Source of the DNA: Betaproteobacteria bacterium
GTDB lineage: Bacteria > Pseudomonadota > Gammaproteobacteria > Burkholderiales > Methylophilaceae
NCBI GenBank assembly: GCA_016867975.1
Contig: VGIC01000004.1
Coordinates: forward strand, 11,252 to 75,251
Direction: 5' to 3'
Length of the DNA: 64,000 bases
The position numbers were made by a program, and so were the translations under genes. Shown here one piece after another: positions 1-64,000 of the stretch. Positions within the stretch are counted from its first letter, which is position 1. Every line of letters begins with the position of its first letter. A model generated the notes under the pieces. The model was not told the DNA's origin. It saw only the letters and a program-made list of their open reading frames with translations, and did not search any database.

Positions 1-101
1 GCCAAATTGTCAGGAATGGGAGCCCACTCCGCCTCGTCTGCACTTGCAGGCACGACCAATCCCCATAACAAAAAGAACAAAAGCCGTTTGCTGCAACGCA
101 C
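1..101 (-). CDS. 5' part of a probable secreted protein, truncated by the window edge
   Basis: GTG at 101 preceded by GAGGG, 16 nt after the fccB stop. It reads VRCSKRLLFFLLWGLVVPASA-DEAEWAPIPDNL with no stop to the edge (basic N-region, hydrophobic core, ASA cleavage site). Not in the ORF track. Confidence 0.5.
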   Translation of the reverse strand, partial: MRCSKRLLFFLLWGLVVPASADEAEWAPIPDNL

Positions 102-117
102 GTTACACCCTCACTGA

Positions 118-1389
118 TTAAGTAAGCACATCAGACCAAATGTTATTCGCCCAAGACATGGCGTATGCCCCTTCTTGCTCACTTGGTTTTGCTGAAACAC
201 CCCCACCTTCCGTAGGTACCATGATCTTTTTGGCCGCATCATAACGGAATACATTCGCCACATGCATCGCTTGTTTATCATCGACAAAACTGTAACAGGT
301 ATTGGCAAACACTGGCATTGGATCAGGCTCCCCCCCTTGCATGATTTCCACAATCGCACTGGCGCAGATCCGAGCCTGACTGGTGGCCACATGTGCAGAC
401 TTCGGCAATCCAGAAGCCACGCTATCTCCTATCACATGGACAAAAGGAACACGCTTAGATTCATACGTCAGAAAATCCACTTCACACCAAGGATAGTCAG
501 GCTCAAGCAAATCTGCCATTTGCGCTGGCTTTCCTGCACGTTGTGGCGGAATGACATTCAGTACATCCGCCTTAATCTTGTCAAACTCTGTTCGCACTGT
601 GCGAGTGGTCACATCCACACTGAGCACGGCGTGGTCAGGACGGTACTCTACCATTCCGGGATACAACTCTGCCCAGGCTTTCATGAACAAGCCTTTTTTA
701 GAGGTCACCTCCAGGTTAGCATCCAGCACGATCACCTTGCTGTTCGGCTTATGCGCTTTGAAATAACTGGCCACCTGACAGGCGCGCTCATAAGGTCCAG
801 GAGGACAACGATAGGGCGCTTTGGGCACACTCATGACAAACACACCGCCATCTCGCATTGCTTCAAGCTGTTGACGTAGATTCACGGTTTGCCAACCTGC
901 CTTCCAGGCATGAGGGATAAGCTGTTGCACTTTAGGCGATTGCAGCTCGGGTAACTGATCATCACTGAAATCCACCCCAGGTGCCACAATCAAGCGATCG
1001 TAGGTCAACTCCCCTCTGTTCATCTTAACCGTTTTGGATGCCGTATCAATCGCAGTCACTTCATCCTGCACCCATTTTATGCCATGATGCTTCTTGACTA
1101 AATCATAGCCAAAAGTCAGGTCATGGATTGATTTAACGCCCCCCAACACCAAGTTGCTCATCGGACAAGAGACAAATTGGCTCGCCCGCTCGACGACAAC
1201 GACCTCTATTCCGCCCAAACTCCACATGCGCAAATATTTGGCGGCTGTAGTGCCGGCATAGCCACCACCGATGACCACAACCCGCCCCATAGGCGGCTTC
1301 CTCGCCATGGCAAAAGCAACAGATTGAGCCAGCATCAGGCTGGCGGCTGTCACGGTCTTGAGAAAATCACGTCGGTTAGTATTCATCAT
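118..1389 (-). CDS. fccB: Flavocytochrome c sulfide dehydrogenase flavoprotein subunit (FccB/SoxF-like)
   Basis: Tat signal NRRDFLK, GGGYAG FAD-binding motif, CPMSN, CPPGPYER and NTCYS motifs; overlaps the upstream cytochrome gene by ATGA. Confidence 0.9.
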   Translation of the reverse strand: MMNTNRRDFLKTVTAASLMLAQSVAFAMARKPPMGRVVVIGGGYAGTTAAKYLRMWSLGGIEVVVVERASQFVSCPMSNLVLGGVKSIHDLTFGYDLVKKHHGIKWVQDEVTAIDTASKTVKMNRGELTYDRLIVAPGVDFSDDQLPELQSPKVQQLIPHAWKAGWQTVNLRQQLEAMRDGGVFVMSVPKAPYRCPPGPYERACQVASYFKAHKPNSKVIVLDANLEVTSKKGLFMKAWAELYPGMVEYRPDHAVLSVDVTTRTVRTEFDKIKADVLNVIPPQRAGKPAQMADLLEPDYPWCEVDFLTYESKRVPFVHVIGDSVASGLPKSAHVATSQARICASAIVEIMQGGEPDPMPVFANTCYSFVDDKQAMHVANVFRYDAAKKIMVPTEGGGVSAKPSEQEGAYAMSWANNIWSDVLT

Positions 1390-1778
1390 CGTGAGCCCTC
1401 TTTCAGCACTTGAGATTGAGGCGGATAGCGCTTTACCACTTTCTGTTGTGCAAAATGCTGCGCCAGCAGATTGATCTCATCCACGGTCAAACCTTTGGCA
1501 TGATGATGCATCACAGTCGATGTGCGTTTACCAGCTCTATAGTCCATTAAGCGCCCAACGATTAAATTAGGATCCTGACCTGCGAGTGATACCGTTTCCA
1601 TCGGCTTGTTCTCACCGACAGCATTACCTAGTGTGCCATGACACACTGCGCAAGAAGCTGCCAACGTACGAATATGTAATGTATCTCGCTCAGAAAAAAT
1701 AAAATCCTCGGTAGCGTGGCCCACAACAGACCACACCAGCGAGGATATAAGAGCAAAGATTAAGATTGATGCTTTCAT
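1386..1778 (-). CDS. fccA: Monoheme cytochrome c, probable FCSD cytochrome subunit
   Basis: Signal peptide, CAVCH heme motif, distal Met region STVMHHHAKG; translationally coupled to fccB. Confidence 0.8.
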   Translation of the reverse strand: MKASILIFALISSLVWSVVGHATEDFIFSERDTLHIRTLAASCAVCHGTLGNAVGENKPMETVSLAGQDPNLIVGRLMDYRAGKRTSTVMHHHAKGLTVDEINLLAQHFAQQKVVKRYPPQSQVLKEGSR

Positions 1779-1858
1779 GCTTGCATTCCCAGCATACTCA
1801 AGGGCACCATTCTAGAATATTTTTAACAGTCTCCTGTGACTTAAGTCACGCTTTGATG

Positions 1859-2350
1859 CTAGAAACACTTTTCATCAGAACAGCCGTCGTCCTTTACGCC
1901 CATTGAAAGTAACAGGTCAACGATCTTGGTATTCCCCTCATCGCGCATAAATCGCACGATGCTGACATCTCCTCGCATTTTTTTGTTCATATCGGCACCT
2001 TTCTCTGCCAAATATTTCATCATCGCTTCATTGCCGAAATAAGCTGCGTGCATAAAAGCCGTCCATTTATTGATTGGGTGAACATAATTGACATTGCCAC
2101 CCTTTTCAGCGAAATATTTCACCAACTCAAGATTGTTCTTCGCCGAAGCCATTAGAACAGGTGTCCAGCCAACAAAGTTGTAGTCAATATTCATACCGCC
2201 TTCCACATACTTTTTCACAACTTTCATATTATTTTCACTGACCGCACCAGTGAATTCCATGTACTCATCATCGGTCAGGGCTTGAGCCGCCATAGCATTG
2301 AATGAAAAACTTAACACCACTGTCGCCAAAACTACTTGTAAAAATTTCAT
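1859..2350 (-). CDS. Secreted ankyrin-repeat protein
   Basis: Signal peptide (FNAMA-A); ankyrin repeats GWTPVLMAS..NNLELVKYF and KWTAFMHAAYFGNEAMMKYL. Confidence 0.85.
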   Translation of the reverse strand: MKFLQVVLATVVLSFSFNAMAAQALTDDEYMEFTGAVSENNMKVVKKYVEGGMNIDYNFVGWTPVLMASAKNNLELVKYFAEKGGNVNYVHPINKWTAFMHAAYFGNEAMMKYLAEKGADMNKKMRGDVSIVRFMRDEGNTKIVDLLLSMGVKDDGCSDEKCF

Positions 2351-2400
2351 GTTCTTTATTCTCCAAAGTCTTTTGATTAAGATCTTAAATTACAACGCTA

Positions 2401-5400
2401 CTACCCTATAAACTTCCTTGCATTACGGAACATCCGCATCCAGGCAGCGTCTTCCGCATCACCACTACGCTGCCAAGTGTTCTGTACATTGCGAATCACA
2501 CGTTCTGGATGAGGCATCATAATGCTGAAACGCCCATCCGTACTTGTCAAGCCTGTCACTCCTTGTGGCGAGCCATTCGGATTGAAAGGGTATGACTCAG
2601 TCGGATTTGAGGCATTATCAATGAAACGCATGGTCACTAACTTCTTATCCAGCAATCCATTGACTGCATCTGGCTGAGGAAACTCCGCAAATCCTTCGCC
2701 ATGGGCAACCGCAATCGGCATCCGACTGCCTGCCATCCCATTCAAGAATAAGGATGGAGACTCCAGCACCTCAACCATGCTCAAACGAGCCTCGAACTGC
2801 TCTGACTTGTTACGCACAAAATGTGGCCAATGCGCTGCGCCTGGAATCAGCTCACGCAGATTGCTCATCATCTGACAACCATTACACACGCCAAGCGCAA
2901 AACTGTCCTGGCGATTGAAGAATGCCGAGAACTCATCCAATGCACGCGCATTGAACAAGATTGACTTAGCCCAGCCCTCACCAGCACCCAGCACATCACC
3001 ATAAGAGAAACCACCACAAGCGACAAAACCAGCAAACTCTTTCAGTGAAACTCGACCCGTGATGATATCACTCATGTGTACATCATAAGTGGCAAAACCA
3101 GCACGATCGAACGCAGCCGCCATCTCGACATGCCCATTCACGCCCTGCTCACGCAGAATCGCCATTTTTGGACGTGCGCCAGTAGCAAGATATGGTGCGG
3201 CTATATCTTCACCTGGATTGAACGTGAGTTCTGCAAACAAACCTCGGTCAGCGTCATTGAGTAGCCTGTCGTACTCCTGCTGCGCACTGACAGGATTGTC
3301 ACGTAATTTTTGCATCTGATAAGTCGTTTCAGACCACATACGATGCAAGTTGACTCTAGTTTCGGTAAACACCACGTTCCCATGTTGCTTGATCTCAATT
3401 TGATCAGTGTCACTCACCTCACCAATCACGTGGGCCAAGCCATTAAACCGGGCAACAATCGCCTCAGCATCAGCGGCTAATACTTGAATCACCGCACCGA
3501 GTTCTTCGTTATAAAGCACTTCCACCACATGACTCGCCAGCGAAGACACATCCACACTGATCCCGCAATGTCCAGCAAAGGCCATTTCAACAAGCGTAGT
3601 GAATAAGCCACCGTCTGAACGATCATGGTAAGCCAAAATCTTGCCTGACTTATTCAACTGCTGAATGGTGTTAAAGAAATGTTTAAGCTGATTTGCATCA
3701 TCAACATCTGGCGCCACATCGCCCACTTCGGCATACACCTGCGCTAGGCTTGAGCCACCCATGCGATTTTTACCCGCCCCCAAATCAATCAGAATCAACT
3801 TGCTTGCGACCTTGGTCTGCAACTGTGGCGTAAGTGTTTTGCGTGCGTCTGGTGTGGCAGCAAATGCCGTGACTACCAATGAGATTGGCGAGGTTACGGC
3901 TTTGCTCTGCCCAGCCTCATTCCATACACTCTTCATACTCATCGAGTCTTTACCTACAGGGATACTAATTCCCAATTGCGGGCATAGTTCCATGCCCACC
4001 GCCTTGACGGTGGCATATAAAGCAGCGTCTTCGCCAGCATGACCAGCAGGGGCCATCCAGTTGGCGGACAGTTTCAAATCACTGAGGTCATCAATCAATG
4101 ACGCGGCAATATTGGTAATTGATTCGCCAATCGCCATGCGACCTGAAGCTGGCGCATTGATCAACGCTAAAGGCGCCTTCTCACCGATGGTAAATGCTTC
4201 GCCACGGTAAGTTTCAAACCCTGCCAACGTGACCGCAACATCCGCCACTGGCACCTGCCATGGCCCCACCATCTGTTCACGCGCCACCATCCCAGTCACC
4301 GAACGGTCACCGATGGTAATCAAGAAAGTCTTGTCAGCGACACCCGGCAATCTTAATACGCGGGCAGCCGCATCTTTCAAATCAACTTTACTGGCATCAA
4401 ATGGACGCAACTCTTTAGCAACACTCTTTACATCACGCGTCATTTTGGGTGGTTTACCCAACAACACCGATAAATCCATATCGACTGGCTTGTTATCAAA
4501 GTGGCTGTCTGCCACCGTTAAATGACGTTCAGCCGTTGCATAACCGACAACCGCATACGGACAACGCTCGCGCTCACAAATCGCTTTGAAGCGTGGCAAA
4601 TCCTCCTGCGCAATCGCCATGACATAACGCTCTTGCGCCTCATTGCTCCACAACTCACGTGGTGACATACCTGGCTCTTCATTATTAACATCGCGTAATT
4701 GGAACATCGCGCCAACACCCGCATCATTCACCAACTCAGGAAATGCATTTGAAATCCCGCCAGCACCCACATCGTGAATACTTAAAATTGGGTTGTCTTC
4801 ACCCAACTGCCAGCAGCGGTCAATGACCTCTTGCGCACGACGCTCCAGCTCTGGGTTGCCACGTTGAACAGAATCAAAATCAAGATTCTCGACGTTACTG
4901 CCAGTATCCATGCTCGATGCAGCACCTCCGCCCAAACCGATTAACATCGCCGGACCACCTAGCTGGATCAGCGCGGCACCAGCTGGAATTGGATTCTTCT
5001 TAGAATGTTGTGCCGAGATGTTACCGATACCTCCCGCCAGCATGATGGGTTTGTGATAACCGCGCATCTCATGGCTCGATTCCACTTCCAGCGTACGGAA
5101 ATATCCAGCGATATTAGGACGCCCAAACTCATTGTTATAAGCTGCGCCACCTAAAGGCCCATCCACCATAATCTGCAACGGAGAAGCAATACGGCTAGGC
5201 TTGCCGTAAGCATTGACTTCCCAAGGTTGGGTAAAATCAGGAATATTCAAGTTGGAGACTGAAAAACCCGTCAATCCTGCCTTAGGCTTAGAACCGCTAC
5301 CAGTGGCTCCCTCATCACGAATCTCACCCCCTGCACCTGTTGCAGCGCCCGCGAATGGAGAGATAGCAGTGGGGTGATTATGCGTTTCCACCTTCATCAG

Positions 5401-6282
5401 GAAGTGCATTTCCTCTTCCACAAAACGATAAGCACCCTGCTCACCTGGATAGAAGCGTTTAGTCTTCTCTCCTGCCTGCTGACCTGCCACGATAGAGGCA
5501 TTATCTGAATAGGCCACGACGGTATTACCTGGATTAAGCTTATGCGTATTGCGTATCATGCCAAACAGCGACATTTCTTGCTGCACACCATCAATCACCC
5601 AATCCGCATTGAAAATCTTATGCCGGCAATGCTCAGAGTTGGCTTGAGCAAACATCATCAACTCGACATCAGTAGGGTTACGTTGCATCTTCGTATAATT
5701 ATCGAACAGATAATCCACCTCATCCTCAGACAATGCCAGCCCCATTTCACTGTTTGCCTGTTTAAGCGCACCCTTGCCGCCCCCTAGAGTGTCCACCGTA
5801 CTAAGAGGCTTTGGTGTGTCAGCATGGTAAAGCTTGGCGGCCTGTCCCATCTCAGAGAATACAGACTCCGTCATGCGATCATGAATCAAGGGAAGTAATT
5901 GCTGACGCTCATCCGCAGTTAAGGGTTGCCCATTCTTAGTTTGAACATAGTAAGCAATACCACGCTCTACTCGCTGAATCTCAGGCAAGCCGCAATGCTG
6001 TACGATATCTGTCGCACGGGAAGCCCACGGAGAAATCGTCCCTACACGTGGCAATACCAAGACGAGTTCACCTTTGGCATCTTCCTCCTGCATGGTCGGA
6101 CCATAGGTCAAAATTTGACGTAAAGTATACGCCTGCTCGTCCGTCAACACCCCATTTACCCAGCAGAAATGCCAGAACTCCGCATACAGATGACCAATAT
6201 TAGGGCACTTCGCATTAAGCGTGGATTGGATCTTATCAATGCGAAATTGTGACAAAGCTACACTGCCACGTAGACGCATCAT
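2401..6282 (-). CDS. purL: Phosphoribosylformylglycinamidine synthase (large form)
   Basis: [28 protein letters not shown] glutaminase Cys and MMPHPER motifs; start placed at MMRLRG (the ORF track extends to 6324). Confidence 0.98.
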
Positions 6283-6350
6283 TTCAAGGGTAGAATTAAA
6301 CGGACTCATGTGAACTAAAACCAAGACAAGAGAAGTAGATGTAAGATGAA

Positions 6351-6375
6351 AGGTGAATTCTAACAGAATTCACCT
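6351..6375. repeat. Perfect 10-bp inverted repeat upstream of purL (hairpin or operator)
   Basis: AGGTGAATTC-taaca-GAATTCACCT. Confidence 0.5.
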
Positions 6376-6632
6376 CATGCAAACTTTCCATCCGCAACTT
6401 TGCTCCATCCAAATGCTAAAAGGTCTTTGCAAGTTTGTTATATTGCTGCACAACGCATCATTTCTACCTGTCGAAATCGCTTTTAGCAGGCGACCAGCGA
6501 AGCCGATGCTCGCAAAAAAATGTATTGACAGTAGCACTCTTAACTCAAACACGAATTGTTAAGTACATCACAACTCGAATTTAAATTAAGCTTTAGGGCC
6601 ACCTGACTAATCAAGGGGTATGGTATCGCTAT

Positions 6633-9155
6633 TTATTTCTTGGCTTTACCTTTAACGTTTGAAGCCACATGCCAAATATTATTTGCATAATCGGCAATCG
6701 CACGGTCGCTCGAGAATTTAGCCATATTCGCCACGTTCAAGATCGCCATACGCGTCCACCCATCCTGATTCTGATACAGTGCACCTACCCTGTCCTGCGT
6801 ATCGATATAGCTGGCGTAGTCAGCCAATAGTAGGTATTGGTCATTATTCAGCAAGTTATCAACAATCGCCTGATAACGACTTGGCTCATCAATCGAGAAG
6901 TGGCCATTTGCGATCATATCAATCACCTGTTTCAATTCCGGATTGTTGTCATAGTAGTCACGAGGGCGATAACCATTTGCCTTAACCTCAGCAACTTCAG
7001 GCGTAGTTAAGCCAAAAATAAAGATATTTTCATCCCCCACTTCTTCCATAATCTCGACGTTAGCGCCATCAAGCGTGCCAATTGTCAACGCGCCATTCAA
7101 AGCCATTTTCATGTTACCGGTGCCACTTGCCTCGGTACCTGCAGTTGAAATCTGCTCAGACAGATCACTGCCTGGGAATAGGATTTCAGCGGCTGAAACC
7201 TCATAGTTCGGGTAGTACACTACTTTAAGTTGATCACCGATCGCCACATCTTCATTGACGATGACCGCAACATCATTGATCAACCGAATGATTTGCTTCG
7301 CCATCCAGTACCCTGGCGCCGCCTTACCACCAAAGATCACCGTGCGTGGCGTAATGTTTTTCTCGCCATTTTTGATCCGGTTATACAAGGTGATGACATG
7401 CAACACATTCAACAACTGACGCTTATACTCATGGATACGCTTGATCTGCACGTCAAACAGACTGTCGACGTTCAATTTCACCCCTGTTTTTTCTAGAATC
7501 TTAGCGGCCAGTCGTGCCTTGTTGGCTTTTTTGACTTGTGAAAACGCCTTTCTGAAGTCGGCATCATCCGCCAATGGCACGATCTTCTTGATAAGTTTAA
7601 GATCTTTCTTAAACTCAGGACCAATAGCCTTCTCAATCAGGGCAGTTAAATTAGGGTTAGCTTGATTAAGCCAACGGCGTGGCGTAATGCCGTTCGTCAC
7701 ATTGGTCATCTTGCCTGGATAGATACGGTCAAAATCTGCGAACAGCGTCTTTTTCAGCAACTCACTGTGCAGCTCGGCTACACCATTCACGGTGTGACTA
7801 CCTACCACGGCCAAGTGCGCCATGCGCACACGACGACCATGCGTTTCATCAATGATAGAAACACGCTTTAACAGATCTGCATCGCCAGGAAAGTGGTGGT
7901 TCACCATATGTAGAAACTCATGGTTAATCTTGTAGATAATTTCCAAATGACGTGGTAACAGGCGGCCAAACAGATCAACAGACCATGTTTCCAACGCTTC
8001 CGGCATCAATGTGTGGTTGGTATACGCAAAAATCTTGCCTACCAATCCCCATGCAAAATCCCATGGTAGCCCGTGCTCATCAACTAGTTGATACATCATT
8101 TCCGCAACGCCAATCGCCGGATGGGTATCATTTAATTGAATCGCAATTTTCTCAGGTAACAACTTCCAGTCTTCTTGTGTCTTAATCGAATGCGCACTTA
8201 AGAAGCGACGAAGAATGTCTTGAATAGAGGCTGAAACAAAGAAATATTGCTGTTTTAGACGTAACTCTTTACCCAACACAGAAGAGTCGTTCGGGTATAG
8301 CACTTTTGAAATACTTTCTGTGCGGTTACGCTCTTCAACTGACTTTTCATAGTTACCATCATTGAAGTGCCACAAATCAAATTCACGCGCCGCTTTTGCT
8401 GACCATAAGCGCAATGTATTTACGGTATCGGTACCATAACCAGGCACCGGCACATCGTATGCAGTTGCCACAACATGTTCTGCATCGACCCAACGCTGAC
8501 CTTCACCTTGGTCTGCCGAATACCTCAGAACATCTCCATAGAACTTAATGACGTATGTAGACTCTGGCCGCTGGAATTCCCAGACATTGCCATAGCGCAG
8601 CCAGTTATCCGGATTCTCGATCTGCTGCCCCCCCTCGATACTCTGCCTGAACATGCCATACTCATAGCGGATACCGTAGCCTGAAGCCGGAATGTCCAAG
8701 GTAGCCATAGAATCAAGAAAACAAGCAGCCAACCTGCCTAAGCCCCCATTGCCTAAGGCCGCATCCGTTTCCATTTCCACAGTAGTTTCCAGATTGCGTT
8801 CCAAATCAGTCAAACCATCTCTTAATTCCTCATTGATGCCCAAATTAAGTGCAGCATTGCTCAACATGCGCCCAATTAGGAACTCAAGCGACAAATAATA
8901 AACACGCTTCGGGTCTTCCAGATAGTAAGATTCCGTAGTTTTGATCCACCGCTCAACCACATGGTCGCGCACGGTGTAACTCGCCGCGTCGTACCAATCG
9001 CGTGGCGTTGCTGCTGCGTCAGTCTTGAAAGTTGAGTAGATCAGATGATTATGCAAAGCCTGCTTGATCGGCAATAGCTTTGGCACAGAAGCAACTTTAG
9101 CCCTCACTGCTCTTTTAGGTTTTGCTTTTGGGGCTTCTTGCATTTTCATATTCAT
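6633..9155 (-). CDS. glgP: Glycogen/alpha-glucan phosphorylase
   Basis: LGNGGLGRLAACF, QLNDTHP, KRIHEYKRQ and EASGTGNMK (PLP lysine) motifs. Confidence 0.97.
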   Translation of the reverse strand: MNMKMQEAPKAKPKRAVRAKVASVPKLLPIKQALHNHLIYSTFKTDAAATPRDWYDAASYTVRDHVVERWIKTTESYYLEDPKRVYYLSLEFLIGRMLSNAALNLGINEELRDGLTDLERNLETTVEMETDAALGNGGLGRLAACFLDSMATLDIPASGYGIRYEYGMFRQSIEGGQQIENPDNWLRYGNVWEFQRPESTYVIKFYGDVLRYSADQGEGQRWVDAEHVVATAYDVPVPGYGTDTVNTLRLWSAKAAREFDLWHFNDGNYEKSVEERNRTESISKVLYPNDSSVLGKELRLKQQYFFVSASIQDILRRFLSAHSIKTQEDWKLLPEKIAIQLNDTHPAIGVAEMMYQLVDEHGLPWDFAWGLVGKIFAYTNHTLMPEALETWSVDLFGRLLPRHLEIIYKINHEFLHMVNHHFPGDADLLKRVSIIDETHGRRVRMAHLAVVGSHTVNGVAELHSELLKKTLFADFDRIYPGKMTNVTNGITPRRWLNQANPNLTALIEKAIGPEFKKDLKLIKKIVPLADDADFRKAFSQVKKANKARLAAKILEKTGVKLNVDSLFDVQIKRIHEYKRQLLNVLHVITLYNRIKNGEKNITPRTVIFGGKAAPGYWMAKQIIRLINDVAVIVNEDVAIGDQLKVVYYPNYEVSAAEILFPGSDLSEQISTAGTEASGTGNMKMALNGALTIGTLDGANVEIMEEVGDENIFIFGLTTPEVAEVKANGYRPRDYYDNNPELKQVIDMIANGHFSIDEPSRYQAIVDNLLNNDQYLLLADYASYIDTQDRVGALYQNQDGWTRMAILNVANMAKFSSDRAIADYANNIWHVASNVKGKAKK

Positions 9156-9260
9156 GACTCTTTAAACTGATTAATAATGGCGTGATTTTAGCAAAAATTA
9201 CGCCAACTTTTTGACTACGCGATTGAAAGTTACAATTGATAATATCTATACAAGATTCTC

Positions 9261-9302
9261 AAAAAACACAAAGCCGATCAGTCATCACCGAGCGGCTTTG
9301 TG
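9261..9302 (-). terminator. Intrinsic terminator after htpG
   Basis: CACAAAGCCG/CGGCTTTGTG stem followed by a U-tract on the minus strand. Confidence 0.75.
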
Positions 9303-9362
9303 CTGCCTGTAGGCTTAACTCCAAAAACCGCAGATTCAACGTATTTAACTGCGGCTTCTAGG

Positions 9363-11249
9363 TTAGCTAATCAAACTATTCATCCGCTTAACAAAACTGG
9401 CAGGATCTTCCAAAGTACCGCCTTCGGCCAATAAAGCTTGATCAAACAGCACATGCGCCAAATCACCAAACAAGGATTCAACCGCCTCGCTCTCTAGACG
9501 CTTCACCAACTTATGGGTTGGATTCACCTCAAGAATCGGTTTGGTTTCAGGCATCTTCTGCCCGGCAGCCTTCAACATGCGCGCCAGATTACCAGACAAC
9601 TCATGCGCATCACTCACCAGACATGCAGGAGAGTCGGTCAGGCGATGGGTCACGCGCACATCTTTAACTTGATCACCCAAGCTTTGCTTGATGCGCTCAA
9701 CTAGGGACTTGGAATCTTCTTCAATTTTCTTTTGGATCTCTTTCTCAGTATCTGATTCCAGTTTACCCAAATCCAAATCACCCTTGGCGATAGACTGTAG
9801 TTTCTTGCCCTCAAACTCGGTTAAACTACCCAGTAACCACTCATCCACACGGTCAGACATCAGCAACACTTCGATGCCTTTCTTGCGGAAGATCTCCAAA
9901 TGCGGACTATGTTGTGCGGCGGCAAAGCTATCTGCCGTGATGTAATAGATAACGTCCTGTTCAGACTGCATGCGCGAGATGTAGTCCTTCAATGACACTT
10001 CTTGCGCATCCGTATCGGCCTTGGTCGAGGCAAAGCGTAACAAACCAGCGATCTTTTCTTTATTCGCAAAATCTTCACCCGGACCCTCCTTCAATACCCG
10101 ACCAAACTCTTGATAGAATTTTGTATAGTCTTCCGGTTTATTTTCTGCCATATCTTCCAGCAGCCCCAACACCTTTTTCACAGAACCCGCCTTGATGGCT
10201 TCAACATCACGGCTAGATTGCAGAATCTCGCGTGACACATTGAGTGGCAAATCTGCTGTATCAATCACCCCACGCACGAAACGCAGATATTGCGGCATCA
10301 ATTTTTCTGCGTCTTCCATAATGAATACGCGCTTCACATACAGTTTGATGCCATGACGACGCTCACGATCATACAAATCAAACGGCGCACGACTTGGAAT
10401 ATAGAGCAGAGAAATATATTCCTGCTTCCCCTCGACACGACTATGGGTATGGGCGAGCGGATTTTCGAAATCATGTGATACGTGCTTATAAAACTCCTGA
10501 TACTCCTCTTCGGTAATGTCGTTTTTATTGCGAGCCCACAAGGCAGAAGCCTTATTCACTGTCTCATCTTCATCCGTAGGCACTTCTGCGCCATCTTTCC
10601 ACTCCGACTTCTTCATCACGATCGGCAAGGTGATATGGTCTGAAAATTTACGGATGATGGTTTTCAATTTCCAATCACTCAGAAACTCGTCTTCACCATC
10701 ACGCAGATGCAACACAATGTCTGTACCGCGAGCCGACTTCTCTACGGTTTCGATCGTGTAATCGCCCTCCCCGGCAGACTCCCAGCGCACAGCCTCTTGG
10801 GTGCCAGCACGACGCGTTGTTAGGGTAACTTTGTTGGCAATAATGAATGCTGAGTAGAACCCTACCCCAAACTGCCCAATCAAGTTCGCATCTTTTGCCT
10901 GATCACCCGTTAGCGCATTGAAGAACTCTTTTGTGCCAGATTTTGCAATGGTACCAATATGCGAAATCACCTCATCGCGGCTCATTCCGATCCCATTGTC
11001 TGAAATCGTCACGGTGCGTGCCGCTTTGTCATAAGCAATACGAATCTTTAATTCACTGTCGTTTTCATACAATGCGCCATTAGCGAGCGCTTCGAAACGC
11101 AACTTATCGGCAGCATCCGACGCATTAGAAATCAACTCACGCAATACGATCTCTTTGTTGCTGTATAACGAGTGAATCATCAATTGCAACAACTGCTTGA
11201 CTTCGGCCTGAAAAGCCATCGATTGTTTTTGTGCTGTCTCTACAGACAT
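9363..11249 (-). CDS. htpG: Hsp90-family chaperone HtpG
   Basis: [21 protein letters not shown] and LPLNVSRE motifs. Confidence 0.98.
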
Positions 11250-11291
11250 AGATTTCGCTCCTGAAAGTTTAAGAAATAAACGATGGAGCTT

Positions 11292-11320
11292 AATTGGGGA
11301 TCGCCCGTCCGTTTTTCAAG
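11292..11320 (-). promoter_or_regulatory. Sigma-32 (RpoH) promoter of htpG
   Basis: Minus strand CTTGAAA-14 nt-CCCCAATT, matching the RpoH consensus CTTGAAA/CCCCATNT. Confidence 0.8.
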
Positions 11321-11641
11321 TGGGGCATTCTGAAATAAAAGACTTCACGGAAAAAAGGTGTTCGATCGCCTGCTATCCAATCTCTATCCATCCGACAGCA
11401 AGCTCTTGATGTTACAAATGGCGCATCCACAAACCTAAAAAAAAGCAGTTAAAAAGCAAGTTAGAAGCCTAAACCACGTCCAGCAAGGCAACACCCTCAC
11501 CCTGCCCATCTATCTCAGGGAGAGTGACCGTGGATGACCCAGCCATTGGTTTTCCCGTGGAATATACACAATAATCTTATCAACAAAGAAGTGTAATATG
11601 TATTGGCGGGAGACAACACCTTGTATCAGGGAATGAATTGA

Positions 11642-11669
11642 CATATTATATAACTATATAGTTATTTAG
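11642..11669 (+). promoter_or_regulatory. AT-rich operator-like site upstream of ccoG
   Basis: Contains the perfect 16-bp palindrome ATAACTATATAGTTAT (11650-11665); 23/28 identical to 24128-24155. Confidence 0.55.
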
Positions 11670-11694
11670 AGTTATAACACTAAGGGGTGGTTAC

Positions 11695-13143
11695 ATGTTA
11701 GAAAAAAAAGAGAGAGCTTCCTCAAACACAAAAGCTGGCGTCTCAGATGATGCCGCTGTTATCAATCTTTATGCCGCTTCAGACAAGATATACCCGCGCA
11801 GCACATCTGGTTTTTTTACCCAATGGCGCTGGGTCATGATCTGGATGACCCAACTTTTCTTCTACGGTATGCCGTGGCTAGAATGGGGACAGCGTCAAGC
11901 ACTGCTATTTGACTTGGAAGCTCGCCGCTTCTATATCTTCAATCTGGTGCTGTATCCGCAAGATCTTATCTACCTGACCGCAATTCTGATTATTTCCGCG
12001 TTATCGCTGTTTCTATTCACCACGGTCGCAGGGCGCCTGTGGTGTGGTTACACTTGCCCGCAGACGGTCTACACCGAGATATTTCTCTGGATAGAGACCA
12101 AGGTCGAGGGGGATCGTGCCGCACGTATGAAGCTTGATGATGGCGAGCTATCGGTGAAGAAATTTGCCTCCAAGGTCACAAAACATCTGATCTGGGTTGC
12201 GTTTGCACTATGGACCGGCTTTAGTTTTGTTGGATACTTCACCCCCATCCGCGAGCTGGGAATATCTGTGACTAACCTCAGCTTGGGTCCATGGGAGACA
12301 TTCTGGGTGCTGTTCTACGGATTTGCCACCTATGGTAATGCAGGCTTTATGCGAGAGCAGGTCTGTAAATACATGTGCCCCTATGCGCGGTTCCAAAGCG
12401 CGATGTTCGATGATGACACCTTGATCGTCACGTATGACGAGCAACGCGGCGAACCTCGCGGAAAAGTGTCTCGCAAAGGAGACTTGAACACCACCAGTCA
12501 GGGCGCCTGCATTGATTGCAGCCTATGCGTTCAAGTGTGCCCAACCGGCATTGATATTCGCAAAGGGCTACAATATGAATGTATCGGCTGTGGCGCATGT
12601 GCAGATATCTGCGATACCGTGATGGACAAAGTCCACTCACCGCGCGGTCTGATCAGATACTCCACTCAAAACGCTGTCAGAAACGGGTGGTCACGCAATG
12701 AGATGTTGCGTCGCATCGCACGACCACGCGTCATGATCTATACCGGATTACTGATGATATTGACCATCGCCACCATCACCAGCCTGATCTTGCGACCGAC
12801 ATTCAAGGTAAATGTCATCCGTGATCGAGGCGTCATGGCACGTCTGGCTGAAGGCGGCATGCTGGAGAATGTGTATCGTCTGCAAATCATGAACGCCACA
12901 GAAACCCGGCAACATTATCAAATCAGTGCCAACGGTTTAGATAAGCTGGTACTGCAATCGGATGTCAATGATGCGCAAGGCACGGTAGCCGTTAATCCGG
13001 CTCAGTTGCGTTCGATTCCCGTGCGACTACAGATCCCAGACGGCACGAAGCCATCAGGCTCGCACCCTGTTAAGTTCAGCGTGAAATCAATTGAGCAGAA
13101 TGAGACCTTGGTCGAGAAGTCGGTGTTCCTCGTGCCGAGATAA
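11695..13143 (+). CDS. ccoG: Cytochrome c oxidase accessory protein CcoG/FixG (membrane 4Fe-4S protein)
   Basis: CGYTCPQ, CKYMCPY, CIDCSLCVQVCP and CIGCGACADIC motifs; C-terminal Ig-like FixG domain. Confidence 0.92.
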   Translation: MLEKKERASSNTKAGVSDDAAVINLYAASDKIYPRSTSGFFTQWRWVMIWMTQLFFYGMPWLEWGQRQALLFDLEARRFYIFNLVLYPQDLIYLTAILIISALSLFLFTTVAGRLWCGYTCPQTVYTEIFLWIETKVEGDRAARMKLDDGELSVKKFASKVTKHLIWVAFALWTGFSFVGYFTPIRELGISVTNLSLGPWETFWVLFYGFATYGNAGFMREQVCKYMCPYARFQSAMFDDDTLIVTYDEQRGEPRGKVSRKGDLNTTSQGACIDCSLCVQVCPTGIDIRKGLQYECIGCGACADICDTVMDKVHSPRGLIRYSTQNAVRNGWSRNEMLRRIARPRVMIYTGLLMILTIATITSLILRPTFKVNVIRDRGVMARLAEGGMLENVYRLQIMNATETRQHYQISANGLDKLVLQSDVNDAQGTVAVNPAQLRSIPVRLQIPDGTKPSGSHPVKFSVKSIEQNETLVEKSVFLVPR

Positions 13144-13171
13144 TGAGCTTAATCCCAAGTGCTGGGCTACT

Positions 13172-15781
13172 TTACCCCAAAAGGCTCTTTAACTGGTATA
13201 AAAAATCCAGCGCCTGCTTCGGCGTCAGGTCATCCGCCTGCATCGATTCTAATGCCGAGATCACAGGATGCTGAGGCAACTCATCCACCTGCTCATTTGC
13301 CACAAACATATCCGCTTGTGGTGAATGGGCAGGCTCTTGTAGCAACTGACTCACCTCTAGCTGTGCTAACTTACGCTTTGCCGCTGCAATCACCGGCTTA
13401 GGGATGCCGGCAAGTTGCGCCACTTGCAGACCATAGCTCTGATTCGCCGCCCCCTCTTCCACCTTGTGCATAAAGACAATGCTATTGCCATGCTCGATCG
13501 CATCGAGATGCACATTAGCGGCATATTTAAATTCATCGACGATACGTGTTAGCTCGAAATAGTGCGTGGCAAACAGCGTGTAAGCACGATTCTTTTCCAG
13601 TAGTTGCTTAGCCACCGCCCACGCCAAACTCAGGCCATCAAACGTCGAGGTACCACGCCCGATCTCATCCAGTAGCACCAGACTCTTGTCAGTGGCATTA
13701 TGCAGAATATTGGCTGTTTCTGTCATTTCCACCATAAAGGTTGAACGACCACCCGCCAAGTCGTCAGATGCGCCTATTCGCGTCATGATGCGATCTATTT
13801 CACCTATTTTTGCCGATGTTGCAGGCACATAGCAGCCAGAATAGGCCAACAACACAATCAAGGCTGTCTGACGCATAAAAGTGGATTTACCCCCCATATT
13901 AGGGCCGGTAATCAGCAACAACTGTCGGTACGGATTCAGTGTCACATCGTTCGCAATAAAAGGTTGCCCTGAGGTCGCAACAGAGATCTGCTCAACGACA
14001 GGATGGCGACCGTGAACAATCTCGACACCCGCTTCAGCAGTGAATTGCGGCGCAACGTAGTTTAAACTCTCGGCACGCTCTGCAAAGCAGCACAACACAT
14101 CCAGCATAGCGACCGCCCCTGCATTGTTCTGCAAAGATTCGATAAACTCTGCCAGCGCCACCAGCACTTGCTCGTACAGCATCTTTTCACGCGCCAGCGC
14201 ACGCTCATTGGCACTCAACACTTTGTCTTCAAAGGCTTTAAGCTCCGGCGTGATAAAGCGCTCCACATTTTTCAGTGTCTGACGTCGCCTGTATTCCGGC
14301 GGAGCACTTTCTGCCTGTGTGCGACTCATCTCGATATAAAAACCATGCACACTGTTGTACTCGACTTTTAGATTGGCAATGCCAGTGCGCGCTTTTTCCG
14401 CCGCCTCGAATTGAAGCAAAAAGTCACCATGATTAGTCTGAATCGCTCGCAATTCATCAAGCTCACGATCATAACCATCCGCGATCACACCCCCCTCGCG
14501 CAACACAACACTGGGTTCTGTCTTAATGGCACGGCGCAATATATCCAGCACGGGTTCTGGCGCAAGCAAACTTATTGTGAGTGTTTGCAACAATGCCGCT
14601 TGCAACCCAGTCAGCTGGCTTTGCAATTCCGGCAACTGCTGTAAGCTTAAATGCAGCGCAGATAAATCTCTGGGCCGCGCGGTTTTTAACGCCACGCGTG
14701 CGGTGATGCGCTCAATATCAGCGATTGACCGCAATCCCTTTCTGACAGCGTCATATTTCTTACTGCATATCAAATCGCCAACGGCCTCGTGACGCTGACT
14801 GACCTGATGCCGATCCTGCAATGGATGGTGCAGACAATGCCTGAGCAATCGTGCGCCCATCGCCGTGTATGTGGTATTCAGTAGCGAGTACAAGGTCGGA
14901 CTTGCCTCCCCCCGTAATGTCACATCGATCTCCAGATTACGGCGCGTCGCTGCATCCAGCTGTAAGTAGGCGCTGGTTGATTCCACTATGAGCGCATTGA
15001 TATGGGGCAACGTAGTTCTCTGTGTATGTTTCACATAATCGAGTAACGCACCCGCCGCACAGATCGCGGGCTTAAGGTCCGCGCAGCCGAACCCATTCAA
15101 ATCATAGGTATTGAATTGCTTGGTCAACGTTTGGAATGCACTGTCAAAATCAAACTGCCAGGAGCTGAGTCGTTTTTTAGCAACTTTGCTACTGGTGATC
15201 GCGGCATGTTGAAAATCATCTGCCAGCAATATCTCACTGGGGGTGATACGCTCAATTTCATGCCCCAGCATCCCCACCGCAATCTCGCTCAAAACAAATC
15301 GGCCGGAGGCAAGATTGAGCCGCGCCAAGCCAATCACCCCCTCGGCTTGAAAGAGACTTAATAATGGATAGTCACGCGATTCATCCAGCAAGGCCGCATC
15401 GGTGAGCGTACCCGGGGTCAATATTCTAGTCACCTCGCGCGCTACCGGTCCCTTGCTGGTCGCAGGGTCGCCGACTTGCTCGCAGATCACCACCGCCTCC
15501 CCTAGCTTAGCCAGCTTAGCCAGATAACCCTCAGCAGCATGATACGGCACACCCGCCATTTTGATGGGCTGACCATTGCTACTGCCACGCTGTGTCAGTG
15601 TAATGCCGAGCAACTTGGCAGCCTTTTCAGCATCGTCAAAGAACAGCTCGTAAAAGTCCCCCATGCGATAGAACAACAACATATCGGGATGCTGTGCTTT
15701 TAGCCCAAGATACTGACGCATCATGGGCGTATGGTTTTCCACGTCAGCTACATTGACGTGGCTATTCTGCTGTGTTGTCAT
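13172..15781 (-). CDS. mutS: DNA mismatch repair protein MutS
   Basis: [35 protein letters not shown] and YGLQVA motifs. Confidence 0.98.
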
Positions 15782-15850
15782 TCAGTCGTTCACACGTTTT
15801 AAAGTGAGGGTATTTTAACCCAACTGAAACTCTCCAACACGAATGAAGTG

Positions 15851-17790
<1,940 letters not shown>

Positions 17791-17799
17791 TTTTTACTC

Positions 17800-18192
17800 C
17801 TACAACCTTGTCTGCGCCGTCTGCAACCCATCGCTAACCCACGCATTGATACCCCCAGTCAGATTATATACCTGAGTAAATCCTGCCATCTGCAATTTGA
17901 TGGCGGCTTTAGCTGAACGTTTACCACTACGGCACTGCACGATGACCGAGCTATGTTTATATTGAGCGAGTTCGCTCAATCTTTGCTCCACCTGTGCAAG
18001 CGGGATATGAATCGCACCCGTAATATGTTGCGCCTGCCACTCATCTAATTCGCGAACATCGAGAATAATCGCTTCTTTACTGGCAACCATTGATGCTGCC
18101 TGCCTAGGGGAAACTGACGCCAACTCTGAAGAGCAAGCAGATAAAAATACTGATCCAATTAACGCCAAACTGACAGTACAGTTTTTAAACAT
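17800..18192 (-). CDS. Single-domain rhodanese (sulfurtransferase) lipoprotein
   Basis: Lipobox FLSA-C; LDVRE..EW...HITGA; active-site loop CRSGKRS; NLTGGINAW. Confidence 0.9.
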   Translation of the reverse strand: MFKNCTVSLALIGSVFLSACSSELASVSPRQAASMVASKEAIILDVRELDEWQAQHITGAIHIPLAQVEQRLSELAQYKHSSVIVQCRSGKRSAKAAIKLQMAGFTQVYNLTGGINAWVSDGLQTAQTRL

Positions 18193-18211
18193 GCCACTTC
18201 CCTTTTATTCA

Positions 18212-19612
18212 TCAATGAAAGATCTGGTTGATTTCCTGTAACCGTGGTTCGTCCAACTCTCCTGCCGCCGCAGAAAGATTAAGCAATGCCTGCAGCGTCT
18301 GGTATTTGCTGCGTGACAATGCAAGGCGGGTATTGTGCAACTCCTGCTCAGAATTCAGGACATCGAGCGTGGTGCGGTCACCCACATCGCGGCCTAATCG
18401 GGTTGAATCAAGCTTCACCTGTGCCGAATGTAACGCTTGTTCCAATGCCTTCACCTGACCCTGACCAACGGTCACTGCCATCCAGGCAGATCTTGCACTC
18501 TGCGCTACCTGCTGACGTGCAGAATCAGTCTGACTGCGCGATTTTTCTTCTAAAGCCAGCGCTTCCTGATATTTTGCATCGCGCATACCGCTACTGTAGA
18601 GCGGAATGGTCAACTGTACACCAAGACTCAGCTGCCGATTGGTCACATCAGCATCGCTGCCTATCAACCCCTGCAGACGCTCACCTCCCGCCTGCGCAAC
18701 CAGATTCACCGTCGGTGAGTATTTTGACTGAAACTTCTCGCTTTCAACCTGCGCGATTTCCTGCTGCAATTGCTGTGCATGCACCTGTGGATGATTAGTT
18801 TGTGCACGCGCCAGCCAGCTTTGCAAATCGCCATTCATATAGCGCTTGAAATCCACCTGATCAGTCATCTGCGCCAACCCTGCATCCTGATTGCCTGAGA
18901 AATCAGCCAATATCGCGCGACTAAGCTGCACATTACTTTCGGCCTCCATTATCTGTGAGCTCAGCATGTCATAACGCGCCTGCGTTTCATGCGTATCAAT
19001 GATGGCGGCATCCCCTTCTTTATAACGCGCCTGCGCACTCTCTAATGCCTTGGCCACCGCCAGTTGCTGCACCTTTACCGCAACAAGCGCGTCTGTAGCC
19101 AGCAGTGCATCAAAATAGGCCTGCGCCACACGCAGGATTAATTGTTGCGACTCTGCCTTCAACTGCACCTCCGCAAGTCTGGCCTGCTTGCTCAACTGGG
19201 TTGCCGAACTCGTACGAACCGCATCATACAGCGGCAACTCCGCACGCAGATTCAGATTCAAATCCAGACCACCATCCGTCTTGGTGCGAAAATCCGTTGT
19301 GCCTCCTGTACCGGAAGAGCCGCCGCCAAACTGTGCATTGGAAAATTGCGCATTGGCAATCTTGTTATCGCTACTTACTCCAGCCACGCCTGCATTCAAT
19401 GTTACTTGGGGACCTTTTAGCGCCGAGGCCTGCATGTTTTTTGTACGGCCAGCTTCAGCGGATGCTCTCGCAGAAGCAAAGGCAGGATCTTGCGTAAGCG
19501 CCAATCGCCAGGCTTCTAATAAATCCAAGGCCTGCACCTGACCTGAAACTAAGGTCAACAGCAAAAGGGTGCCACATATCAATGGTCGGGATGTCAATGA
19601 ACAAGTCCGCAT
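18212..19612 (-). CDS. TolC-family outer membrane efflux protein
   Basis: Signal peptide, LRVAQAYFD, LTIPLYSSG, RTTLDVLNSEQ. Start placed at the ATG at 19612, just after the DUF2892 stop. Confidence 0.9.
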   Translation of the reverse strand: MRTCSLTSRPLICGTLLLLTLVSGQVQALDLLEAWRLALTQDPAFASARASAEAGRTKNMQASALKGPQVTLNAGVAGVSSDNKIANAQFSNAQFGGGSSGTGGTTDFRTKTDGGLDLNLNLRAELPLYDAVRTSSATQLSKQARLAEVQLKAESQQLILRVAQAYFDALLATDALVAVKVQQLAVAKALESAQARYKEGDAAIIDTHETQARYDMLSSQIMEAESNVQLSRAILADFSGNQDAGLAQMTDQVDFKRYMNGDLQSWLARAQTNHPQVHAQQLQQEIAQVESEKFQSKYSPTVNLVAQAGGERLQGLIGSDADVTNRQLSLGVQLTIPLYSSGMRDAKYQEALALEEKSRSQTDSARQQVAQSARSAWMAVTVGQGQVKALEQALHSAQVKLDSTRLGRDVGDRTTLDVLNSEQELHNTRLALSRSKYQTLQALLNLSAAAGELDEPRLQEINQIFH

Positions 19613-19613
19613 A

Positions 19614-19823
19614 TCAGCAGCCAGCACGCACACCCAGTTTACGCAGGATATTTTCCATCAGACACCAGCCGGTAAAGCCACTTTGCAAAAGATTAACTCC
19701 CACAAAGGCCGTGAAGTAGAGCCAGTAGTGGCTCACAAAGAACGGACTTTCTGCCACGCCAAGCGCCAATGAAAGCAGAATAAAAAATCCAGCCATTACA
19801 CGAACAAATCTCCATGAAGTCAT
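19614..19823 (-). CDS. DUF2892 (YgaP-like) small membrane protein
   Basis: Two TM helices; VGVNLLQSGFTGWCL motif with the conserved Cys; C-terminal Cys. Confidence 0.85.
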   Translation of the reverse strand: MTSWRFVRVMAGFFILLSLALGVAESPFFVSHYWLYFTAFVGVNLLQSGFTGWCLMENILRKLGVRAGC

Positions 19824-19835
19824 ATCTAATTTCTC

Positions 19836-22800
19836 CTAATTAACATTCTGTTCAGCATATTTGTGACGGTAAGCCACAAAATAAAGCAACGGGATTACGA
19901 CCAGCGTCAGCACAGTCGAGACAAAAATACCAAAGATCAGCGAGATCGCCAGACCGTTAAAAATCGGGTCATCCAGAATAAAGAACGCACCTAGCATAGC
20001 CGACAAGGCCGTCAGCATAATAGGCTGTGCTCGGGTAATTGCCGAGTTTACCACCGCTTCTTTGAACGACTTGCCCAATGTGACTTCGAGATTAATAAAA
20101 TCCACCAGCAAAATAGAATTTCTGACAATTATCCCTGCCAATGCGATCATGCCAATCATTGAAGTAGCGGTAAATTGCGAGCCCAGTAATACATGTCCAG
20201 GCATCACCCCAATAATGGTCAGCGGAATCGGCGCCATGATGATCAGCGGGGTCAGATATGAACCAAACTGCGCGACCACCAACAGGTAAATCAATATCAA
20301 GCCTACCGCATAAGCCGCGCCCATGTCGCGGAAGGTTTCGTAAGTCACCTGCCACTCGCCATCCCATTTTATGGCATAGCTACGCTGAGTGCCTTCAGGC
20401 TGCTGAATAAAATATTCGCCTAGTGAGTCGCCACCAGGTACCGCTATTTTTGACACGTCCGAGCGCATGCCGAACATGCCGTATAACGGGCTATCCAGCT
20501 TACCAGCCATATCTCCCACCACATAATTGACCGGCAGCAGATCTTTATGAAAAATAGGTTGTTCGCGCTGATCCTCACGAATCAGTACAAGCTCACGTAT
20601 CGGCACCAGCTTGCCAGAAGATGTGGTCACTGAAAGTTTGAGCAAATCATCTGTATCGCCTTGCGATGCCACTGGTAAACTCAGGCGTGTCGCTGTTGGA
20701 TATTTGCTCTCATCATGCAAATAGGTCACCTCTTCTCCGGAAAGCCCTGCTCGTAAGGTACTGACAATCGCGGCCTGCGGCACGCCAAGCAATGCAGCTT
20801 TTTTCTTGTCCACTTCCAGAAAGATTCTTTTCGCATCTGCGATACTGCTGTCATCCGTATCAACAACACCTGCGGTACGCTCAAACACTTGCCGCACCTG
20901 TCTAGCCAAGCGTGTTCTGTCAGCATCATCCGGACCGTAGATCTCTGCAACAATTGGCGAAATCACTGGTGGTCCTGGCGGCACCTCGACCACTTTTACT
21001 TTAGCGCCAAGATTAAGTGCGATTTTCTGCAGTGCAGGGCGCATGCGGCTTGCAATTTCATGGCTTTGTTCGCTGCGATGATGCTTGTCGACCAGATTAA
21101 CCTGAATATCGCCAACTTCGCCACCGCTCCTCAAATAGTACTGACGGACCAAGCCATTAAAATTGATGGGGGCAGAAAATCCAACATAAGCCTGATAATT
21201 CGTCACCTCCGGCACAGTATTAAGATAGGCTGTCATCGCATGCAATACTGTTGCTGTTTTCTCTGGCGGCGTGCCAACAGGCATATCGACCACCACCTGA
21301 AACTCAGATTTATTATCAAACGGCAGCATCTTCATCACCACCAGCTGCGCAACTGGCAAAACTAATGAAATCAAAATCAATCCCAGCACAGCCAAGCTTA
21401 ATTTTCGTCGATTCTTCTTGCCACCTGCATCACGCAGGAATGGCGTAAAAATACGTGTAAAGACTGGCGCAATGCGTTTGGCCAGCGCATCCTCATGCTG
21501 GGCATGACGCAACCATATCCGCGATAACCAAGGGGTGATAATAAACGCAACGGCAAGAGAAATCAGCATCCCCATACTTGCGTTAATCGGGATTGGGCTC
21601 ATATACGGTCCCATCAAGCCACTGACGAAAGCCATAGGCAACAGTGCGGCAATCACCGTCAATGTAGCCAATATAGTTGGGCCACCGACCTCATCCACTG
21701 CCGCCGGAATAATTTCCGTCAGCGCTGCACTCGGCTTCAGCTTCATGTGCCGATGAATATTTTCCACCACCACAATCGCATCATCAACCAGAATCCCGAT
21801 AGAGAAAATCAGCGCAAACAAGGAGACTCGATTCAGCGTAAACCCCCACGCCCAAGATGCGAACAAAGTCGCGGTGAGCGTCAATATTACCGCTGCCCCC
21901 ACAATTGCGGCTTCCCGGCGCCCTAGTGCAACCAGCACCAGCAACACCACGGCCGAAGTGGCAAAAATCAGTTTTTGGATAAGCTTCTGCGCTTTTTCGT
22001 TGGCTGTTTCGCCATAGTTACGCGTGATCTTCACTTCCACGTCTGCAGGAATCAGCACATTCTTAAGGCTATCAATTTGCTTAATCACGGCATCAGAAAC
22101 TGCCACCGCATTCTGTCCTGGCTTTTTGGTCACACTTAATGTCACCGCAGGATACTCGGCGACGCTGCCCCCCTCCCCGTACCAGACAAATCGTTCTGCC
22201 GGCAATGGACCATCCGTTACTTCTGCCACTTCACCTAGATATACTGGCTGACCTGAGTGCAGTCCGACGACCAACTGGGCAACATCATCTGCATCTGCCA
22301 GATACTTACCCACCTCTACCGCAATCGCCTGATTGGCGTTGACCACTTCTCCCAAGGGGGCACCCAGATTCGCAGATTGCAATGCACTACGCAAATTTTC
22401 GATGGTGACGTTAGCCGATGCCATGCGTGCGGGATCCAGCATAATCTTTACCGCCCTGCCTGGCCCACCATGCGTCACGACTTCACGCGTACCTTTCACA
22501 TGCTTGATTTCTGCCTCCAGCGCATGTGCAACCCGCTCAAGTTCGTAAGCCCCCTGCTGATTGTTTTTTGTGTAGAGCGTCGCAGTCAGAATAGGCACAT
22601 CATCAATCCCTTTAGGTTTGACGATGGGTTCACCTACACCCAGGTTTTTCGGCAACCAGTCCTGATTAGACTGTATCGTGTTATACAGTCGCACCAATGC
22701 CTCGGTGCGCGGCACGCCTACTTCAAACTGTACGGTAATTACCGCCATACCCGGACGTGAAACTGAAGTCACATGCTCAATATCTGCAATTTGCGATAAC

Positions 22801-23039
22801 ACCTGCTCCGCTGGTACCGCAACCATCTGCTCAACATTTTTGGCAGATGCGCCTGGAAACGGAATGAGCACATTGGCCATCGTGACATTGATCTGCGGCT
22901 CTTCTTCACGCGGCGTCACCAGCAAGGCAAATAAGCCTAGCAGCAAAGCAATCAATGCAATCAAAGGCGTAATTTGTGCACTCTGGAAATATCTGGCGAT
23001 ACGTCCTGAAACACCTAAATTTTCTGCGTTATTGATCAT
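19836..23039 (-). CDS. RND efflux transporter permease (AcrB/AcrD/AcrF family)
   Basis: 1067 aa; two large periplasmic loops; ILVDDAIVVVENI and RAQPIMLTAL proton-relay motifs. Confidence 0.95.
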   Translation of the reverse strand: MINNAENLGVSGRIARYFQSAQITPLIALIALLLGLFALLVTPREEEPQINVTMANVLIPFPGASAKNVEQMVAVPAEQVLSQIADIEHVTSVSRPGMAVITVQFEVGVPRTEALVRLYNTIQSNQDWLPKNLGVGEPIVKPKGIDDVPILTATLYTKNNQQGAYELERVAHALEAEIKHVKGTREVVTHGGPGRAVKIMLDPARMASANVTIENLRSALQSANLGAPLGEVVNANQAIAVEVGKYLADADDVAQLVVGLHSGQPVYLGEVAEVTDGPLPAERFVWYGEGGSVAEYPAVTLSVTKKPGQNAVAVSDAVIKQIDSLKNVLIPADVEVKITRNYGETANEKAQKLIQKLIFATSAVVLLVLVALGRREAAIVGAAVILTLTATLFASWAWGFTLNRVSLFALIFSIGILVDDAIVVVENIHRHMKLKPSAALTEIIPAAVDEVGGPTILATLTVIAALLPMAFVSGLMGPYMSPIPINASMGMLISLAVAFIITPWLSRIWLRHAQHEDALAKRIAPVFTRIFTPFLRDAGGKKNRRKLSLAVLGLILISLVLPVAQLVVMKMLPFDNKSEFQVVVDMPVGTPPEKTATVLHAMTAYLNTVPEVTNYQAYVGFSAPINFNGLVRQYYLRSGGEVGDIQVNLVDKHHRSEQSHEIASRMRPALQKIALNLGAKVKVVEVPPGPPVISPIVAEIYGPDDADRTRLARQVRQVFERTAGVVDTDDSSIADAKRIFLEVDKKKAALLGVPQAAIVSTLRAGLSGEEVTYLHDESKYPTATRLSLPVASQGDTDDLLKLSVTTSSGKLVPIRELVLIREDQREQPIFHKDLLPVNYVVGDMAGKLDSPLYGMFGMRSDVSKIAVPGGDSLGEYFIQQPEGTQRSYAIKWDGEWQVTYETFRDMGAAYAVGLILIYLLVVAQFGSYLTPLIIMAPIPLTIIGVMPGHVLLGSQFTATSMIGMIALAGIIVRNSILLVDFINLEVTLGKSFKEAVVNSAITRAQPIMLTALSAMLGAFFILDDPIFNGLAISLIFGIFVSTVLTLVVIPLLYFVAYRHKYAEQNVN

Positions 23040-23054
23040 GTCAATTTAATGAAA

Positions 23055-24086
23055 TTACTTAAAGTTTGCTGCCGAGATAGGATCAAGTGCAATTTTTTCA
23101 CCGGCTTGCAAACCTGAAAAAACCTCAATGTTATCGCCCTGTTTTCGACCTAATCTTATCTGCCGTAACTGTGGCTGTCCTTTACTGTTCACCACATACA
23201 CGGCTGTTAACTCGCTACGTTTAACCACTGAGCTTGTCGGCACAATAATTTGAGGGGGTGCGTCACTCACAGCCACTGGCAACGCTGCACGTGCGAACAT
23301 GCCCGGACGCACGCTGGCAAGCCCTGGTGGCAAAGTCACACGAACCTTCACCATATTGCTCACCGCATCAGTTGTCGGTAATACTGTCACTTGTGTGCCT
23401 GTCAAACCACGCTCAGTTTCTATTGCAGCAGGAATCGACACCTGGATGCTTGTATCTTGCTTAATTTGTACTAACTGGCTCTGTGGCACATTCACGACTA
23501 CGCGTAACGCTTTGGGGTCATAAATAACCAATAGTGGCTTACCTGGCATCGCCATATCCCCCTGCTCAACGTTGACTTCAGCAACCAAGCCGGCATAAGG
23601 TGCATTAATAGTATGCAAACCAGTCTGCACATTAGCTGCACCTGTTTGTGCCAACTGCACTTTAGTTTGCGCCTCAGCTGCCTTGTAATCAGACTCTGCC
23701 CGCTCTAATGCCGCTTGACTGATATATTGTTTCTCATACAGGCGGCGTTTACGCTCAAACTCCTGACGCGCTGCATTCAACTGCGCATTGGCAGCCGTAA
23801 CCCGTGCCTGATTGGAGATTACTTGCTGATCGGCAATACGCATATCAATCCGTGCCAATAACTGCCCTGCTTTCACATAATCACCGGCTTTCACCGACAG
23901 TACGGTGATACTGCCTGCAACCTGTGGTGCAATTAAACTGGATTTAATCGCTTCAACCGTGCCTTCAGCTGTAACTGTCTGTGCCTGATGATGCGACTGT
24001 ATTGTCACCGTGGACAGCCCCGCCGCCCAAGCTACATTTAAACAGCCAGAAATTACCACCAACGCTATCAATAATGTTTTATTCAA
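23055..24086 (-). CDS. RND periplasmic adaptor (membrane fusion protein)
   Basis: APQVAGSI..VKAGDYVKAGQLL lipoyl motif, alpha-hairpin, INAPYAG, RPGMFAR. Confidence 0.92.
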   Translation of the reverse strand: MNKTLLIALVVISGCLNVAWAAGLSTVTIQSHHQAQTVTAEGTVEAIKSSLIAPQVAGSITVLSVKAGDYVKAGQLLARIDMRIADQQVISNQARVTAANAQLNAARQEFERKRRLYEKQYISQAALERAESDYKAAEAQTKVQLAQTGAANVQTGLHTINAPYAGLVAEVNVEQGDMAMPGKPLLVIYDPKALRVVVNVPQSQLVQIKQDTSIQVSIPAAIETERGLTGTQVTVLPTTDAVSNMVKVRVTLPPGLASVRPGMFARAALPVAVSDAPPQIIVPTSSVVKRSELTAVYVVNSKGQPQLRQIRLGRKQGDNIEVFSGLQAGEKIALDPISAANFK

Positions 24087-24127
24087 GTCATCCCCTATTT
24101 ACAAATTGCTTCTTTGACCAAAGTATG

Positions 24128-24155
24128 CATAATATATTACTGCATAGTTATATAG
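24128..24155. promoter_or_regulatory. Probable ArsR operator in the divergent arsR/efflux promoter
   Basis: CATAATATATTACTGCATAGTTATATAG, an imperfect palindrome between the two divergent starts; near-copy at 11642-11669. Confidence 0.65.
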
Positions 24156-24191
24156 TCAAACAATAAATTTTGTGTATAATGATTCTCGCAG

Positions 24192-24578
24192 ATGGACGAC
24201 GGATTTAATTTGATAGAAGAAAAAATGAGCGCATTGGATGACAGAGCACTTGAACATGTCGCCAGATACTTCAAAGCCTTGGCGGAGCCAATGCGATTAA
24301 AAGTATTAAGCGCCTTGCGGGACGGTGAAAGAAATGTTGGTGAGTTAACGGAAATCTCGGGCGGTTCACAAGCCAACGTGTCAAAACACCTGTCTTTGCT
24401 CACCCAATACGAATTAGTGAAACGGGAGTCTCGCGGCACTAGCGTGTATTATAAAATTGCCGACCCCAGCGTGTATACGCTGTGTGAATTAGTTTGCGGG
24501 CAAATCGGCAACCGATTGGCAGAGGCAGATGAAATCAAAAAACTGTTTTTACCCGACAACAAAAACAATTCAATATAG
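24192..24578 (+). CDS. ArsR/SmtB-family repressor with a C-terminal CxxxC
   Basis: FKALAEPMRLKVL, VGEL, SQANVSKHL winged HTH; only Cys are C98 and C102 (LCELVC). Confidence 0.92.
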   Translation: MDDGFNLIEEKMSALDDRALEHVARYFKALAEPMRLKVLSALRDGERNVGELTEISGGSQANVSKHLSLLTQYELVKRESRGTSVYYKIADPSVYTLCELVCGQIGNRLAEADEIKKLFLPDNKNNSI

Positions 24579-24617
24579 AGCCTCTTGCACAATAGCTGAA
24601 CAAAATGGTTTCAGCAG

Positions 24618-24647
24618 GAAAAATCTCACCCAAAGGTGAGATTTTTC
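24618..24647. terminator. Probable bidirectional terminator between arsR and suhB
   Basis: GAAAAATCTCACC-caaa-GGTGAGATTTTTC, a perfect 13-bp stem between convergent genes. Confidence 0.75.
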
Positions 24648-24705
24648 AATATCGGCGTGACCTGCCCCAAAAAGCCGATCCAATTTTTAAGTTAGTAAAA
24701 TCCGT

Positions 24706-25512
24706 TTATGCAGACGTTCTCAGGCTTGCAGTCAAGTGCGGATCCAAAGTTTGCAACATCTGCGCAAACACTTTCGGGTTGGCCGCTACGATGTTACCGG
24801 TTTTCAGCCAACTTTCATTGCCTTCAAAATCCCCTACAATACCGCCAGCTTCCTGTACCAACAAACCACCCGCTGCAATATCCCAAGTGGAAAGATTGAT
24901 CTCGAAAAAGCCATCAACCCAGCCCGCGGCCACGTAAGCCAAATCCAAAGCAGCAGAACCTGGACGACGAATGCCCGTGGTCTTTTTGATCATGTCTTTG
25001 AGCATCCCCATGTAAGTATCCAAATGCGTGAAATCGCGGAATGGGAAACCGGTAGCAATCAACGAGTCTTGCAGCCTGGTGCGCTTAGTTACGCGGATAC
25101 GCTTATCGTTCAAGAACGCACCACGACCTTTGGTCGCGGTAAACAGGTCATTATGCACCGGGTCGTAGATCACCGCTTGCGTCAGCACGCCTTTTTGCTG
25201 CAAAGCGATCGATATGCAATACTGGGGAAAACTGTGCAAAAAATTGGTTGTGCCATCCAGGGGATCAATGATCCAGATATTATCCGCTTGCTGATTACTC
25301 TCACCGCTCTCTTCTCCCAAGAAACCATGATCAGGATACGCCTCTTTGAGCGTCTCAATGATGGCCTGTTCTGCCGCACGGTCTACATCGCTCACAAAAT
25401 CATTATAGGTTTTGGATTGGATGACGAGTGAACCGACATCTTGCGAAGCGCGATTAATGATAGTGCCGGCTTTACGCGCGGCTTTGACTGCGTTGATGAG
25501 CATTGGGTGCAT
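24706..25512 (-). CDS. suhB: Inositol monophosphatase / Nus factor SuhB
   Basis: [32 protein letters not shown] and WDIAAG motifs; divergent from trmJ. Confidence 0.95.
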
Positions 25513-25594
25513 GGCGAATAAACTTTAAAGAACTGATAAAATGTTATTTTAACTTTTTATCGTGCTTAATCCAAATTAAACACTCAAACCAACC

Positions 25595-26338
25595 TTGAAT
25601 AATCAACACATCTTCAACAACATCCGCGTGGTACTTTGCCAGACTAGCCACCCCGGCAACATCGGCTCTACAGCACGCGCCATGAAGACCATGGGGCTAC
25701 ATCAGCTCTATCTGGTACGCCCTAAACATTTTCCTGATGGCGAAGCCAAATCGCTTGCCGTCAATGCGGGTGATGTGCTGGATCGCGCCATCGTCACCGC
25801 TACACTAGAAGAAGCTATTGCAGACTGCCAGTTTGTCATTGGCGTCAGCGGCAAAGAACGCTCGCTCTCTCAGGAAGTCATGACCGTCCGCGAGGCCGCA
25901 CAACTCGTGCATCAAATTGCCGGCCAGCAACAAGTGGCCTTGGTATTCGGCACGGAAATGAGTGGCTTATCGAACGTCGAGGCGAATCGCTGTCAGGTAC
26001 TGGCAACCATACCGGCGAATCCGGAATACACCTCGCTCAATTTAGCGCAAGCTGTGCAAATCATGTGCTACGAAGTGCGCATGGCGATTACGGATGGAAA
26101 GTTGCACTACGCAGAAAAGCCGCTGGAATTAGCCAGCCAAGAGGATTTAGAGCGCTTTTATCAGCACATGCAGGAGGTTTTAGCTGAAATTGGCTACATC
26201 AACCCTCGCGCCCCCAAAAAACTGTTCGAACGCATACGCCGCATCTACGCGCGCAGCCGACTAGAAAAGGAAGAGGTCAATCTTTTACGCGGCATATTAA
26301 CGCTCTCCATTACACCCAAAAAACATACCAAATATTAA
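25595..26338 (+). CDS. trmJ: tRNA C32/U32 2'-O-methyltransferase (SPOUT)
   Basis: SHPGNIGSTARAMKTMG, VFGTE..GLSN and SLNLAQAV motifs; typical suhB-trmJ-cysE-iscR context. Confidence 0.9.
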   Translation: MNNQHIFNNIRVVLCQTSHPGNIGSTARAMKTMGLHQLYLVRPKHFPDGEAKSLAVNAGDVLDRAIVTATLEEAIADCQFVIGVSGKERSLSQEVMTVREAAQLVHQIAGQQQVALVFGTEMSGLSNVEANRCQVLATIPANPEYTSLNLAQAVQIMCYEVRMAITDGKLHYAEKPLELASQEDLERFYQHMQEVLAEIGYINPRAPKKLFERIRRIYARSRLEKEEVNLLRGILTLSITPKKHTKY

Positions 26339-26467
26339 GGAAGCGCGGATGAATTCCGTTCGTGGTGAGTGTTTTCCGCTCGCTCCTTCGATACACCGCG
26401 CTACGTGCGGCAGTCAGGACGAACGGAAAACGTATCGAACCATAACGCAGAATTCATCAATGTCTCC
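26339..26467. mobile_element. MITE-like element with IS5-like ends and palindromic cargo
   Basis: Imperfect 18-bp TIRs (GGAAGCGCGGATGAATTC / revcomp GGAGACATTGATGAATTC) flanked by TTAA direct repeats, the left one containing the trmJ stop. Internal IRs CCGTTCGT/ACGAACGG and TTCGATAC/GTATCGAA are interleaved. Confidence 0.7.
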
Positions 26468-26496
26468 TTAAACTGCACTTGTGAATACGATGTTAG

Positions 26497-26518
26497 AAAT
26501 TGACTAAAATCCTCATTT
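26497..26518 (+). promoter_or_regulatory. Possible IscR-type site upstream of cysE
   Basis: AAATTGACTAAAATCCTCATTT shares TTGACTAAAA with the iscR-proximal site. Confidence 0.4.
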
Positions 26519-26578
26519 ACTCCACATAAACTACGGCTTTTTGTCAATTTTGCCTAGCCTTCACCGCGTTCTTCTATA

Positions 26579-26592
26579 CGTGCAAAGGTCTC
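26579..26592. repeat. Solo copy of the GAGACCTTTGCA terminal repeat
   Basis: CGTGCAAAGGTCTC matches the right ends at 38401 and 56757; no partner end seen nearby. Confidence 0.45.
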
Positions 26593-26614
26593 CAGTAAAT
26601 TCTTTTATGGCATA

Positions 26615-27379
26615 ATGTCGCCTATGTTTAATCACATCAAAGAAGATATTTCCATCGTGTTCGAGCGAGACCCCGCGGCGCGCACACGCTGGGAAATTTT
26701 GACCACTTATCCAGGTGTGCATGCCTTACTAATACACCGCTTCAGCCATTGCTTGTGGCGTAAGAACTGGTTTTGGCTGGGTCGCTTCTTTTCACATTTA
26801 GGCCGCTGGCTGACAGGCATTGAGATTCATCCCGGCGCAACCATTGGTCGCCGCGTGTTCATTGACCATGGCATGGGCATCGTGATTGGCGAGACCGCAA
26901 CGATTGGTGACGATTGCACGCTCTACCACGGTGTCACTCTAGGTGGGACATCATGGAACAAAGGGAAACGCCACCCTACGCTAGAAAACGGCGTGGTGAT
27001 TGGTGCTGGCGCCAAGGTGCTAGGCCCTATCACAATAGGTGTAGGGGCGAAAATCGGCTCCAATGCCGTCGTTGTTAAAGATGTTCCTGCCAACGCCACG
27101 GCTGTCGGCATTCCTGCTCGGATCCTGGAAGAAGAGAAATCCAAGCAACGCGAAGCCACCGCACAGAAAATCGGATTCGCAGCTTACGCAGTTGGCAATG
27201 ATGAGAATGATCCAATGATTAAAGCCATTCACTCCTTGCTGGACCATGCAACAAAGCAAGATATCGCCTTACGGCAGCTACAGGCGCAGCTTGATAGGCT
27301 CAACGTGAATGAAGAAACCGATGCTGAAATCGGAGATGCATTTGATGTTCAACCTAACACCCAATCGTCAAAAGAGTGA
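26615..27379 (+). CDS. cysE: Serine O-acetyltransferase
   Basis: [34 protein letters not shown] and hexapeptide repeats. Confidence 0.96.
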
Positions 27380-27401
27380 TCCGACGAACCTAAATCGCAC
27401 A

Positions 27402-27426
27402 ATAGTTGACTAAAAACGTAGGGAAT
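27402..27426 (+). promoter_or_regulatory. IscR type-1 binding site / iscR promoter
   Basis: ATAGTTGACTAAAAACGTAGGGAAT resembles ATASYYGACTRWWWYAGTCRRSTAT. Confidence 0.7.
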
Positions 27427-27468
27427 TATACAATCGCCTCCTAGGTCAACTTTTATAAAGTACACACT

Positions 27469-27930
27469 ATGCGCCTCACCACCAAAGGACGATTTGCCGT
27501 CACTGCCATGCTGGATTTGGCAATGCACGAAGCGAAAGGCACTGCTCATGAAAAACCCGTGACGTTAGCTGCTATCAGTGAGCGCCAGAACATCTCGCTC
27601 TCTTATCTGGAACAGCTTTTCAGTCGGCTACGTCGCGAAGGGTTGGTCAATAGCGTACGCGGCCCTGGTGGTGGTTACAATCTTGCCAAGAATTACAACG
27701 AAATCTCCATTGCTACCGTCATCCAAGCGGTGGACGAGTTGATTGATGCCACCCAATGTGGGGGTGAGAAAAATTGCCGCAATGACAAAGGCCCATGCAT
27801 GACGCATGAGCTATGGGCATCGCTCAACGTCAAGATTCTGGACTACCTTTCAGGCGTCACACTTGCCGATGTAATTGCCAGCCAAACTGGGAAAAAGATT
27901 GAAATGAGGGCGCGGCCTAAAAAGGCTTAA
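27469..27930 (+). CDS. iscR: Fe-S cluster assembly regulator IscR
   Basis: [34 protein letters not shown] and three Cys ([14 protein letters not shown]). Confidence 0.96.
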
Positions 27931-27957
27931 CCTGAGGCGGATAAACAAGACTTATAC

Positions 27958-29118
27958 ATGAACGACACCTACCTAGACCACAACGCCACAACCGCACTTG
28001 ATCGCCGAGTGCTTGATGTCATGTTGCCTTGGTTGCTTGAGCAAGCTGGCAACCCAACCAGTCGTCATACTTTTGGTCGAACAGCGCGCAATGCCATTGA
28101 ACATGCAAGGACACAAGTGGCTGAGGCATGCGGCGCCCATGCATCGCAGGTCATCTTCACAGCTTCAGGCACGGAAAGCAACAACTTTGCCATCAAAGGT
28201 ATCAGTGCGAATCTGACGCATAAACGTGTCTTACTCAGCACAATCGAGCATCCTTGTGTTGCGCGCCCAGCCGCAACATTGCAAGCACAAGGCTTTGCCA
28301 TCGAGCGTATTGATGTAGATTACAATGGTAAGCTGAACAAAGCACAACTGAAGACGCAACTTAAAAAACCAGCAGGACTGATTTCGGTCATGCTGGCCAA
28401 CAACGAAACTGGTGGGATTCAAGACATTGCCCAAATAGGCGAATTGGTAAAACAGGCTGGCGCGCTCATGCATACCGATGCCGTGCAAGGCTTGGGCAAG
28501 CTACCATTACATTTCAATAGCCTGAATGTACACGCCATGACCATTTCCAGTCACAAGGTTCATGGTCCGCAAGGCGCGGCTGCGCTGATTCTCGACAAGC
28601 GAGTCGACATTCAACCACTGCTACATGGCGGCGGTCAGGAAAAAGGATTACGCAGTGGCACAGAAAACATCGCCGCCATTGTCGGTTTTGGCATGGCGTG
28701 CGAGCTGGCGATGACCAATCTAGCACATTTCTCCAGCCATACCGCAGCATTGCGCGACCGACTTGAACAAGGGCTAATGCAGTTAAACGCCACGCGCACC
28801 AGCATCACCATATTCGGCAAAACGACAGCCCGACTCCCCAATACCAGCTTTTTCGCAGTCGATGGCATTGAAGGGGAAACCCTGGTAATGGCGCTGGATC
28901 GTGCTGGGTTTGCAGTTGCCAGCGGCTCAGCCTGTTCAAGCGACAGCACCGAACCCAGCCACGTCCTGCTGGCCATGGGAGTAAGTGAAGATCTGGCACG
29001 CGGTGCCATCCGTGTCAGCTTTGGTACTAATAATACCTTGCAGCAGGTCGATGATTTTCTCGCCACATTGACTCAGGAAATATCAAGATTAAAACAGTTA
29101 ACAAGCATTGCAGCTTAA
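27958..29118 (+). CDS. Second cysteine desulfurase (NifS/IscS-like, short C-terminus)
   Basis: YLDHNATT, HTDAVQ, SHKVHGPQG (PLP Lys) and SGSACSS (catalytic Cys); 386 aa. Confidence 0.92.
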   Translation: MNDTYLDHNATTALDRRVLDVMLPWLLEQAGNPTSRHTFGRTARNAIEHARTQVAEACGAHASQVIFTASGTESNNFAIKGISANLTHKRVLLSTIEHPCVARPAATLQAQGFAIERIDVDYNGKLNKAQLKTQLKKPAGLISVMLANNETGGIQDIAQIGELVKQAGALMHTDAVQGLGKLPLHFNSLNVHAMTISSHKVHGPQGAAALILDKRVDIQPLLHGGGQEKGLRSGTENIAAIVGFGMACELAMTNLAHFSSHTAALRDRLEQGLMQLNATRTSITIFGKTTARLPNTSFFAVDGIEGETLVMALDRAGFAVASGSACSSDSTEPSHVLLAMGVSEDLARGAIRVSFGTNNTLQQVDDFLATLTQEISRLKQLTSIAA

Positions 29119-29133
29119 GGATCACATCAACAA

Positions 29134-30387
29134 ATGTCAGCTTCTATCGAATTACCCGTATTAAAACATCGCGATGACGCACATCCGCTCTATCTGGATT
29201 ATTCTGCCACCACACCCGTGGATCCTCGTGTAGCCGCGAAAATGATTCCCTATCTGACCGAGAATTTCGGCAATCCAGCTTCACGCAGCCACCCATACGG
29301 CTGGACTGCAGAAGAAGCCGTCGAAAATGCGCGTGAAGAAGTCGCCAAGCTGGTTGGTGCTGACCCCCGAGAAATTGTCTGGACATCAGGCGCAACAGAA
29401 TCCAACAACCTAGCCATCAAAGGTGCTGCTCACTTTTATGCAGCAACCAAAGGGAAGCACATCATCACTATCGCCACCGAGCATAAGGCAGTGATTGACC
29501 CTGTGCGTGAGCTGGAGCGTCAAGGCTTTGAGGCAACCTTCTTGATACCTGAGCCCAATGGATTGGTGGATATCGAGAAATTCAAAGCTGCAATTCGCCC
29601 CGATACCGTGCTGGCCAGCGTGATGTTCGTTAACAATGAGATCGGTGTAATTCAAGACATCGAGGCAATTGGTCATATCTGCCGCGCGAATAACGTGATT
29701 TTCCATGTCGATGCCGCGCAAGCCACAGGAAAGGTACAGATCAACCTGGAAAAACTACCGGTTGATTTAATGAGTCTCAGTGCTCATAAAACCTACGGAC
29801 CTAAAGGCATTGGTGCGTTGTATGTGCGTCGCAAACCGCGTGTCCGTATTGAAGCGCAAATACACGGTGGTGGGCATGAGCGCGGCATGCGCTCCGGCAC
29901 CTTGGCCACACACCAGATTGCAGGCATGGGAGAGGCCTTCCGCATCGCACGTGAAGAAATGGATACAGAAAACGAACGCATTCGTCGCCTACGTGACAGG
30001 TTGTTACAAGGGCTACTAGAAATCGAAGAAGTGTATGTGAACGGTGAGTTAGAGCATCGTGTACCGCACAATTTGAACATCAGCTTCAATTATGTAGAAG
30101 GCGAATCGCTGATCATGGCGGTCAAAGGCATCGCGGTTTCCAGCGGTTCAGCCTGTACTTCAGCCAGCCTAGAGCCCAGCTATGTGCTACGCGCCTTAGG
30201 TCGTAGCGATGAGTTAGCACACAGCTCTATTCGCTTCTCAATCGGCCGCTTCACCACTGAGGCCGATGTTGATTACACGATTGAACTGATGAAAAGCAAG
30301 ATTGGTAAATTAAGAGAACTGTCACCACTCTGGGAGATGTTCCAGGACGGAATTGACATCTCCAAAGTACAGTGGGCAGCACATTGA
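29134..30387 (+). CDS. iscS: Cysteine desulfurase IscS
   Basis: [36 protein letters not shown] and the C-terminal [14 protein letters not shown] tail. Confidence 0.97.
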
Positions 30388-30401
30388 TAATTTATCTTTG
30401 A

Positions 30402-30475
30402 CTTGTCTGACGTTGTTATCGGCAAGCTCATTTAGAACAAACTAAATGTCGCTTGCCTCTGCCTAATCAGCCAAG
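30402..30475 (-). repeat. Hairpin repeat, divergent variant of the AAGGCG...CAAC family
   Basis: Nested IRs CTTGTCTGA/TCAGCCAAG, GGCAAGC/GCTTGCC and ATTTAG/CTAAAT; minus strand reads AGGCA...CTAAATGAG...CAACG. Confidence 0.55.
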
Positions 30476-30520
30476 CAAATCTTAAATTATCGTAACGATT
30501 GTTTGATAGGAAGTTTATTA

Positions 30521-30624
30521 AAAAATTAAAAGGCAAAGCAAAATCAAGGCGGCAAGGCGCAGAGCAGTACGTATTTGTACGGCAAGCCGAGCCAACGACG
30601 ATTTTGCGAAGCGTTTTAATTTTT
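30521..30624 (+). repeat. Palindromic element (AAGGCG core) directly before the iscU RBS
   Basis: 25-bp arms with 21/25 match; core CAAGGCGG-N6-GCAGAGCAGTACG-TATTT-GTACGGCAAG-N6-CAAC shared with 50391-50490. Confidence 0.7.
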
Positions 30625-30637
30625 AAGGAGTGTTGAA

Positions 30638-31033
30638 ATGGCTTATAGCGACAAAGTACTAGATCATTACGAAAACCCACGTAACGTGGGCAGTCTAGAC
30701 AAAAATGATCCTCAAGTAGGCACCGGCATGGTGGGTGCACCGGCATGTGGCGACGTGATGAAACTCATGATCAAGGTTAATGACGACGGCATCATTGAAG
30801 ATGCCAAATTTAAGACCTATGGTTGCGGCTCCGCGATTGCCTCTAGCTCATTGGTCACAGAGTGGCTAAAAGGCAGAACCATTGAAGAAGCTTATGCAAT
30901 CAAGAATTCTGAGATAGCAGAAGAGCTGGCTTTACCGCCGGTCAAAATCCACTGCTCTGTACTGGCAGAAGATGCCATCAAAGCAGCTGTTGCTGACATC
31001 AAAGCCAAGCAGGCAGCCAAAGATAACGCTTAA
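30638..31033 (+). CDS. iscU: Fe-S scaffold IscU
   Basis: GAPACGDVMKL, KTYGCGSAIASSS and LPPVKIHCS motifs. Confidence 0.98.
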   Translation: MAYSDKVLDHYENPRNVGSLDKNDPQVGTGMVGAPACGDVMKLMIKVNDDGIIEDAKFKTYGCGSAIASSSLVTEWLKGRTIEEAYAIKNSEIAEELALPPVKIHCSVLAEDAIKAAVADIKAKQAAKDNA

Positions 31034-31061
31034 TAAATTTGATGATAAAGACTAAATAGAA

Positions 31062-31385
31062 ATGGCAATCACACTGACACAAACTGCGGCTACCCGCGTA
31101 GAAAAATTCCTGGCGAACCGTGGCAAAGGCATTGGCCTTCGTCTAGGCGTTAAAACTACCGGCTGCTCCGGCATGGCCTATACGCTTGAGTTTGTAGATG
31201 AGATGCAGCCGGAGGACCTTTCATTTGAGAGCCATGGCGTAAAGGTGATTGTAGACCCCAAGAGTCTGGTTTACATCGATGGCACGGAGCTGGACTTTAC
31301 GAAAGAGGGTTTGAACGAAGGCTTTAAATTTAACAACCCGAATGTGAAAGATGAATGCGGCTGTGGCGAAAGTTTCACTGTATAA
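31062..31385 (+). CDS. iscA: A-type Fe-S carrier IscA
   Basis: TTGCSG and ECGCGESF motifs. Confidence 0.98.
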
Positions 31386-31504
31386 AATGCATATGCAAGC
31401 CACTGACTTTGTTGCGCGGTACTCAAAATCCTCATGTACTTCTAGTACATTCCGGCTTCTGCGTTCCGTGCGCCTCGTCATCAATCTTGCTTAAGCATTT
31501 TATA
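31381..31504 (-). repeat. Palindromic element (AAGGCG core, reverse orientation) between iscA and hscB
   Basis: 19-bp arms TATAAAATGCATATGCAAG / CTTGCTTAAGCATTTTATA (17/19) overlapping the iscA stop. Shares GCGCACGGAACGCAGAA and GAGTACCGCG with 35752-35894. Confidence 0.75.
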
Positions 31505-31512
31505 ACTGCCTC

Positions 31513-32031
31513 ATGTTACAAAACCACTTTCAACTTTTCTCTCTGCCCAAGCAATTTGATATCGATGTAAAAGCGCTCGAGTCGAATTACCGCAAGATTC
31601 AATCTGCCAGCCACCCAGACAGATTCGTCAATGCATCTGCATCGGAAAAACTTCAGTCCATGCAACTGGCCACCTCCGCCAACGAGGCCTATCAAGTACT
31701 CAAAAAGCCAGCCAGACGCGCGCAGTATCTGCTTGAACTGAACGGAGTCAATGCGATAGCAGACACCAACACGGCGATGCCTGTCGAATTTCTGATGCAG
31801 CAAATGGAGTGGCGCGAGCGCATGGAAGATGCAAAAGCAGCGCGTGACATCGCAACCTTGGAAACGCTCAACGCTGAACTGCACAAGGATGCACGCTCTA
31901 TCCAGACCGAGTTGGCGCACCTGTTCGATAGGCAAAACGACCTAAGCAAAGCCACCGCAGAGACACGTAAACTCATTTTTATTGATAAAGTCTGTGCCGA
32001 TATTCTGCATGCCATAGAACAAATTGAGTAG
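31513..32031 (+). CDS. hscB: Co-chaperone HscB
   Basis: J-domain HPD motif, NEAYQVLK..RAQYLL and EFLMQQMEWRE. Confidence 0.96.
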   Translation: MLQNHFQLFSLPKQFDIDVKALESNYRKIQSASHPDRFVNASASEKLQSMQLATSANEAYQVLKKPARRAQYLLELNGVNAIADTNTAMPVEFLMQQMEWRERMEDAKAARDIATLETLNAELHKDARSIQTELAHLFDRQNDLSKATAETRKLIFIDKVCADILHAIEQIE

Positions 32032-32083
32032 GCTCGGCTAGAATAAGCACCTCAGATTAATCACACCCACTTTAAATTCAGGT

Positions 32084-33979
32084 ATGGCATTACTCCAAAT
32101 TTCCGAACCAGGCATGAGCGCCGCTCCCCACCAGCACCGACTGGCTGTGGGCATCGACCTAGGCACCACGAACTCCTTGGTAGCCACAGTGCGCAGCGGC
32201 ATGAGTACTGTGCTGCAGGATGACCATGGTCATGCCCTACTACCTTCTGTGGTGCGCTATGCCATCAACGGTGAAGTGATTGTCGGCCATGAAGCACAAG
32301 CGCAGCAAAGCGCCGACCCCGCCAACACCATCAGCTCGGTCAAACGCTTCATGGGGCGCGGCATCCACGACATTGTGGATCGAGCACATATCCCTTACCG
32401 TTTTGTGACCAGTCAGCAAGCGCAGTCATCAAAGATGCTGCAAATCGATACGCGCGCTGGACTCAAAACGCCGGTAGAAATCTCTGCCGAGATTTTGAAG
32501 ACGCTCAAAGCACGTGCAGAAAAGTCACTCGGTGGCGAATTGGTCGGTGTAGTGATCACCGTGCCCGCTTACTTTGATGACGCACAGCGCCAAGCCACTA
32601 AAGATGCAGCGAGACTAGCCGGCCTAAATGTGCTACGCCTGCTGAATGAACCCACTGCAGCGGCTGTTGCCTATGGTTTGGACAATGCTTCAGAAGGCAC
32701 CTATGTGATTTACGACTTAGGCGGCGGCACCTTCGATGTTTCTATCCTGCGGCTTGCCAAAGGCGTGTTTGAGGTACTGGCCACTAACGGCGACTCTGCC
32801 TTGGGAGGCGATGATTTTGATCACCGCATCTACTGCTGGGTACTAGACAAAGTACGTGAAGCAAGCAAAAACTTCGTCCCACTCAATGAAGAAGACACGC
32901 GCCTCTTGCTCAACAAAGCGCGGCAGGCAAAAGAATGGCTCACCGATAATTTTGAAGCTCAGATCCTCTGCAAACTCAGCACGGGCACATTGGTAGATGT
33001 CACGCTGACCGCACCGCAACTGGTTGAGATCACGGAGCATCTTGTCACCAAGACACTTTCCCCCACTCGCAAAGCCATGCGCGATGCCAACCTGAGCATT
33101 GAAGACATCCATGGTGTAGTACTGGTAGGCGGCGCGACACGCATGCCGCACATCCGGCAGGCAGTCGAAGATTTCTTCAAACAGGAACCACTCACCAATT
33201 TAGATCCTGATAAAGTCGTCGCGCTGGGTGCAGCCATCCAAGCCAATGCATTAGTAGGCAACCGCAGTGATAACGATTTACTGTTGCTAGATGTCACACC
33301 ACTTTCTCTTGGTCTGGAAACCATGGGCGGCTTGGTAGAAAAAATCATTCCGCGTAACAGCACCCTGCCGATTGCACGCGCGCAAGATTTCACCACTTAC
33401 AAGGATGGCCAGACTGCGATGAGCATCCATATCGTACAAGGTGAGCGTGAGCTAGTCAGTGATTGCCGCTCACTGGCACGTTTTGATTTGCGAGGCATTC
33501 CACCCATGGCAGCTGGGGCAGCGCGTATCCGCGTCACGTTCACGGTAGATGCCGATGGCTTGTTATCAGTTTCTGCGCGAGAGCAAAGCACTGGCGTGGA
33601 AGCCCACATCGAAGTGAAGCCTTCCTATGGACTTACGGAAGAAGAAATCACTAACATGCTCAAAGCCTCTTTCGCCAGCGCGGCGACCGACAAAAAAGCC
33701 CGCATGTTGCATGAAGCCAGAGTCAGCGCTGGTGCAATTATTCAATCAGTGAATCTAGCGCTGAAAAATGATGGACATCTCATTAACAACGCAGAACAAC
33801 AAGCCATTCGTGATGAAGTTGCACGACTAGAAGCGGTTGCACAAGCTGATGATGCACATGCCATTAATCAGGCGGTGGAAAAGCTCAATCAAGCAACTGA
33901 GGCTTTTGCAGCCGCCCGTATGAATGCAAGTGTCAGCTTGGCCTTAAGCGGCAAAGCCATTAACTCTTTGGAAATGTAA
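32084..33979 (+). CDS. hscA: Fe-S chaperone HscA (Hsp70 family)
   Basis: [34 protein letters not shown] and DLGGGTFD motifs. Confidence 0.97.
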
Positions 33980-33981
33980 CC

Positions 33982-34323
33982 ATGCCACAAATCATCGTAC
34001 TGCCTCACATTGAACTCTGCCCGGAAGGCGCGGCAATTGAAGCCAACACAGGTGACTCCATTTGCGACACCTTACTCAACCACGATATTGATATTGACCA
34101 TGCCTGCGACAAAGTTTGCGCATGCACCACTTGCCACGTCATTGTGCGTGAAGGCTACAAAAGCCTGAACCCAGCTGAAGAGAGTGAAGAAGACCTGCTC
34201 GACAAGGCGTGGGGGCTGGAGCCCTTGTCACGCCTATCTTGCCAGGCCATTGTGGGTGATAGCGACCTTGTAGTGGAAATTCCCAAATACAGCATCAACA
34301 TGGCCAAAGAAGGCAAACGCTAG
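33982..34323 (+). CDS. fdx: ISC 2Fe-2S ferredoxin
   Basis: HACDKVCACTTCH and SRLSCQ motifs. Confidence 0.97.
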   Translation: MPQIIVLPHIELCPEGAAIEANTGDSICDTLLNHDIDIDHACDKVCACTTCHVIVREGYKSLNPAEESEEDLLDKAWGLEPLSRLSCQAIVGDSDLVVEIPKYSINMAKEGKR

Positions 34324-34343
34324 GGCCTATTCACAGGCCCTAG
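34320..34343. terminator. Hairpin between convergent fdx and SulP
   Basis: CTAGGGCCT-attcac-AGGCCCTAG; no clear U-tract. Confidence 0.45.
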
Positions 34344-34353
34344 TTAACAGACC

Positions 34354-35724
34354 CTAGTTCGCATCCACCTTCTCGATTTCCACCGTATCTTCTTTGCTGT
34401 GATGCAGCGGCACTTTTTTCAATAAAACAGCCATTGCAAAAATCACAATCGCGCTCAACACCGCTGGCAAGAAACCAGTGAGCGGCACCATGGCAGCGGT
34501 ATAAATCATCAGCCAAAAGTGAAACTTGCTTTTCATCTCCAGCACTTCCACAACTTCTTCCCATTTCACCATGCCAGAAGCCACATACAACAAAATGCCG
34601 CCGATACAAGCCATAGGTACTTGTTCCAAATGTGTTGCCAAATAGGCCGCCAGCAACAATTTGAACACGAATTTTGCAATACCAGCCAAAGGCGAAATCG
34701 CGCCCATGCGGATATTCACAGCGGTTCTGGCCAATGCACCAGTGTGCGGAAATCCGTTGAACAAGGGTGTGAAAATGTTCACCATACCCTGCCCCCATAG
34801 CTCTTTATTGGGGTTGTACGGTATGCCGGTGTTATTTGCCAACCTATCTGCCATGCGGCTACACAGCAGGCTTTCCACTGCGGCCACAAAGTAAATCGCC
34901 ACCGCAAAATACGCCAAATCCAGCCATACTGCGCCCGTCATTTCAGGTAATGCTGGCATGGTGAAGTTGAGAAAATCGGTTGGGATATTACCGTATTTAT
35001 CTTTGATTAAGACTAAGCCTTTGTCTTTCCAAAAAGTAGCGGCAGCCAACCAACCCAGCCCCAAACCAAATATCGGCGCGGGGATAAACACAGAGATTTT
35101 GATCAGGGTTTTGCAAATGGCAAATGTCGCCAGCGCCACAATCAGCGCGTAAACATTCATGTCCGGCAAAAATTCCAAGGTCTTTTGAATTTGGCTCATG
35201 AAGTTGTAGCCAATTTTCTCTTTAAAGCCAAACACCTCGCCCATTTGCGACATGGCAATCACAATCGCAATGCCGATGGTAAACCCCACCACAATGGAAT
35301 GCGGCACCAATGCCACGATACGGCCTTTTTTGGCAAGCCCTGTCATCATCAACATGGCACCTGCGATGATGGAACACAGCACCAAAAAGCTGTGATTATA
35401 AGTGGCCATTAAGCCCGCAATCACGGGGATATACGCCGCTGTGGGGCCATAGACTTGATATTTACTACCGCCAAACAGCGCGCCCAGCAAGCCCGCCACC
35501 GCCCCGCCCACAATGCCTTGCTCAGGGCGCAAGCCACTGGCCATGGCAAAGCCCATCGCCAGCGGAATGGCCACCATGGCGACCACCAAGCCGGCGGTTA
35601 AATCCTTAAATATATTTTTAGCAATATTGCCTTTTTTTAAGTCTTCATAACGCCCGTCATTGGGGTTCATGTAAAACTTGAGCGTACGTAGCAAATCGTG
35701 GCTATCTGTCTCGTGTTTAGTCAT
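34354..35724 (-). CDS. SulP/SLC26-family anion transporter lacking a STAS domain
   Basis: DLTAGLVVAMVAIPLAMGFAMASG, QVYGPT, NKELWGQG and ALARTAVN motifs; ends shortly after the last TM helix. Start placed at MTKHE; the ORF-track extension lies in a repeat element. Confidence 0.9.
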   Translation of the reverse strand: MTKHETDSHDLLRTLKFYMNPNDGRYEDLKKGNIAKNIFKDLTAGLVVAMVAIPLAMGFAMASGLRPEQGIVGGAVAGLLGALFGGSKYQVYGPTAAYIPVIAGLMATYNHSFLVLCSIIAGAMLMMTGLAKKGRIVALVPHSIVVGFTIGIAIVIAMSQMGEVFGFKEKIGYNFMSQIQKTLEFLPDMNVYALIVALATFAICKTLIKISVFIPAPIFGLGLGWLAAATFWKDKGLVLIKDKYGNIPTDFLNFTMPALPEMTGAVWLDLAYFAVAIYFVAAVESLLCSRMADRLANNTGIPYNPNKELWGQGMVNIFTPLFNGFPHTGALARTAVNIRMGAISPLAGIAKFVFKLLLAAYLATHLEQVPMACIGGILLYVASGMVKWEEVVEVLEMKSKFHFWLMIYTAAMVPLTGFLPAVLSAIVIFAMAVLLKKVPLHHSKEDTVEIEKVDAN

Positions 35725-35751
35725 TTTATAAGTGTCCTGTGTGTTGTTTAA

Positions 35752-35894
35752 GGAAAGGCTGATTAAATCGGCGAGCGAGATAAAGTGCAAGGCGCACGGA
35801 ACGCAGAAACCGAGATAGTATGCGGTATACAGCGAGGTTGCGAGTACCGCGTAACGAAGCAATTTGCTCGCGTAGACATTTAATCAGTGTTTCC
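35752..35894. mobile_element. MITE-like element: GGAAA..CTGATTAAAT shell with AAGGCG core
   Basis: 17-bp TIRs (15/17) flanked by TTAA and TTAG; the right flank is the carbonic anhydrase stop. Core is homologous to 31381-31504 and 56344-56757. Confidence 0.75.
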
Positions 35895-36539
35895 TTAGAT
35901 TTTAAGGGTGTCTTGCATGAAGTGAACCTTGCCTGTACTAATGTCATACACTGCACCGATGATTGCGATTTTTTTGTCTTGTATCATGTCGGTGACAATG
36001 TCGCTACTACGGATGATGGTGTCAATTTGATGTTGCACGCTCAGGCGGTTAATTTTTTCCACGAAATCAGGGTTTTTTGAGCACCGATCTTCTGGGTTTG
36101 TAATGGTTTTTTCATGTCTAATCGCCGGTTTAATCAAATTGATAATCTCACCAATGTGACCATCCATAAAGTTATCGCAGGCTGCTTTAACTGCACCGCA
36201 TGAGGTATGCCCCATCACCACAATCAGCTTGCTGCCTAAATATTTGCTGGCAAACTCTAGGCTGCCAATGGCTTTGTCTGAGGCGATATTGCCTGCCAAA
36301 CGCACACTAAATATATCCCCCAGCGCTTGATCAAATACCAACTCTACTGGAGCGCGAGAATCACTGCAGCTTAAAAAAGAAGCAAAAGGGTGTTGCTTGT
36401 CCTTGGTTTGGTGGATGAGCGTTTGAAAGTCTTTGTCTTCCTCGCAGTCAGACAAAAAACGCTGATTACCTTCAATCAAAATATCCAGCGCCTCTTGCGG
36501 CGTCATTTTGTCACGGTCTAATAACGGGTGTTTATACAT
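35895..36539 (-). CDS. Beta-class carbonic anhydrase
   Basis: EGNQRF, CSDSR and GHTSCGAV zinc-ligand motifs; GDIFSVRLAGN. Confidence 0.95.
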   Translation of the reverse strand: MYKHPLLDRDKMTPQEALDILIEGNQRFLSDCEEDKDFQTLIHQTKDKQHPFASFLSCSDSRAPVELVFDQALGDIFSVRLAGNIASDKAIGSLEFASKYLGSKLIVVMGHTSCGAVKAACDNFMDGHIGEIINLIKPAIRHEKTITNPEDRCSKNPDFVEKINRLSVQHQIDTIIRSSDIVTDMIQDKKIAIIGAVYDISTGKVHFMQDTLKI

Positions 36540-36555
36540 CAGGTTCTCCTTATTA

Positions 36556-38100
36556 TTAACTCTTAGGTTGTATAAATGCTACTTTTTCTACTGTAATGTT
36601 TTTGAGTTTTGCATGTAACTCGTAGTCACGTAAATACTCTGCCACATCATAAGAAATGGATTTGGACTTAGTGCAATCGAGAATCACCTTAGCGTTGGCA
36701 GGTATGGCCTCCAAAGCCTCAATGATGCGTGCCTTGTTAAAGAAAGAGACTTCTTCTGCCAACACAATATGGTGTACCTCGTGACCTTCTTCTGTGGTTT
36801 GAATGTCTTTCATATGGTAAGAATTACGGTAGCTGTGGTGCAAGGCAAAACCCAGCCCCACCAGCAAACCTAAACCAATACCAGTCAGCAAATCTGTGAA
36901 TACAATGGCGACAATCGTCACCATGAAGGGGGAAAACTGTTCCCAACCCAGCGCATACATTTGTTTAAACAAAGCGGGTTTTGCTAGTTTATAACCTACA
37001 ATAATCAAGATAGTCGCCAAGCTCGCCAACGGAATTAAGTTCAAATAACTGGCAATGGTAATGGCGCTGATTAACAACCAAAAGCCATGCAATATGGCTG
37101 ATAACTTGGTTCTCGCGCCAAAGGTAATGTTAGCAGAGCTACGCACAATCACTTGCGTGACGGGCAAGCCGCCGATTAAACCTGAAAGCATGTTGCCCAA
37201 GCCTTGCGCCTTAAGCTCTTGGTTGGTAGGCGTCACGCGTTTCAGGGGGTCTAATTTATCAGTCGCTTCGACGCACAATAAGGTTTCCAAGCTTGCCACG
37301 ATGGCTAATACAATCGCCGTTTTAATGACCGCCACATTATTCCACTGGCTAAAGTCCGGGTAAGTAAAGAAACTCACAAACTCACCTACACTATTGGCTA
37401 CCGGTAAACTGACAATCTGACTAGGTTCTAAACTGAATGGTAATAAGCCTTTTTGATACGTCACATTCATGGCAATACCGACCAATACCACCACAATTGG
37501 ACCTTGCAATACTTGAAAAAACTTATGCTTTTTAGTGAGAAACACATCCCACAAAATAAGGATTGCGAATGAAATCAAGGCAATCGTCACTGCCCCGGGC
37601 GTTAAATAGTCCCAAGCGTTGGAGAGCGTTGTAAAGGTATTTTCACCTGACGCCTGCTCAAACGACATACTTCCCTCAAAGTCTGCATCATAGCCAAAGG
37701 CATGCGGGATTTGTTTTAAGATGATCAATAAACCAATACCGGTGAGCATGCCCTTAATGACCGATGAGGGCACAAAATAGGCGACAAACCCCGCTTTAAA
37801 AAACCCCAAGGCATATTGAATCGCGCCCGCCAACACCACCGCGAGCAAAAAGGCCTCAAAGCTGCCAAGCGCACCAATTGCGGTGAGCACAATCACGGCC
37901 AAGCCGGCGGCCGGGCCACTGACACCTAACTGAGAACCACTAAAAATACCAACGACGATACCGCCCACAATGCCCGCAATAATGCCGGAAAATAATGGCG
38001 CGCCTGAAGCCAAAGCGATGCCCAAACACAAAGGCAGAGCGACGAAAAATACCACGATACTTGCCGGCAAGTCACTTTTAAATTCTTTAAATAATTGCAT
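36556..38100 (-). CDS. SulP-family anion permease with STAS-like tail (probably bicarbonate)
   Basis: SDLPASIVVFFVALPLCLGIALASG, VSGPAAGL, NQELKAQG, VIVRSSAN and a short STAS-like C-domain; AGGGAG RBS before the ATG at 38100. Confidence 0.92.
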   Translation of the reverse strand: MQLFKEFKSDLPASIVVFFVALPLCLGIALASGAPLFSGIIAGIVGGIVVGIFSGSQLGVSGPAAGLAVIVLTAIGALGSFEAFLLAVVLAGAIQYALGFFKAGFVAYFVPSSVIKGMLTGIGLLIILKQIPHAFGYDADFEGSMSFEQASGENTFTTLSNAWDYLTPGAVTIALISFAILILWDVFLTKKHKFFQVLQGPIVVVLVGIAMNVTYQKGLLPFSLEPSQIVSLPVANSVGEFVSFFTYPDFSQWNNVAVIKTAIVLAIVASLETLLCVEATDKLDPLKRVTPTNQELKAQGLGNMLSGLIGGLPVTQVIVRSSANITFGARTKLSAILHGFWLLISAITIASYLNLIPLASLATILIIVGYKLAKPALFKQMYALGWEQFSPFMVTIVAIVFTDLLTGIGLGLLVGLGFALHHSYRNSYHMKDIQTTEEGHEVHHIVLAEEVSFFNKARIIEALEAIPANAKVILDCTKSKSISYDVAEYLRDYELHAKLKNITVEKVAFIQPKS

Positions 38101-38116
38101 GTTAGTGAAACTCCCT

Positions 38117-38401
38117 GAGACCTTTGCACAAAGCATTTTTAACCTAAAAATCTATCAAGTTTGTCATTCCGGCGGAGGCCGGAATCCAGACAGGCTCCAT
38201 AGCCAACTAAAATAACTTTAGCAAGGGCGATTGTTAACTAAACTATAAAAACAATAGGTTATATTGATTTTTCCGACATTATTTTCACTAAAGTTACTAC
38301 TCTAAATGTCACCTTGCCTAGATTCCGGCCTCCGCCGGAATGACGGGTTTTTGATATTTTAGTTAAAAATTGAACCATTTTTTGTTTTGTGCAAAGGTCT
38401 C
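38117..38401. mobile_element. 285-bp nested-palindrome MITE with GAGACCTTTGCA ends and an inverted REP-like doublet
   Basis: Perfect 16-bp TIR GAGACCTTTGCACAAA; subterminal AT-rich IR; inner 27-bp IR GTCATTCCGGCGGAGGCCGGAATCCAG (38163-38189 vs 38318-38344, 26/27). Confidence 0.8.
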
Positions 38402-38523
38402 TCTCTGTTATTAAATAGTGGCTTAAGCTAATACAGATGACGACTGCGCATATGCCTTAAACCACAAAAACCCTGCTTGTGAATATTCACAGGCAGGGCA
38501 GCTTACCAGCCGATATATTACAG

Positions 38524-38802
38524 TCAGTCTTTACTGCCTTCCAAATAAGGTTGTTTACCCAACATATTGATTCGCAATTTTTGATATTCAGTCGGGCCGT
38601 CTTTGGCCTTATCTTCTCCAGTCACCTTCGTCGCACCTTCCCAACCTTCTTCTTTGTTGTTTGCAGACTCATCCGGCAATTGCTGATATGGGCGCTTGGA
38701 CAGGTTCTGGTTGTTTACATTATCCTTGTCAGTTGCATATGCCAAACCACTCGCCAACAAAATCGCGGTAGATACAATCACTGCCAAATTAAAGCTTTTC
38801 AT
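38524..38802 (-). CDS. Small secreted protein B (two KRPY-like motifs flanking GWEGAT)
   Basis: AGGAG RBS, signal peptide (LAYA-T); paralogous to 38838-39110 with a 20-bp identical stretch. Confidence 0.85.
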   Translation of the reverse strand: MKSFNLAVIVSTAILLASGLAYATDKDNVNNQNLSKRPYQQLPDESANNKEEGWEGATKVTGEDKAKDGPTEYQKLRINMLGKQPYLEGSKD

Positions 38803-38837
38803 GTCCATCTCCTAATCCCTTATTCGCACACTCACTA

Positions 38838-39110
38838 TTAATATGGACGCTTAGACAAATTATTGAGACGTTGTACGTGCTGTTTCTGATCTACAGCATT
38901 GCCATCTTCACTTACTTCGCCACGCACCAATGTCGCACCTTCGAAGCCATCAGCTTTTTGATAAGCACTCTCAGGCAGAGGTTGTGCATAGGCACGTTTT
39001 GCGAAGTTTTGATTGTGTACATTTTTCTTGTACGCATCTTCCGCATTGGCCAAACCAGAAGCCATTAAAGCTACTGCTGATACAATCACTGCCAAATTCA
39101 TCGTTTTCAT
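38838..39110 (-). CDS. Small secreted protein A (two KRPY-like motifs flanking GFEGAT)
   Basis: AAGGAG RBS, signal peptide (LANA-E), paralogy with the downstream gene. Confidence 0.85.
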   Translation of the reverse strand: MKTMNLAVIVSAVALMASGLANAEDAYKKNVHNQNFAKRAYAQPLPESAYQKADGFEGATLVRGEVSEDGNAVDQKQHVQRLNNLSKRPY

Positions 39111-39203
39111 GTTCATCTCCTTCATCAATTACTGCTTCGTTAATTTAAGTTTCAATCGCTTTGTTGATGGAACGCATTATGCAGGGGCTTAGTCAATGAA
39201 AAA

Positions 39204-39221
39204 TCTACCAAAATAGGTAGA
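39204..39221. promoter_or_regulatory. Palindrome in the divergent peptide/luxR promoter (candidate LuxR/NarL-type operator)
   Basis: TCTACC-aaaata-GGTAGA. Confidence 0.5.
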
Positions 39222-39242
39222 ACGGTATATACTATATGGCAT

Positions 39243-40004
39243 ATGCCAAATGACATATCACACACGATTGAGCAGCCCGCCAGCGCACGAGCGTTGCGGC
39301 AAAGCCTGAAACAGACACAGGCCAATGATACGCATCTGCGCCTTTACCAGAATCTGGGTCAGCAATTATTTGAACATGGCTGGAGTGCAGCCACTGCATC
39401 CAATCTGCTACATTCCCTTTGCACCTTACTCTCGGCACAGCACGCCATATTGGCGATAGAGGACTCCGGCAAGTTGATTGTATCCAGCCAAGTCGGTCAG
39501 GCCCTGCCAGTAGGCGCCAGGATTCCCATGATGGGCATACTGGCAATGATGTTGAAAAACCCAGTCAATTTTACGCTGTATGAGAACAAGAATACGCAAT
39601 TATGGACACATGGTGAGGCTGCCCACCATGAATGCTTGATCCCCATCGCGCTGAACCGCCATGGCGTGGGCATCATTGCGCTTTCCGGCAAAAAGCTCAC
39701 GCTGAACCCGGCAGAAATCGAGTCTTTACAAGCGTTTGCAGGCCTGTTGGCGCTCGCCATCTCCCAGCACCAAAACCCGACACGTAGCGAGGCGGATCAA
39801 ACCATCCTGGAAGCGTTAACCCCAAGGGAACGCGAGATTCTGGCCTTGCTGCCTTCCGGCCTAAGCAACAACGAGCTGGGTGCAAAGCTCGGCATTGCGC
39901 CTGGCACAGCCAAAATCCACGTCGAGCGCGTGCTGAGTAAGCTGGGCGTCAAGGACAGGACACAAGCGGCTGTGAAAGCGGTTGAACTGGGGTACAAAGC
40001 ATGA
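39243..40004 (+). CDS. GAF-like domain plus LuxR-type HTH regulator (no receiver domain)
   Basis: C-terminal LTPREREILALL..GLSNNELG..LGIAPGTAKIHVERVLSKLG; N-terminal IPIAL..GVGIIAL..LQAFAGLLALAI, GAF-like. Confidence 0.88.
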   Translation: MPNDISHTIEQPASARALRQSLKQTQANDTHLRLYQNLGQQLFEHGWSAATASNLLHSLCTLLSAQHAILAIEDSGKLIVSSQVGQALPVGARIPMMGILAMMLKNPVNFTLYENKNTQLWTHGEAAHHECLIPIALNRHGVGIIALSGKKLTLNPAEIESLQAFAGLLALAISQHQNPTRSEADQTILEALTPREREILALLPSGLSNNELGAKLGIAPGTAKIHVERVLSKLGVKDRTQAAVKAVELGYKA

Positions 40005-41941
40005 ACCCGCTTGGCCGCATTGCACAGGCTTGGCAGAACCTTCCCCTCGGGCTCAAGGGTGTTTTCGTCATTGCCCTTCCCTTGCTGGTCTTGCTGGCTT
40101 CTTTGGGCTCTCTGTATTTAAGGGAACAAGAATCCACACAGCTTGAAAACAAGCTCCGGCTGGCGCTGCAAAACCAGCGCGACATCCAGACCGTGCATAG
40201 CCAACTGCTGGAAGCTTCCACCGGTGTCAGGGATTACTTGCTGACTGGTGACAAACATTTTCTGAATATTTTTTTTCGCGTCGAGCAAGCTTTGCCAACG
40301 ACTCTTGTACAACTTCAAACCCAGCTGGAAAACGAAACGCAGAAGCAGCGCCTCGCCAGAATTACGCCTTTGGTTGAACAAAACCTGCATGATTTGCGCA
40401 TCATGTCTGAATACGAATCTGAGGTCGCCTCGGAAAACCTGATTGCCAAATTCAAATCGCAAGTGAACACACTGGATAAACTTCGCTACGAGATTGAACT
40501 GCTCAATGCGGAAGAAGCGATTTTGGTAGCCAAAGACCAGCAGGATGTCTTTGAGCAGCGACAGCGCAATATCACCATCACCTTACTGGCCGCCATTACC
40601 GGCATCATCGGCTCTTTGGTAGCCGTTTGGATATTCTCACGCACCATCGTCAAACGTGTACGATTGCTGAGAGACAGTGCAGCTCACCTGGCCAAGGCAG
40701 AAGCCTTGGACCTGCCCTCCAGCAGCCGTGACGAATTAGGACAACTCTCCGACGAGCTGGAACACGCTTCGCAATTACTGGCACAAAATATCAATGCCGC
40801 CAATCAGTCGCGGCATGAAGCCGAAGAGGCCAGCGCTGCAAAAAGCATGTTTTTATCTCGCACCAGCCATGAGCTGCGAACCCCGCTTAACGCGATTTTA
40901 GGGTTCGCCCAACTTTTGGAGCTGGATTTAGCACCAGGCAAGCAGTTGAATAGCGTTCAGCTGATTAAAGGCGCTGGCCAGCATTTGCTTAAGCTCATCA
41001 ACGAAGTGCTTGAAATCGCAAGAATCGAATCTGGTGAAACAACCCTAGAGCTTACGCCAGTTTCAATCAACAGCCTGCTGGAAGAGGCCGCGCATTATAT
41101 TGCCCCGATTGGTAAAGTGAGAGACATTGAGATTCGCTCTAACATCTCGCCTGATTTATGGGCAATGGCTAACCGGCAGAAGCTATTGCAGGTGACATTA
41201 AACCTGCTCTCCAACGCATTGAAATACGGCCCTGTCAGCTCTACTGTGCAGTTAAACGCCTATCGCCGCAGTGATGTGATTGTGATTGAAGTGCAGGACA
41301 CTGGTCCAGGCATCCCTGCCGACCTGAGAGAACGGGTGTTTACCCCATTTGACAGACTGGGCGCTGAGAATACCAAAGTGGAAGGCACAGGTTTGGGGCT
41401 GGCGCTATCCAAGCAGATTATGCTGGCGATGCATGGCAACATCCAGCTTGCAACAGACAAGAGCTTATTCTGGATAGAGATCACAGCCTGCGCTCCGGAT
41501 ATGTCTGTACCAGAGCAGGCTCAACAGACCAACATTAGCAAACCGGTGAGCCTGTCTGACAAACACTCTATTCTTTATGTGGAAGACAATATCAGTAACC
41601 GCGCTTTGGTCGAGGCGATTATCATGCGCCAGCGCGACTTACGCATCCATTGCGTATCCACCATCAAGGATGCCAAACGATACTTGGCAGAAGTACACCC
41701 TTCGGCATTGCTGATTGATTTAAACCTGCCAGATGGCTCAGGTGAGGAGTTGGTATATCACGTACTGAATGCGCCTGAGCTCAAAAATATTCCAATGATG
41801 ATTTTAAGTGCAGATGCGCTGCCAGATACTATCAGCCGTTTACAAGCCGCCGGCGTGGCAAGCTATATGACAAAGCCATTGGATGTTGCATTGTTCAATA
41901 AGCAAATCAGAGAACTTCTTCAAAATCAGGATCAATCATGA
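40001..41941 (+). CDS. Hybrid sensor histidine kinase (CHASE3, HAMP-like, HisKA, HATPase, REC)
   Basis: Two TM helices; STGVRDYLLTGD (CHASE3), SHELRTPLNAILGF, NALKY, DTGPG, GTGLGL; C-terminal receiver YVEDN..IDL..TKP. Confidence 0.92.
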   Translation: MNPLGRIAQAWQNLPLGLKGVFVIALPLLVLLASLGSLYLREQESTQLENKLRLALQNQRDIQTVHSQLLEASTGVRDYLLTGDKHFLNIFFRVEQALPTTLVQLQTQLENETQKQRLARITPLVEQNLHDLRIMSEYESEVASENLIAKFKSQVNTLDKLRYEIELLNAEEAILVAKDQQDVFEQRQRNITITLLAAITGIIGSLVAVWIFSRTIVKRVRLLRDSAAHLAKAEALDLPSSSRDELGQLSDELEHASQLLAQNINAANQSRHEAEEASAAKSMFLSRTSHELRTPLNAILGFAQLLELDLAPGKQLNSVQLIKGAGQHLLKLINEVLEIARIESGETTLELTPVSINSLLEEAAHYIAPIGKVRDIEIRSNISPDLWAMANRQKLLQVTLNLLSNALKYGPVSSTVQLNAYRRSDVIVIEVQDTGPGIPADLRERVFTPFDRLGAENTKVEGTGLGLALSKQIMLAMHGNIQLATDKSLFWIEITACAPDMSVPEQAQQTNISKPVSLSDKHSILYVEDNISNRALVEAIIMRQRDLRIHCVSTIKDAKRYLAEVHPSALLIDLNLPDGSGEELVYHVLNAPELKNIPMMILSADALPDTISRLQAAGVASYMTKPLDVALFNKQIRELLQNQDQS

Positions 41942-42405
41942 CCGAAGCAGACATTCTAAACGCTAAGATTCTCATCGTAGACGATGCAGAGGCCAATTTA
42001 AAGCTACTGGAAGATTTACTGGCAAGAGAGGGATTTCATCAAATCATCAGCACCGCAGACTCCACACGTGCATTGGATTTATTCAAAGCGTTTGAGCCGG
42101 ACTTAATCCTGCTGGACTTAATGATGCCCGAGTTAGATGGCTACGCGGTATTAGAAATACTCTCGCGCCATATCGCAAAAGATGAGTATCTACCGGTACT
42201 GGTACTGACGGCAGATGCCACCATTGGCGCAAAAAGAAAAGCCTTGGCTTTAGGGGCCAAGGACTTTTTAACTAAACCTTTTGATACCATTGAGGCGATG
42301 CTTCGCGTTTGGAACCTGCTTGAAACGCGCCTGTTGTATCGCCATTTGAAATCACTCAATGCCGACATTAAACCTGCGGTGCATTCACATCAATCTACTG
42401 AATAA
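41938..42405 (+). CDS. Single-domain response regulator (REC only)
   Basis: ILIVDD, LLDLMMP, LTA and FLTKPF motifs with only a short tail. Confidence 0.92.
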   Translation: MTEADILNAKILIVDDAEANLKLLEDLLAREGFHQIISTADSTRALDLFKAFEPDLILLDLMMPELDGYAVLEILSRHIAKDEYLPVLVLTADATIGAKRKALALGAKDFLTKPFDTIEAMLRVWNLLETRLLYRHLKSLNADIKPAVHSHQSTE

Positions 42406-42432
42406 CTAAGCTGCTGAATAAAAGCCCTGTAG

Positions 42433-43416
42433 TTATTGAGTAAGCATCGCCACTTGATTCAAAGCCACATCAGCACGTGCAGTTCTTTCAGTGATCTTAT
42501 TCAAATAAGCGATCGCTTGTGGATGCTCAGCATTTAATGACAGCACTTTTTTGAAGTGATCTTTAGCTTGTTCATAAGCTTGTGTTTCATACTCAGCTGC
42601 AGCCAAGTGAAACCAAGACTCAGCTACTTCAGGCTCGCTTTTTACCCAAGCTTGAGAAACCGCCAACAAAGATTTCCAATTTTTGGAAACATAAGGTTGC
42701 ACCACTTGCATAAAGTAAGGACGTTCCTTTTCACTTGCAGCCCAGAAAGGTTTTTTACTTTCAACCCCCAAAGCCTGAGCAGGCTTATCCATCAGTGACT
42801 GCACCCACTCTACCGGCATATAGAAATACTGTGCTTCGCTACCACGGCTTTTTAAGGTGATGATTCCCACCAGAGACCCAGTTTCATCAAACACGCCACC
42901 GCCACTAGCCCCTAATTTGAAAGGACTGCTTGCGCGTATTACCATACTGCCATCCATGGGAAACATTGCCTTAACGACACCATAAGTATTCACTGGCACA
43001 GTAGTCTCACCAGGATAGCCCACAGTAAAGACTGCGGTTTCATATTTCAAACTCTTAGTAGCATGCATCTTTGCTACAGGAGCTTCTAAATCAGCAACCG
43101 TAAGAATACATAAGTCATGGTGCCAATCCGGCTTGACTGACGTTGCTTCATGAGCGACACCATTCGCCACCACTTTTACATCACGTGCATCGGTCACCAC
43201 ATGGCAATTGGTCACCACTTGGTCTTTAGCAATGACCACTGCTGATCCAAGACCATCAGACCCATTATTGTGCTTTACTTGCACTCGCAACACTTGTGCA
43301 TTCAACTCGCGCACCATTTCATCGGTAGGCGTAGCCCAAGCATGATGAGTCAAACACCCCATGAAAACTGTCGAACCTAATATGGCTAGATTTAATACTC
43401 TAAGATAATGTTTCAT
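42433..43416 (-). CDS. Secreted trypsin-like (S1C) serine protease with C-terminal TPR
   Basis: Signal peptide; triad motifs TNCHV, HDLC and GASGGG; TPR-like AESWFHLAAAEY. Confidence 0.88.
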   Translation of the reverse strand: MKHYLRVLNLAILGSTVFMGCLTHHAWATPTDEMVRELNAQVLRVQVKHNNGSDGLGSAVVIAKDQVVTNCHVVTDARDVKVVANGVAHEATSVKPDWHHDLCILTVADLEAPVAKMHATKSLKYETAVFTVGYPGETTVPVNTYGVVKAMFPMDGSMVIRASSPFKLGASGGGVFDETGSLVGIITLKSRGSEAQYFYMPVEWVQSLMDKPAQALGVESKKPFWAASEKERPYFMQVVQPYVSKNWKSLLAVSQAWVKSEPEVAESWFHLAAAEYETQAYEQAKDHFKKVLSLNAEHPQAIAYLNKITERTARADVALNQVAMLTQ

Positions 43417-43550
43417 GATTGCTTGCCTCGCTTCACTAACTTAAACGTTGCTGACAATCACTACACTGCAATTACCGTTCCAACTAGAAAATATTTGGCG
43501 CAACCTACCATTAAACCTTTCATAAACAAATAGTTATAGAATTTTAAGAA

Positions 43551-43580
43551 AAGAAAAAGGCCTCTAGAATTTAGAGGCCT
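43551..43580 (-). terminator. Intrinsic terminator after the beta-barrel operon
   Basis: AGGCCTCTA/TAGAGGCCT stem with a U-tract on the minus strand. Confidence 0.7.
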
Positions 43581-43658
43581 CAAAAGACAATTACGCACAT
43601 TATCAGTGCGCTTGGTATTTAATGGTGCATGTTGCACCTGTAAGGAAAACACATTGAA

Positions 43659-44747
43659 CTAGTAAGCAAAAATAATGGCTGTTGTGGCAATCAAGTTATT
43701 TTGACTTGGCTCACCATGATTCAAATAGATTTTATCTTTACTGTGAAATTTTCTTAATTCCGCGCGTAAAGTAACATGACTTAACACTTTGAAATCAGCA
43801 TTTACTGAATAGCTCGTTGTTCTAAAACCAGATGGCGTGCCGGTATCAACAATCACCCCATCTTTATCCTGATAATATTCTGCCCTTGCCGTAAAGCCCA
43901 ACCTTTCAGAATAGGCGTATCTAGCAATCACAATCGGTGTAAACCATATATTATAGCGATTGCTGTTTTTCTCTTTTTGCTCTGCGCCAATGTCGAATCC
44001 GGTCAGCAGACTCCATTGATCACCCAACTGGTATTGCCCATAGAAATTATGAAAATAACGCATTTTGTGGGTTCTGTCTGACTTATCGTTACCAATAAAC
44101 GAGCTGCTATTGAGTGTAATCTTAGCGTTCGGTTTATAAGTGAGTTGATGCCCGAATGATGGCATCGTGTTCCCATCTGGTCGCTGGATGCGCTGCCAGC
44201 CGTTTAACAGCAACCCACTGGCATACCATCGGCCATCTTCTGAGGTATATGAAACTCTTACACCCGTCTCAAAATAAGGCGAATTGTCGGCAAGGATGCT
44301 CCTTGTCAATGTCCAGTTTTCTGCGCCTATGGCACTCTCAAAGCCAATATGCGAAGGCAAAACGCCAGCATCCAGCCACAAATCATGTGTATCGGACAAC
44401 TTCATCCCGACATTGACTTCAAAAATCTTTTGTAAATCATCAGGTTCGGCCGCGTAATTTGCCCGCATATAAGTCCCGGAGCCCAGTGAAAGATTCGCCC
44501 GAACACGGTCGGACTCCAGCTTGGCTTTGACTATGGCCAGATTGAGACTGGGCTTACCTGTTTTGTTGTGGCTATAAGCAAAACTTGGGCGCGTATCATC
44601 TGAGGCATGATCAAAGTCATGTATATGGTAAGTTTCCAGATACCCGCCAAAACTTAACTTAGCGCGCTCATCATCTACTGTCTCGTCGGCCAACAAAACT
44701 TTGGGCAAAGACAAGACAGCAATGAGTAGGATTTGCTTACTTTTCAC
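43659..44747 (-). CDS. Outer membrane porin, BBP2/OmpL-like family
   Basis: Signal peptide, LWLDAGVLPSHIGFE, NWTLTRSILADNSPYFETG, alternating beta-strands and C-terminal aromatic residue. Confidence 0.8.
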   Translation of the reverse strand: MKSKQILLIAVLSLPKVLLADETVDDERAKLSFGGYLETYHIHDFDHASDDTRPSFAYSHNKTGKPSLNLAIVKAKLESDRVRANLSLGSGTYMRANYAAEPDDLQKIFEVNVGMKLSDTHDLWLDAGVLPSHIGFESAIGAENWTLTRSILADNSPYFETGVRVSYTSEDGRWYASGLLLNGWQRIQRPDGNTMPSFGHQLTYKPNAKITLNSSSFIGNDKSDRTHKMRYFHNFYGQYQLGDQWSLLTGFDIGAEQKEKNSNRYNIWFTPIVIARYAYSERLGFTARAEYYQDKDGVIVDTGTPSGFRTTSYSVNADFKVLSHVTLRAELRKFHSKDKIYLNHGEPSQNNLIATTAIIFAY

Positions 44748-44773
44748 AATTAGCCATGCATTAAAAGCAATGA

Positions 44774-45472
44774 TTAAAAACTCAGCACCAAAGTTGAAGA
44801 GGCCACATGATTTTCCGAGTCAGGCTTACCGTGTTGATTCACATACTGATTTAAATAACCGACCTCAAATTTAACATCAGGCTGAAACGCCCAGTTGACG
44901 CCCAGAAAGGCACGATTCTGATCAAAACCACGACGCGCGCCGTAATCGGTATCGTTTAAATTGATGAAATACTCATCATACGCAACCCAGTGCAACTTGG
45001 GGCTTATGGCAGAAGGCATGGTCAGGCGGATCATCTGCCGAATTTTATGTCCGGTTTCATGGGAGTTCTCGATAAAGCGCTGCTCCAGACGGGTGCGGCT
45101 CTGAATCGACAGCGAACCTACTGGCTCAAAATTATGCAGCAGTTGCTGCCACACACGATTTTCCTCAAAGGATGGCTTACTATTCGGATGTGTCGTCACA
45201 TGCGCATAACCCAGCCACAAGCTGGTTTGTTTGTTCAAAGCATAAAAAACCGCCGGGCGAATAAGCAGTTGATCAAAATGGCTACCTTCTTCACGCCAGC
45301 GCGGCTGCAGTTCGGCATACCAGCGCCAGTTTTCCAGCGGCAACGCACCGGTTGCATTCACATTCAGCCAAAAACGACCATCTTCTTCAGTATCGGCATT
45401 AGCCTGCGTACTGAGTAATAACAAAAAAAATAACATTCGCGCACTAAACATAAAGCGCATAAGTAACTCCAA
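44774..45472 (-). CDS. DUF2490-family outer membrane beta-barrel
   Basis: ENRVWQQ, RTRLEQRF, YDEYFINL..GFDQNRAFLG and EVGYLNQ motifs; terminal Phe. Confidence 0.85.
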   Translation of the reverse strand: MELLMRFMFSARMLFFLLLLSTQANADTEEDGRFWLNVNATGALPLENWRWYAELQPRWREEGSHFDQLLIRPAVFYALNKQTSLWLGYAHVTTHPNSKPSFEENRVWQQLLHNFEPVGSLSIQSRTRLEQRFIENSHETGHKIRQMIRLTMPSAISPKLHWVAYDEYFINLNDTDYGARRGFDQNRAFLGVNWAFQPDVKFEVGYLNQYVNQHGKPDSENHVASSTLVLSF

Positions 45473-45502
45473 AACAAAGCCGATTATTGTTCCTTAAGGA
45501 TA

Positions 45503-47041
45503 TTAAAACCCTAATAAGGTCAATTCCGTATAGAAGAAATCAGAATCCATATCGCGGTCTGCCTGACCAGCAACCTTTCTTGAAATGGTTTTAACAAAAT
45601 CTTCCGCCCAGAAGTGGGCGTAGCCCAAGTTAAGCGATGCGTATTGGTTGATTGGGAAGCGCACGCGCAAGTCGAACTCTTTACCTAGATCCTTGCCACT
45701 CTTGCCTGTCTGGTCGCGCAGGTTGGCACCAGCATTCCAGCGATCAGTCGCGCTATCCAGTTGAAACCAGCTAAAACCGGTATCTACTTTCACGTTATCC
45801 AGAAAGGCTATTTTAGGGTCAAACTCCAACCGTAATTTGGGCGTACGGATATTTTCCATCTGGATGTAATCATCGTTTGACCAAGGGCGGGCAAAACCGA
45901 ATAACCGTTCAAAGCGTTGGTGCTTGCCATCATTCGGGTGCTTGTCACCGTTGACCACGCCATAGAAGGCACTCAAGCGCGGTTTCCATGGGTACTTGAA
46001 GCTGTAGCCAATCTCGGCGTTGTAGGCATAGGCGTCGTGATCCAGTTCAGCAATGAATGCGCCAGCATTGCTCAATTCGTCCTGATGCCCCCATTGTTTA
46101 ATATAGCTAACGTCATAATCAAATCCGCTTTTACCAACCATGCCGTAGGCACGCAAACCGGCAGTATGAATCTCACGGTCAATTTTAGTGTTAGCCGCAG
46201 CAGCTTTGCCGTTGCTGTCGTATTTCACCTCGTCGCCATCCTGCTTCAGCAACAGATAATAAGGTTCTAGTGTGACCGTTTCCGACCAGCCGCGCCAATT
46301 ACCAATCACACCGTAAAAGTCCTGCGCATGGTCTACTTCATCCAGCCGCGTGGTAAAGCGTTGCACCGGTTTCACCGCGAGCAGTTCCAATTGCCAGTCA
46401 TTCTTCTTGTCTCCTATCTGCGCCCTTAGCCCTTGAAAGGTGTTGGTGGTGTTACGCCACTCATTGCGCGCAATCAGGCGGCGGTCTATGGCTTCCCAGG
46501 CGTGGCGCCCGGCACGTACCCAAACAGGGCGTGCGTTACCAAGATCATCTTTCCCTAGAAAACTCTCTTTAAAGTTAAGCTCCAGATAGCCTTGCAGAAT
46601 ATCGGCTTGGTCGATATCGCGTGTGTCGTATTCACGGGTATAGTCGCCATGGTTGCGGCGAGAGTCTTGCACTTCGATAGCAAATCGCAATGGATCGAGA
46701 GTATTCTTCACCCCCAGATAAGCGCGGGTGCGTTGCAACAATAGCTCGTCGATGTTTTGATCTGCACGGCGAAAATCATTATCGCGGCGCTCAAAACGCG
46801 CACGGTATTCCAGCCCCACATCCAGCCAATCCACATCGGCAAAAGTGTCGTAATCTTTCAGCCAGGTCTTGTTCGCCTGCTTTACATAGCGTGGCGGCTC
46901 AGTCTCTTTCTGTGTGCCATAACTTTTACGTTCGACGTAATAATCCTGACGCTCCAACTGCCCAGCAGCATCCTCTGCGGCAATAACGCCTCCGCAGACC
47001 AATAACCCTATCAGTGCAAACCAATTACGATACATAAGCAT
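45503..47041 (-). CDS. Alginate-export (AlgE-like) family outer membrane beta-barrel
   Basis: Signal peptide, LEYRARFE, RAGRH..DRRLIARNEWRNTTNTFQG, FGFARPWS, GKEFDL and terminal Phe. Confidence 0.8.
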   Translation of the reverse strand: MLMYRNWFALIGLLVCGGVIAAEDAAGQLERQDYYVERKSYGTQKETEPPRYVKQANKTWLKDYDTFADVDWLDVGLEYRARFERRDNDFRRADQNIDELLLQRTRAYLGVKNTLDPLRFAIEVQDSRRNHGDYTREYDTRDIDQADILQGYLELNFKESFLGKDDLGNARPVWVRAGRHAWEAIDRRLIARNEWRNTTNTFQGLRAQIGDKKNDWQLELLAVKPVQRFTTRLDEVDHAQDFYGVIGNWRGWSETVTLEPYYLLLKQDGDEVKYDSNGKAAAANTKIDREIHTAGLRAYGMVGKSGFDYDVSYIKQWGHQDELSNAGAFIAELDHDAYAYNAEIGYSFKYPWKPRLSAFYGVVNGDKHPNDGKHQRFERLFGFARPWSNDDYIQMENIRTPKLRLEFDPKIAFLDNVKVDTGFSWFQLDSATDRWNAGANLRDQTGKSGKDLGKEFDLRVRFPINQYASLNLGYAHFWAEDFVKTISRKVAGQADRDMDSDFFYTELTLLGF

Positions 47042-47148
47042 TCATCCGATACTGGGCTAATCATAGCAAACTTGGCACCTCCTGCTAAATAATAATTAAG
47101 CATTTACTTATGGAAGCACGGAATAAGGTTCCATATGCAATCGGCAAT

Positions 47149-47169
47149 AAAAAACCCCGCAATTGCGGG
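47149..47169 (-). terminator. Intrinsic terminator after the OprO/P porin
   Basis: CCCGC-aatt-GCGGG followed by GTTTTTT on the minus strand. Confidence 0.65.
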
Positions 47170-47247
47170 ATAAAGAGGGAGTTTGTAAACCTTTTATTGG
47201 AATGAATTTGTCGTTCTAAATGTGCAATTCACATGCCTTTTACACGC

Positions 47248-48627
47248 CTAGAAAGACAAATCCCACTGCGCCCATAGGCGTGTTTCATCATCTCTCTTTT
47301 TAGAGGTCGTAGTTGTTGCAGGGTCTTCCACCGTCAATCGACTGGCTTGCAGACTAATCTTATTGTTATGCCCATCGAAGAAGTAATTGACCACAGCACT
47401 CAATTCTTTTTGCTTGTCATTATCTCGGTCGGTATCCATATCCACAACGGCATAACGCGCTGCGATTTCTAGCTCTTTTGGAATGCCTGAAATGATGCCG
47501 TGAGGAAAATAACCTGCCTGCACAAAACCACCCAATAATTTGACCTCTTCATCAAAGTTCAAAGTATCTTTGATTTTCTTGGAGTGCAATTCATGCAAGA
47601 ATGAAAAGCCTTTATATTTAAAACTAACTTCTCCCAGCATTTGGTCGATCTTATATTGTCCAGGTGCAGGTCTCTTTGCAGAATCTTTATCATTTGGATC
47701 TTTATATCTGCTATCTTTTAATACCCTGCAACCGTCATTTGCTGTCTCAAATGCCGTACATTTGCTTTGGTTAGTATTGGCAGCAATCGAGATATTTAAA
47801 TGCGGCTCTTCGCTGAAGTCGGTATCCGATTGGTCCCATTTCATTTCTCCGCCCATGGCATTCCATTGCAGGCGACCGGAATACATCATATTGTCATCGT
47901 CATTATCACGCTCACCCACGCCCACGCCAGTGAAAGCACCCACGTAGTAGGTCATATCTACAGGCGTACCAGCAAACAAATTACCTTTAAGCTCAACACC
48001 TTGTTGACGATCGACCGTGAAAATATCGTTGACGATAGAACGATTGACAAACTGTTGTGCACCGGATGAAGCCACACGCTCGTTGTTGTACGAGACTTTG
48101 CCACGCCCAACACGCAACTGCGCCCATTTATATTTGTCCACCGTCAGTGATAAATCACGCAGAACCGGTTGTGACCAATCATACTGCATGTAGTATTTAA
48201 TCCAGGGTACAAACGCGTGGCCCTTCAATTTGGTACGCGCACGGCGAATCATAAAGGAATTGGTGTCTGCATCAAGATCTTTCGTTGTGCGTGGGTCTTT
48301 ATCAAACGGTTCTGCATACCTAAATTGTATTCTATTCTGGATAGCCAGTGAAAACTTGTCATCTTCGGTCCCAAATTCGAAACCACTCTTACCATAACTG
48401 ACACTCGCCGGCGCATACCCTTTCTTAGGCTCCTTTTTCTTGTTGCTAGCAACTTCGCCCCCATGCCCCTTCATCAACAACGCACCTTCCTCTTCAGTCA
48501 ACACCCCTTTAGCCACCAGCGCCTGAACCAAATCGCTCGTAGTGTCAGCAGATGACTGCGTACCAAACCCCATCATCACTGAACCTGCAAGCGCTGCTGC
48601 CAACATGCCATGTAGTTTGTAGCTCAT
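47248..48627 (-). CDS. Phosphate-selective porin, OprO/OprP family
   Basis: LVQALVAKGVLTEEE N-terminus, RIQFRY, IRRARTKLKG, FVNRS and RQQGV motifs; upstream Pho box. Confidence 0.85.
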   Translation of the reverse strand: MSYKLHGMLAAALAGSVMMGFGTQSSADTTSDLVQALVAKGVLTEEEGALLMKGHGGEVASNKKKEPKKGYAPASVSYGKSGFEFGTEDDKFSLAIQNRIQFRYAEPFDKDPRTTKDLDADTNSFMIRRARTKLKGHAFVPWIKYYMQYDWSQPVLRDLSLTVDKYKWAQLRVGRGKVSYNNERVASSGAQQFVNRSIVNDIFTVDRQQGVELKGNLFAGTPVDMTYYVGAFTGVGVGERDNDDDNMMYSGRLQWNAMGGEMKWDQSDTDFSEEPHLNISIAANTNQSKCTAFETANDGCRVLKDSRYKDPNDKDSAKRPAPGQYKIDQMLGEVSFKYKGFSFLHELHSKKIKDTLNFDEEVKLLGGFVQAGYFPHGIISGIPKELEIAARYAVVDMDTDRDNDKQKELSAVVNYFFDGHNNKISLQASRLTVEDPATTTTSKKRDDETRLWAQWDLSF

Positions 48628-48686
48628 TTAAATTCCCTCTTGTTTTAAGTAGTGATTTACTGCATTTTAAATTTTGAACTGCCTGT

Positions 48687-48704
48687 GTGACAATTTGATG
48701 ACAA
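48687..48704 (-). promoter_or_regulatory. Pho box upstream of the porin
   Basis: TTGTCAT-caaa-TTGTCAC on the minus strand, 11-bp periodicity. Confidence 0.8.
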
Positions 48705-48754
48705 AAAGCAATTTGCTCACAAACCCTGACTAAATGTTGCTTTTTTGCAACAAC

Positions 48755-48788
48755 AAAAAGCCGCCTGTCGTTTCCGGCAGGCGGCTTT
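48755..48788 (-). terminator. Intrinsic terminator after lysS
   Basis: AAAGCCGCCTG/CAGGCGGCTTT stem with a U-tract. Confidence 0.8.
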
Positions 48789-48815
48789 CTAAATGGGACT
48801 GCTGCGATGTAAGAA

Positions 48816-50351
48816 CTAAGCTTCAGCGCGCATATGTGGAAACAGAATCACATCACGAATACTTGGGCTGTCGGTGATCATCATCACCAAACGGTCGATA
48901 CCGATCCCGCAACCGCCTGTCGGTGGCATGCCATATTCCAGCGCGCGAATAAAGTCTGCATCGTAATACATCGCTTCTTGGTCACCCGCCTCTTTTGCTT
49001 TCATTTGTGCATGGAAGCGTGCTGCTTGGTCTTCGGCATCATTCAGCTCGCTAAAACCATTGGCGATCTCACGACCACAGACGAATAATTCGAAACGCTC
49101 GGTGATTTCCGGGTTGGCATCCGAGGCACGCGCCAAAGGTGACACTTCCACCGGATAATCAATGATATAGGTCGGGTTCCATAATTGCGCTTCGGCGGTT
49201 TCTTCAAACAAGGCTAATTGCAAGGCGCCTAAACCGGCATGGTCAAACGGTTTGGTGCCGAACTTCATGATTTCTTTACGCAGGAAAGCTTCATCATGCA
49301 ATTGCTCTAAGGTATATTGCGGTGCATATTTCTGAATCGCCCCCACAATGGTCAAACGCTCGAACGGCTTGCTTAAATCCAGCTCACGCCCCTGATACTG
49401 CAACACGGCAGAACCGGTGGCCGCAATGGCTGCGGTACGGATACAACGCTCGGTAAAGTCCATCAGCCACAGGTAATCGGTATAGGCCGCATAGAATTCC
49501 ATCATGGTGAATTCTGGGTTATGACGTACGCTTAAGCCTTCATTACGGAAGTTACGGTTCACCTCAAACACACGCTCAAAACCGCCAACGACCAAACGCT
49601 TTAAATAAAGCTCAGGCGCAATACGCATGAACATCTGCATATCCAGCGCATTATGATGCGTAATAAATGGCTTGGCCGATGCACCGCCCGGAATCGGGTG
49701 CAGCATGGGCGTTTCTACCTCAAGGAATTGATTCTCCAGCATAAACGCACGAATGGCAGACACCACTTTACTGCGCGCAACAAAGGTTTTGCGTGTTTCT
49801 TCAGACACAATCAAATCCACATAACGCTGACGGTATTTCACCTCTTGGTCTTGCAGTCCGTGGAATTTTTCTGGCAATGGGCGCAATGACTTGGTCAATA
49901 AGCGCAATTCAGACACTTTGACGGAAAGTTCGCCTGTTTTGGTTTTAAACAACACGCCCTTGGCCGCGATGATGTCGCCTAAGTCCCAGTGTTTAAAAGC
50001 CTCATAAAGCGCTTCACTATTCTCACCCGCCAAGTTGTCTTTAGAAATAAACAACTGAATACGGCCAGTACTGTCTTGCACGGTGGCAAAGCTGGCTTTA
50101 CCCATCACGCGCTTGAGCATCATGCGGCCGGCAATACTCACGTGCACGGCTTTAGGGTCTAAGATTTCGTTTTCAAAACCACCAAATTCGGCATGCAGCA
50201 CCGCTGCTTGTGAGTCAGGCTTGAAATCATTAGGAAAAGCCGCGCCGCCATTTGATTTAGCGTGTTCACGTATTGTTTTTAATTTTTCGCGACGCTCGGC
50301 AATGACGTGGTTTTCATCTATGGGCTGTGGAGTTGTTGATTGTTCAGTCAT
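48816..50351 (-). CDS. lysS: Lysyl-tRNA synthetase (class II)
   Basis: [38 protein letters not shown] and GIGIDRL motifs. Confidence 0.98.
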
Positions 50352-50390
50352 TTTTTTAAGTGTTTAATTTCAAAGGTTAAATTAACAAAA

Positions 50391-50490
50391 TTTCGTTTGC
50401 ATTCCTGCTCAGACAAGGCGGAGACACGCAGACAGTACGCATTGTACGGCAAGTGGCGACAACACCGTATGAGCGGGAATGAAAGCGTAA
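50391..50490 (+). repeat. Palindromic element (AAGGCG core) between prfB and lysS
   Basis: Arms CATTCCTGCTCA/TGAGCGGGAATG with imperfect extension; core CAAGGCGG-N6-GCAGACAGTACG-CATT-GTACGGCAAG-N6-CAAC. Confidence 0.7.
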
Positions 50491-50491
50491 A

Positions 50492-51596
50492 TCATACGCC
50501 CTGCTTCAAACTTTCAGTAACAAATGGGTCAAGGTCACCATCCAGCACCCCTTGGGTATTGCCAATCTCCACGCCTGTGCGTAGATCCTTGATACGTGAC
50601 TGATCGAGCACATAAGAGCGGATCTGATGCCCCCAACCGATGTCGGTCTTGGCATCTTCCAGCGCTTGTTTTTCTGCGTTGCGCTTGTTCAGCTCAAGGT
50701 TATACAGCGCACCTTTCAGCATATTCATGGCTTCGTCTTTATTGCGATGTTGTGAACGGTCGTTTTGACATTGCACTACCACACCAGTTGGCAAGTGCGT
50801 GATACGCACCGCTGAATCGGTTTTGTTAATATGCTGACCGCCTGCGCCACTGGCGCGATAGGTATCGATACGCAGATCTGCCGGATTAATTTCAATCTGA
50901 ATTGAATCATCCACCTCCGGAAACACCTGCACACTGGCAAAACTGGTATGCCGTTTGGCGTTCGAGTCAAACGGCGACTTACGCACCAGTCGATGCACAC
51001 CATTCTCGGTGCGCAGTGTGCCATAGGCGTAATCGCCCGACACCTTGATAGAGGCGCCTTTGATACCAGCGACATCGCCTTCAGACTCTTCTAGCACCTC
51101 GACCTTGAAGCCCTTGCGCTCGCAGTAGCGTAAATACATGCGCAACAGCATATTCGCCCAGTCTTGCGCTTCCGTACCGCCACTGCCAGACTGAAATTCT
51201 ACAAAGCAATTGGCAGAGTCTAGCTCTCCAGAGAACATACGCCTGAACTCCATTTCGGCGATTTGCTTCTCAATAGCGATGGAATCTGCATCAACACTGA
51301 ACAGTGTCTCATCATCATTCTCTTCACGCGCCATTTCAAAGAGTTCTTGCGCATCTTTCAGGCTAGACTGCACCCCGATCAAGGTGCCCACAATCGTCTC
51401 TAACTCCCGCTTTTCTTTACCTAGCTTCTGACTTTTAGCGTTATCGTCCCAAATCTTAGGGTCTTCTAAAAGACCATTCACTTCTTCTAGGCGCTGACTT
51501 CTAGCTTCAAAGTCAAAGATACCCCCGAAGGGCGTTGTTGCGATCACCTAAATCGTTGATGCGATTGGCGATGATATTGAGTTGTTCTGCTTCCAT
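50492..51596 (-). CDS. prfB: Peptide chain release factor 2, translated via a +1 frameshift
   Basis: ATG at 51596 gives [27 protein letters not shown] then CTT TGA C; the +1 frame continues DFEARSQRL with SPF and GGQ motifs. Confidence 0.97.
51512..51526 (-). promoter_or_regulatory. prfB programmed +1 frameshift cassette
   Basis: Internal SD GGGGG, 3 nt, then CTTTGAC. Confidence 0.95.
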
Positions 51597-51652
51597 AACC
51601 GATTGAGCTTAATCACTAAACCCAGCATTATACATCAAGTGCTTATGCTCAC

Positions 51653-52066
51653 TTAGCTGGCTTGAGCATTCACCACTTCGCCATCTTCTTTAGTAAAAGT
51701 ACCAATGTTAGGATTCTCCAATATCGACAGCACCAACTCGGAAGGGCGACACAGCTTAACGCCTTTAGCAGTCACGACTATCGGGCGGTTAATCAGTATC
51801 GGGTGTTGCAACATGACAGCAATTAATGCCTCTTCAGACAGACTCGGATTATCCAACCCAAGCTCGGCAAAGGGCGTACCTTTTTCGCGCAAGATATCTC
51901 TGGCATTAACGCCCATGGCGGCAATCAGCTCTATCAGACGCTCTCGACTAGGTGGTGTCTTCAAGTACTCGATGACCTCTGGCTCCACACCGCTCGCATG
52001 AATCATAGCTAGGGTGTTACGTGAGGTGCCACATGCCGGATTGTGGTAAATCGTGACCTTGTTCAT
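51653..52066 (-). CDS. arsC: Arsenate reductase, glutaredoxin-dependent ArsC family
   Basis: TIYHNPACGTSRN, ILREKGT, HPILINRPIV and LCRPSE motifs; start placed at MNKVT. Confidence 0.93.
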   Translation of the reverse strand: MNKVTIYHNPACGTSRNTLAMIHASGVEPEVIEYLKTPPSRERLIELIAAMGVNARDILREKGTPFAELGLDNPSLSEEALIAVMLQHPILINRPIVVTAKGVKLCRPSELVLSILENPNIGTFTKEDGEVVNAQAS

Positions 52067-52191
52067 GTGATATATTCCTTTGATTGATATGTTTCGACAA
52101 TTTAACCTCAATGTAAAACAACCTGATGGATAATCTACGATTAAATCCGATTAAACACTCACAGATTTTGCGTTAGGCGATTAAACTTGTA

Positions 52192-52220
52192 CTGTCATAA
52201 AAATGTAATAAATTAGCAAT
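52192..52220 (+). promoter_or_regulatory. Pho box array upstream of DUF47-pit
   Basis: CTGTCAT-aaaa-ATGTAAT-aaat-TAGCAAT, half-sites at 11-bp spacing. Confidence 0.7.
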
Positions 52221-52273
52221 ATAATAAATCTGAAATGTAATAAATCAGAAATTATTTAGGGAGATTAAACACT

Positions 52274-52930
52274 ATGGCGAACGCAACGTTAGGCCGCTTG
52301 ATGGCAGCAGTTTCACCACGCAACGACAATTATTTTGTACTATTCAACAGCTTAGCAGATTGTGCGGTGAAGGGCTCTAAAGTGTTGGCTTTAATGACCA
52401 GCTTGCGAGATTCAGAAAAATTTGACGAGCACTTTGCAGAGCTCAGAAAAATAGAATCCGAGGCAGATGAGTACACCAAGGAAATTCTGCTGTCCTTACA
52501 TAAGACTTTCATTACACCGTTCGACCGCCGTGAGATCCGTGAACTGGCCATGGCGCTTGATGACATCATCGACTATATGGAAGATATTCCGCAAAGTGCA
52601 AAGATCTACGGTCACACTGCATTCACACCAGAAATGGTTGCACTGGCCCAGATTCTGTTGCGTGCATCTGAAAAAGTGCGTGAAGCAGTCAACATGCTGG
52701 CAGACATGAAAGATGCAGGGCGCATCCTGCGTACCTGTGAAGAAATCAGCGCCATTGAAGGTGAAGCTGATCATGTCATGCGAGCCGGCATGCACCGTTT
52801 GTTTGAGGAAGAGTCAGACGCGCGCACCTTGATTCGATCTAAGGAACTCTACGATATTTTTGAAGAGGCAGTAGACAGCTGTGAAGATGTGGCCGATGTG
52901 ATTCACGGCGTAGTGTTAGAGCGAATTTAA
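52274..52930 (+). CDS. DUF47 / PhoU-like Pit accessory protein
   Basis: IESEAD, LHKTFITPFDRREI..LDDIID, EGEAD and LE..VD.CEDVAD motifs. Confidence 0.92.
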   Translation: MANATLGRLMAAVSPRNDNYFVLFNSLADCAVKGSKVLALMTSLRDSEKFDEHFAELRKIESEADEYTKEILLSLHKTFITPFDRREIRELAMALDDIIDYMEDIPQSAKIYGHTAFTPEMVALAQILLRASEKVREAVNMLADMKDAGRILRTCEEISAIEGEADHVMRAGMHRLFEEESDARTLIRSKELYDIFEEAVDSCEDVADVIHGVVLERI

Positions 52931-52940
52931 GGGGCACGGT

Positions 52941-53942
52941 ATGGATCACGCAATTCTCATCATGGCCTTGCTAGTGATGGTTGCCCTCATATTTGACTTT
53001 ATGAATGGCTTCCATGATGCAGCGAACTCTATCGCACTCATGGTCTCCACACGCTTGCTGACCCCGCAAGCGGCCGTAGCATGGGCTGCTTTCTTTAACT
53101 TCATTGCATTCTTGTTCTTTGGTCTGCATGTTGCCGATACCATTGGCAAAGGCATTATCGATCCCCATATCGTCAATAACGCCGTGATATTTGGGGCACT
53201 CGGTGGCGCCATTGCCTGGAACGTTATCACGTGGTGGTTTGGCATTCCCTCTTCATCGTCACACGCTTTGATTGGTGGCTTACTCGGTGCCGGCGTGGCG
53301 CACGCAGGGACCAAGGGCATTATCATTGGTAGCAAGCTCATCACCACCGGTGTTGCGATTGTGCTATCGCCTTTGTTCGGCATGCTACTGGCGATGGTGC
53401 TATCAGTGCTTTTGTTATGGGTATTTCAGAAGTCATCCCCATACAAAACGGAGAGTCGCTTCAATAAGCTACAGTTCATCTCGTCCTCTTTATTCAGCTT
53501 GGGACACGGCGCAAACGATGCACAAAAGACCATGGGGATTATTACTGTTTTACTATTCGCCAATGGTTATCTTCAAGGTGATTTCCACGTGCCATTTTGG
53601 GTGGTAATTTCATGCCAGCTTGCTATGGGACTTGGCACGCTAATGGGTGGCTGGCGTATTGTACGCACGATGGGCATGGGCATCACTAAAGTGCGCCCAA
53701 CTGGTGCTTTTTGCGCACAAACTTCCGGTTCCATCGCCTTGTTCTTAGCCACATCACTGGGCATCCCGGTCTCTACCACACACACCATCACTGGTGCGAT
53801 TGTAGGGGTAGGCGTGTCGCGACGTGCTTCTGCAGTGCGCTGGGGATTAGCATCCAGAATTGTCTGGGCTTGGGTGCTCACGATCCCTTGTGCAGGGCTG
53901 ATCGCTGCGATGACTTATCATCTAGGTCGCAGTTTCTTATAA
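52941..53942 (+). CDS. PiT-family inorganic phosphate transporter
   Basis: GFHDAANSIA, PSSSSHALIG, GHGANDAQK and PVSTTH motifs. Confidence 0.95.
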   Translation: MDHAILIMALLVMVALIFDFMNGFHDAANSIALMVSTRLLTPQAAVAWAAFFNFIAFLFFGLHVADTIGKGIIDPHIVNNAVIFGALGGAIAWNVITWWFGIPSSSSHALIGGLLGAGVAHAGTKGIIIGSKLITTGVAIVLSPLFGMLLAMVLSVLLLWVFQKSSPYKTESRFNKLQFISSSLFSLGHGANDAQKTMGIITVLLFANGYLQGDFHVPFWVVISCQLAMGLGTLMGGWRIVRTMGMGITKVRPTGAFCAQTSGSIALFLATSLGIPVSTTHTITGAIVGVGVSRRASAVRWGLASRIVWAWVLTIPCAGLIAAMTYHLGRSFL

Positions 53943-54088
53943 CCGCACTCAAAAATCTCCTTACAAAAGGGCTCGACTCGAACTTTTTTTTATGCGGTCG
54001 AGAACAGAACACTAGGCTTCAGCTACGCAGAAGAAAGAAACTCGCCAGCCGGGCGAGAGCAGCAAAAAGCAAAGCCACCCATACTCCA

Positions 54089-54118
54089 TAGGGCAGACTG
54101 CAAACGAGTCTGCCCTAC
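54089..54118 (-). repeat. GTAG-type REP-like hairpin
   Basis: Minus strand GTAGGGCAGACT-cgtttgc-AGTCTGCCCTA, just past the glmM stop. Confidence 0.6.
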
Positions 54119-54125
54119 GCGGGCT

Positions 54126-55481
54126 TTATGAGGCTGCTTGCGCCACTACGTCCGCAATCTTCTGCGCCAGCGTTTTTACCTGCGCTGCATTTTCGCCCTC
54201 TACCATGACGCGAATTTTCGGCTCCGTACCAGAAGCCCGCAGCAGTACGCGACCTGTATCCTGCAACTCAGTCTCTGCCTGCTTCACGGCTTCCTGAATG
54301 CGCGGATTATTCAAATCCAGGTTCTGCTTGGTAGTAACATTAATCAGTAGCTGCGGATACAGCGTCAAATTGGCACCCAATTGGCCTAATGTTTTGTTAC
54401 TTTGAATAACGGCATGTAGCACCTGCAATGCAGCGATAATGCCATCACCGCTACTGTGCTTGTCTAATGTCAGGATATGCCCGGAGTTCTCACCGCCCAA
54501 CTGCCAATTATTCTGAATGAGCAACTCCAGCACATAGCGGTCACCCACTTTGGCTCGCGCAAACGGGATATTCATCGCCGCCAGCTGATGCTCCAAGGCC
54601 AGATTCGTCATCAGTGTGCCGACCACGCCACCTTGCAAAGTGCCAACTTGTTGCCTTGCAGCCGCAATAATGTAGAGCAGCTGATCCCCATCCAATAAGC
54701 GACCATTGCCATCCACCATCATCACGCGGTCACCATCACCATCAAACGCAATGCCTAAATCTGCCTGATGCTCCACAACGGCTTTTTGCAATGCTTCAGG
54801 GTGCGTAGAACCCACCTGCTCATTGATGTTCAAGCCATCTGGTTTATTGCCAATGACGACCACCTCAGCACCCAATTCATGGAACACTGGTGGCGCCACA
54901 TGGTAGGTGGCACCATGCGCACAATCCAACACGATCTTCAGACCACGCAAATCTAGTTGATTGGGGAATGTGCTTTTACAAAATTCCACATAGCGTCCGG
55001 CGGCATCGTCAATGCGGCGCGCTTTACCCAGCTTTGCAGACTCCATCACATGCATCGGCTTTTCCAACTCTGCCTCGATTGCATGCTCAATATCATCTGG
55101 AAGCTTAGTGCCCAAACTGGAGAAGAACTTGATACCGTTATCGTAGTACGGGTTATGTGAGGCCGAGATCACGATACCGGCTTGCGCCCGCAAAGCACGT
55201 GTTAAATAGGCTACTGCAGGCGTAGGCATCGGGCCGGTCAGTAGCACATCAACTCCGGCTGCAGACAATCCCGCCTCCAATGCCGCCTCCAGCATGTAGC
55301 CGGAGATTCGCGTGTCTTTACCGATCAGCACCGCTGGATGCGCACCCTTAGCTAGATGGCTCTCGATACCGGTGAGCACCCGACCAGCTGCATATCCTAA
55401 GCGCATCACAAACTCTGGGGTGATGGTAGCATCCCCTACACGACCACGAATCCCGTCTGTACCAAAATATTTCTTAGTCAT
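54126..55481 (-). CDS. glmM: Phosphoglucosamine mutase
   Basis: [21 protein letters not shown] and GGENSGH motifs. Confidence 0.97.
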
Positions 55482-55498
55482 TATATTCTTTCCACTCT

Positions 55499-56341
55499 TC
55501 AATTAAGCAACATCACTGCCTCAACGACCTTCAAAGCCTCTACCGTTGCTTTCACATCATGGACGCGTACAATTTTTGCGCCCTTCATCGCAGAAACAAC
55601 AGACGCTGCAATCCCTGCATGCAATCGCTGCTGTTCACCCCCCCCTGCTATCCTGCCCAAGACTGATTTACGCGACAACCCGACCAATAATGGGTAACCA
55701 ATATTCACCAAGCGATCCAAATGCTGGATCAAAGCTATGTTATGTTCTTTGGTTTTACCAAAACCGAAACCCGGATCCAGCAAGATACGATCAGCCGCGA
55801 TACCCTTTGCCACGGCGGCATCAGCTCGCCCACACAAGAACTGCTGCACTTCCAACACCACATCATGATAGGTGGGGTTCAGTTGCATCGTCTGTGGCGT
55901 CCCCTGCATGTGCATCAGACAAACACCCGCATCACTGTCAGCCACCACGTCTAGCGCACCTTCCTCTTGTAAAGCACGCACATCATTCACAATATCCGCA
56001 CCTGCTTGAATTGCTGCGCGCATCACTTCCGGCTTGTAAGTATCAATCGAGAGTGGAATCTGCGTCGTTGCGCTAAGCACCTCAATCACAGGAATAACGC
56101 GATCCAACTCTACTTGTAGCGGCACTGGTTCTGCACCTGGGCGTGTGGACTCACCACCAATATCAAGAATATCTGCGCCTTCTTCAATCAGTCGCAACGC
56201 ATGTGCAACAGCCAAATCCGTTGCAGCGTATTTTCCACCGTCAGAAAATGAGTCAGGCGTCACATTGACGATCCCCATTACGCGGGAGCGACTCAGATCA
56301 AGCTGATATCGGCCGCAGGAAAATATATGATTGCTAACCAT
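55499..56341 (-). CDS. folP: Dihydropteroate synthase
   Basis: [38 protein letters not shown] and RVHDV motifs; start placed at MVSNH. The 113-codon upstream extension lies in the MITE. Confidence 0.96.
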
Positions 56342-56343
56342 AT

Positions 56344-56757
56344 GAGACCTTTGCAAAAGTGCTTCTTGTGGATGAAGCGTACCAGTGATTGGCATATCCG
56401 TGGAATATATGCGCTGAAGCGCATTATTCACACGCCAAAGGCGCACACCCGCACGGGGCATCACCAACCTCGCTAGATGCTGAAGCATTAAGTCGGTTGT
56501 GACGGAACGCATAAACCGAGAAAACCAACGCAGTGTTTCGGCGTAGGCTAACTCACGAAGCGATGTTAAGCGTAGCGGCCGAAGCCATAGTATGCGGTAT
56601 ACAGCGAGGTTGCGAATTTGTTTTTGGCAGGCATTTGAGCGTAGCTCAAAGCTCGCACAACGTAGTTGCGGTGTAGGCATAACCTTAAGGTTATGCCGTA
56701 ACCAAAAAACCGCGTAACGCAGTGATTCGCCATAGGAAGTAGTTTTGCAAAGGTCTC
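56344..56757. mobile_element. 414-bp composite MITE with GAGACCTTTGCAAAA ends between ftsH and folP
   Basis: Perfect 15-bp TIRs; four collinear blocks match the 35752-35894 core, separated by hairpin-rich inserts including GTAG-GCATAACC-TTAA-GGTTATGC. Confidence 0.8.
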
Positions 56758-56846
56758 CATACGCAGATTATACTGAATTAGCGTCGTGACATGAAAAAGG
56801 GCTGGAAATTTCCAGTCCACATCGCACTATTGTACTCCGTAAAATA

Positions 56847-58745
56847 TTAGGTCTTTGCAGTCGGTTGCGGAGCATGACTTGCACCCGAGTCAGTCGACTC
56901 GGCATCCCTGCCCGCAGAAGGCGGTGTTTTGCTTTGTTTGGGCTTGGGTTCACGCACAGGCAAACCTGCCATGATGTCATTGATCTGATCCGCATCAATG
57001 GTCTCATACTCCATCAATGCCGCGGTCATCGCCTCAACCTTGTCACGATTGCCTTCAAGTAGTTTGCGTGCAAGGGCATACTGCTCATCCAGAATCTTGC
57101 GGATCTCTGCGTCAACTTTCTGTTGTGTCGCTTCCGAAACTGTTCTTGAGCTCATACTACCAAAGAAGGAATCCTGCTCACTGCTCGCATACACCATCGT
57201 CCCCAAGATATCGCTCATACCATATCGTGTCACCATATCGCGCGCCAATTTGGTTGCCCGTTCAAAATCATTAGAAGCCCCTGTCGACATCTGCCCCATG
57301 AAAATCTCCTCAGCGATACGCCCGCCGAACAAAATGGAAATTTCTTCCAGCATCTTGTCCTTGTAATTGCTGATACGATCAAATTCTGGCAACTGCCATG
57401 TCAAACCCAATGCCCAGCCGCGCGGCATGATGGTAACTTTGTGTACAGGATCAGCTTTCGGCAATAATTTGGCCACCACCGCATGACCGGACTCGTGATA
57501 AGCCGTATTGCGGCGCTCCTCTTCACGCATCACCATCGATTTACGCTCTGGCCCCATGAATATCTTGTCTTTAGCATCTTCAAAGTCTTGCATATCCACC
57601 GTGCGCTTATTCCGTCGCGCAGCAAATAACGCAGCCTCATTCACTAAGTTTGCCAGATCTGCACCGCTAAATCCTGGCGTACCGCGTGCCAGCACATCTG
57701 CTTTGACGTTCGGGTCAATCGGCACTTTACGCATATGAACCAGTAAGATTTGTTCGCGACCTTTGATATCCGGCAAACCAACCATGACCTGGCGATCAAA
57801 GCGCCCAGGGCGCAGCAAGGCCTTATCCAGCACATCTGCACGATTAGTCGCTGCAATCACGATCACACCAGAGTTAGCCTCGAAGCCGTCCATCTCCACC
57901 AGCATCTGGTTCAATGTTTGTTCACGCTCATCATTACCGCCACCAGTTCCCGCCCCACGGCTACGACCCACAGCATCAATCTCATCAATAAAAATGATGC
58001 ATGGGGAGTTCTTTTTCGCCGTTTCGAACATGTCGCGTACGCGGGACGCGCCCACGCCAACAAACATCTCAACGAAATCAGATCCTGAAATCGTGAAAAA
58101 TGGCACTTTCGCCTCCCCTGCAATGGCACGCGCCAGCAAGGTTTTGCCAGTGCCAGGAGGACCAACCATCAACACCCCACGCGGGATGCGCCCGCCAAGT
58201 TTTTGGAATTTACCTGGATCCCGCAAAAACTCAACCAGTTCAAACACCTCCTCTTTAGCTTCATCACAGCCTGCAACGTCGGCAAATGTCGTCTGATTAT
58301 TTCCCTCATCCAGTTGACGCGCTTTGCTCTTACCAAATGAGAACGGGCCTCCCCCTTTGCCGCCACCTTGCATCTGGCGCATAAAGAATATCCAGACCCC
58401 AATTAGCAGAATCATCGGGAACCACGAAACGAAGAGGCTCATCAAGAACGATTGCTCTTCTTCTGGTTTCGATTCAACGGTCACATTATATTTCAGCAGA
58501 TCAGACACCAGCCATGGATCAGAAGGTGCATAGGTGGTAAACCGCTTACCCTCCTGAGTCGATCCTCGCAACACGCGACCATCAATCTGCACTTTGGCAA
58601 TACGGCCATCTTTGACATCCTGAATGAATTGGGAATAAACAATCTGACCATCCGTGCCACTCTTTACACCAGTCAGATTAAAGACCGCCATCAGCACCAT
58701 GGCAATGGCAAGCCAAATCGCGATATTCTTAACAACGTTGTTCAA
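56847..58745 (-). CDS. ftsH: ATP-dependent zinc metalloprotease FtsH
   Basis: Two TM helices, [23 protein letters not shown] and HESGH zinc motif. Confidence 0.98.
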
Positions 58746-58825
58746 AATTTTGTCCTCTTAGAGCCTATTTCAATAGGTTATTAATGCAACGACGATACAT
58801 TTTTATTGATAGCTTACCGCAAATT

Positions 58826-59446
58826 TCAGGGTTTTCGTCCAATTCCCAACAAATAAACCTCGCTACTGCGATCACGTGAGGCTTTAGGCTTACGCGTCAC
58901 CACCTTATCAAACATCTGGCGCATGTTGTGTAGAATTTCTTCAAACCCTGCACCGATAAAGACCTTGACTAAAAAAGAACCTTTTGGCTTCAACCAGTCG
59001 CGACTAAACTCCAACGCCAACTCAGTCAAATAGGCGGCGCCTGCCTGATCCACATCCTTCACTCCGCTTATATTGGGTGCCATGTCCGCAATTACAAGGT
59101 CAAGCTGCTTATTATTTAATTGAGCTTCCAACTCACGAAGCACGGACTCTTCACGGAAATCACCCTGTATAAAGGTCACGCCACCAATCGGCTGCATCTC
59201 AAGAATATCCAGCGCAATGACCTTACCCTGACCCTTTAGACGTTGTGTGGCGACTTGAGACCAGCTACCTGGTGCTGACCCTAAATCTACAATCGTCATT
59301 CCCGGCCTGATAAGTTTGTCCTTATCGTCAATCTCAATGAGCTTGTAAGCAGCGCGGGCGCGATAACCCTCCTTCTGTGCACGCTTCACAAATTCATCGT
59401 TCAAATGCTCTTGCATCCAAGCTTTACTAGTACGGGATGGTTTCAT
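58826..59446 (-). CDS. rlmE: 23S rRNA Um2552 methyltransferase RlmE/FtsJ
   Basis: [23 protein letters not shown] and [13 protein letters not shown] motifs. Confidence 0.97.
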
Positions 59447-59500
59447 TGATTTGTAATTTGCATTTAAAACGGCGTATTCTACGCCTTATTTTAAATACTT

Positions 59501-59530
59501 AAAAAAACAAAGCCCCTAACGGGGCTTTGT
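59501..59530 (-). terminator. Intrinsic terminator after the DUF1097 gene
   Basis: ACAAAGCCCC/GGGGCTTTGT stem with a U-tract on the minus strand. Confidence 0.8.
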
Positions 59531-59576
59531 TCACAACAAAAAAACACCTTCTAGTCAGTAGACTAAACCATGCTAT

Positions 59577-60089
59577 TTATTTGCCCAGCTTACCAGCCAG
59601 TTGACCAGAAAACTTACCGAATACCGCACCTAACACGACTGAAATGATCACCAATAATGCGGGATTAGATAAATCCAGTGCTGTTGCATTCGCAGCTGTA
59701 TTGGTAGAAAGCGCCAAACCAGCTGTAGCAGCATAGCCATAAACATTGGCTGGAACCACGGACAGTAGATTTACGCCTGCAACAATTACTAAAGGAAACA
59801 CAGTGATAGCGATAATAGCCGGAACTTCAAGAGACTCCAACGCACCCAAATCTCCCATTGGATCACCCACCACCAAGGCCAATGCAACTGCAGCCATTAC
59901 AGCACCAAAAGCCATACCCGCAATTGTTTTTTGCAATGCCGCGTTGTCGCCGCCTGTATGAAAATAACAACCCCAGGCAATAAAGCCCACCCAGATAATT
60001 GCAGTACCTGCGAGCGGATTCAATGCAAGAAAAGTCCAAACGCCACCTAAAACAGCAATACTTAAAGCCAGTGCAGTTAATTTCGACAT
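59577..60089 (-). CDS. DUF1097-family membrane protein
   Basis: Multiple TM helices; W.GFIAWGCYFHTGG and VPANVYGYA motifs. Confidence 0.8.
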   Translation of the reverse strand: MSKLTALALSIAVLGGVWTFLALNPLAGTAIIWVGFIAWGCYFHTGGDNAALQKTIAGMAFGAVMAAVALALVVGDPMGDLGALESLEVPAIIAITVFPLVIVAGVNLLSVVPANVYGYAATAGLALSTNTAANATALDLSNPALLVIISVVLGAVFGKFSGQLAGKLGK

Positions 60090-60424
60090 ACCTATTTCTC
60101 CCTAATTATTTAGTTGAATTTCAAGTTAATGCGAAAAGCAGCGAGGTGTGCAGAGCGAATAAAGATGTAAATAGCAACTCCACTGCATCAACGCTATGGC
60201 GATAATGAATGATTTTTGACGAAATGTAAATGACTACCCAACACTTCAACATGAATTATTGGCGATCGTAGGCGAGTGAGGATGCACCTAAATCACTGAA
60301 TGACTGGGAGCACGAGCACTAGGGGACAGGCCACGATTATTTCTCTTAAAACCCTAAGGAATCTATCAGCCTACAATCAGCTAACAGGTTTATGTTAAAA
60401 TGCGAGAAATTTCTAAGGAAGTCA

Positions 60425-60733
60425 ATGAAACTCACCACCAAACAAATCGCTCATTTACGTGGGCTTGCACACAGCCTTAACCCTGTCGTGATGATCGGCA
60501 ATAATGGGCTCACTGAAAATGTCATCAAAGAAATCGATGTCAATCTCAATGCCCACGAGCTAATCAAAGTGCAAGTAGCCGGCGATGACCGCGATGCGCG
60601 TAAAGCCATTTACGCAGATATCTGTACCGCAACAGGTGCTATCGCTGTACATCATATTGGGAAACAGCTGGTGTTTTACCGCGCGAGTAACACAATCAAG
60701 GAAAGTGCTAAAGTAGTCGTGCCAAAAATGTAA
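60425..60733 (+). CDS. yhbY: Ribosome assembly RNA-binding protein YhbY
   Basis: LRGLAHSLNPVVMIG, HELIKV and HIGKQLVFYR motifs. Confidence 0.95.
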   Translation: MKLTTKQIAHLRGLAHSLNPVVMIGNNGLTENVIKEIDVNLNAHELIKVQVAGDDRDARKAIYADICTATGAIAVHHIGKQLVFYRASNTIKESAKVVVPKM

Positions 60734-60774
60734 TACTGATCAACGTCTACGCTGCGCTGGTCTAGCGTCCAAGG

Positions 60775-61212
60775 TCAGCGCACTTTCAACACCATCACAA
60801 CGGCCAGCAGGCACTCCATCACATAAGCCACACTCGCAACACCGTGCCAGGTTTTAAAGCGATCCGCAAACACCGTCTGCATTACATCAGAAGGAAGGGC
60901 TTGCGCTTTTAAGCTTTCCAATACAGGCTGTATGCCAAAGTGTCCAGCAAGCACCAGCAACAACATCAAAAATACCGTCCAAAAGAACAACTGCTTCAAG
61001 GCCTGCGTACCATACTGCACCAAACGATGAGTCAGCAAATAGAATGCACTGACTAGGCCGATATAGCTCACCACCTTGAACAGCTCACCGGCCAACCTGC
61101 CAGCCATTTGCTTATCTTGCAGGCTGTCAAACAACACGTAAGCACTACCTGCTGTCATCCACAGCCCTCCGGCCCATAATGTCATGATGATGAGTGATAG
61201 TCTATTTGCCAT
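60775..61212 (-). CDS. DUF4149 membrane protein
   Basis: LWAGGLW, AGRLAG.LF and FKTWHGVAS motifs; usual greA neighbour. Confidence 0.85.
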   Translation of the reverse strand: MANRLSLIIMTLWAGGLWMTAGSAYVLFDSLQDKQMAGRLAGELFKVVSYIGLVSAFYLLTHRLVQYGTQALKQLFFWTVFLMLLLVLAGHFGIQPVLESLKAQALPSDVMQTVFADRFKTWHGVASVAYVMECLLAVVMVLKVR

Positions 61213-61238
61213 ATTGATACCCCCAACGTACGCTATGA

Positions 61239-61721
61239 TTAAATATACAAGACATCCAATATTTCATACTCTCTGACACCGCCTGGCGCAGCCACCTCGG
61301 CGATATCTCCCGCAGACTTGCCAATCAAGCCACGTGCGATAGGTGAAGCCACAGAGATCTTACCGTTTTTGATATCGGCTTCATCTTCCCCCACGATTTG
61401 ATAAGTCTTGTTGTCACCAGAGTCCAAATCTTCAATATTGACCGTTGCACCGAACACCACACGACCATCTGCATTGAGGGTTTGTGGATCGATCACCTGA
61501 AGGTTAGACAGCTTAGCTTCCAACTCCGCAATACGTCCTTCAATAAAACTCTGACGCTCTTTTGCTGACTCATATTCTGCATTTTCAGACAAATCACCTT
61601 GAGCACGCGCCTCGGCGATTGCCTGTATGATATTAGGTCTATCGACACCACGTAAGCGTTGCAACTCTTCTTTTAGCAACTCTGCACCACGCACCGTTAC
61701 TGGGATTTGACTGACTGCCAT
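61239..61721 (-). CDS. greA: Transcription elongation factor GreA
   Basis: ARAQGDLSENAEY, VVFGATV and ISVASPIARGL motifs. Confidence 0.98.
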   Translation of the reverse strand: MAVSQIPVTVRGAELLKEELQRLRGVDRPNIIQAIAEARAQGDLSENAEYESAKERQSFIEGRIAELEAKLSNLQVIDPQTLNADGRVVFGATVNIEDLDSGDNKTYQIVGEDEADIKNGKISVASPIARGLIGKSAGDIAEVAAPGGVREYEILDVLYI

Positions 61722-61738
61722 ACGACTTTCCTTATACT

Positions 61739-61771
61739 AAAAAACAAAACCACACTCGCAAGGAGCGTGGT
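61739..61771 (-). terminator. Intrinsic terminator between carB and greA
   Basis: Minus strand ACCACGCTC-cttgc-GAGTGTGGT-TTTGTTTTT (9-bp stem with one G-U pair). Confidence 0.65.
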
Positions 61772-61809
61772 CTTTAATAAAACCAAACTAGATTTAGGCT
61801 TAGTTTATT

Positions 61810-64000
61810 TTAAGCCAGTTGTTTATGCAAGCTCTGCAAAGACTCAACCTGAATCTCCTGCATGTGTGCCATACCGATGCACGCAGCTTTTGCACCCGCA
61901 ATCGTTGTGTAATAAGTCACTTTGTTTTGCAAGGCACTGCGGCGAATCTCATATGAATCAGCCACCGCACGTTTATCTTCCGTCACGTTCACAATAAAAC
62001 TGATATCACCGTTCTTGATCATATCCACGATGTGCGGGCGACCTTCTGCCACCTTGTTAACCGCCTGAACCTGCAAGCCTTCCGCTGCAATTGCTGCCGC
62101 AGTACCCTTAGTCGCTACCAAATCAAAGCCCAACTGATCCAACTGCTGAGCGATCTCAATCACTTTAGCGTAATCCTCTTTACGCACACTGATAAACGCT
62201 CTGCCGCCTTGTGGCAACTTGGTAGAAGCCCCCAACTGTGACTTCAGGAAAGCCTCCGCAAATGTAGTACCAACCCCCATCACTTCACCAGTGGATTTCA
62301 TTTCCGGTCCTAAAATCGTATCGACACCCGGGAATTTGATGAATGGAAAAACCGCTTCTTTCACAGAGTAAAACGGCGGAATGACTTCGTTTGTCACTTT
62401 TTGTGAGGACAGACTCTGGCCCACCATACAACGTGCTGCCACTTTAGCCAATTGCAAGCCACAGGCTTTAGAGACGAATGGCACAGTACGTGAAGCACGA
62501 GGATTCACCTCCAGTACATAGACCGTTTCACCTTGAATGGCGAACTGCACGTTCATCAAACCGACCACGCCCAGTGCTTTTGCCATTTGCTTGGTTTGCA
62601 CCCGCAACTCATCCTGCAGCTTGGCTGACAGGCTATACGGCGGCAATGAACAGGCAGAATCGCCTGAGTGTACACCTGCCTGCTCCACGTGTTCCATGAT
62701 GCCGCCGATAACAACTTCCTCACCATCGGACAACGCATCAACATCCACTTCCAGCGCGTCATTCAAGAAACGATCCAGCAATACTGGCGATTCATTCGAT
62801 ACCTTCACAGCCTCACGCATGTAGCGCTCAAGCTGGCTTTGCTCCTGCACAATCTCCATCGCGCGCCCCCCTAACACATAACTTGGGCGTACTACGAGTG
62901 GATAACCAATCTCACCGGCTAATCGCAACGCCTCATCTTCAGTGCGTGCAGTACGATTAGGCGGTTGCCTCAGGCCTAGGTCATGTAGCATCTTCTGAAA
63001 ACGCTCGCGGTCTTCTGCACAGTCGATTGCGTCAGGCGTTGTGCCGATGATAGGCACGCCTGCTTTTTCCAAATCGCGCGCCAATTTCAGCGGAGTCTGG
63101 CCGCCGTACTGCACAATCACGCCCACTGGTTTCTCCAGCGCAACGATTTCCAGTACATCTTCCAGCGTCACAGGTTCAAAGTACAAACGATCCGAGGTGT
63201 CGTAATCCGTAGAAACCGTTTCAGGGTTACAGTTCACCATGATGGTCTCATAGCCATCTTCACGCATCGCAAAGGCTGCATGTACACAGCAATAGTCAAA
63301 CTCAATGCCTTGACCGATACGATTAGGACCACCGCCCAACACCATGATTTTTTTCTTGCTACTTGGCTGAGCTTCGCACTCTTCCTCATAAGTGGAGTAC
63401 ATATAAGCCGTATTGGTCGAAAACTCCGCCGCACAAGTATCAACACGCTTATACACTGGGCGCACGTTCAATGCCTGGCGGTAAGCACGCACTGCATGCT
63501 GATCTGTCCCCAGCAACTTAGCCAAACGCCTATCAGAGAAACCGCACCGTTTCAGCTGCCACAAGGCCGCCTTATCCAGATCTGCAATGTTTTTTCCTTT
63601 GAGCGCCTGTTCACGGTCGATAATGTCTTTCAGTTGCACGAGGAACCAAGGGTCAATCTTGGATAAGTTAAACACCTCATCAATACTCAAACCTTTCCTA
63701 AAGGCATCCCCCACGTACCAGATACGCTCCGGGCCAGGCACCCCGATTTCCTTGGTAATGATATCCAAGTCGGTTGTTTTCTCATCCAGCCCATCCACCC
63801 CCACCTCCAAGCCTCGCATGGCCTTTTGAAACGACTCCTGGAAGGTGCGACCAATCGCCATCACCTCACCGACCGATTTCATTTGCGTGGTCAGGCGTGA
63901 ATCTGCTTGTGGAAATTTCTCAAAGGCAAAACGTGGCACTTTGGTGACGACATAATCGATGCTGGGTTCGAATGATGCTGGCGTTGCACCACCGGTGATC
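61810..64000 (-). CDS. carB: Carbamoyl-phosphate synthase large subunit (3' part)
   Basis: Frame open to the window edge ([20 protein letters not shown]); [28 protein letters not shown] and EVNPRASRT motifs; MGS domain. Confidence 0.98.

Follow-up and report, generated by a model that had tools for sequence, protein, structure and literature searches.

Support for the proposed extension of an ArsR-type sulfide-response regulon with unusual sensor cysteines to an orphan ccoG in a Methylophilaceae genome

Several described regulators resemble the one considered here. SqrR, BigR, YgaV, SoxR and sHdrR have, like it, an ArsR fold and an autoregulated palindromic operator lying over divergent promoters, and their regulons likewise hold SQR, PDO, rhodanese and YeeE/YedE genes, often with RND pumps adjoining (10.1101/2025.02.17.638619). 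Unlike the ArsR of this work, sensors of the SqrR/BigR type carry a cysteine pair in helix 2 and helix 5 that forms an intraprotomer tetrasulfide, and they come off DNA when they react with persulfides. Within this family, the sulfide-sensing ArsR-type regulator YgaV of E. coli controls the terminal oxidase cydAB (PMC9774250), and loss of sHdrR or SoxR alters cbb3 oxidase transcripts (10.1101/2025.02.17.638619). In the literature on SqrR, BigR, YgaV, SoxR and sHdrR we found none for which a second operator directly at ccoG or at ccoNOQP-ccoG is reported, and in that on ccoG with sulfide, persulfide or ArsR we found no paper making an ArsR-ccoG link.

Operators of the SmtB/CzrA type (12-2-12) are long imperfect inverted repeats on which the ArsR dimer sits over the core promoter. 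The operator described below is also a long inverted repeat, and SmtB and CzrA are among the closest solved homologues of its presumed regulator, but the half-site sequence differs and their metal-ligand residues are absent here. As for the putative target, CcoG supplies Cu(I) for cbb3 assembly and is reportedly a cupric reductase (Marckmann et al. 2019).

A sulfide stimulon containing a ccoG homologue is on record for Azospira suillum PS, where RNA-seq gave 38 highly H2S-induced genes (Table S4 of Mehta-Kolte et al. 2017, PMC5358917). In the same table, fixG (Dsui_0928) under H2S shows log2 values of about 2 to about 10.5, and the adjacent Zn-dependent hydrolase gene Dsui_0929 and the RND-SQR operon Dsui_3440-3443 are co-induced; the authors take the sulfide-induced pumps for metal-sulfide exporters, and ccoG has 0 mentions in the main text (PMC5358917). 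The stimulon resembles the present system in combining an RND-SQR operon with an orphan fixG/ccoG paralog. It differs in that the gene beside Dsui_0929, Dsui_0930, encodes not an ArsR protein but a sigma-54 activator (PAS-AAA-DNA-binding), and no shared operator is described. Pseudomonas aeruginosa MpaR (PMC10790758) is similar in that, during cyanogenesis, a sensor of a respiratory poison drives an orphan cbb3-related gene, ccoN4, located away from the main cco operon, and dissimilar in its regulator family, its signal (cyanide) and its target, which is a catalytic subunit and not an assembly factor.

Two copies of one operator in the window

We analysed a stretch of 64,000 nucleotides of contig VGIC01000004.1, referred to as the window, whose coordinates are used throughout unless a contig is named. 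An earlier note, made from the letters of this stretch, had drawn attention to two similar 28-mers around an ATAACT..AGTTAT palindrome. Both are present as it described them. Site 1, CATATTATATAACTATATAGTTATTTAG (11642-11669), is separated by 25 nt from the ATG of ccoG (11695) and holds a perfect 16-bp palindrome, ATAACTATATAGTTAT; site 2, CATAATATATTACTGCATAGTTATATAG, occupies 24128-24155; the two are identical at 23/28 positions. The operator features are as follows, with scores from a position weight matrix (PWM) derived from other genomes and from R1, a sequence-only covariance model of the operator.

11650..11665, no strand: perfect 16-bp palindromic core, ATAACTAT followed by ATAGTTAT, from direct reading and pattern search
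11645..11670, no strand: O-ccoG operator, ATTATATAACTATATAGTTATTTAGA; PWM 28.2 bits, R1 18.5 bits
24131..24156, no strand: O-arsR/efflux operator, AATATATTACTGCATAGTTATATAGT; PWM 33.6 bits, aligning with about 28 orthologous arsR upstream regions

The operator is a 26-bp palindrome with the consensus ACTATATAACTATATAGTTATATAGT, built as 13+13 bp with TATATAAC half-sites and a 6-bp centre. O-ccoG agrees with the genus consensus palindrome at 23/26 positions, with 39.5 nt from its centre to the ATG of ccoG. It departs from the consensus at two positions that are invariant in arsR promoters (A22 to T and T26 to A), although the invariance of positions 22 and 26 may stem from the overlapping efflux -35 and not from repressor contacts. 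Inspection ruled out that the operator is a Zur, Fur or FNR box; a real FNR box occurs separately upstream of ccoN in another genome (G007, see below).

Sequences of the form ATAACT-N4-AGTTAT with at most one mismatch occur in the window at these two sites only (0.11 expected), and the form TATATAACT-N4-AGTTATATA, again with at most one mismatch, has just these two sites across the 1.56-Mb genome, the runner-up having 4 mismatches. For the PWM scan suggested by the earlier note, we derived the matrix from operators in other genomes (17 distinct sequences, none from the present genome) and searched the assembly (1.56 Mb, 44 contigs, 47.7% GC, 92.7% complete) in full and on either strand. After the arsR and ccoG sites, the next independent position reached 8.2 bits, leaving the ccoG site as the sole second operator; third candidates at C25:13675 and C22:11748-11756 were dismissed at about 8 bits or below. 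As a null we used 20 Mb of order-3 Markov sequence trained on windows of less than 38% GC from the same genome, in which the maximum was 15.4 bits and nothing reached 20 bits. Given the PWM gap and this maximum, equally good matches are not common in AT-rich DNA; the earlier note had named their being common there as fatal to its proposal.

The same figures bear on the idea that the site at ccoG has no function, being either a fortuitous product of AT-rich sequence or a decaying relic. Its AT-rich surroundings, the mismatches at two consensus-invariant positions and the lack of a clean promoter would agree with this idea, whereas the 20-bit gap to the next genomic match and the absence of any match of at least 20 bits in 20 Mb of random sequence speak against it. 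Further evidence comes from other species and is given below.

The ArsR regulator and its divergent efflux-SQR operon

The second operator copy lies between arsR and a divergently transcribed operon, with the following features.

24192..24578, plus strand: arsR (ArsR/SmtB family); PF01022 40.4 bits (cut-off 22), NF033788 85.8 bits (cut-off 55)
24153..24180, plus strand: predicted arsR promoter; -35 TAGTCA 24153-24158, 16-nt spacer, -10 TATAAT 24175-24180
24131..24159, minus strand: predicted efflux-operon promoter from a promoter scan; -35 TTGACT 24159-24154, 17-nt spacer, -10 TATATT 24136-24131
15851..24086, minus strand: predicted regulated operon (MFP, RND, TolC, rhodanese, Tll0287-like, SQR), divergent from arsR
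23055-24086, minus strand: MFP gene, with partial similarity to CzcB/NccB adaptors (154 bits)
19836-23039, minus strand: RND permease gene; multidrug-type HAE1 models 454 bits vs CzcA/CusA 229
18212-19633, minus strand: TolC gene
17800-18192, minus strand: rhodanese gene
17158-17790, minus strand: gene for a Tll0287-like haem/PAS protein (c-type haem, PAS-like), between rhodanese and SQR
15851-17122, minus strand: type I SQR gene; 612 bits to the Acidithiobacillus ferrooxidans SQR structure 3sz0

The operator covers the predicted efflux promoter wholly and overlaps the -35 of the predicted arsR promoter. The genus consensus block reads ACTATAT(A/T)AC(T/C)ATATAGTTATATAGT, then CAA (yielding a GTCAA after the palindrome that is conserved genus-wide), about 17 nt, and TGTATAAT, a block also conserved in relatives. 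Upstream of arsR the palindrome block is kept in about 28 Methylotenera genomes, whose orthologues show 69-82% protein identity, and arsR is divergent from the MFP-RND operon in 4/4 relatives examined. An ArsR-type autoregulatory operator is expected to be an inverted repeat over the regulator's own promoter, conserved at orthologous loci, and this is what was found; in the comparison of relatives that the earlier note had called for, the operator thus behaves as the conserved, presumably autoregulatory, site of this ArsR. By all these features the arrangement at 24131-24156 is the classical ArsR autoregulation layout.

The palindrome might nevertheless be bound by another regulator, its association with arsR being merely positional. 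We regard this as quite improbable. The operator lies over the divergent arsR/efflux promoters in every genome, much as in classical autoregulation; arsR is the sole regulator gene of the conserved cluster; and the motif was hit in 9/10 arsR+ genomes vs 1/14 arsR- genomes (Fisher p = 7e-5). Acidovorax, Derxia and Undibacterium keep the arsR/MFP-RND layout and have palindromes at the same position with a different inner sequence, and the recognition helix QANVSKHL is common to both ArsR groups that we met in the genus. Another regulator would, on the other side, suit the clade of G007 (below), which has its best palindrome at ccoN and only a half-site in its arsR promoter.

The protein has the winged-helix HTH_5 domain of the ArsR/SmtB family above the curated cut-offs. 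Its start is ambiguous (24192-24227). Judged from the predicted -10, use of the ATG at 24192 would mean a leader of about 5 nt; the ATG at 24225 (MSALDD) is the likelier start, judging from the conserved MSxLDD N-terminal motif of the orthologues. The only cysteines are C98 and C102 (LCELVCG), one helical turn apart in helix 5, and neither varies among 13 orthologues, which represent four phyla and range from Betaproteobacteria to Rubrobacter and Opitutaceae. No cysteine precedes residue 98 that could correspond to the helix-2 cysteine defining SqrR/BigR, and with the BigR model NF040642 the protein scores 40.8 bits vs a cut-off of 155. The genes at or beside the operators or arsR (SQR, rhodanese, PDO, YeeE/YedE, CoADR-rhodanese) are those of a SqrR/BigR regulon. 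We therefore judge from the missing helix-2 cysteine that this ArsR, while apparently resembling SqrR/BigR in its working, is not a member of that subfamily, and persulfide sensing by it would require other chemistry.

A rival reading keeps operator and ArsR but assumes a metal or metalloid effector of thiophilic character, such as Cu(I), Ag, Cd or As(III), which the dimer would bind through its four cysteines in helix 5. CzrA, SmtB and NmtR, the solved proteins closest to this ArsR, are metal sensors. Under this reading the regulon would serve metal efflux and copper handling, with the RND pump exporting metal or metal sulfide, CcoG reducing Cu(II), and SQR and rhodanese as accessories. The reported cupric reductase function of CcoG and the partly CzcB/NccB-like MFP (154 bits) would fit such a scheme, as would the view of the Azospira authors that sulfide-induced pumps export metal sulfide (PMC5358917). 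Nonetheless, we hold a metal effector to be unlikely: the canonical alpha3N and alpha5 metal ligands are all missing in the alignment, the RND permease fits HAE1 models better than those of CzcA/CusA, and SQR, rhodanese, PDO, YeeE/YedE and CoADR-rhodanese are conserved partners in three locus types.

With regard to the operon itself, its SQR is, by homology, bona fide. The Tll0287-like gene keeps its position in the corresponding cluster of another species (G062). A 110-aa ORF after arsR (24605-24937) has no family match, overlaps a convergent suhB-like inositol monophosphatase gene (24706-25512) and is probably not a gene.

The orphan ccoG, its 5' region and its conservation

The following features lie beside the first operator copy.

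11695..13143, plus strand: orphan ccoG, 482 aa; full-length match to TIGR02745, 510 bits (cut-off 317)
11638..11643, plus strand: TTGACA, a possible -35 hexamer found by direct reading, just left of the operator

The gene is intact, with all cysteines kept in CGYxCPQ, CKYMCP and both 4Fe-4S motifs. These cysteine columns are invariant across 38 homologues, and, as in CcoG/FixG/RdxA generally, the match to TIGR02745 is full-length and every cluster-binding cysteine is conserved, which places the protein in that family. The usual, though not obligatory, location of ccoG is downstream of ccoNOQP. The window copy is instead flanked by htpG and mutS, in agreement with the earlier note, which had seen no ccoNOQP neighbours. 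A ccoN gene is found on contig C2 (C2:96876), with a second ccoG after ccoP (C2:100151) that is 58% identical to the window copy, so the latter is a true orphan paralog. Compared with the usual CcoG it has no linkage to ccoNOQP or ccoHIS and is a duplicate drawn into a sulfide-response cluster.

A clean -10 at 16-18 nt from the TTGACA is absent, and a consensus promoter scan of the ccoG 5' region placed no sigma-70 promoter. As no clean -10 pairs with the TTGACA, the operator may either overlap the ccoG promoter or serve as a roadblock. The htpG-ccoG spacer is unusually long (445 bp), and an Rfam scan of it gave no match. Parts of it (11438-11621) are repeated elsewhere in the same genome, at C31:13528-13591 (83%), C13:38240-38361 (69%) and C9:53161-53197 (86%), and are absent from 92 other species of the genus; they give the appearance of a dispersed element, particular to this strain, that came to lie upstream of the operator by insertion. 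A different dispersed repeat, TCTATAAATGCAGAGTTTGAGA, is present on many contigs in both orientations (e.g. C5:28592, C15:31961, C17:12756, C18:2924 and C37:2366); it is possibly of the REP or MITE kind, or else a recurring regulatory or terminator box.

When R1 was run over 93 species of the genus, most positive genomes had a single site, at arsR. Two species, G051 and G062, have a second operator about 45 nt before the probable ATG of an orphan ccoG (TIGR02745, 513 bits). In both, this convergent ccoG lies next to a cluster of arsR and MFP-RND-TolC-rhodanese, extended in G062 by Tll0287-like and SQR genes; by comparison, ccoG and the SQR operon of the present genome are separated by mutS, apparently an insertion. 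When the three ccoG 5' regions are aligned, conservation is limited to the operator block TATATAAC(C/T)AnATAGTTAT(A/T)TAG, the flanks having diverged. The three orphans with an operator group together (support 100/99) when 38 CcoG sequences are placed in a maximum-likelihood tree, and their clade is nested among ccoP-linked copies. From the conservation of the operator block and the single orphan clade we conclude that the arrangement is, as far as alignment and tree can tell, an old duplication under selection. An origin by deletion of ccoNOQP between operator and ccoG found no support, as G051 and G062 share the orphan layout and the orphans form a clade of their own. Second sites at 17.7-18.3 bits in G054 (the spacer of ampD and a Ca-Na antiporter gene) and G086 have no sulfur or oxidase context and were set aside as probable noise.

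A regulon member should have an operator copy of its own near the promoter, with no further copies elsewhere in the genome and with conservation in front of orthologues; ccoG has such a second operator, conserved in two other species. The central proposal of the earlier note, that the ArsR regulon includes ccoG, thereby gains support, the more so as the operator apparently arose independently before ccoNOQP-ccoG in a separate clade. Each check in the earlier note that sequence analysis allows gave a favourable result. That the site is kept at a similar distance from ccoG in three species with diverged flanks, and arises independently at ccoN, adds to the scores given above and makes a chance look-alike or relic very improbable.

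The link has a narrow range. Zero matches to the operator were found in 80 ccoG loci (756 kb) of other Burkholderiales; it is therefore not a general ccoG promoter element. Most arsR+ Methylotenera have no operator at any ccoG gene, and ccoG lay near arsR in 0/12 arsR+ genomes checked outside Methylotenera, so the ArsR-ccoG link is confined to some Methylotenera lineages.

Other putative operator targets and a proposed oxidase logic

Four genomes (G007, G046, G003 and G002) have a ccoNOQP-ccoG operon with ATATAACTATACTGTTATATA about 185 bp ahead of ccoN, the sequence being followed by 17 nt and TTATAAT; the CcoG of this operon belongs to a different CcoG subclade. The operator is here distal to a perfect FNR/ANR box, TTGATATAAATCAA (L174 1534-1550 in G007), and as this box sits between the operator and ccoN, the layout suggests two stacked promoters for the G007 cbb3 operon, of which one would answer to sulfide and the other to oxygen. 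In this clade arsR shows 51-55% identity, shares the QANVSKHL recognition helix and an LCxLVCG motif, and lies in a locus with yeeE/yedE, a metallo-beta-lactamase (PDO-like) gene and DUF442/SQR, a gene set that is under BigR control in Acinetobacter (PMC7315123). The promoter of this second ArsR group (L009 1300-1500 in G007, with equivalents in G016, G004, G003, G002 and G022) holds a strongly conserved block, TATATAACTATATACTCATGTAATA, with one consensus half-site and a TATATA centre but without a symmetric partner, which would fit either an operator of variant geometry or overlapping promoter elements. As the arsR promoter of this clade has a single good half-site, we would like to note that it is by extrapolation, the recognition helix being conserved, that we expect its ArsR to bind at the ccoN site.

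In G011, a second operator precedes the gene of a CoA-disulfide-reductase/rhodanese fusion (579 aa), behind which come TenA-family and thioredoxin-2 genes. The same genome has another ccoG divergent from a candidate sigma-54 activator gene (L172 1676-3268; PAS_4, Sigma54_activat and HTH_8 confirmed), and G024 has one divergent from a candidate sigma-54 activator (L046 3-1452), a 406-aa ORF assigned by position and size. Both extra copies have a TGGCAC-N5-ATGCA (-24/-12) promoter in front, in the layout of Azospira Dsui_0930/fixG. This resemblance suggests that CcoG paralogs were recruited to circuits linked with sulfide on more than one occasion.

Taken together, we consider it probable that an ArsR-family repressor co-regulates the efflux-SQR operon, arsR and ccoG through its two operators, with sulfane sulfur as inducer, and that CcoG aids the oxidases. 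An ArsR dimer on the palindrome would block the efflux-SQR promoter, its own promoter and ccoG. One bound dimer would silence both the efflux-SQR operon and arsR, because the operator covers the efflux -35/-10 interval and the arsR -35; O-ccoG, about 40 nt before the start codon, would lie within or immediately upstream of the presumed ccoG core promoter, from which position the same repressor would keep ccoG off. The repressor would be released by an inducer, for which sulfane sulfur derived from sulfide and reacting with the invariant Cys98/Cys102 of helix 5 is the likeliest candidate, and the MFP-RND-TolC pump, rhodanese, haem protein, SQR, arsR and ccoG would come on together. CcoG, as a membrane 2x[4Fe-4S] cupric reductase, would then keep Cu(I) flowing to haem-copper oxidases under sulfide. 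Binding by ArsR, repression, the identity of the inducer and the role of CcoG under sulfide are what we infer.

Sulfane sulfur is favoured as inducer because every type of ArsR/operator locus encodes SQR, PDO, rhodanese, YeeE/YedE or CoADR-rhodanese, because the analogous Azospira operon is H2S-induced, and because the two ArsR cysteines are invariant. The sulfide-sensing context assumed in the earlier note is borne out by SQR and rhodanese in the operon, by the yeeE/yedE–PDO–SQR locus of the other-clade ArsR, by the operator at the CoA-disulfide-reductase/rhodanese fusion and by the H2S-induced fixG paralog of Azospira suillum.

The logic of inducing ccoG under sulfide would lie in the lack of cytochrome bd, the sensitivity of the remaining oxidases and the part of CcoG in supplying Cu(I). 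No cytochrome bd gene was found in the present genome (G000; 92.7%-complete assembly), where the only terminal oxidases found are one of cbb3 type (C2:96876) and a further haem-copper oxidase (C3:70756). Haem-copper oxidases are an established sulfide-inhibited class (summarised in PMC9774250).

A bolder reading, which we put forward tentatively and hold to be possible but rather doubtful, is that stand-alone CcoG is a dedicated, hitherto overlooked component of the bacterial response to sulfide stress, wired at least three times independently, and that this ArsR embodies a new sensing chemistry, a helix-5 CxxxC. If so, stand-alone CcoG would protect or re-metallate oxidase copper centres, or process membrane Cu/sulfur species, and two of the three wirings would use an ArsR operator, one at the orphan ccoG and one at ccoNOQP-ccoG, the third being a PAS-type sigma-54 activator beside ccoG (G011, G024 and Azospira).

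What is new and, on the comparative evidence and on indirect published expression data, supported is that an ArsR-type sulfide-response regulon with unusual sensor cysteines extends to CcoG. A regulon and an operator can now be provisionally assigned to a widespread, uncharacterised ArsR subfamily whose cysteine layout is unlike that of all described persulfide sensors, and the finding offers an explanation for the undiscussed H2S induction of fixG in Azospira suillum. The known bacterial answer to sulfide is a switch to the sulfide-insensitive cytochrome bd. An alternative would be a sulfide regulon that induces CcoG or, in some species, the whole cbb3 operon, and since the operator-ccoG link recurs in other species, oxidase maintenance appears to be part of the bacterial sulfide response.

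Follow-up and report, generated by a model that had tools for sequence, protein, structure and literature searches.

Non-autonomous elements with a conserved hairpin core under different IS5-type ends in a Methylophilaceae genome

How does one short hairpin come to lie between several different pairs of transposon-like ends in a single small genome? The question is raised by the window analyzed here, a 64,000-nucleotide stretch of contig VGIC01000004.1 from a Methylotenera-like bacterium of the Methylophilaceae (assembly GCA_016867975.1). A preliminary description of this DNA had reported non-autonomous elements in which end sequences (shells) and internal cargoes appeared to be shuffled, and all of the elements that it named were found at their positions. 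A shell-C fragment of the same repeat network lies outside the range that it covered. The features are as follows.

Shell-C right-arm fragment (GCAGGCAATCAGCGAAGCTGATGCTCGC type), 6472..6543, no strand assigned: member of the same repeat network (C4:17683-17834)
E1, 26339..26467, no strand assigned: shell-A element without the core, with an inner palindrome CCGTTCG..CGAACGG
E1b, 26472..26592, minus strand: copy with a single end, from a third GAGACCTTTGCACG family (B3), the second end being missing where E1 abuts
E5, 30521..30624, plus strand: 104-nt palindromic element with 25-nt arms, between iscS and iscU
E6, 31385..31505, minus strand: decayed element that bears the core, located between iscA and hscB
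E2, 35752..35894, plus strand: canonical element of 143 bp that combines a shell-A end with a left arm of 36 nt, the core (35788-35859) and a right arm of 38 nt
E3, 38117..38401, no strand assigned: shell-B element (B4) with the inverted doublet GTCATTCCGGCGGAGGCCGGAATCCAG at 38163-38192 and 38315-38344
E7, 50391..50490, plus strand: element of about 100 nt with arms of about 23 nt, TTTCGTTTGCATTCCTGCTCAGA and the reverse complement of TTTACGCTTTCATTCCCGCTCATA
E4, 56344..56757, plus strand: shell-B1 element of 414 bp, its core expanded and interrupted by three inserts
E4 layout, first half: mod1 56395-56437, K1 56438-56446, ins1 56447-56501, K2 56502-56521
E4 layout, second half: X 56522-56586, K3 56587-56615, Y 56616-56708, K4 56709-56723

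Shell A (GGAA..CTGAT.AA, with TTAA/TTAG flanks) encloses two unrelated interiors, E1 being core-free and E2 holding the 72-nt core (99 bits with the core model). The terminal inverted repeats (TIRs) of E1 are GGAAGCGCGGATGAATTC and GGAGACATTGATGAATTC, and TTAA is duplicated at 26335-26338 and 26468-26471, the left copy containing the TAA stop of the upstream gene; E2 has the TIRs GGAAAGGCTGATTAAAT and GGAAACACTGATTAAAT between TTAA and TTAG. The two are linked through a hybrid copy at C28:18772, the one relative of E1, which combines an E2-like end with E1-like cargo. Shell A was found at five loci in the genome, with 4-bp flanks of the types TTAA/TTAA, TTGA/TTGA and TTAA/TTAG. Shell B, GAGACCTTTGCA, likewise encloses two unrelated interiors, namely the doublet GTCATTCCGGC..GCCGGAATGAC of E3 (5-bp flanks agreeing at 4/5 positions) and the split core of E4 (28-nt TIRs, 5-bp flanks CATAT/CATAC). 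It occurs five times in the window versus 0.02 expected from shuffles, and its 49 ends in the genome fall into at least four families; E1b is 88% identical over 122 nt to copies at C12:22120-22260 and C19:3072-3212. A third and more abundant shell around the AAGGCG core, shell C (GGGCACTTCTATAAAT; 84 ends, 22 clean pairs), had been overlooked in the preliminary description. Three end classes (A, B1 and C) coexist around the core in this genome. The pairing of shell and cargo is not fixed genome-wide, so that the refutation by fixed pairing that the preliminary description had proposed does not apply.

The flanks of these elements carry short target duplications of constant length per shell, as is characteristic of MITEs. 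For shell C the duplication is 4 bp, perfect in 12/22 pairs and with at most one mismatch in 20/22 (controls, 0% and 8%), and for shell B it is 5 bp, perfect in 4/11 and with at most one mismatch in 9/11 (controls, 0% and 2%). The elements range from 30 to 414 bp and have no coding capacity for a transposase, again as in MITEs. The repeat network that joins the A, B1 and C elements comprises 124 loci and about 21 kb, and the elements occupy about 1.3% of this small genome. Bursts of near-identical copies are present in two other genomes (G011 and G018).

As judged by sequence, shells A, B and C are the TIRs of IS5-family (NF033581) insertion sequences (ISs), in agreement with the earlier view of the shells as transposon ends. 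Full-length ISs with matching ends were found in congeners for shells A and C and in Neisseria for shell B. The end GGGCACCTCTATTAAT of one IS (L103) is identical to shell C at 14/16 positions, and the end GGAAGCGCTGAACAATTC of another (L101) is identical to the E1 end at 14/18 and to that of E2 at about 14/17; E1 and E2 align with IS5-group IS ends over about 18 nt. Shell B is matched by a Neisseria IS (L217) and by the end of ISNme1 (PMC4596501); the statement of the preliminary description about Neisseria proved sound, ISNme1/IS1106-type IS5 elements ending in GAGACCTTTGCAAAA (also PMC4596501). In another family, the D class, MITEs and an IS of one genome (L377/L378) share CAGGCCGTTGAAAAA and only those approximately 16 nt. 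IS ends and MITE arms diverge past about 16-18 nt, so that similarity is confined to the TIR, as in type II MITEs (type I and II as defined by Minnick 2024, PMC10969869). An origin of the core as conserved subterminal IS sequence (type I) was rejected, as the partner ISs (L101, L103, L217, L377 and L378) carry nothing similar and an IS5 transposase lay within 8 kb of none of the 120 core loci taken from other taxa; so was descent of E1 by deletion from an L101-like IS, for which the alignment backs only the first 18 nt or so. No transposase of these IS families was found in the window, as had been reported, or elsewhere in the assembly. A B-type IS was not found among 24 DDE_Tnp_1 loci of Methylotenera, and IS5_4 transposases were not enriched in core-positive genomes (13/39 versus 74/201 overall).

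The core forms an irregular hairpin of 72 nt, built from helices K1:K4 and K2:K3' and a GTAY..RTAC tip. Compensatory changes were observed in 5 of its 19 consensus pairs, and it folds strongly (z −4.7 and −8.4). Extra hairpin modules are found at three fixed internal-loop sites in constant order, the GTAG-headed modules ins1, X and Y being located in these loops of the core. To call the cargo shuffled is thus an overstatement, since it varies in the presence or absence of modules and never in their order: the 11 interior architectures in 17 B loci and the 20 in 50 C loci are all collinear. The modules join at exact positions, which are the same from one shell to another, and unique deletions show 5-14 nt of microhomology. 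Identity within versus between shells was 0.885/0.899 for ins1, 0.910/0.906 for K3 and 0.822/0.833 for mod1, and nearest-neighbour interiors share a shell no oftener than chance. The interior of E4 is 96% identical over 333 bp to that of a C element, and the shells of the two are unalignable. Interior similarity is thus independent of shell type, in line with the earlier observation of one core in several shells; no hybrid-shell element was seen.

The core had also been placed in three further arm pairs, and these fared differently. E6 is solid, with a core at 31407-31477 on the minus strand that is 73% identical over its full length (70.6 bits, E6 being part of the model training set), and its outer TIR is not recognisable. 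E7 holds a borderline relative of the core at 50414-50467 (19.4 bits, E 0.008) from which the outer helix is absent. In E5 the core was undetected, model R1 giving no match at E<=10, and its centre, AAGGCG..CAGTACG..GTACGGCAAG, resembles that of E7 only.

What is constant around the core is its geometry. Left arms of A, B1 and C measure 36/36/36 nt and right arms 38/38/37 nt, the core of core-bearing elements is 70-74 nt long, and the inner arms are alike across shells. The 36-nt left arm was also observed in Neisseria and in distant taxa; arm lengths in the wide sample were counted by hand on the sequences, the automatic terminus finder having mis-anchored ends by 1-3 nt, which makes its tallies unreliable. 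The outer arms of different shells mostly show no likeness beyond that of shuffles, B1 versus C on the right being the exception, so that only geometry and the likeness of the inner arms speak for a common descent of the shells. For A, B1 and C, homology over the full length was rejected, as it holds only for the inner 10 nt or so and for the right arms of B1 and C.

Of 201 genomes sampled from the order, 39 contain the core, detected with model R1, together with its 36-nt left arm and its right arm of about 38 nt. Under further end classes it is present in Halomonadaceae, Lysobacterales and Geobacter, and Neisseriaceae MITEs with B ends contain it (R1, E 6e-8 to 6e-6). An exact 19-mer of the core was found across Beta-, Gamma- and Deltaproteobacteria. 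The short 72-nt form is the commonest across the order, 95/106 copies being 70-74 nt long. Within the genus the distribution is patchy (11/25 genomes, with 1 to 24 copies), and short-read assemblies of relatives are broken by the elements.

Taken with moderate confidence, the elements would represent an old type II MITE chassis whose ends were re-matched to different IS5 transposases and whose interiors were exchanged by gene conversion. They would be non-autonomous and dependent on IS5-family transposases, forming one old superfamily with a constant chassis, the 72-nt core between a 36-nt left arm and a right arm of about 38 nt. The classes would differ only in the outermost 16 nt or so, each matching the TIRs of another IS5-group IS, whose transposase would mobilise the element in trans and generate target duplications of 4 bp (A, C) or 5 bp (B). 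New end classes would have arisen when the termini of a pre-existing core-bearing element were re-matched to a resident IS5 transposase. Interior segments may pass between classes by short-patch gene conversion, which is possible because the interiors remain homologous, and unequal recombination at internal AACGCAG(TG) repeats may add to this exchange. The GTAG-headed modules (ins1, X and Y) are presumably gained or lost at fixed junctions, and E1, E3 and families B2-B3 would be other type II MITEs with unrelated cargo that use the same transposases.

The preliminary description had instead proposed that transposon ends capture REP-like cargo combinatorially. The presence of the core under several ends agrees with that proposal, but the shells are not arbitrary, since every core-bearing element has the same geometry (36-nt left arm, 70-74-nt core, right arm of about 38 nt). 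One old family with changed outermost bases (about 16 nt) fits better than free combinatorial capture, although the data cannot decide between them. In a more explicit form of capture, the core and inner arms (about 95-110 nt) would be a mobile or copy-pasted hairpin nested repeatedly into minimal IS5-type TIR pairs, with GTAG hairpins of the X/Y type later entering the loops of the core by the same route. Shell C does occur in minimal form, as a TIR pair of 30 bp flanked by a TAAT duplication (C16:24895) and in versions of 70 and 90 bp. In another family (L380) an X-like module occupies a different internal position, and X is present once on its own, outside every element (C5:13158-13214); the recurrent exact junctions and the mostly unrelated outer arms also suit this reading. 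We nevertheless consider it unlikely, as the core-shell junction bears no duplication or terminal signature, no armless stand-alone core was seen, and independent insertions do not predict arm lengths identical (36/38) in all shells and taxa. Nor is there a candidate enzyme. Y1 transposases do not co-occur with the core (Y1_Tnp in 26/39 core-positive genomes versus 133/201 overall) and are absent from the genomes with 11, 20 and 24 copies; the single Y1 gene of this genome is a pseudogene whose flanking repeats are unrelated. A RAYT/REPIN origin was rejected on both counts, and REP-like cargo in the RAYT sense is not supported. The X and Yb modules are GTAGGC-hairpins, to be compared with the palindrome of 20-40 nt, headed by GTAG or CGTC, that defines a REP, and the 72-nt core itself does not fit that definition.

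Rather improbable is a reading in which the hairpin core is selected for a cellular role, as a protein-binding DNA site, bidirectional terminator, mRNA stabiliser or small RNA, and the MITE shells are its vehicles. Conservation of the core from Methylophilaceae to Halomonadaceae and Geobacter, its compensatory changes and strong folding, and copies between genes of operons such as isc would suit such a role. However, Rfam 15 gave nothing at gathering score in the window and nothing even at E<=1 for E2 or E4, and the patchiness and variable copy number within the genus also speak against it. Function in the RNA sense was rejected, as orientation between co-directional genes shows no preference (6 same, 9 opposite) and the strand asymmetry in folding energy is weak (33/56, p 0.017, the copies not being independent). 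That each shell had a single long master, from which all variants derive by internal deletion and without any exchange with other shells, is highly improbable: collinearity of every architecture and microhomology at some junctions, typical of slipped-strand deletion, accord with it, but interiors that fail to cluster by shell and the 333-bp interior common to a B1 and a C element are left unexplained, and the short core is the commonest form.

Returning to the re-matched chassis, it is difficult to see why a purely selfish passenger should keep its core across proteobacterial classes unless a putative role in cis is assumed. The core may, for example, fold the element to present any IS5-group end pair to its transposase, or recruit a host factor. 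A universal MITE chassis formed by the 36 + 72 + 38-nt hairpin, with the core as a putative conserved cis-acting module, is offered as a tentative and still doubtful extension.

How do these elements compare with known repeats? Type II MITEs with GAGACCTTTGCA ends have been described as ATR in Neisseria meningitidis (parent ISNme1) and as BrickBuilt and MITEPgRS in Porphyromonas gingivalis (PMC4596501). Their 12-15-nt TIR is identical to that of shell B and is all that they have in common with the IS, and like the present elements they are intergenic, with unrelated and partly repetitive cargo and short variable target duplications. Each of them has one TIR class and one cargo, whereas here the 72-nt core lies under at least three TIR classes in a single genome and under further classes elsewhere. 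E3 has the same architecture as Neisseria MITEs (L125 and L141), with the ATTCCGGCGGAGGCCGGAAT doublet inside B ends; it has three copies in this genome, in which arrays of the doublet are absent. In NIME, RS units bounded by 20-bp dRS3 repeats (ATTCCC-N8-GGGAAT) are arrayed. BOX of Streptococcus pneumoniae and BIME/NIME are also built from modular, collinear hairpin units of variable presence, and the GTAG-headed palindromes described here resemble REP units. However, BIME/NIME form open-ended arrays that lack TIRs and target duplications, and RAYT is needed for REPs (PMC3184786; PMC3898611), whereas the present elements have IS5 TIRs as their boundaries, carry duplications and show no RAYT association. 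Correia (CREE/NEMIS) and ERIC are likewise palindromic MITEs of about 100-160 bp with long and short internal variants, often in operons, but they have a single TIR class and show no relationship in TIRs, core or target site (TA for Correia). Chunjie of Geobacter uraniireducens (Chen et al. 2008, cited in PMC10969869), a size-variable Geobacter MITE, is compared by its description only; core-bearing elements occur in Geobacter MAGs (L274 and L292). BRE, a betaproteobacterial repeat of about 90 bp that is sometimes tandem, contains the motifs CCAAGGC ... GGCAGCAAGC ... GCGCAGCG (Hot et al. 2011, PMC3110155), but has 69% G+C and no TIRs described (PMC3110155); identity with it was not supported, the likeness being at motif level and by eye. 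Literature searches for the TIR and core strings returned only Klein 2015, for the TIR only (PMC4596501). The design of a constant core under changing ends is also present in many other Proteobacteria.

What would these elements mean for the family? MITEs are usually defined by their ends, with the interior taken as filler; here the interior is conserved and widespread, and the ends would follow the resident transposase. The elements sit inside operons such as isc and are invisible to Rfam and current annotation. If the chassis reading is true, one non-coding parasite could hop between transposase lineages by a change of only some 16 terminal bases, and its persistence in Beta-, Gamma- and Deltaproteobacteria, with at least six end classes, would be accounted for. 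Should the core be required in cis, IS5-family transposition would have its first defined requirement, or aid to folding, in subterminal sequence, and the core would provide a simple model of how non-autonomous elements switch between transposases.

The element positions given in a preliminary description were all confirmed on the window sequence, and all the listed elements are intergenic (shells A, B and C denote element end classes, that is, terminal inverted repeats, TIRs; the core is a 72-nt irregular hairpin of blocks K1-K4):

26339-26467: E1, shell A around a CCGTTCG-type interior
26472-26592: E1b, shell B, family B3, an addition to the preliminary description
30521-30624: E5, another arm pair, iscS-iscU gap of the isc operon
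31385-31505: E6, another arm pair, iscA-hscB gap of the same operon
35752-35894: E2, shell A around the core
38117-38401: E3, shell B, family B4
50391-50490: E7, another arm pair
56344-56757: E4, shell B, core-bearing family B1

The occurrence of shell A with two different interiors holds genome-wide: of five loci, three bear the core (E2, C12:36752-36894 and C23:15535-15677) and two the CCGTTCG-type interior (E1 and C28:18772), with the C28 copy combining an E2-like end with E1-like cargo. The TTAA target duplication of E1 (window 26335-26338) includes the TAA stop of the gene ending at 26338, so E1 was inserted exactly at the stop. The shell B sequence GAGACCTTTGCA occurs five times in the window (0.02 expected) and 49 times in the genome (≤1 mismatch), and shell B was likewise found around unrelated interiors, in at least four families (B1, B3, B4 and B2, which has its own interior). 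Within its B ends, E3 carries an inverted doublet, GTCATTCC-N-GGAATCCAG, at 38163-38192 and 38315-38344, and Neisseria counterparts show the same layout inside B ends (L125 4023-4218; L141 4521-5066). The doublet units are dRS3-like ATTCCC-N8-GGGAAT in Neisseria, whereas they are ATTCCG-N8-CGGAAT here; the doublet-to-terminus distance is similar (46 nt in E3 versus 49 nt in Neisseria). Self-BLAST of the genome revealed a single connected repeat network of 124 loci and ~21 kb, whose commonest member, shell C (GGGCACTTCTATAAAT), was absent from the preliminary description. Shell C has 84 ends (≤3 mismatches) and 22 clean pairs, ranges from a bare 30-bp TIR pair up to 343 bp, and in many elements encloses the core and inserts also present in E2 and E4.

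The proposal that the shells are transposon ends was borne out by target duplications and by IS5-family insertion sequences (ISs) with matching termini for A, B and C. For shell C, 4-bp duplications are perfect in 12/22 pairs and have at most one mismatch in 20/22 (controls 0% and 8%); for shell B, the 5-bp duplications give 4/11 and 9/11 (controls 0% and 2%). Shell A flank pairs are TTAA/TTAA, TTGA/TTGA and TTAA/TTAG. The partner ISs, found in congeners, are of 1336 bp for shell C (L103; ends GGGGACATCTATTAAT / GGGCACCTCTATTAAT) and 1192 bp for shell A (L101; ends GGAAGCGCTGAACAATTC / GGAACCACTGATTTATTC, flanks TTAA/CTAA), and ~18 nt can be aligned between the ends of E1, those of E2 and both termini of one full-length IS. 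Exact copies of the shell B 15-mer GAGACCTTTGCAAAA are frequent in Neisseria, Kingella and other taxa, and they flank an IS1106-like gene in Neisseria sp. CP9 (L217), in agreement with the IS1106 ends given in the preliminary description. ISNme1 (IS5 family) is listed with the shell B TIR, has been put forward as the parent of ATR, a type II MITE, and shares its end with P. gingivalis MITEs (Klein et al., 2015; PMC4596501). All four transposases match the NCBIfam IS5 model NF033581. The partner IS of a further end class, D, lies in the same genomes as D-class MITEs, with CAGGCCGTTGAAAAA the sole sequence common to both. The reported absence of a transposase from the window extends, for DDE_Tnp_1 and NF033581 genes, to the whole assembly. 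The window is C4:11252-75251 of this assembly (1.56 Mb, 44 contigs, 92.7% complete, 48% G+C), whose adjoining contigs share exactly 127 nt at all ends; this is indicative of de Bruijn assembly with k=127, wherein repeats longer than 127 nt, any IS included, would be collapsed or lost. Judged from an HscA comparison (85% identity with a Methylotenera MAG) and from a congener that is itself a Methylotenera MAG, the host is a member of Methylophilaceae, not Neisseria.

An alignment of 20 distinct core copies from six genomes (72 nt) showed a mean column identity of 89%. The consensus fold is one irregular hairpin with three helices (K1:K4, K2:K3' and a GTAY..RTAC tip), with compensatory changes in 5/19 consensus pairs. 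Folding z was -4.7 for E2 and -8.4 for E4, where the core is split into four blocks by ins1 (55 nt), X (65 nt) and Y (93 nt), all located in its internal loops. At C5:13158-13214, X (a double hairpin headed by GTAG) is present on its own, with no TIR-bounded element around it. The covariance model of the core, R1, scored E2 at 99 bits and the K2-K3 part of E4 at 21.6 bits (E 0.002). Of the three other arm pairs said to hold the core, E6 was upheld (70.6 bits), E7 was borderline (19.4 bits, E 0.008) and E5 was missed by R1.

Interior and shell are decoupled: when elements are grouped by their arms (3 A, 17 B1, 50 C), interior modules are equally similar between and within shells.

Module identity within and between shells
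ins1: within 0.885, between 0.899
K3: within 0.910, between 0.906
mod1: within 0.822, between 0.833

Nearest neighbours shared a shell no more often than under label shuffling (p 0.43-0.97) except at K4, which adjoins the right arm and is the only module tracking shell (18/21). Over 333 bp, E4 and a shell C element (C19:29882-30214) have interiors with 96% identity, which collapses at both arm boundaries. Fixed pairing of shell and cargo was not seen, 11 interior architectures being present in 17 shell B loci and 20 in 50 shell C loci; module order is constant across all architectures. Junctions are of two kinds: exact ones found repeatedly under different shells (A, B and C copies that lack X; copies that lack Y but have a GT filler; copies without ins1), and unique deletions with 5-14 nt microhomology, e.g., AACGCAGTGATTCG. 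On sequence grounds, this pattern of identities and junctions agrees with exchange in patches combined with deletion. That a mobile core repeatedly inserted into empty TIR pairs seems unlikely: arm lengths in A/B1/C are 36/36/36 (left) and 38/38/37 (right), and the inner ~10 nt of the arms are alike across these shells. The outer arms mostly do not exceed shuffles, except for the right arms of B1 and C.

A host-selected structural element with MITEs as carriers appears more doubtful still. The sense strand folds better in only 33/56 elements (p 0.017, with non-independent copies; mean 2.6 kcal/mol); where both neighbouring genes run in one direction, six elements have the same orientation and nine the opposite, and the elements have no Rfam match. 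The suggestion of REP-like cargo did not hold in the RAYT sense, since Y1_Tnp is not associated with the core: it is present in 26/39 core-positive genomes versus 133/201 overall in the order-wide sample, and is missing from three genomes that carry 20, 24 and 11 copies of the core. The single Y1 transposase gene of this genome, outside the window (L001, C28:1140-1925), is an IS200/RAYT-like pseudogene, disrupted by a frameshift and an in-frame TAG and bracketed by inverted repeats GGGGTCAGACACGAT / ATCGTGTCTGACCCC unrelated to the core and shell elements. A pure deletion series is very improbable, as its within-shell version misfits the module identities and junctions.

By BLAST, 11/25 genomes of the genus contain the core, and no match came from any of 16 other families. 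Within the genus, one genome shows a burst of B1 with core (G011), another of A with core (G018), and a complete genome (G017) holds A+core, A+core+X and C+core. R1 detected the core in 39/201 genomes and 33/116 genera of the order (≤24 copies). MITEs with B ends from Neisseria dentiae, N. shayeganii and Neisseriaceae MAGs also gave R1 matches (E 6e-8 to 6e-6). In a genome from a different family of the order (G134, L246), the unit that contains the core is repeated in tandem, head to tail, and not scattered as copies bounded by TIRs (C5:33755-34389 and 139783-140220; periods 142 bp and 122 bp). The 19-mer CAAGGCGCACGGARCGCAG is found without mismatch in Thiobacillaceae, Polaromonas, Gallionella, Nitrosomonas and Rhodocyclaceae, and also in Lysobacterales, Halomonadaceae, Marinobacterium, Geobacter and others; in this wider set, the core is 70-74 nt long in 95/106 copies. 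By hand count, inspected copies from other taxa have a left arm of 35 or 36 nt and often YTAR flanks (CTAA/CTAA, TTAA/TTAA, TTAG/TTAG). Their further outer-end classes are A-like GGAAGCGCTGAATAAATC, C-like GGGCACCTCGAAAAACC, D CAGGCCGTTGAAAAAC, AGAGCTTGTGAAGAAA, GAAGCTGTTTTTAAAA and B-like GAGTCTCTTGCAAAAC (Geobacter). One genome (G065, L249) holds both A-class and D-class copies, with X at a different internal site, and X- and Yb-like GTAG hairpins are found in other families too. The Bordetella BRE (betaproteobacterial repeat element, ~90 bp; sequences in the PMC3110155 supplement) has, by eye, the motifs CCAAGGC ... GGCAGCAAGC ... GCGCAGCG in common with E5, with E7 and with the core as it occurs in Neisseria, and may be a distant relative. 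Separately, a ~240-bp repeat with ~10 copies in the host genome (C18:13870-14114, C1:25937-26173, C9:5718-5974 and about seven more) comprises a 190-bp unit (TTGAACCTAATAAACGC...) beside a terminator-like hairpin (ACCGCAGTTAAACACGTTAAGTGTGCGGTTTT); it may represent either a further element or a small gene that has been duplicated.

Type I and II MITEs have been defined (Minnick, 2024; PMC10969869), and the modular or mosaic repeats BOX, BIME and NIME and the Neisseria repeat families have been reviewed (Delihas, 2011, PMC3184786; Schoen, 2009, PMC3898611). A literature search, sequence strings included, yielded no account of this core, nor of a single MITE interior combined with several TIR classes. 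Overall, the comparisons establish, at the sequence level, a widespread superfamily of type II MITEs in which the interior is constant and the IS5-type termini are interchangeable. As to mechanism, we lean towards descent from one ancestral chassis, whose termini would have been re-matched to resident transposases and whose interiors would have been exchanged between end classes by gene conversion.

Follow-up and report, generated by a model that had tools for sequence, protein, structure and literature searches.

The six hairpin sites flagged in the 64,000-nucleotide stretch of Betaproteobacteria bacterium DNA analysed here (the window) very probably belong to three subfamilies within a family of non-coding, hairpin-forming mobile elements that is related to the Correia/NEMIS repeats of Neisseria. 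All six sites described in the earlier note, including the one at 56344, were found to be real, and every one of them is a copy of a single hairpin element. That account was corrected in two points: two of the six copies lie on the minus strand, and the six copies fall into three subfamilies. The family itself is already known in part.

Each copy forms a rod of roughly 100-150 nt with a common order of parts: variable P0, (A/T)AGGC, variable 8-bp P1, GCAGA, P2, GCAAG, P1', CAAC(R)(M)CG, and P0'. P0, the outer stem, differs between copies or between subfamilies. Within the first internal loop, (A/T)AGGC stands opposite AAC(R)(M)C; it is followed by P1, whose 8 bp are free in sequence, by a second internal loop in which GCAGA faces (G)CAA, and by P2, a short apical hairpin. 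The copies are located as follows:

30386 to 30491, minus strand: element A, a 106-nt hairpin directly 3' of the iscS stop codon; core at 30411-30464
30521 to 30624, plus strand: type-1 copy 1, a hairpin of 104 nt located upstream of iscU; left half with AAGGC (30546-30550), P1 (30551-30558, paired with 30586-30593) and GCAGAG (30559-30564); right half with P2 (30565-30570, paired with 30577-30582), CAA (30583-30585) and AACGAC (30594-30599)
31376 to 31508, minus strand: type-2 copy in reverse orientation; core at 31411-31475; outer arm overlapping iscA at its stop codon
35746 to 35899, plus strand: type-2 copy with a GCTGATTAAATCGGCGAGCG shell; core at 35789-35855
50390 to 50492, plus strand: type-1 copy 2, a 103-nt hairpin; core at 50415-50466
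56344 to 56757, plus strand: composite copy within a GAGACCTTTGCAAAAG shell, its type-2 core being interrupted by three hairpin inserts

The hairpin domains measure 103-174 nt and the composite copy, which is flanked by CATAT and CATAC, 414 nt. None of the copies could be assigned a gene, the overlapping open reading frames being short mechanical ORFs or extended neighbour genes.

The motif proposed as common to the sites at 30521 and 50391 was recovered at 30546-30599 and 50415-50466, where both type-1 copies read (A)AGGC-N8-GCAGA(G)-CAGTAC-loop-GTACGG-CAA-N8-AAC. The three junction-adjacent pairs covary as claimed, being GGC:GCC in one type-1 copy and CAC:GTG in the other. The sites at 31381 (reverse) and 35752 had been described as sharing their arms and differing in their central hairpins, and this also holds; the type-2 cores at 35789-35855 (plus) and 31411-31475 (minus) both read AGGCGCACGGAACGCAGAA...GAGTACCGCG(Y)AAC. 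The variant noticed at 30402 is reverse-oriented (30411-30464) and reads AGGC-AGAGGCAAGC-GAC-ATTTAG-loop-CTAAAT-GA-GCTTGCCGAT-AACAACG, so that element A carries ATTTAG/CTAAAT as P2 and retains the AGGC and AACAACG junctions (fold, -40 kcal/mol). Model R1, whose training set includes Neisseriaceae copies, gave 66.2 bits (E=2.9e-14) for type-1 copy 1 and 75.4 bits for copy 2, the top-scoring copy of the genome. In total, 10 significant type-1 model matches and roughly at least nine type-2 copies were counted in this genome. Near-copies of the element at 35746-35899 are found on contigs C12 and C23, with 92% and 79% identity, respectively.

As a chance control, the core pattern was detected five times in this genome and not once backwards; the backward count was zero in all 61 genomes tested. 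In alignment A1 (52 non-redundant copies), 85.2% of the stem cells are paired, compared to 60.3% in the shuffled alignment and about 30% (at most 39%) with the register slid, and both-sided change was found in 19 of the 25 pairs. The corresponding values for alignment A2 are 92.4% paired and 24 of 25 pairs, all P2 pairs among them. P0, P1, and P2 all covary, and the junction motifs are kept across phyla. Moreover, the fold is strand-specific, with one strand folding preferentially: purine-purine mismatches outnumber pyrimidine-pyrimidine mismatches by 135 to 25; G.T mismatches number 52 versus 33 for A.C, and the written strand gives the more stable fold in 50 of 57 copies (DNA parameters). 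P1 tolerates tandem G.A pairs. Compared with a kink-turn, the GCAGA/CAA junction reads GCCG or GCGG in many members, which have no GA step; the GAAGA/CGAG variants presumably fit the kink-turn consensus (three-nucleotide bulge, then tandem G.A and A.G pairs). The strand-specific mismatches suggest that a putative factor recognises one folded single strand. Of the earlier proposal, selection on a fold with conserved unpaired motifs is upheld by covariation, junction conservation (across phyla and at the iscS-iscU locus), and the strand-specific fold; no recognising protein was identified.

Within the order, the covariance model detected the core in 84 of 250 genomes, representing 61 of 131 genera; the other orders of the class contributed 36 positive genomes out of 297, and matches were also obtained in three Streptococcus species and one Clostridia MAG. 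The core is thus spread across Beta- and Gammaproteobacteria and Firmicutes. Mapping of the whole window against Rfam 15 yielded no match at gathering score, only chance microRNA and snoRNA matches (E=0.7-5), and the concern that an Rfam family already covers the element was not borne out, even with E values up to 10 admitted. The other novelty caveat of the earlier note, a match to a described repeat, does apply, the core being the centre of Neisseria Correia/NEMIS elements and, as such, already known and not new.

Knowledge of Correia elements goes back to 1986 and that of BOX repeats to 1992. The core is homologous to the Correia (CREE/NEMIS) centre, CAAGGCG-N8/9-GCAGACAGTAC-loop-GTACGGCAAG-N7-CAACGCC, with the same fold, and at Neisseria loci the same core lies within TATAGTGGATTAA... 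inverted repeats. The size corresponds to the roughly 105-nt short form of Correia elements, which are likewise long, intergenic, non-coding hairpins. However, none of the six window copies has the 26-bp terminal inverted repeat TATAGTGGATTAAATTTAAATCAGGA (TATAGTGGATTAA...), and their outer arms are unrelated to it. The TA duplication was not seen in the window copies, whereas the multi-copy shell makes 5-bp duplications, and the type-2 and composite copies contain extra helices and inserts, features not described for Correia elements.

The core also matches the AC-type BOX repeats of streptococci. Model R1 (betaproteobacterial copies) finds 29-79 matches per genome in three Streptococcus species, including 29 sites in S. 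pseudopneumoniae and 33 in S. mitis, and the streptococcal matches contain GTACGGCAAGACGACGCTGACG, essentially the BOXA1R primer CTACGGCAAGGCGACGCTGACG. BOX elements differ by their own ends (TATACTCAATGAAAATC...) and apical boxB modules, both of which the window copies lack, and by their junctions, which read CTAGRAAGC and TGACGTGG instead of AAGGC and CAACGMCG. Membership in BOX was therefore rejected, since the window copies share the junction core only and have no boxA-boxB(n)-boxC architecture. Excerpts of reviews and primary papers treat BOX and Correia as separate, genus-specific repeats.

Among other families, the betaproteobacterial repeat element BRE (Hot et al. 2011, PMC3110155), compared by description only, is similar as an intergenic repeat of ~90 bp, sometimes in tandem. 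Its hosts are Bordetella, Comamonadaceae, and Rhodocyclaceae, a range overlapping that of the core matches; it is transcribed as BprJ small RNAs and is not aligned with replication direction (PMC3110155). ERIC/IRU of the Enterobacteriaceae is a TA-flanked hairpin MITE, and an E. coli copy (...GCAGGAAGGCGACAAGCGAG...GAACGCAGAC...) is similar to the junctions AAGGC and AACGCAG; effects on mRNA that depend on the orientation of ERIC are mentioned in a passage of PMC3049150 citing other work. However, R1 did not match the ERIC locus of E. coli even when E values up to 10 were admitted, and the ERIC centre is unrelated, so that this assignment was rejected. REP/REPIN elements with RAYT were also discarded, since they combine conserved arms with a variable tip, whereas a conserved tip and variable arms are found here, and Y1_Tnp presence is independent of the element. 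The NTS/SRM repeats, which Ssn nucleases recognise strand-specifically as single-stranded DNA (Chenal et al. 2025, PMC11893778), are likewise dispersed hairpins and offer a model for a strand-specific fold. Nevertheless, the SRM consensus HGTCWYN(0-2)YYVSBRHN(0-5)WNVSBRGN(0-2)RNCYNB misfits the core, and this genome shows no enrichment of SRM matches (11 versus 4-12 in shuffles).

The elements behave as MITE-like insertions and not as a dedicated RNA gene, because presence varies at orthologous sites, target duplications exist, and both orientations relative to transcription occur. Terminal inverted repeats, no coding capacity, and small size were all observed, as was insertion polymorphism at orthologous sites (the iscS-iscU spacer and copy 2). 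Several similar copies with target duplications were found for the GAGACC-shell type-2 family, in which the 5-bp duplications are perfect in four copies and match at 4/5 positions in six more. In the G099 subfamily, 8 of 10 copies show TAA/TTA duplications, and 147 ends were counted in one genome. The two type-1 elements, each single-copy, yielded no readable target duplication. One type-2 core occurs in at least four shells, and identical shell termini enclose unrelated interiors. Since the same core resides in shells with different ends and duplication lengths, it would represent an exchangeable internal 'cargo' module rather than a transposase-binding end. No transposase or other partner was identified for the elements.

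Regarding the neighbouring genes, 49 of 70 non-Neisseria copies have an oppositely oriented gene on the AAC side (binomial p=0.001), and the stop codon of this gene is usually 35-40 nt from the core. All six window copies obey this orientation rule, and five abut a stop codon, the 56344 composite being ~90 nt away. Copy 2 immediately follows the stop codon (50492-50494) of a gene on the minus strand, and the right end of the copy at 35746-35899 overlaps that of the minus-strand gene 35895-36539. As a further similarity to Correia elements, TATAG-type copies have the same orientation bias beside stop codons (29/40). Orientation relative to transcription is mixed, and the better-folding strand is mostly antisense.

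Across the genus, the iscS-iscU spacer measures 12-366 nt and contains 0-3 elements. Copies at the position of type-1 copy 1 occur in at least 13 genus genomes, while element A is the sole element in some relatives (L152, L155, L160, and L164) and missing in others. At this orthologous locus, pairwise identity is 0.81-0.93 for the junctions and P2 and 0.53-0.66 for P1 and the loop, compared to 0.45 at four-fold degenerate sites of the neighbouring iscU; the flanking spacer is unalignable. This in-place conservation is no less compatible with a host function than with a selfish element. Copy 2 (50.4 kb) is specific to this lineage, being absent from all 29 loci of genus relatives fetched, where the two genes abut in most cases and unrelated insertions occur in two. 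Its arrival was accompanied by ~40 additional bases and a changed start of the gene downstream, and it therefore leaves no clean transposition footprint.

When co-transcribed, an element of this mobile family would fold into a long RNA hairpin that may act on the 3' end of the message or on the intercistronic region. Such an action would account for the location of copies immediately behind stop codons, with one orientation favoured. In Neisseria, hairpins of this kind serve as RNase III substrates and generate RNA 3' ends; RNA 3' ends of the RNase III type fall together with Correia repeats (PMC13714241), and CREE is reported to be bound or cut by RNase III (PMC2649163). The best-folding strand, however, is usually not in the flanking mRNA, and RNA processing therefore does not explain the strand asymmetry. 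That asymmetry, together with loops that are invariant while stems are free, agrees with a rather doubtful alternative, in which the core would serve as recognition module of a protein binding one folded DNA single strand, such as a site-specific ssDNA nuclease, recombinase, or transposase (cf. Ssn/NTS, RAYT/REP, and integron integrase/attC). Recognition would keep the loops invariant and spread the module between shells; the core occurs in unrelated shells and nested in other hairpins, and strand-specific ssDNA cleavage of Neisseria hairpin repeats provides a precedent (PMC11893778); a double-stranded DNA site is ruled out by the variable loop length and stem sequence. On the other hand, 72 copies in one complete genome show no replichore pattern (39 plus and 33 minus, interleaved), and no association with Y1 HUH transposases was detected (55/84 versus 101/167, Fisher p=0.49), eleven genomes with at least 11 copies having no Y1 gene (among them G047, G072, G106, G124, G171, G242, and G246). 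Nor does the published Ssn motif speak for it, given the misfit and missing enrichment described above, and no candidate gene lies beside any copy.

It is unlikely that the copies are host-functional structured RNAs (cis-regulatory or small RNAs) selected at their loci and copied into MITEs secondarily. The identity values at the isc locus, the compensatory changes in P0 and P1 between same-locus copies, and the small RNAs BprJ1 and BprJ2 formed in Bordetella from a betaproteobacterial repeat likened by description (PMC3110155) argue for this possibility; the mixed orientation, the mostly antisense better-folding strand, and the missing Rfam 15 match argue against it. Moreover, the copies are dispensable, many relatives having no element at either window locus (isc and copy 2), they reside between unrelated genes and occur in multi-copy bursts with target duplications, and some 'orthologues' are tandem paralogues (L147). 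Less probable still is covariation as a DNA-level by-product, with template switching during replication re-symmetrising quasi-palindromes so that no selection on the fold is needed. Adjacent double changes on both arms (AA/TT versus TG/CA in G000 and L143), which one templated event could yield, and dyad-symmetric internal deletions (L170, L171, and L166) are consistent with it, but the invariant unpaired loops, the purine-purine excess, the tolerated tandem G.A pairs in P1, and the conservation across phyla are left unexplained.

For the mobile hairpin family, these results show that the centre shared by Correia and BOX is a covarying, strand-specific fold present in about one third of the betaproteobacterial genomes sampled. 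The same fold occurs in other gammaproteobacterial orders and Firmicutes, in shells differing in ends and target duplications, and the repeats can be reframed as carriers of a common structured module. Tentatively, the AAGGC/GCAG/GCAAG/CAACG rod might be a self-standing module that is recognised as a folded single strand by a widespread putative factor and is carried through Proteobacteria and Firmicutes by MITEs whose ends are unrelated; Correia, AC-type BOX, and probably BRE would then belong to one superfamily. Excerpts of reviews and primary literature name no mobilising enzyme or cognate transposase for Correia elements; if the superfamily reading were true, identification of the factor would clarify how, or why, elements of the Correia type persist, and the folded top and bottom strands of the 55-nt core represent probes for such a partner. 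In this genome, hairpin insertions part iscS from iscU and split a once-abutting gene pair, and both insertions may alter operon expression.

All six sites described as dispersed core copies in the earlier note were recovered in the window as copies of one hairpin element, and the description was correct. The core pattern gave five matches in the source genome, and the same pattern read backwards, as a control, gave none in 61 out of 61 genomes tested. The assembly containing the window, which spans C4:11252-75251, comprises 1.56 Mb with a G+C content of 47.7%. The hairpin domain centred on each site was between 103 and 174 nt long, and 414 nt in the composite copy.

Repeat copies and a related MITE in the window
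30411-30464, reverse: third variant (element A), apical stem ATTTAG/CTAAAT, with AGGC and AACAACG retained
30546-30599: type-1 copy, core exactly as spelled out in the earlier note
31411-31475, minus: type-2 copy, AGGCGCACGGAACGCAGAA...GAGTACCGCG(Y)AAC
35789-35855, plus: type-2 copy, same motifs, central hairpin different from that of the minus-strand copy
38117-38401: MITE of 285 nt, GAGACCTTTGCA termini as in a type-2 shell (the ends and arms enclosing a core), flanked by TCCCT and TCTCT
50415-50466: second type-1 copy, core likewise exactly as spelled out in the earlier note
56344-56757: composite copy, type-2 core interrupted by three inserts

A scan for extra copies in the window, combining AGGC...AAC with pairing of the flanks, performed no better than on shuffled sequence and was discarded. 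Another repeat subfamily, GCGGTTTTTGGGGTGTACGGCAAGGCACGATGAGGCAGC...CTGCAACGAAGAGTAACGCCGCC, was observed elsewhere in the source genome (C26:11414, C9:5850, and C1:79056), retaining the AAGGC and AACGCC junctions with a different apex. The outer arms of the second type-1 copy (50398-50411 and 50470-50483; GCATTCCTGCTCA ... TGAGCGGGAATG) resemble the ATTCCC...GGGAAT stem of the Neisseria hairpin repeats dRS3/NTS, as if another hairpin repeat held the core in its loop.

The 5' half of the element consists of a variable outer stem, P0 (at least 12 bp), followed by (A/T)AGGC, the 8-bp stem P1, GCAGA, and the apical stem P2, and the 3' half continues from P2 with (G)CAA, P1', AAC(R)(M)C, and P0'; P2 itself is laid out as Y, a bulged A, GTAC ... 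GTAC, and R. An alignment of 52 non-redundant copies from the source genome, its relatives, and a one-genome-per-species scan, selected solely on the invariant letters of P2 and the junctions, was computed with MAFFT. In total, 85.2% of its stem cells were paired, compared to 60.3% with shuffled partners and 26–39% with the register slid, and both-sided changes were detected at 19 out of 25 pairs, supporting the earlier inference of selection on a fold with conserved unpaired motifs. For P1, on average 6.3 of 8 positions were paired over 57 distinct arm pairs (4.24 ± 0.15 with shuffled partners), several of these being perfect 8-bp helices of unrelated sequence. A second alignment was prepared from 18 fetched hits of R1, a covariance model trained on a set including Neisseriaceae copies, 14 of them from Gammaproteobacteria of other orders and four from Firmicutes, namely three species of Streptococcus and one Clostridia MAG. 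This alignment, which was fitted to the model and is hence biased towards structure, showed 92.4% pairing and both-sided changes at 24 of 25 pairs, every P2 pair being doubly changed (GTAC/GTAC, GTGC/GCAC, GTAG/CTAC, ATAG/CTAT, and ATAT/ATAT). A kink-turn at the GCAGA/CAA loop was rejected, as it is not conserved across the family.

The fold is specific to one strand. Stem mismatches on the strand as written, i.e., the one reading AAGGC...AAC, comprised 135 purine–purine versus 25 pyrimidine–pyrimidine cases, and G.T exceeded A.C (52 versus 33; binomial test applied). The written strand gave the stabler fold in 50 of 57 copies using DNA parameters and in 40 of 57 using RNA parameters.

Comparison with known repeats indicated that the element does not form a new class but is related to a repeat family already known. 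The proposed search of Rfam 15 returned no family, neither for the whole window at the gathering score nor for two copies at E values up to 10, where chance hits only were obtained. In Neisseria loci, the same core is enclosed by tatagtggattaaatttaaatcagga ... tccactata, i.e., the Correia/NEMIS element; the 26-bp repeat of these loci was described by Correia et al. 1986, as quoted by papers citing that work. Other Neisseriaceae carry the core within different, TATAG-type arms. Since the window copies lack the defining Correia end sequence and duplication, they were filed as a variant distinct from Correia proper. In the suggested extension to Betaproteobacteria, with at most 19 candidates per genome scored, so that per-genome counts are minimum values, R1, whose E-values are rough, detected the core in at least 84 out of 250 genomes of high quality from the order (at least 61 of 131 genera), and it also occurred in at least 36 of 297 genomes from the other orders of the class. 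Further hits were obtained for Streptococcus pseudopneumoniae (29), S. mitis (33), S. acidominimus (79), and one Clostridia MAG (20). The hits from the streptococci have the sequence ...AAACTAGAAAGCTAGGC GCAGACAGTAC ttta GTACGGCAAG ACGACGCTGACGTGG... and contain the BOXA1R primer sequence; the core is thus common to AC-type BOX elements. Copies of S. acidominimus end in TATAGCCGTTTAG..., closely resembling the TATAGCCGTTCAAATT... ends of some Neisseriaceae subfamilies, and this likeness suggests transfer between phyla. Membership of ERIC was rejected, R1 giving no hit on an E. coli ERIC copy and the junctions showing a faint resemblance only. In the reviews and papers covered here, Correia, BOX, and ERIC are treated as separate families. 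The betaproteobacterial repeat element BRE was described for Bordetella and Comamonadaceae (PMC3110155), a host range overlapping that of the R1 core family in a comparison based on hosts.

The type-2 core was found in at least four different shells. The GAGACCTTTGCAAAAG... shell represents a multi-copy MITE whose target duplications are 5 bp long, perfect in four cases (CTTCA, AGAAA, TGATG, and CTTAG) and matching at four of five positions in six more. At window 38117-38401 and at C3:91043, its termini surround interiors unrelated to the core. The MITE at 38117-38401 is devoid of the AGGC/AAC core; its interior features an inverted pair of hairpins, TGTCATTCCGGCGGAGGCCGGAATCCAGAC, resembling the Neisseria NTS/dRS3 motif related to the Ssn single-strand nucleases. 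In two further genomes (G099 and G070), a GAGCGGCTAACAAAAC shell encloses the type-1 core, with TAA or TTA at both sides in 8 out of 10 copies. For Correia elements, a TA duplication has been reported. As one core appears in shells with three duplication lengths, we infer that it is cargo rather than a transposase-binding end.

Gain and loss were evident among relatives. Across the genus, the iscS-iscU spacer ranged from 12 nt (element-free) to 366 nt (three elements). Some spacers hold only element A, others only a type-1 element, and others both; type-1 pairs in tandem and relics with internal deletions also occur. One relative (G026) carries a different, palindromic insert of 157 nt in this spacer, rich in GGGACTAGG/CCCTAG repeats. 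The copy at 50390-50492 was missing in all 29 genus relatives for which the locus was fetched; in most of them both flanks were alignable, and two minus-strand genes abut, the stop codon lying beside a GTG or ATG start. In the source genome (window 50320-50500), approximately 140 nt, namely the 103-nt hairpin and about 40 nt of AT-rich sequence, are inserted exactly 3' of the stop codon between the two genes, and the downstream gene has an altered N-terminus (MTEQSTT...). In another relative (G005), an insert of about 0.9 kb separates the two genes at this site.

The element in the isc spacer is much better kept than neutral sequence of the same locus. Pairwise identity for 14 copies from 13 genomes amounted to 0.87 for AAGGC, 0.81 for GCAGA(G), 0.89–0.91 for P2, 0.90–0.93 for inner P0, and 0.54–0.66 for P1, with values of 0.53 in the apical loop, 0.42 in the left flank, and 0.45 at four-fold degenerate positions of the neighbouring iscU. 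Either selection in place or homogenisation from other copies accounts for this; strict orthology is harder to argue, since tandem paralogues (L147) are among the copies.

According to crude, ORF-based gene maps, the gene on the AAC side lies on the opposite strand in 49 of 70 non-Neisseria copies (p=0.001) and in 29 of 40 TATAG-type copies, its stop codon usually being located 35–40 nt from the core, where P0 has its outer end. This orientation is shared by all six window copies. In five of them, the stop codon abuts or overlaps the hairpin; in the 56344 composite, it lies about 90 nt beyond the element end. Consequently, it is usually the complement of the better-folding strand that is present in the flanking mRNA; the type-1 copy next to iscU, in sense orientation, is an exception. 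De Gregorio and colleagues reportedly described a similar stop-codon orientation rule for ERIC in Yersinia in 2005. An orientation-dependent RNase E effect of ERIC is mentioned in the summary given by Croucher et al. (PMC3049150). Intrinsic terminators were rejected, as both strands lack a T-run downstream of the hairpins.

Correia hairpins in transcripts are reported to serve as substrates of RNase III (PMC2649163), and in a 2026 RNA 3'-end atlas the strongest signals were located in Correia repeats, at reported RNase III sites (PMC13714241). By analogy, the window copies may act as long RNA hairpins setting or protecting message ends between cistrons, and the orientation bias would reflect which strand a message tolerates. 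This leaves the near-invariant loops and the preference for the non-mRNA strand unexplained. A putative factor recognising one single strand in its folded form would account for both and is the best working model; the Neisseria Ssn nucleases and their NTS hairpins offer a precedent (PMC11893778). Tests of particular candidates for such a factor were negative. A replication-strand bias as in IS200/IS605 was absent among 72 copies of one complete genome; RAYT/Y1 HUH transposases were not associated with the element (odds ratio 1.24, p=0.49), a Y1 gene being absent from many genomes with high copy numbers; and the core does not fit the Ssn-related motif, which itself was not enriched in the source genome (11 matches versus 4–12 in shuffles). 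Likewise, no autonomous parent with shell ends about 1 kb apart was found in G099, which harbours 147 GAGCGGCTAACAAAAC-type shell ends, the only candidate being two separate small copies around an ordinary 269-aa gene. The single Y1_Tnp (IS200/RAYT-like) match of the source genome (C28:1244-1570) contains an in-frame TAG and has no core copy beside it, and a near-perfect NTS-like hairpin, CGTCATTCCAGCGCAAGCTGGAATCCAG, lies outside the window on C9 at about 3300. The function of the core, which is strand-specific and conserved across phyla, is a testable problem.

Follow-up and report, generated by a model that had tools for sequence, protein, structure and literature searches.

Do the genes of the 12.7-kb block at positions 34354-47041 of the 64-kb window (the whole stretch of DNA analysed here) work as one machine? 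The initial annotation had read outer-membrane entry, periplasmic modulation, inner-membrane uptake, hydration and sensing as a single envelope-spanning inorganic-carbon/pH unit. We called gene types by Pfam and recovered every type on its list, each where it had been placed (Table 1). As it had also noted, fdx is without iscX downstream: zero open reading frames lie between the end of fdx (34323) and sulP1. The interpretation built on this inventory was partly supported. Sub-blocks were spread largely independently among genomes, carried separate control signals and included barrels that are unlinked elsewhere, which argues against one envelope-spanning unit. We consider it likely that the block is a mosaic of seemingly independently regulated modules in a variable slot, as opposed to one carbon/pH machine.

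Table 1. Features of the block and its borders, in window positions.
Feature	Position	Strand	Description
Bidirectional terminator hairpin	34320..34343	.	Between convergent fdx and sulP1; 10-bp stem, then T-rich tail
sulP1	34354..35727 (ORF 34354-35862)	-	Pfam Sulfate_transp, E 7.5e-62; likely start ATG at 35727
MITE-like inverted-repeat insert	35749..35897	.	Between bCA and sulP1; repeat I5, 20-nt arms 90% complementary
bCA, cytoplasmic beta-carbonic anhydrase	35895..36539	-	Pfam Pro_CA, E 8.6e-40
sulP2	36556..38136	-	Pfam Sulfate_transp, E 9e-57; first gene of operon
Dispersed MITE family copy	38117..38401	.	Between peptide-gene terminator and sulP2; repeats I1, I3, I6
pepA intrinsic terminator	38471..38498	-	Palindrome CCCTGCCTGTGAATATTCACAAGCAGGG, then TTTTTG on minus strand
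pepA	38524..38802	-	Small secreted protein; two KRPY-type motifs flank WEGAT core
pepB	38838..39110	-	pepA paralog (repeat D1); C-terminal end ...SKRPY; signal peptide
Palindrome TCTACC-N6-GGTAGA	39204..39221	.	Between divergent pep and luxR promoters; probable LuxR-GAF operator
LuxR-family regulator	39243..40004	+	Pfam GerE, E 1.5e-16; GAF-like N-terminal domain, receiver domain absent
Hybrid histidine kinase	40001..41941	+	Pfam CHASE3-HAMP-HisKA-HATPase_c-Response_reg; periplasmic CHASE3 sensor
Receiver-only response regulator	41938..42405	+	Pfam Response_reg, E 8.7e-26
Secreted HtrA/DegS-like serine protease	42433..43416	-	Pfam Trypsin_2, E 2.8e-26, plus TPR; signal peptide
Sigma-54 promoter TGGAAC-N5-TTGCA	43467..43482	-	Before protease gene; sole such site in window
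Intrinsic terminator after BBP2	43557..43581	-	10-bp stem, then TTTCTTTTCT; parts barrel operon from protease gene
Dyad GCGCAC-N7-GTGCGT	43593..43611	-	~120 nt upstream of sigma-54 promoter; resembles NtrC-type activator site
BBP2 (OmpL-like) barrel	43659..44747	-	Pfam BBP2, E 2.3e-98
DUF2490 barrel	44774..45472	-	Pfam DUF2490, E 1.1e-56
AlgE-like barrel	45503..47041	-	Pfam Alginate_exp, E 5e-109
Terminator after porin gene	47154..47171	-	Upstream of AlgE-like gene
OprO/OprP-type porin	47248..48627	-	Pfam Porin_O_P, E 1.9e-11
Pho box-like repeat TTGTCAT-CAAA-TTGTCAC	48704-48687	-	Overlaps -35 element of porin promoter; read directly

The block comprises at least five transcription units, three of which bear distinct control signals: a LuxR-type palindrome at pep/luxR, a sigma-54 promoter with an NtrC-like site at the protease gene and a Pho box at the porin gene. 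Intrinsic terminators after sulP1, pepA, BBP2 and the porin gene set the units apart. We found no regulatory site common to sulP2-bCA and the LuxR/peptide module. A 63-aa open reading frame at 43461-43652 runs across terminator and promoter signals and is unlikely to be a true gene.

Synteny, which the initial annotation had proposed as a check, spoke against one unit. Across 101 species-level Methylophilaceae genomes, the fdx-lysS interval was a variable slot with many partial combinations. bCA often stood alone between fdx and lysS; elsewhere it was accompanied by sulP1, sulP2 or DabAB. The complete gene set was absent from every sampled genome except the source genome, although Methylotenera mobilis 13 (L006) has the greater part of it. 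The four sampled same-genus genomes were all without the sensor, the peptide genes, sulP2, DUF2490 and BBP2. Same-genus genomes held the protease family only as distant paralogs (37-47% identity), and one of these genomes (G039) carried its AlgE-like gene ~1 Mb away from the slot. A closed 1.28-Mb genome (G022) had the peptide/LuxR/kinase/receiver/protease set without bCA and without sulP2. Identity to any single relative changed sharply along the block (L087: sulP2 92%, luxR 94%, bCA 77%, protease 63%; G019: bCA 89%, sulP2 91%, luxR 75%, kinase 68%), a pattern of mosaic inheritance.

The carbon-related genes lie next to fdx, with sulP1 as the last gene of their operon. bCA has both zinc motifs (CxDxR and HxxC) and no signal peptide; an ortholog was present in 52 of the 101 family genomes and, at most of the loci fetched, adjoined fdx and/or lysS. 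Orthologs of sulP2 were found in 20/100 other genomes, and those of sulP1 (84% identity) were confined to two same-genus genomes in which sulP1-bCA follows fdx. Pfam detected no STAS domain in sulP1 or sulP2, including the C-terminal 94 aa of sulP2, and both proteins scored under the NCBIfam cut-offs for BicA, DauA and sulP. The terminal repeat GAGACCTTTGCACAAA of the MITE copy beside sulP2 has 28 copies across the genome, which often form inverted pairs.

Felce and Saier reportedly described SulP-beta-carbonic anhydrase gene pairs and fusions in 2004. A SulP clade whose genes always adjoin a carbonic anhydrase gene is of the bicarbonate type (PMC6458275). Acidithiobacillus ferrooxidans has a can2-sulP pair (PMC6458275), and Methylococcus capsulatus has a beta-CA3-SulP operon (PMC11423575). 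As in these pairs, a STAS-less SulP carrier here shares an operon with a cytoplasmic beta-carbonic anhydrase, and sulP2 and bCA are 16 nt apart, a spacing that fits the clade invariably found beside carbonic anhydrase. Unlike known pairs, two divergent SulP paralogs (~29% identical) flank a single carbonic anhydrase, a layout seen within our sample only in the source genome. Judged by lysS identity (92-94%), the two nearest relatives in the sample have sulP2-bCA-dabA-dabB (DabA E 2.8e-212), with the genes of a DabAB (DAB) inorganic-carbon pump in the place held here by sulP1; DabA was not found in the source genome, unlike in these relatives. Because the closest relatives hold dabA-dabB directly after bCA, the carbonic anhydrase side of the slot is a carbon locus. 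Within the block, the carbon unit is the transporter-carbonic anhydrase pair only. The proposal that uptake and hydration form a unit thus stands for SulP and carbonic anhydrase and falls as a novelty, since the pairing is already in the literature (PMC6458275, PMC11423575). By analogy with known SulP-CA pairing, this first module, the inorganic-carbon operon sulP2, bCA and sulP1, most likely transports bicarbonate through the inner membrane and converts it to and from CO2.

The adjoining genes would form a second, signalling module, confined to Methylophilaceae, in which pepB-pepA are divergent from luxR(GAF), the CHASE3 hybrid kinase and the receiver. The secreted peptides had been called novel; pepA and pepB carry signal peptides (that of pepA terminates in an AxA cleavage site) and match no Pfam family. 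Only 131 homologs were found among 5.8 billion proteins, none with a Pfam domain; the named ones are nearly all from Methylophilaceae, the one exception being a Cellvibrio metagenome-assembled genome. Most loci of relatives show a hairpin with a T-run 3' of the peptide genes. The CTACC-N6-GGTAG core of the intergenic palindrome has a single perfect copy in the 1.56-Mb genome, at pep/luxR, and is kept at the corresponding site of ~25 orthologous loci, including loci whose LuxR protein shares just 45% identity. Judging by the putative pep -10 element TGCATAAT, the palindrome would lie ~43 nt upstream of the expected transcription start.

This 18-bp dyad resembles the palindromic operators of LuxR-type activators, which are centred near -42.5 (the lux-box layout; LuxR 'solos'). 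The regulator itself is like LuxR-type activators in length (~250 aa), C-terminal GerE helix-turn-helix and N-terminal domain of ligand-binding type. Unlike them, it has a GAF-like N-terminus in place of the Pfam autoinducer-binding domain (three GAF models match residues 51-173, all sub-threshold), LuxI synthase is absent, and the gene shares its operon with those of a CHASE3 hybrid kinase and a receiver-only protein. A further difference lies in its putative targets, small secreted proteins, and in a family that appears restricted to Methylophilaceae. The regulator was present in 21/101 family genomes; a screen of 400 class-level genomes yielded no full-length ortholog, and all named homologs come from Methylophilaceae or unclassified Pseudomonadota metagenome-assembled genomes. 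The end of luxR and the start of the kinase gene overlap by 4 nt; the kinase has a CHASE3 domain bounded by hydrophobic segments and is without an Hpt domain. The receiver stays beside luxR even in kinase-less loci (L012/L022 and L023). The LuxR-type protein most likely binds TCTACC-N6-GGTAGA and thereby controls its own operon as well as both secreted KRPY proteins.

The protease is like the HtrA/DegS/DegP (S1C) periplasmic proteases in its trypsin-fold catalytic domain, which matches solved structures of the DegP, DegS and MarP catalytic domains, in its intact His/Asp/Ser triad and in its signal peptide. Unlike them, it has a TPR domain in place of PDZ domains and a sigma-54 promoter, and its expanded family numbers up to 6 paralogs in a single Methylophilaceae genome. 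The promoter recurred 13-85 nt ahead of the start codon in 16/17 orthologous protease loci, and in 12 orthologous loci a GCAC-N7-GTGC dyad preceded the -24 element by 96-120 nt. Two sigma-54 activators are encoded in the genome, neither of them within the block; one is a genuine NtrC (TIGR01818; score 702 bits, cut-off 559). This third module, with its sigma-54 promoter and NtrC-type upstream site, most likely belongs to a nitrogen-limitation regulon.

The three barrels had been assigned the role of outer-membrane entry for carbon. Among the 101 family genomes, AlgE-like was present in 22, DUF2490 in 29 at scattered positions, and BBP2 in 13, nearly always distant from the slot. In most genomes the three are unlinked, for the most part separated from one another and from the slot by hundreds of kb. 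The AlgE-like protein shares a full-length Alginate_exp domain with the AlgE alginate-export barrel but, unlike it, is without alginate biosynthesis genes nearby. Relatives carry the gene in the same orientation as those of the Sbp-CysTWA sulfate ABC importer: sbp directly follows it in 11 of 14 fetched family loci, often then cysTWA, and the adjacency recurs in L087, a close relative, and in G440, which belongs to another family. L087 has AlgE-like-sbp-TOBE-cysT-cysW-cysA-DUF2490, versus AlgE-like-DUF2490 in the window. The source genome has lost sbp-cysTWA, and the 'three-barrel operon' is therefore a deletion remnant. The AlgE-like barrel is thus a candidate outer-membrane channel for sulfate or other oxyanions whose ABC-transporter partner was lost here; the literature searched held no paper linking Alginate_exp barrels to sulfate uptake. 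This fourth module would be a lineage-specific remnant of an AlgE-like-sbp-cysTWA sulfate-uptake operon, its ABC-transporter genes deleted in the source genome. The tie to sulfate and the scatter of the barrels in most relatives argue against outer-membrane entry as part of a carbon unit. The porin beside the block, which had been read as Pho-regulated, was recovered as well: it is like the phosphate-selective OprP/OprO porins of the Pho regulon in its Porin_O_P domain and in the Pho-box-like direct repeat over the -35 element, and it is just 29-41% identical to relatives' porins at the same position.

A single envelope-spanning inorganic-carbon/pH system of barrels, secreted peptides, protease, SulP carriers, carbonic anhydrase and kinase would account for the contiguity of the parts in the source genome and for products that, carbonic anhydrase and the regulators aside, all relate to the envelope. 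LuxR, AlgE-like and BBP2 also tend toward the same genera; LuxR-bearing and AlgE-like-bearing genera overlap in 10/11 cases, which counts against a mosaic and may reflect mere shared descent. We regard this system as extremely improbable, given a full set confined to one sampled genome, barrels unlinked elsewhere or tied to sulfate, nitrogen- and phosphate-type signals at the protease and porin genes, terminators between the units and no carbon-related partner of the barrels found. CO2, moreover, passes membranes freely. The initial annotation had named independent distribution and lack of co-regulation of sub-blocks as what would speak against its model, and on that standard the model is largely refuted. 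A sulfate route, in which the retained AlgE-like channel feeds sulfate to one SulP carrier after Sbp-CysTWA loss, would make part of the block an envelope-spanning sulfate-uptake path. It draws on the AlgE-like gene leading sulfate ABC-transporter operons in relatives, on a source genome without sbp, cysT and cysW that yet retains cysI-cysH-cysD-cysN, and on sulP1 and sulP2 being the genome's only SulP genes, both below the BicA and DauA cut-offs. Nevertheless, it is quite unlikely: both SulP genes share an operon with carbonic anhydrase, the signature of the bicarbonate-type clade (PMC6458275), relatives have DabAB in the sulP1 position, and G039 holds sulP1-bCA plus a full AlgE-like-sbp-cysTWA operon. 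The cys operon also has its own TSUP/DUF81-like permease candidate, identified by eye, and the assembly is 92.7% complete, so that sbp/cysTWA could sit in the missing part.

A smaller unit would tie the peptide/LuxR-GAF/CHASE3 kinase/receiver module to sulP2-bCA, the module reading a signal in the periplasm that may have to do with inorganic carbon or pH, with protease, barrels and porin as bystanders. Three observations count for it and against a mosaic: sulP2 and LuxR co-occur strikingly well across genomes (both in 18 of 100 other species, sulP2 alone in 2, LuxR alone in 2, neither in 78), both are retained though unlinked in G021 (on separate large contigs) and G004, and their adjacency persists down to ~45% LuxR identity. 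Moreover, in G050 a 326-bp intergenic region serves both sulP2 and luxR, which are directly divergent there; identity to L087 is ~92-94% for sulP2, luxR and the peptide genes alike, resembling a single recombination tract; and G078 has a stop codon in sulP2, a split luxR and one truncated peptide gene. However, neighbours come and go in single events, so co-occurrence alone is no proof of a functional tie. A terminator separates the peptide genes from sulP2, as does a mobile element in the source genome, and the sulP2 upstream region is unconserved and without a LuxR-type palindrome, the unlinked G021 copy included. The sensor occurs without sulP2 in G022 and G064, and sulP2 without the sensor in G044 and G089. 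The DNA-binding LuxR protein has no receiver domain, which leaves the kinase without an evident output route. We consider such a unit rather doubtful. Of the earlier idea that sensing belongs to the carbon unit, the co-occurrence beyond chance stands, and a functional link between the two modules is at best possible.

Overall, our data favor a mosaic in which at least five independently transcribed modules would be juxtaposed in the variable slot between the isc-fdx operon and lysS of Methylophilaceae, the phosphate porin with its Pho box being the probable fifth. The theme common to these modules would be nutrient acquisition at the envelope, of carbon, nitrogen, sulfur and phosphorus, and not a single machine.

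The window covers C4:11252-75251 of the source assembly (1.56 Mb in 44 contigs, 92.7% complete), which has Methylotenera (family Methylophilaceae) as its closest named relatives, and in an hscA tree the window clustered with Methylotenera mobilis 13 and one same-genus genome. Using Pfam, we found every gene type that the initial annotation had listed for the block between fdx and the porin gene (34354-47041) where it had been placed, with nothing between fdx and the SulP carrier gene sulP1. On the minus strand, a beta-carbonic anhydrase gene (bCA) is flanked by two SulP carrier genes. The two small signal-peptide proteins, encoded by pepA and pepB, are paralogs and fall into no Pfam family. 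A plus-strand operon encodes a GerE/LuxR regulator with a GAF-like N-terminus (LuxR-GAF), a CHASE3-HAMP-HisKA-HATPase-REC hybrid kinase and a receiver-only protein. A protease with Trypsin_2 and TPR domains is encoded on the minus strand, and is followed by the barrel genes in the order BBP2, DUF2490 and Alginate_exp (AlgE-like), then by the Porin_O_P porin gene. Judged from the terminators and hairpins between these gene sets, the block holds at least five transcription units (sulP2-bCA-sulP1, pepB-pepA, luxR-kinase-receiver, protease, and AlgE-like-DUF2490-BBP2), and the porin gene forms another.

Sequence features in and around the block, and occurrence of block genes in the surveyed genomes
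Feature	Position	Genomes	Remark
Hairpin			between convergent fdx and sulP1
285-bp palindromic element	38117-38401		after pepA terminator, ends just before sulP2
Classic terminator after pepA	38471-38498		T-run on minus strand
Terminator after BBP2	43557-43581		
Terminator after porin gene	47154-47171		
dabA-dabB (DAB inorganic-carbon pump)	L004:17752-20979, L005:17390-20613		loci of Methylotenera relatives
bCA ortholog		52/101	
LuxR-GAF		21/101	0/4 same-genus genomes
sulP2 ortholog		21/101	
AlgE-like		22/101	
DUF2490		29/101	
BBP2		13/101	
Protease family		91/101	

We surveyed 101 species-level Methylophilaceae genomes, the source genome included, and searched 51 fetched loci for every block protein. 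The fdx-to-lysS interval is a variable slot. It held bCA alone; sulP1-bCA (two same-genus genomes); bCA-sulP2 with the peptide genes and sensor operon, either with or without the protease; the peptide genes, sensor operon and protease with bCA-sulP2 missing; or the peptide genes, luxR, receiver and protease but no kinase. One genome (G021) carried bCA-sulP2 on another contig, adjoining a tRNA gene, and a closed genome (G022) had neither bCA nor sulP2. The barrel genes were mostly hundreds of kb away from the slot and from one another. The reading of the block as one conserved multi-gene system was not supported by this survey: its parts do not all co-occur and stay linked, and the whole set was found in no other surveyed genome. 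In a published account of the flexible genomic islands of Methylophilaceae (PMC10872708), carbonic anhydrase is listed solely as strain-specific cargo of islands, and SulP, lysS, porins and two-component genes go unmentioned; we found no connection between those islands and the fdx-lysS slot.

The carbonic anhydrase side of the slot is a carbon locus, because bCA is directly followed by dabA-dabB (DabA E = 2.8e-212) in the two sampled relatives whose lysS is most similar. The source genome has no DabA, and sulP1 occupies that position. Both carriers contain the SulP membrane domain (PF00916; E = 7.5e-62 for sulP1 and 9e-57 for sulP2). Pfam detected a STAS domain in neither carrier, and a scan of the C-terminal 94 residues of sulP2 (E up to 1) likewise gave none. 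The bCA gene (Pro_CA, E = 8.6e-40) is co-oriented with sulP2 across a gap of 16 nt, and the zinc-ligand motifs SCSDSR and GHTSCG are readable in its sequence. The membrane domain, the adjoining beta-carbonic anhydrase and the lack of STAS all match the known SulP-carbonic anhydrase pairing, with bicarbonate transport as the putative function. This microsynteny has already been published, including a STAS-less SulP clade that always adjoins a carbonic anhydrase (PMC6458275; Felce & Saier 2004, cited in PMC11423575). We rejected assignment to the NCBIfam equivalogs BicA (134 and 125 bits against a cut-off of 880) and DauA (224 and 162 bits against 614); the NCBIfam sulP cut-off was also not reached by sulP1 or sulP2.

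Repeat elements lie on both sides of bCA-sulP2. The 285-bp element belongs to a family of small mobile elements (MITEs) scattered through the genome; another copy lies at 56344-56757. Genome-wide (1.56 Mb), the MITE terminal repeat GAGACCTTTGCACAAA has 28 matches, frequently in inverted pairs with a spacing of 130-410 bp. Between bCA and sulP1 we also observed an inverted-repeat element with 20-nt arms (35749-35897); it marks the junction of sulP1, whose sampled orthologs are same-genus only, and bCA-sulP2, whose closest sampled relatives belong to other genera.

Upstream of luxR, AAAAATCTACC-N6-GGTAGAACGGTATATACT is common to about 30 orthologous loci, even at 45% LuxR identity. The dyad TCTACC-N6-GGTAGA (39204-39221) occurs once in the source genome, and its only recurrences in 1.1 Mb of related loci are at the pep/luxR position. 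We infer a lux-box-like layout, in which the dyad would lie ~43 nt upstream of the peptide-gene start expected from the -10 element TGCATAAT. In the source genome and ~1.1 Mb of related loci, no further palindrome, perfect or near-perfect, was found ahead of sulP2, the protease gene, the AlgE-like gene or extra peptide paralogs. In two loci (L032 of G091 and L034 of G061), extra paralogs of these KRPY proteins lie several kb from the luxR operon, with no palindrome elsewhere in the loci.

The regulator shares with LuxR-type quorum-sensing receptors a GerE helix-turn-helix (E = 1.5e-16) and a conserved palindrome, at a predicted distance from its target promoter, but it lacks the autoinducer-binding domain (PF03472), and Pfam gave sub-threshold GAF models only. 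No LuxI synthase gene was found within the block. Compared with a complete phosphorelay, the operon lacks an Hpt domain (Pfam), its response regulator consists of a receiver alone, and LuxR-GAF is without a receiver. An AlphaFold2 model of LuxR-GAF from an 11-sequence alignment was of low confidence (mean pLDDT 51, N-terminal domain <50). Among 400 class-level genomes we found no full-length LuxR-GAF ortholog, only helix-turn-helix matches, and all named homologs were from Methylophilaceae-type organisms; synteny across Nitrosomonadales and Methylococcales is therefore not an applicable test of the sensor module. Among 5.8 billion proteins, the peptide family numbered only 131; every member is annotated as hypothetical, and Pfam domains are absent from all of them. 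We found no paper connecting Methylophilaceae with CHASE3.

We compared the distribution of sulP2 and the LuxR module, which match nearly perfectly among the 100 other genomes. Both were present in 18 genomes and neither in 78, with sulP2 only in two and LuxR only in two; the genomes with both include two in which the pair is unlinked. A caveat is that neighbouring genes come and go as a group in single events. Mosaic recombination, with breakpoints that ignore module borders, was evident from gene trees and identity profiles. The locus of a close relative, L087, shares one high-identity tract with the window across sulP2, the peptide genes and luxR, so recombination breakpoints do not fall at module borders and our claim is limited to mosaic inheritance. 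Separate exchange of the modules, drawn from incongruent sulP2 and kinase trees, was withdrawn because L087 carries this single tract. No shared operator of sulP2 and the sensor module was found. Given joint gain and loss, mosaic recombination and no shared operator, a functional link of the sensor with sulP2-bCA is possible, if doubtful. We regard as improbable a fuller scheme in which the Methylophilaceae-restricted module (tandem secreted KRPY-WEGAT-KRPY proteins, a receiver-less GAF-LuxR, a CHASE3 hybrid kinase and a receiver-only partner) would form a new kind of circuit for periplasmic signalling, travelling with the sulP2-carbonic anhydrase operon for carbon uptake and tuning it. The secreted proteins would then be regulator targets and kinase cues, possibly after cleavage by the TPR protease. 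At one locus (L025; G078:C1:29066-32238), sulP2 is interrupted by an in-frame TAA, luxR falls into two frames and one of the peptide genes is cut short; these lesions may reflect decay of both modules together or an assembly error.

The protease gene is preceded by a sigma-54-type site (TGGAAC-N5-TTGCA, 43482-43467), the sole such site in the 64-kb window, and this promoter is kept in 16/17 orthologous protease loci. A GCAC-N7-GTGC dyad lies 96-120 nt upstream of the sigma-54 promoter in 12 protease loci (~120 nt in the window, 43467-43611); by the NtrC consensus, this dyad is a putative NtrC site. A genuine NtrC and a second sigma-54 activator are encoded in the source genome, neither of them within the block. 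With a -24 GG/-12 GC promoter, an upstream activator site and a genomic activator, the protease gene is predicted to be sigma-54-dependent. The conserved promoter and NtrC-like dyad suggest that the secreted protease may be induced by nitrogen limitation. A 63-aa ORF (43461-43652) overlaps these signals and is probably spurious. The protease has the trypsin-fold domain and catalytic triad of HtrA/DegS, with TNCH, HHDL and GASGG motifs visible, but carries TPR instead of the C-terminal PDZ domain(s) (Pfam). Methylophilaceae genomes hold up to six paralogs, some in tandem arrays of three (for example G019:C56:459-3994); the source genome has a single copy of the family.

Neighbourhoods of AlgE-like genes were read in loci L061-L071, L020, L009, L077 and L087. 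We observed that the AlgE-like gene was immediately followed by the sulfate-binding protein gene sbp, and often cysTWA, in 11 of the 14 fetched Methylophilaceae loci, and the adjacency to sbp also occurs in L087 and in a different family. Because they consistently head sulfate ABC-transporter operons, these data suggest that AlgE-like barrels are candidate dedicated outer-membrane sulfate channels. Alginate export (AlgE) would predict a place in an alginate biosynthesis cluster, but the genes lie beside DUF2490/BBP2 here and sbp-cysTWA in relatives. In the literature that we searched, we found nothing on Alginate_exp barrels and sulfate uptake, nor on DUF2490 function. In L087 (LuxR 94% identical), the gene order is fdx, bCA-sulP2, two peptide genes, luxR-kinase-receiver, protease and then DUF2490-cysA-cysW-cysT-TOBE-sbp-AlgE-like. 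Relative to L087, the window is without the 4.2-kb ABC-transporter part and has BBP2 added, which makes the three-barrel operon a putative lineage-specific deletion remnant. At another locus (L030; G083:C1:1689476-1690932), an AlgE-like pseudogene with one TGA and two TAA stops lies inside the slot.

We found no sbp, cysT or cysW in the source assembly, at its completeness of 92.7%. On another contig (C3:79013-86426), a LysR-type regulator gene is divergent from permease candidate-cysI-205-aa ORF-cysH-cysD-cysN; Pfam (PAPS_reduct) supports cysH and cysD only, and the others were assigned by eye from translations. The TSUP/DUF81-like permease candidate, also recognized by eye, weakens the idea of SulP as the sole possible sulfate importer. 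The porin had been called Pho-regulated, and both its Porin_O_P domain and a Pho-box-type direct repeat in its promoter were confirmed (TTGTCAT-CAAA-TTGTCAC, 48687-48704, overlapping the -35 element). The porin shares only 29-41% identity with same-position porins of relatives.

The control signals recognized in the sequence differ by unit, with a LuxR-type dyad at the peptide genes and luxR, a sigma-54 promoter plus upstream site at the protease gene and a Pho box at the porin gene. What stands of the proposed carbon/pH system is the known SulP-carbonic anhydrase pairing and an unexplained association with a family-specific sensor module; beyond these, the proposal is not supported. In our best model, the block would be a mosaic in which each module, whether for nutrient acquisition or signalling, is regulated separately. 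From gene context and promoter signals, the themes of these modules appear to be carbon, nitrogen, sulfur and phosphorus.

A single-unit block would have amounted to a new kind of envelope-spanning system for carbon acquisition in methylotrophs, and the failure of that reading removes a tempting over-interpretation of gene adjacency. Several testable leads follow, the AlgE-like barrel as a candidate sulfate channel among them. One is a secreted protease family with sigma-54/NtrC-type promoters. Another is a family-specific signalling module with a sharply conserved putative operator, almost always found alongside sulP2. A further lead is a slot beside isc-fdx where Methylophilaceae swap carbon-uptake options, with carbonic anhydrase either alone or together with sulP1, sulP2 or DabAB.
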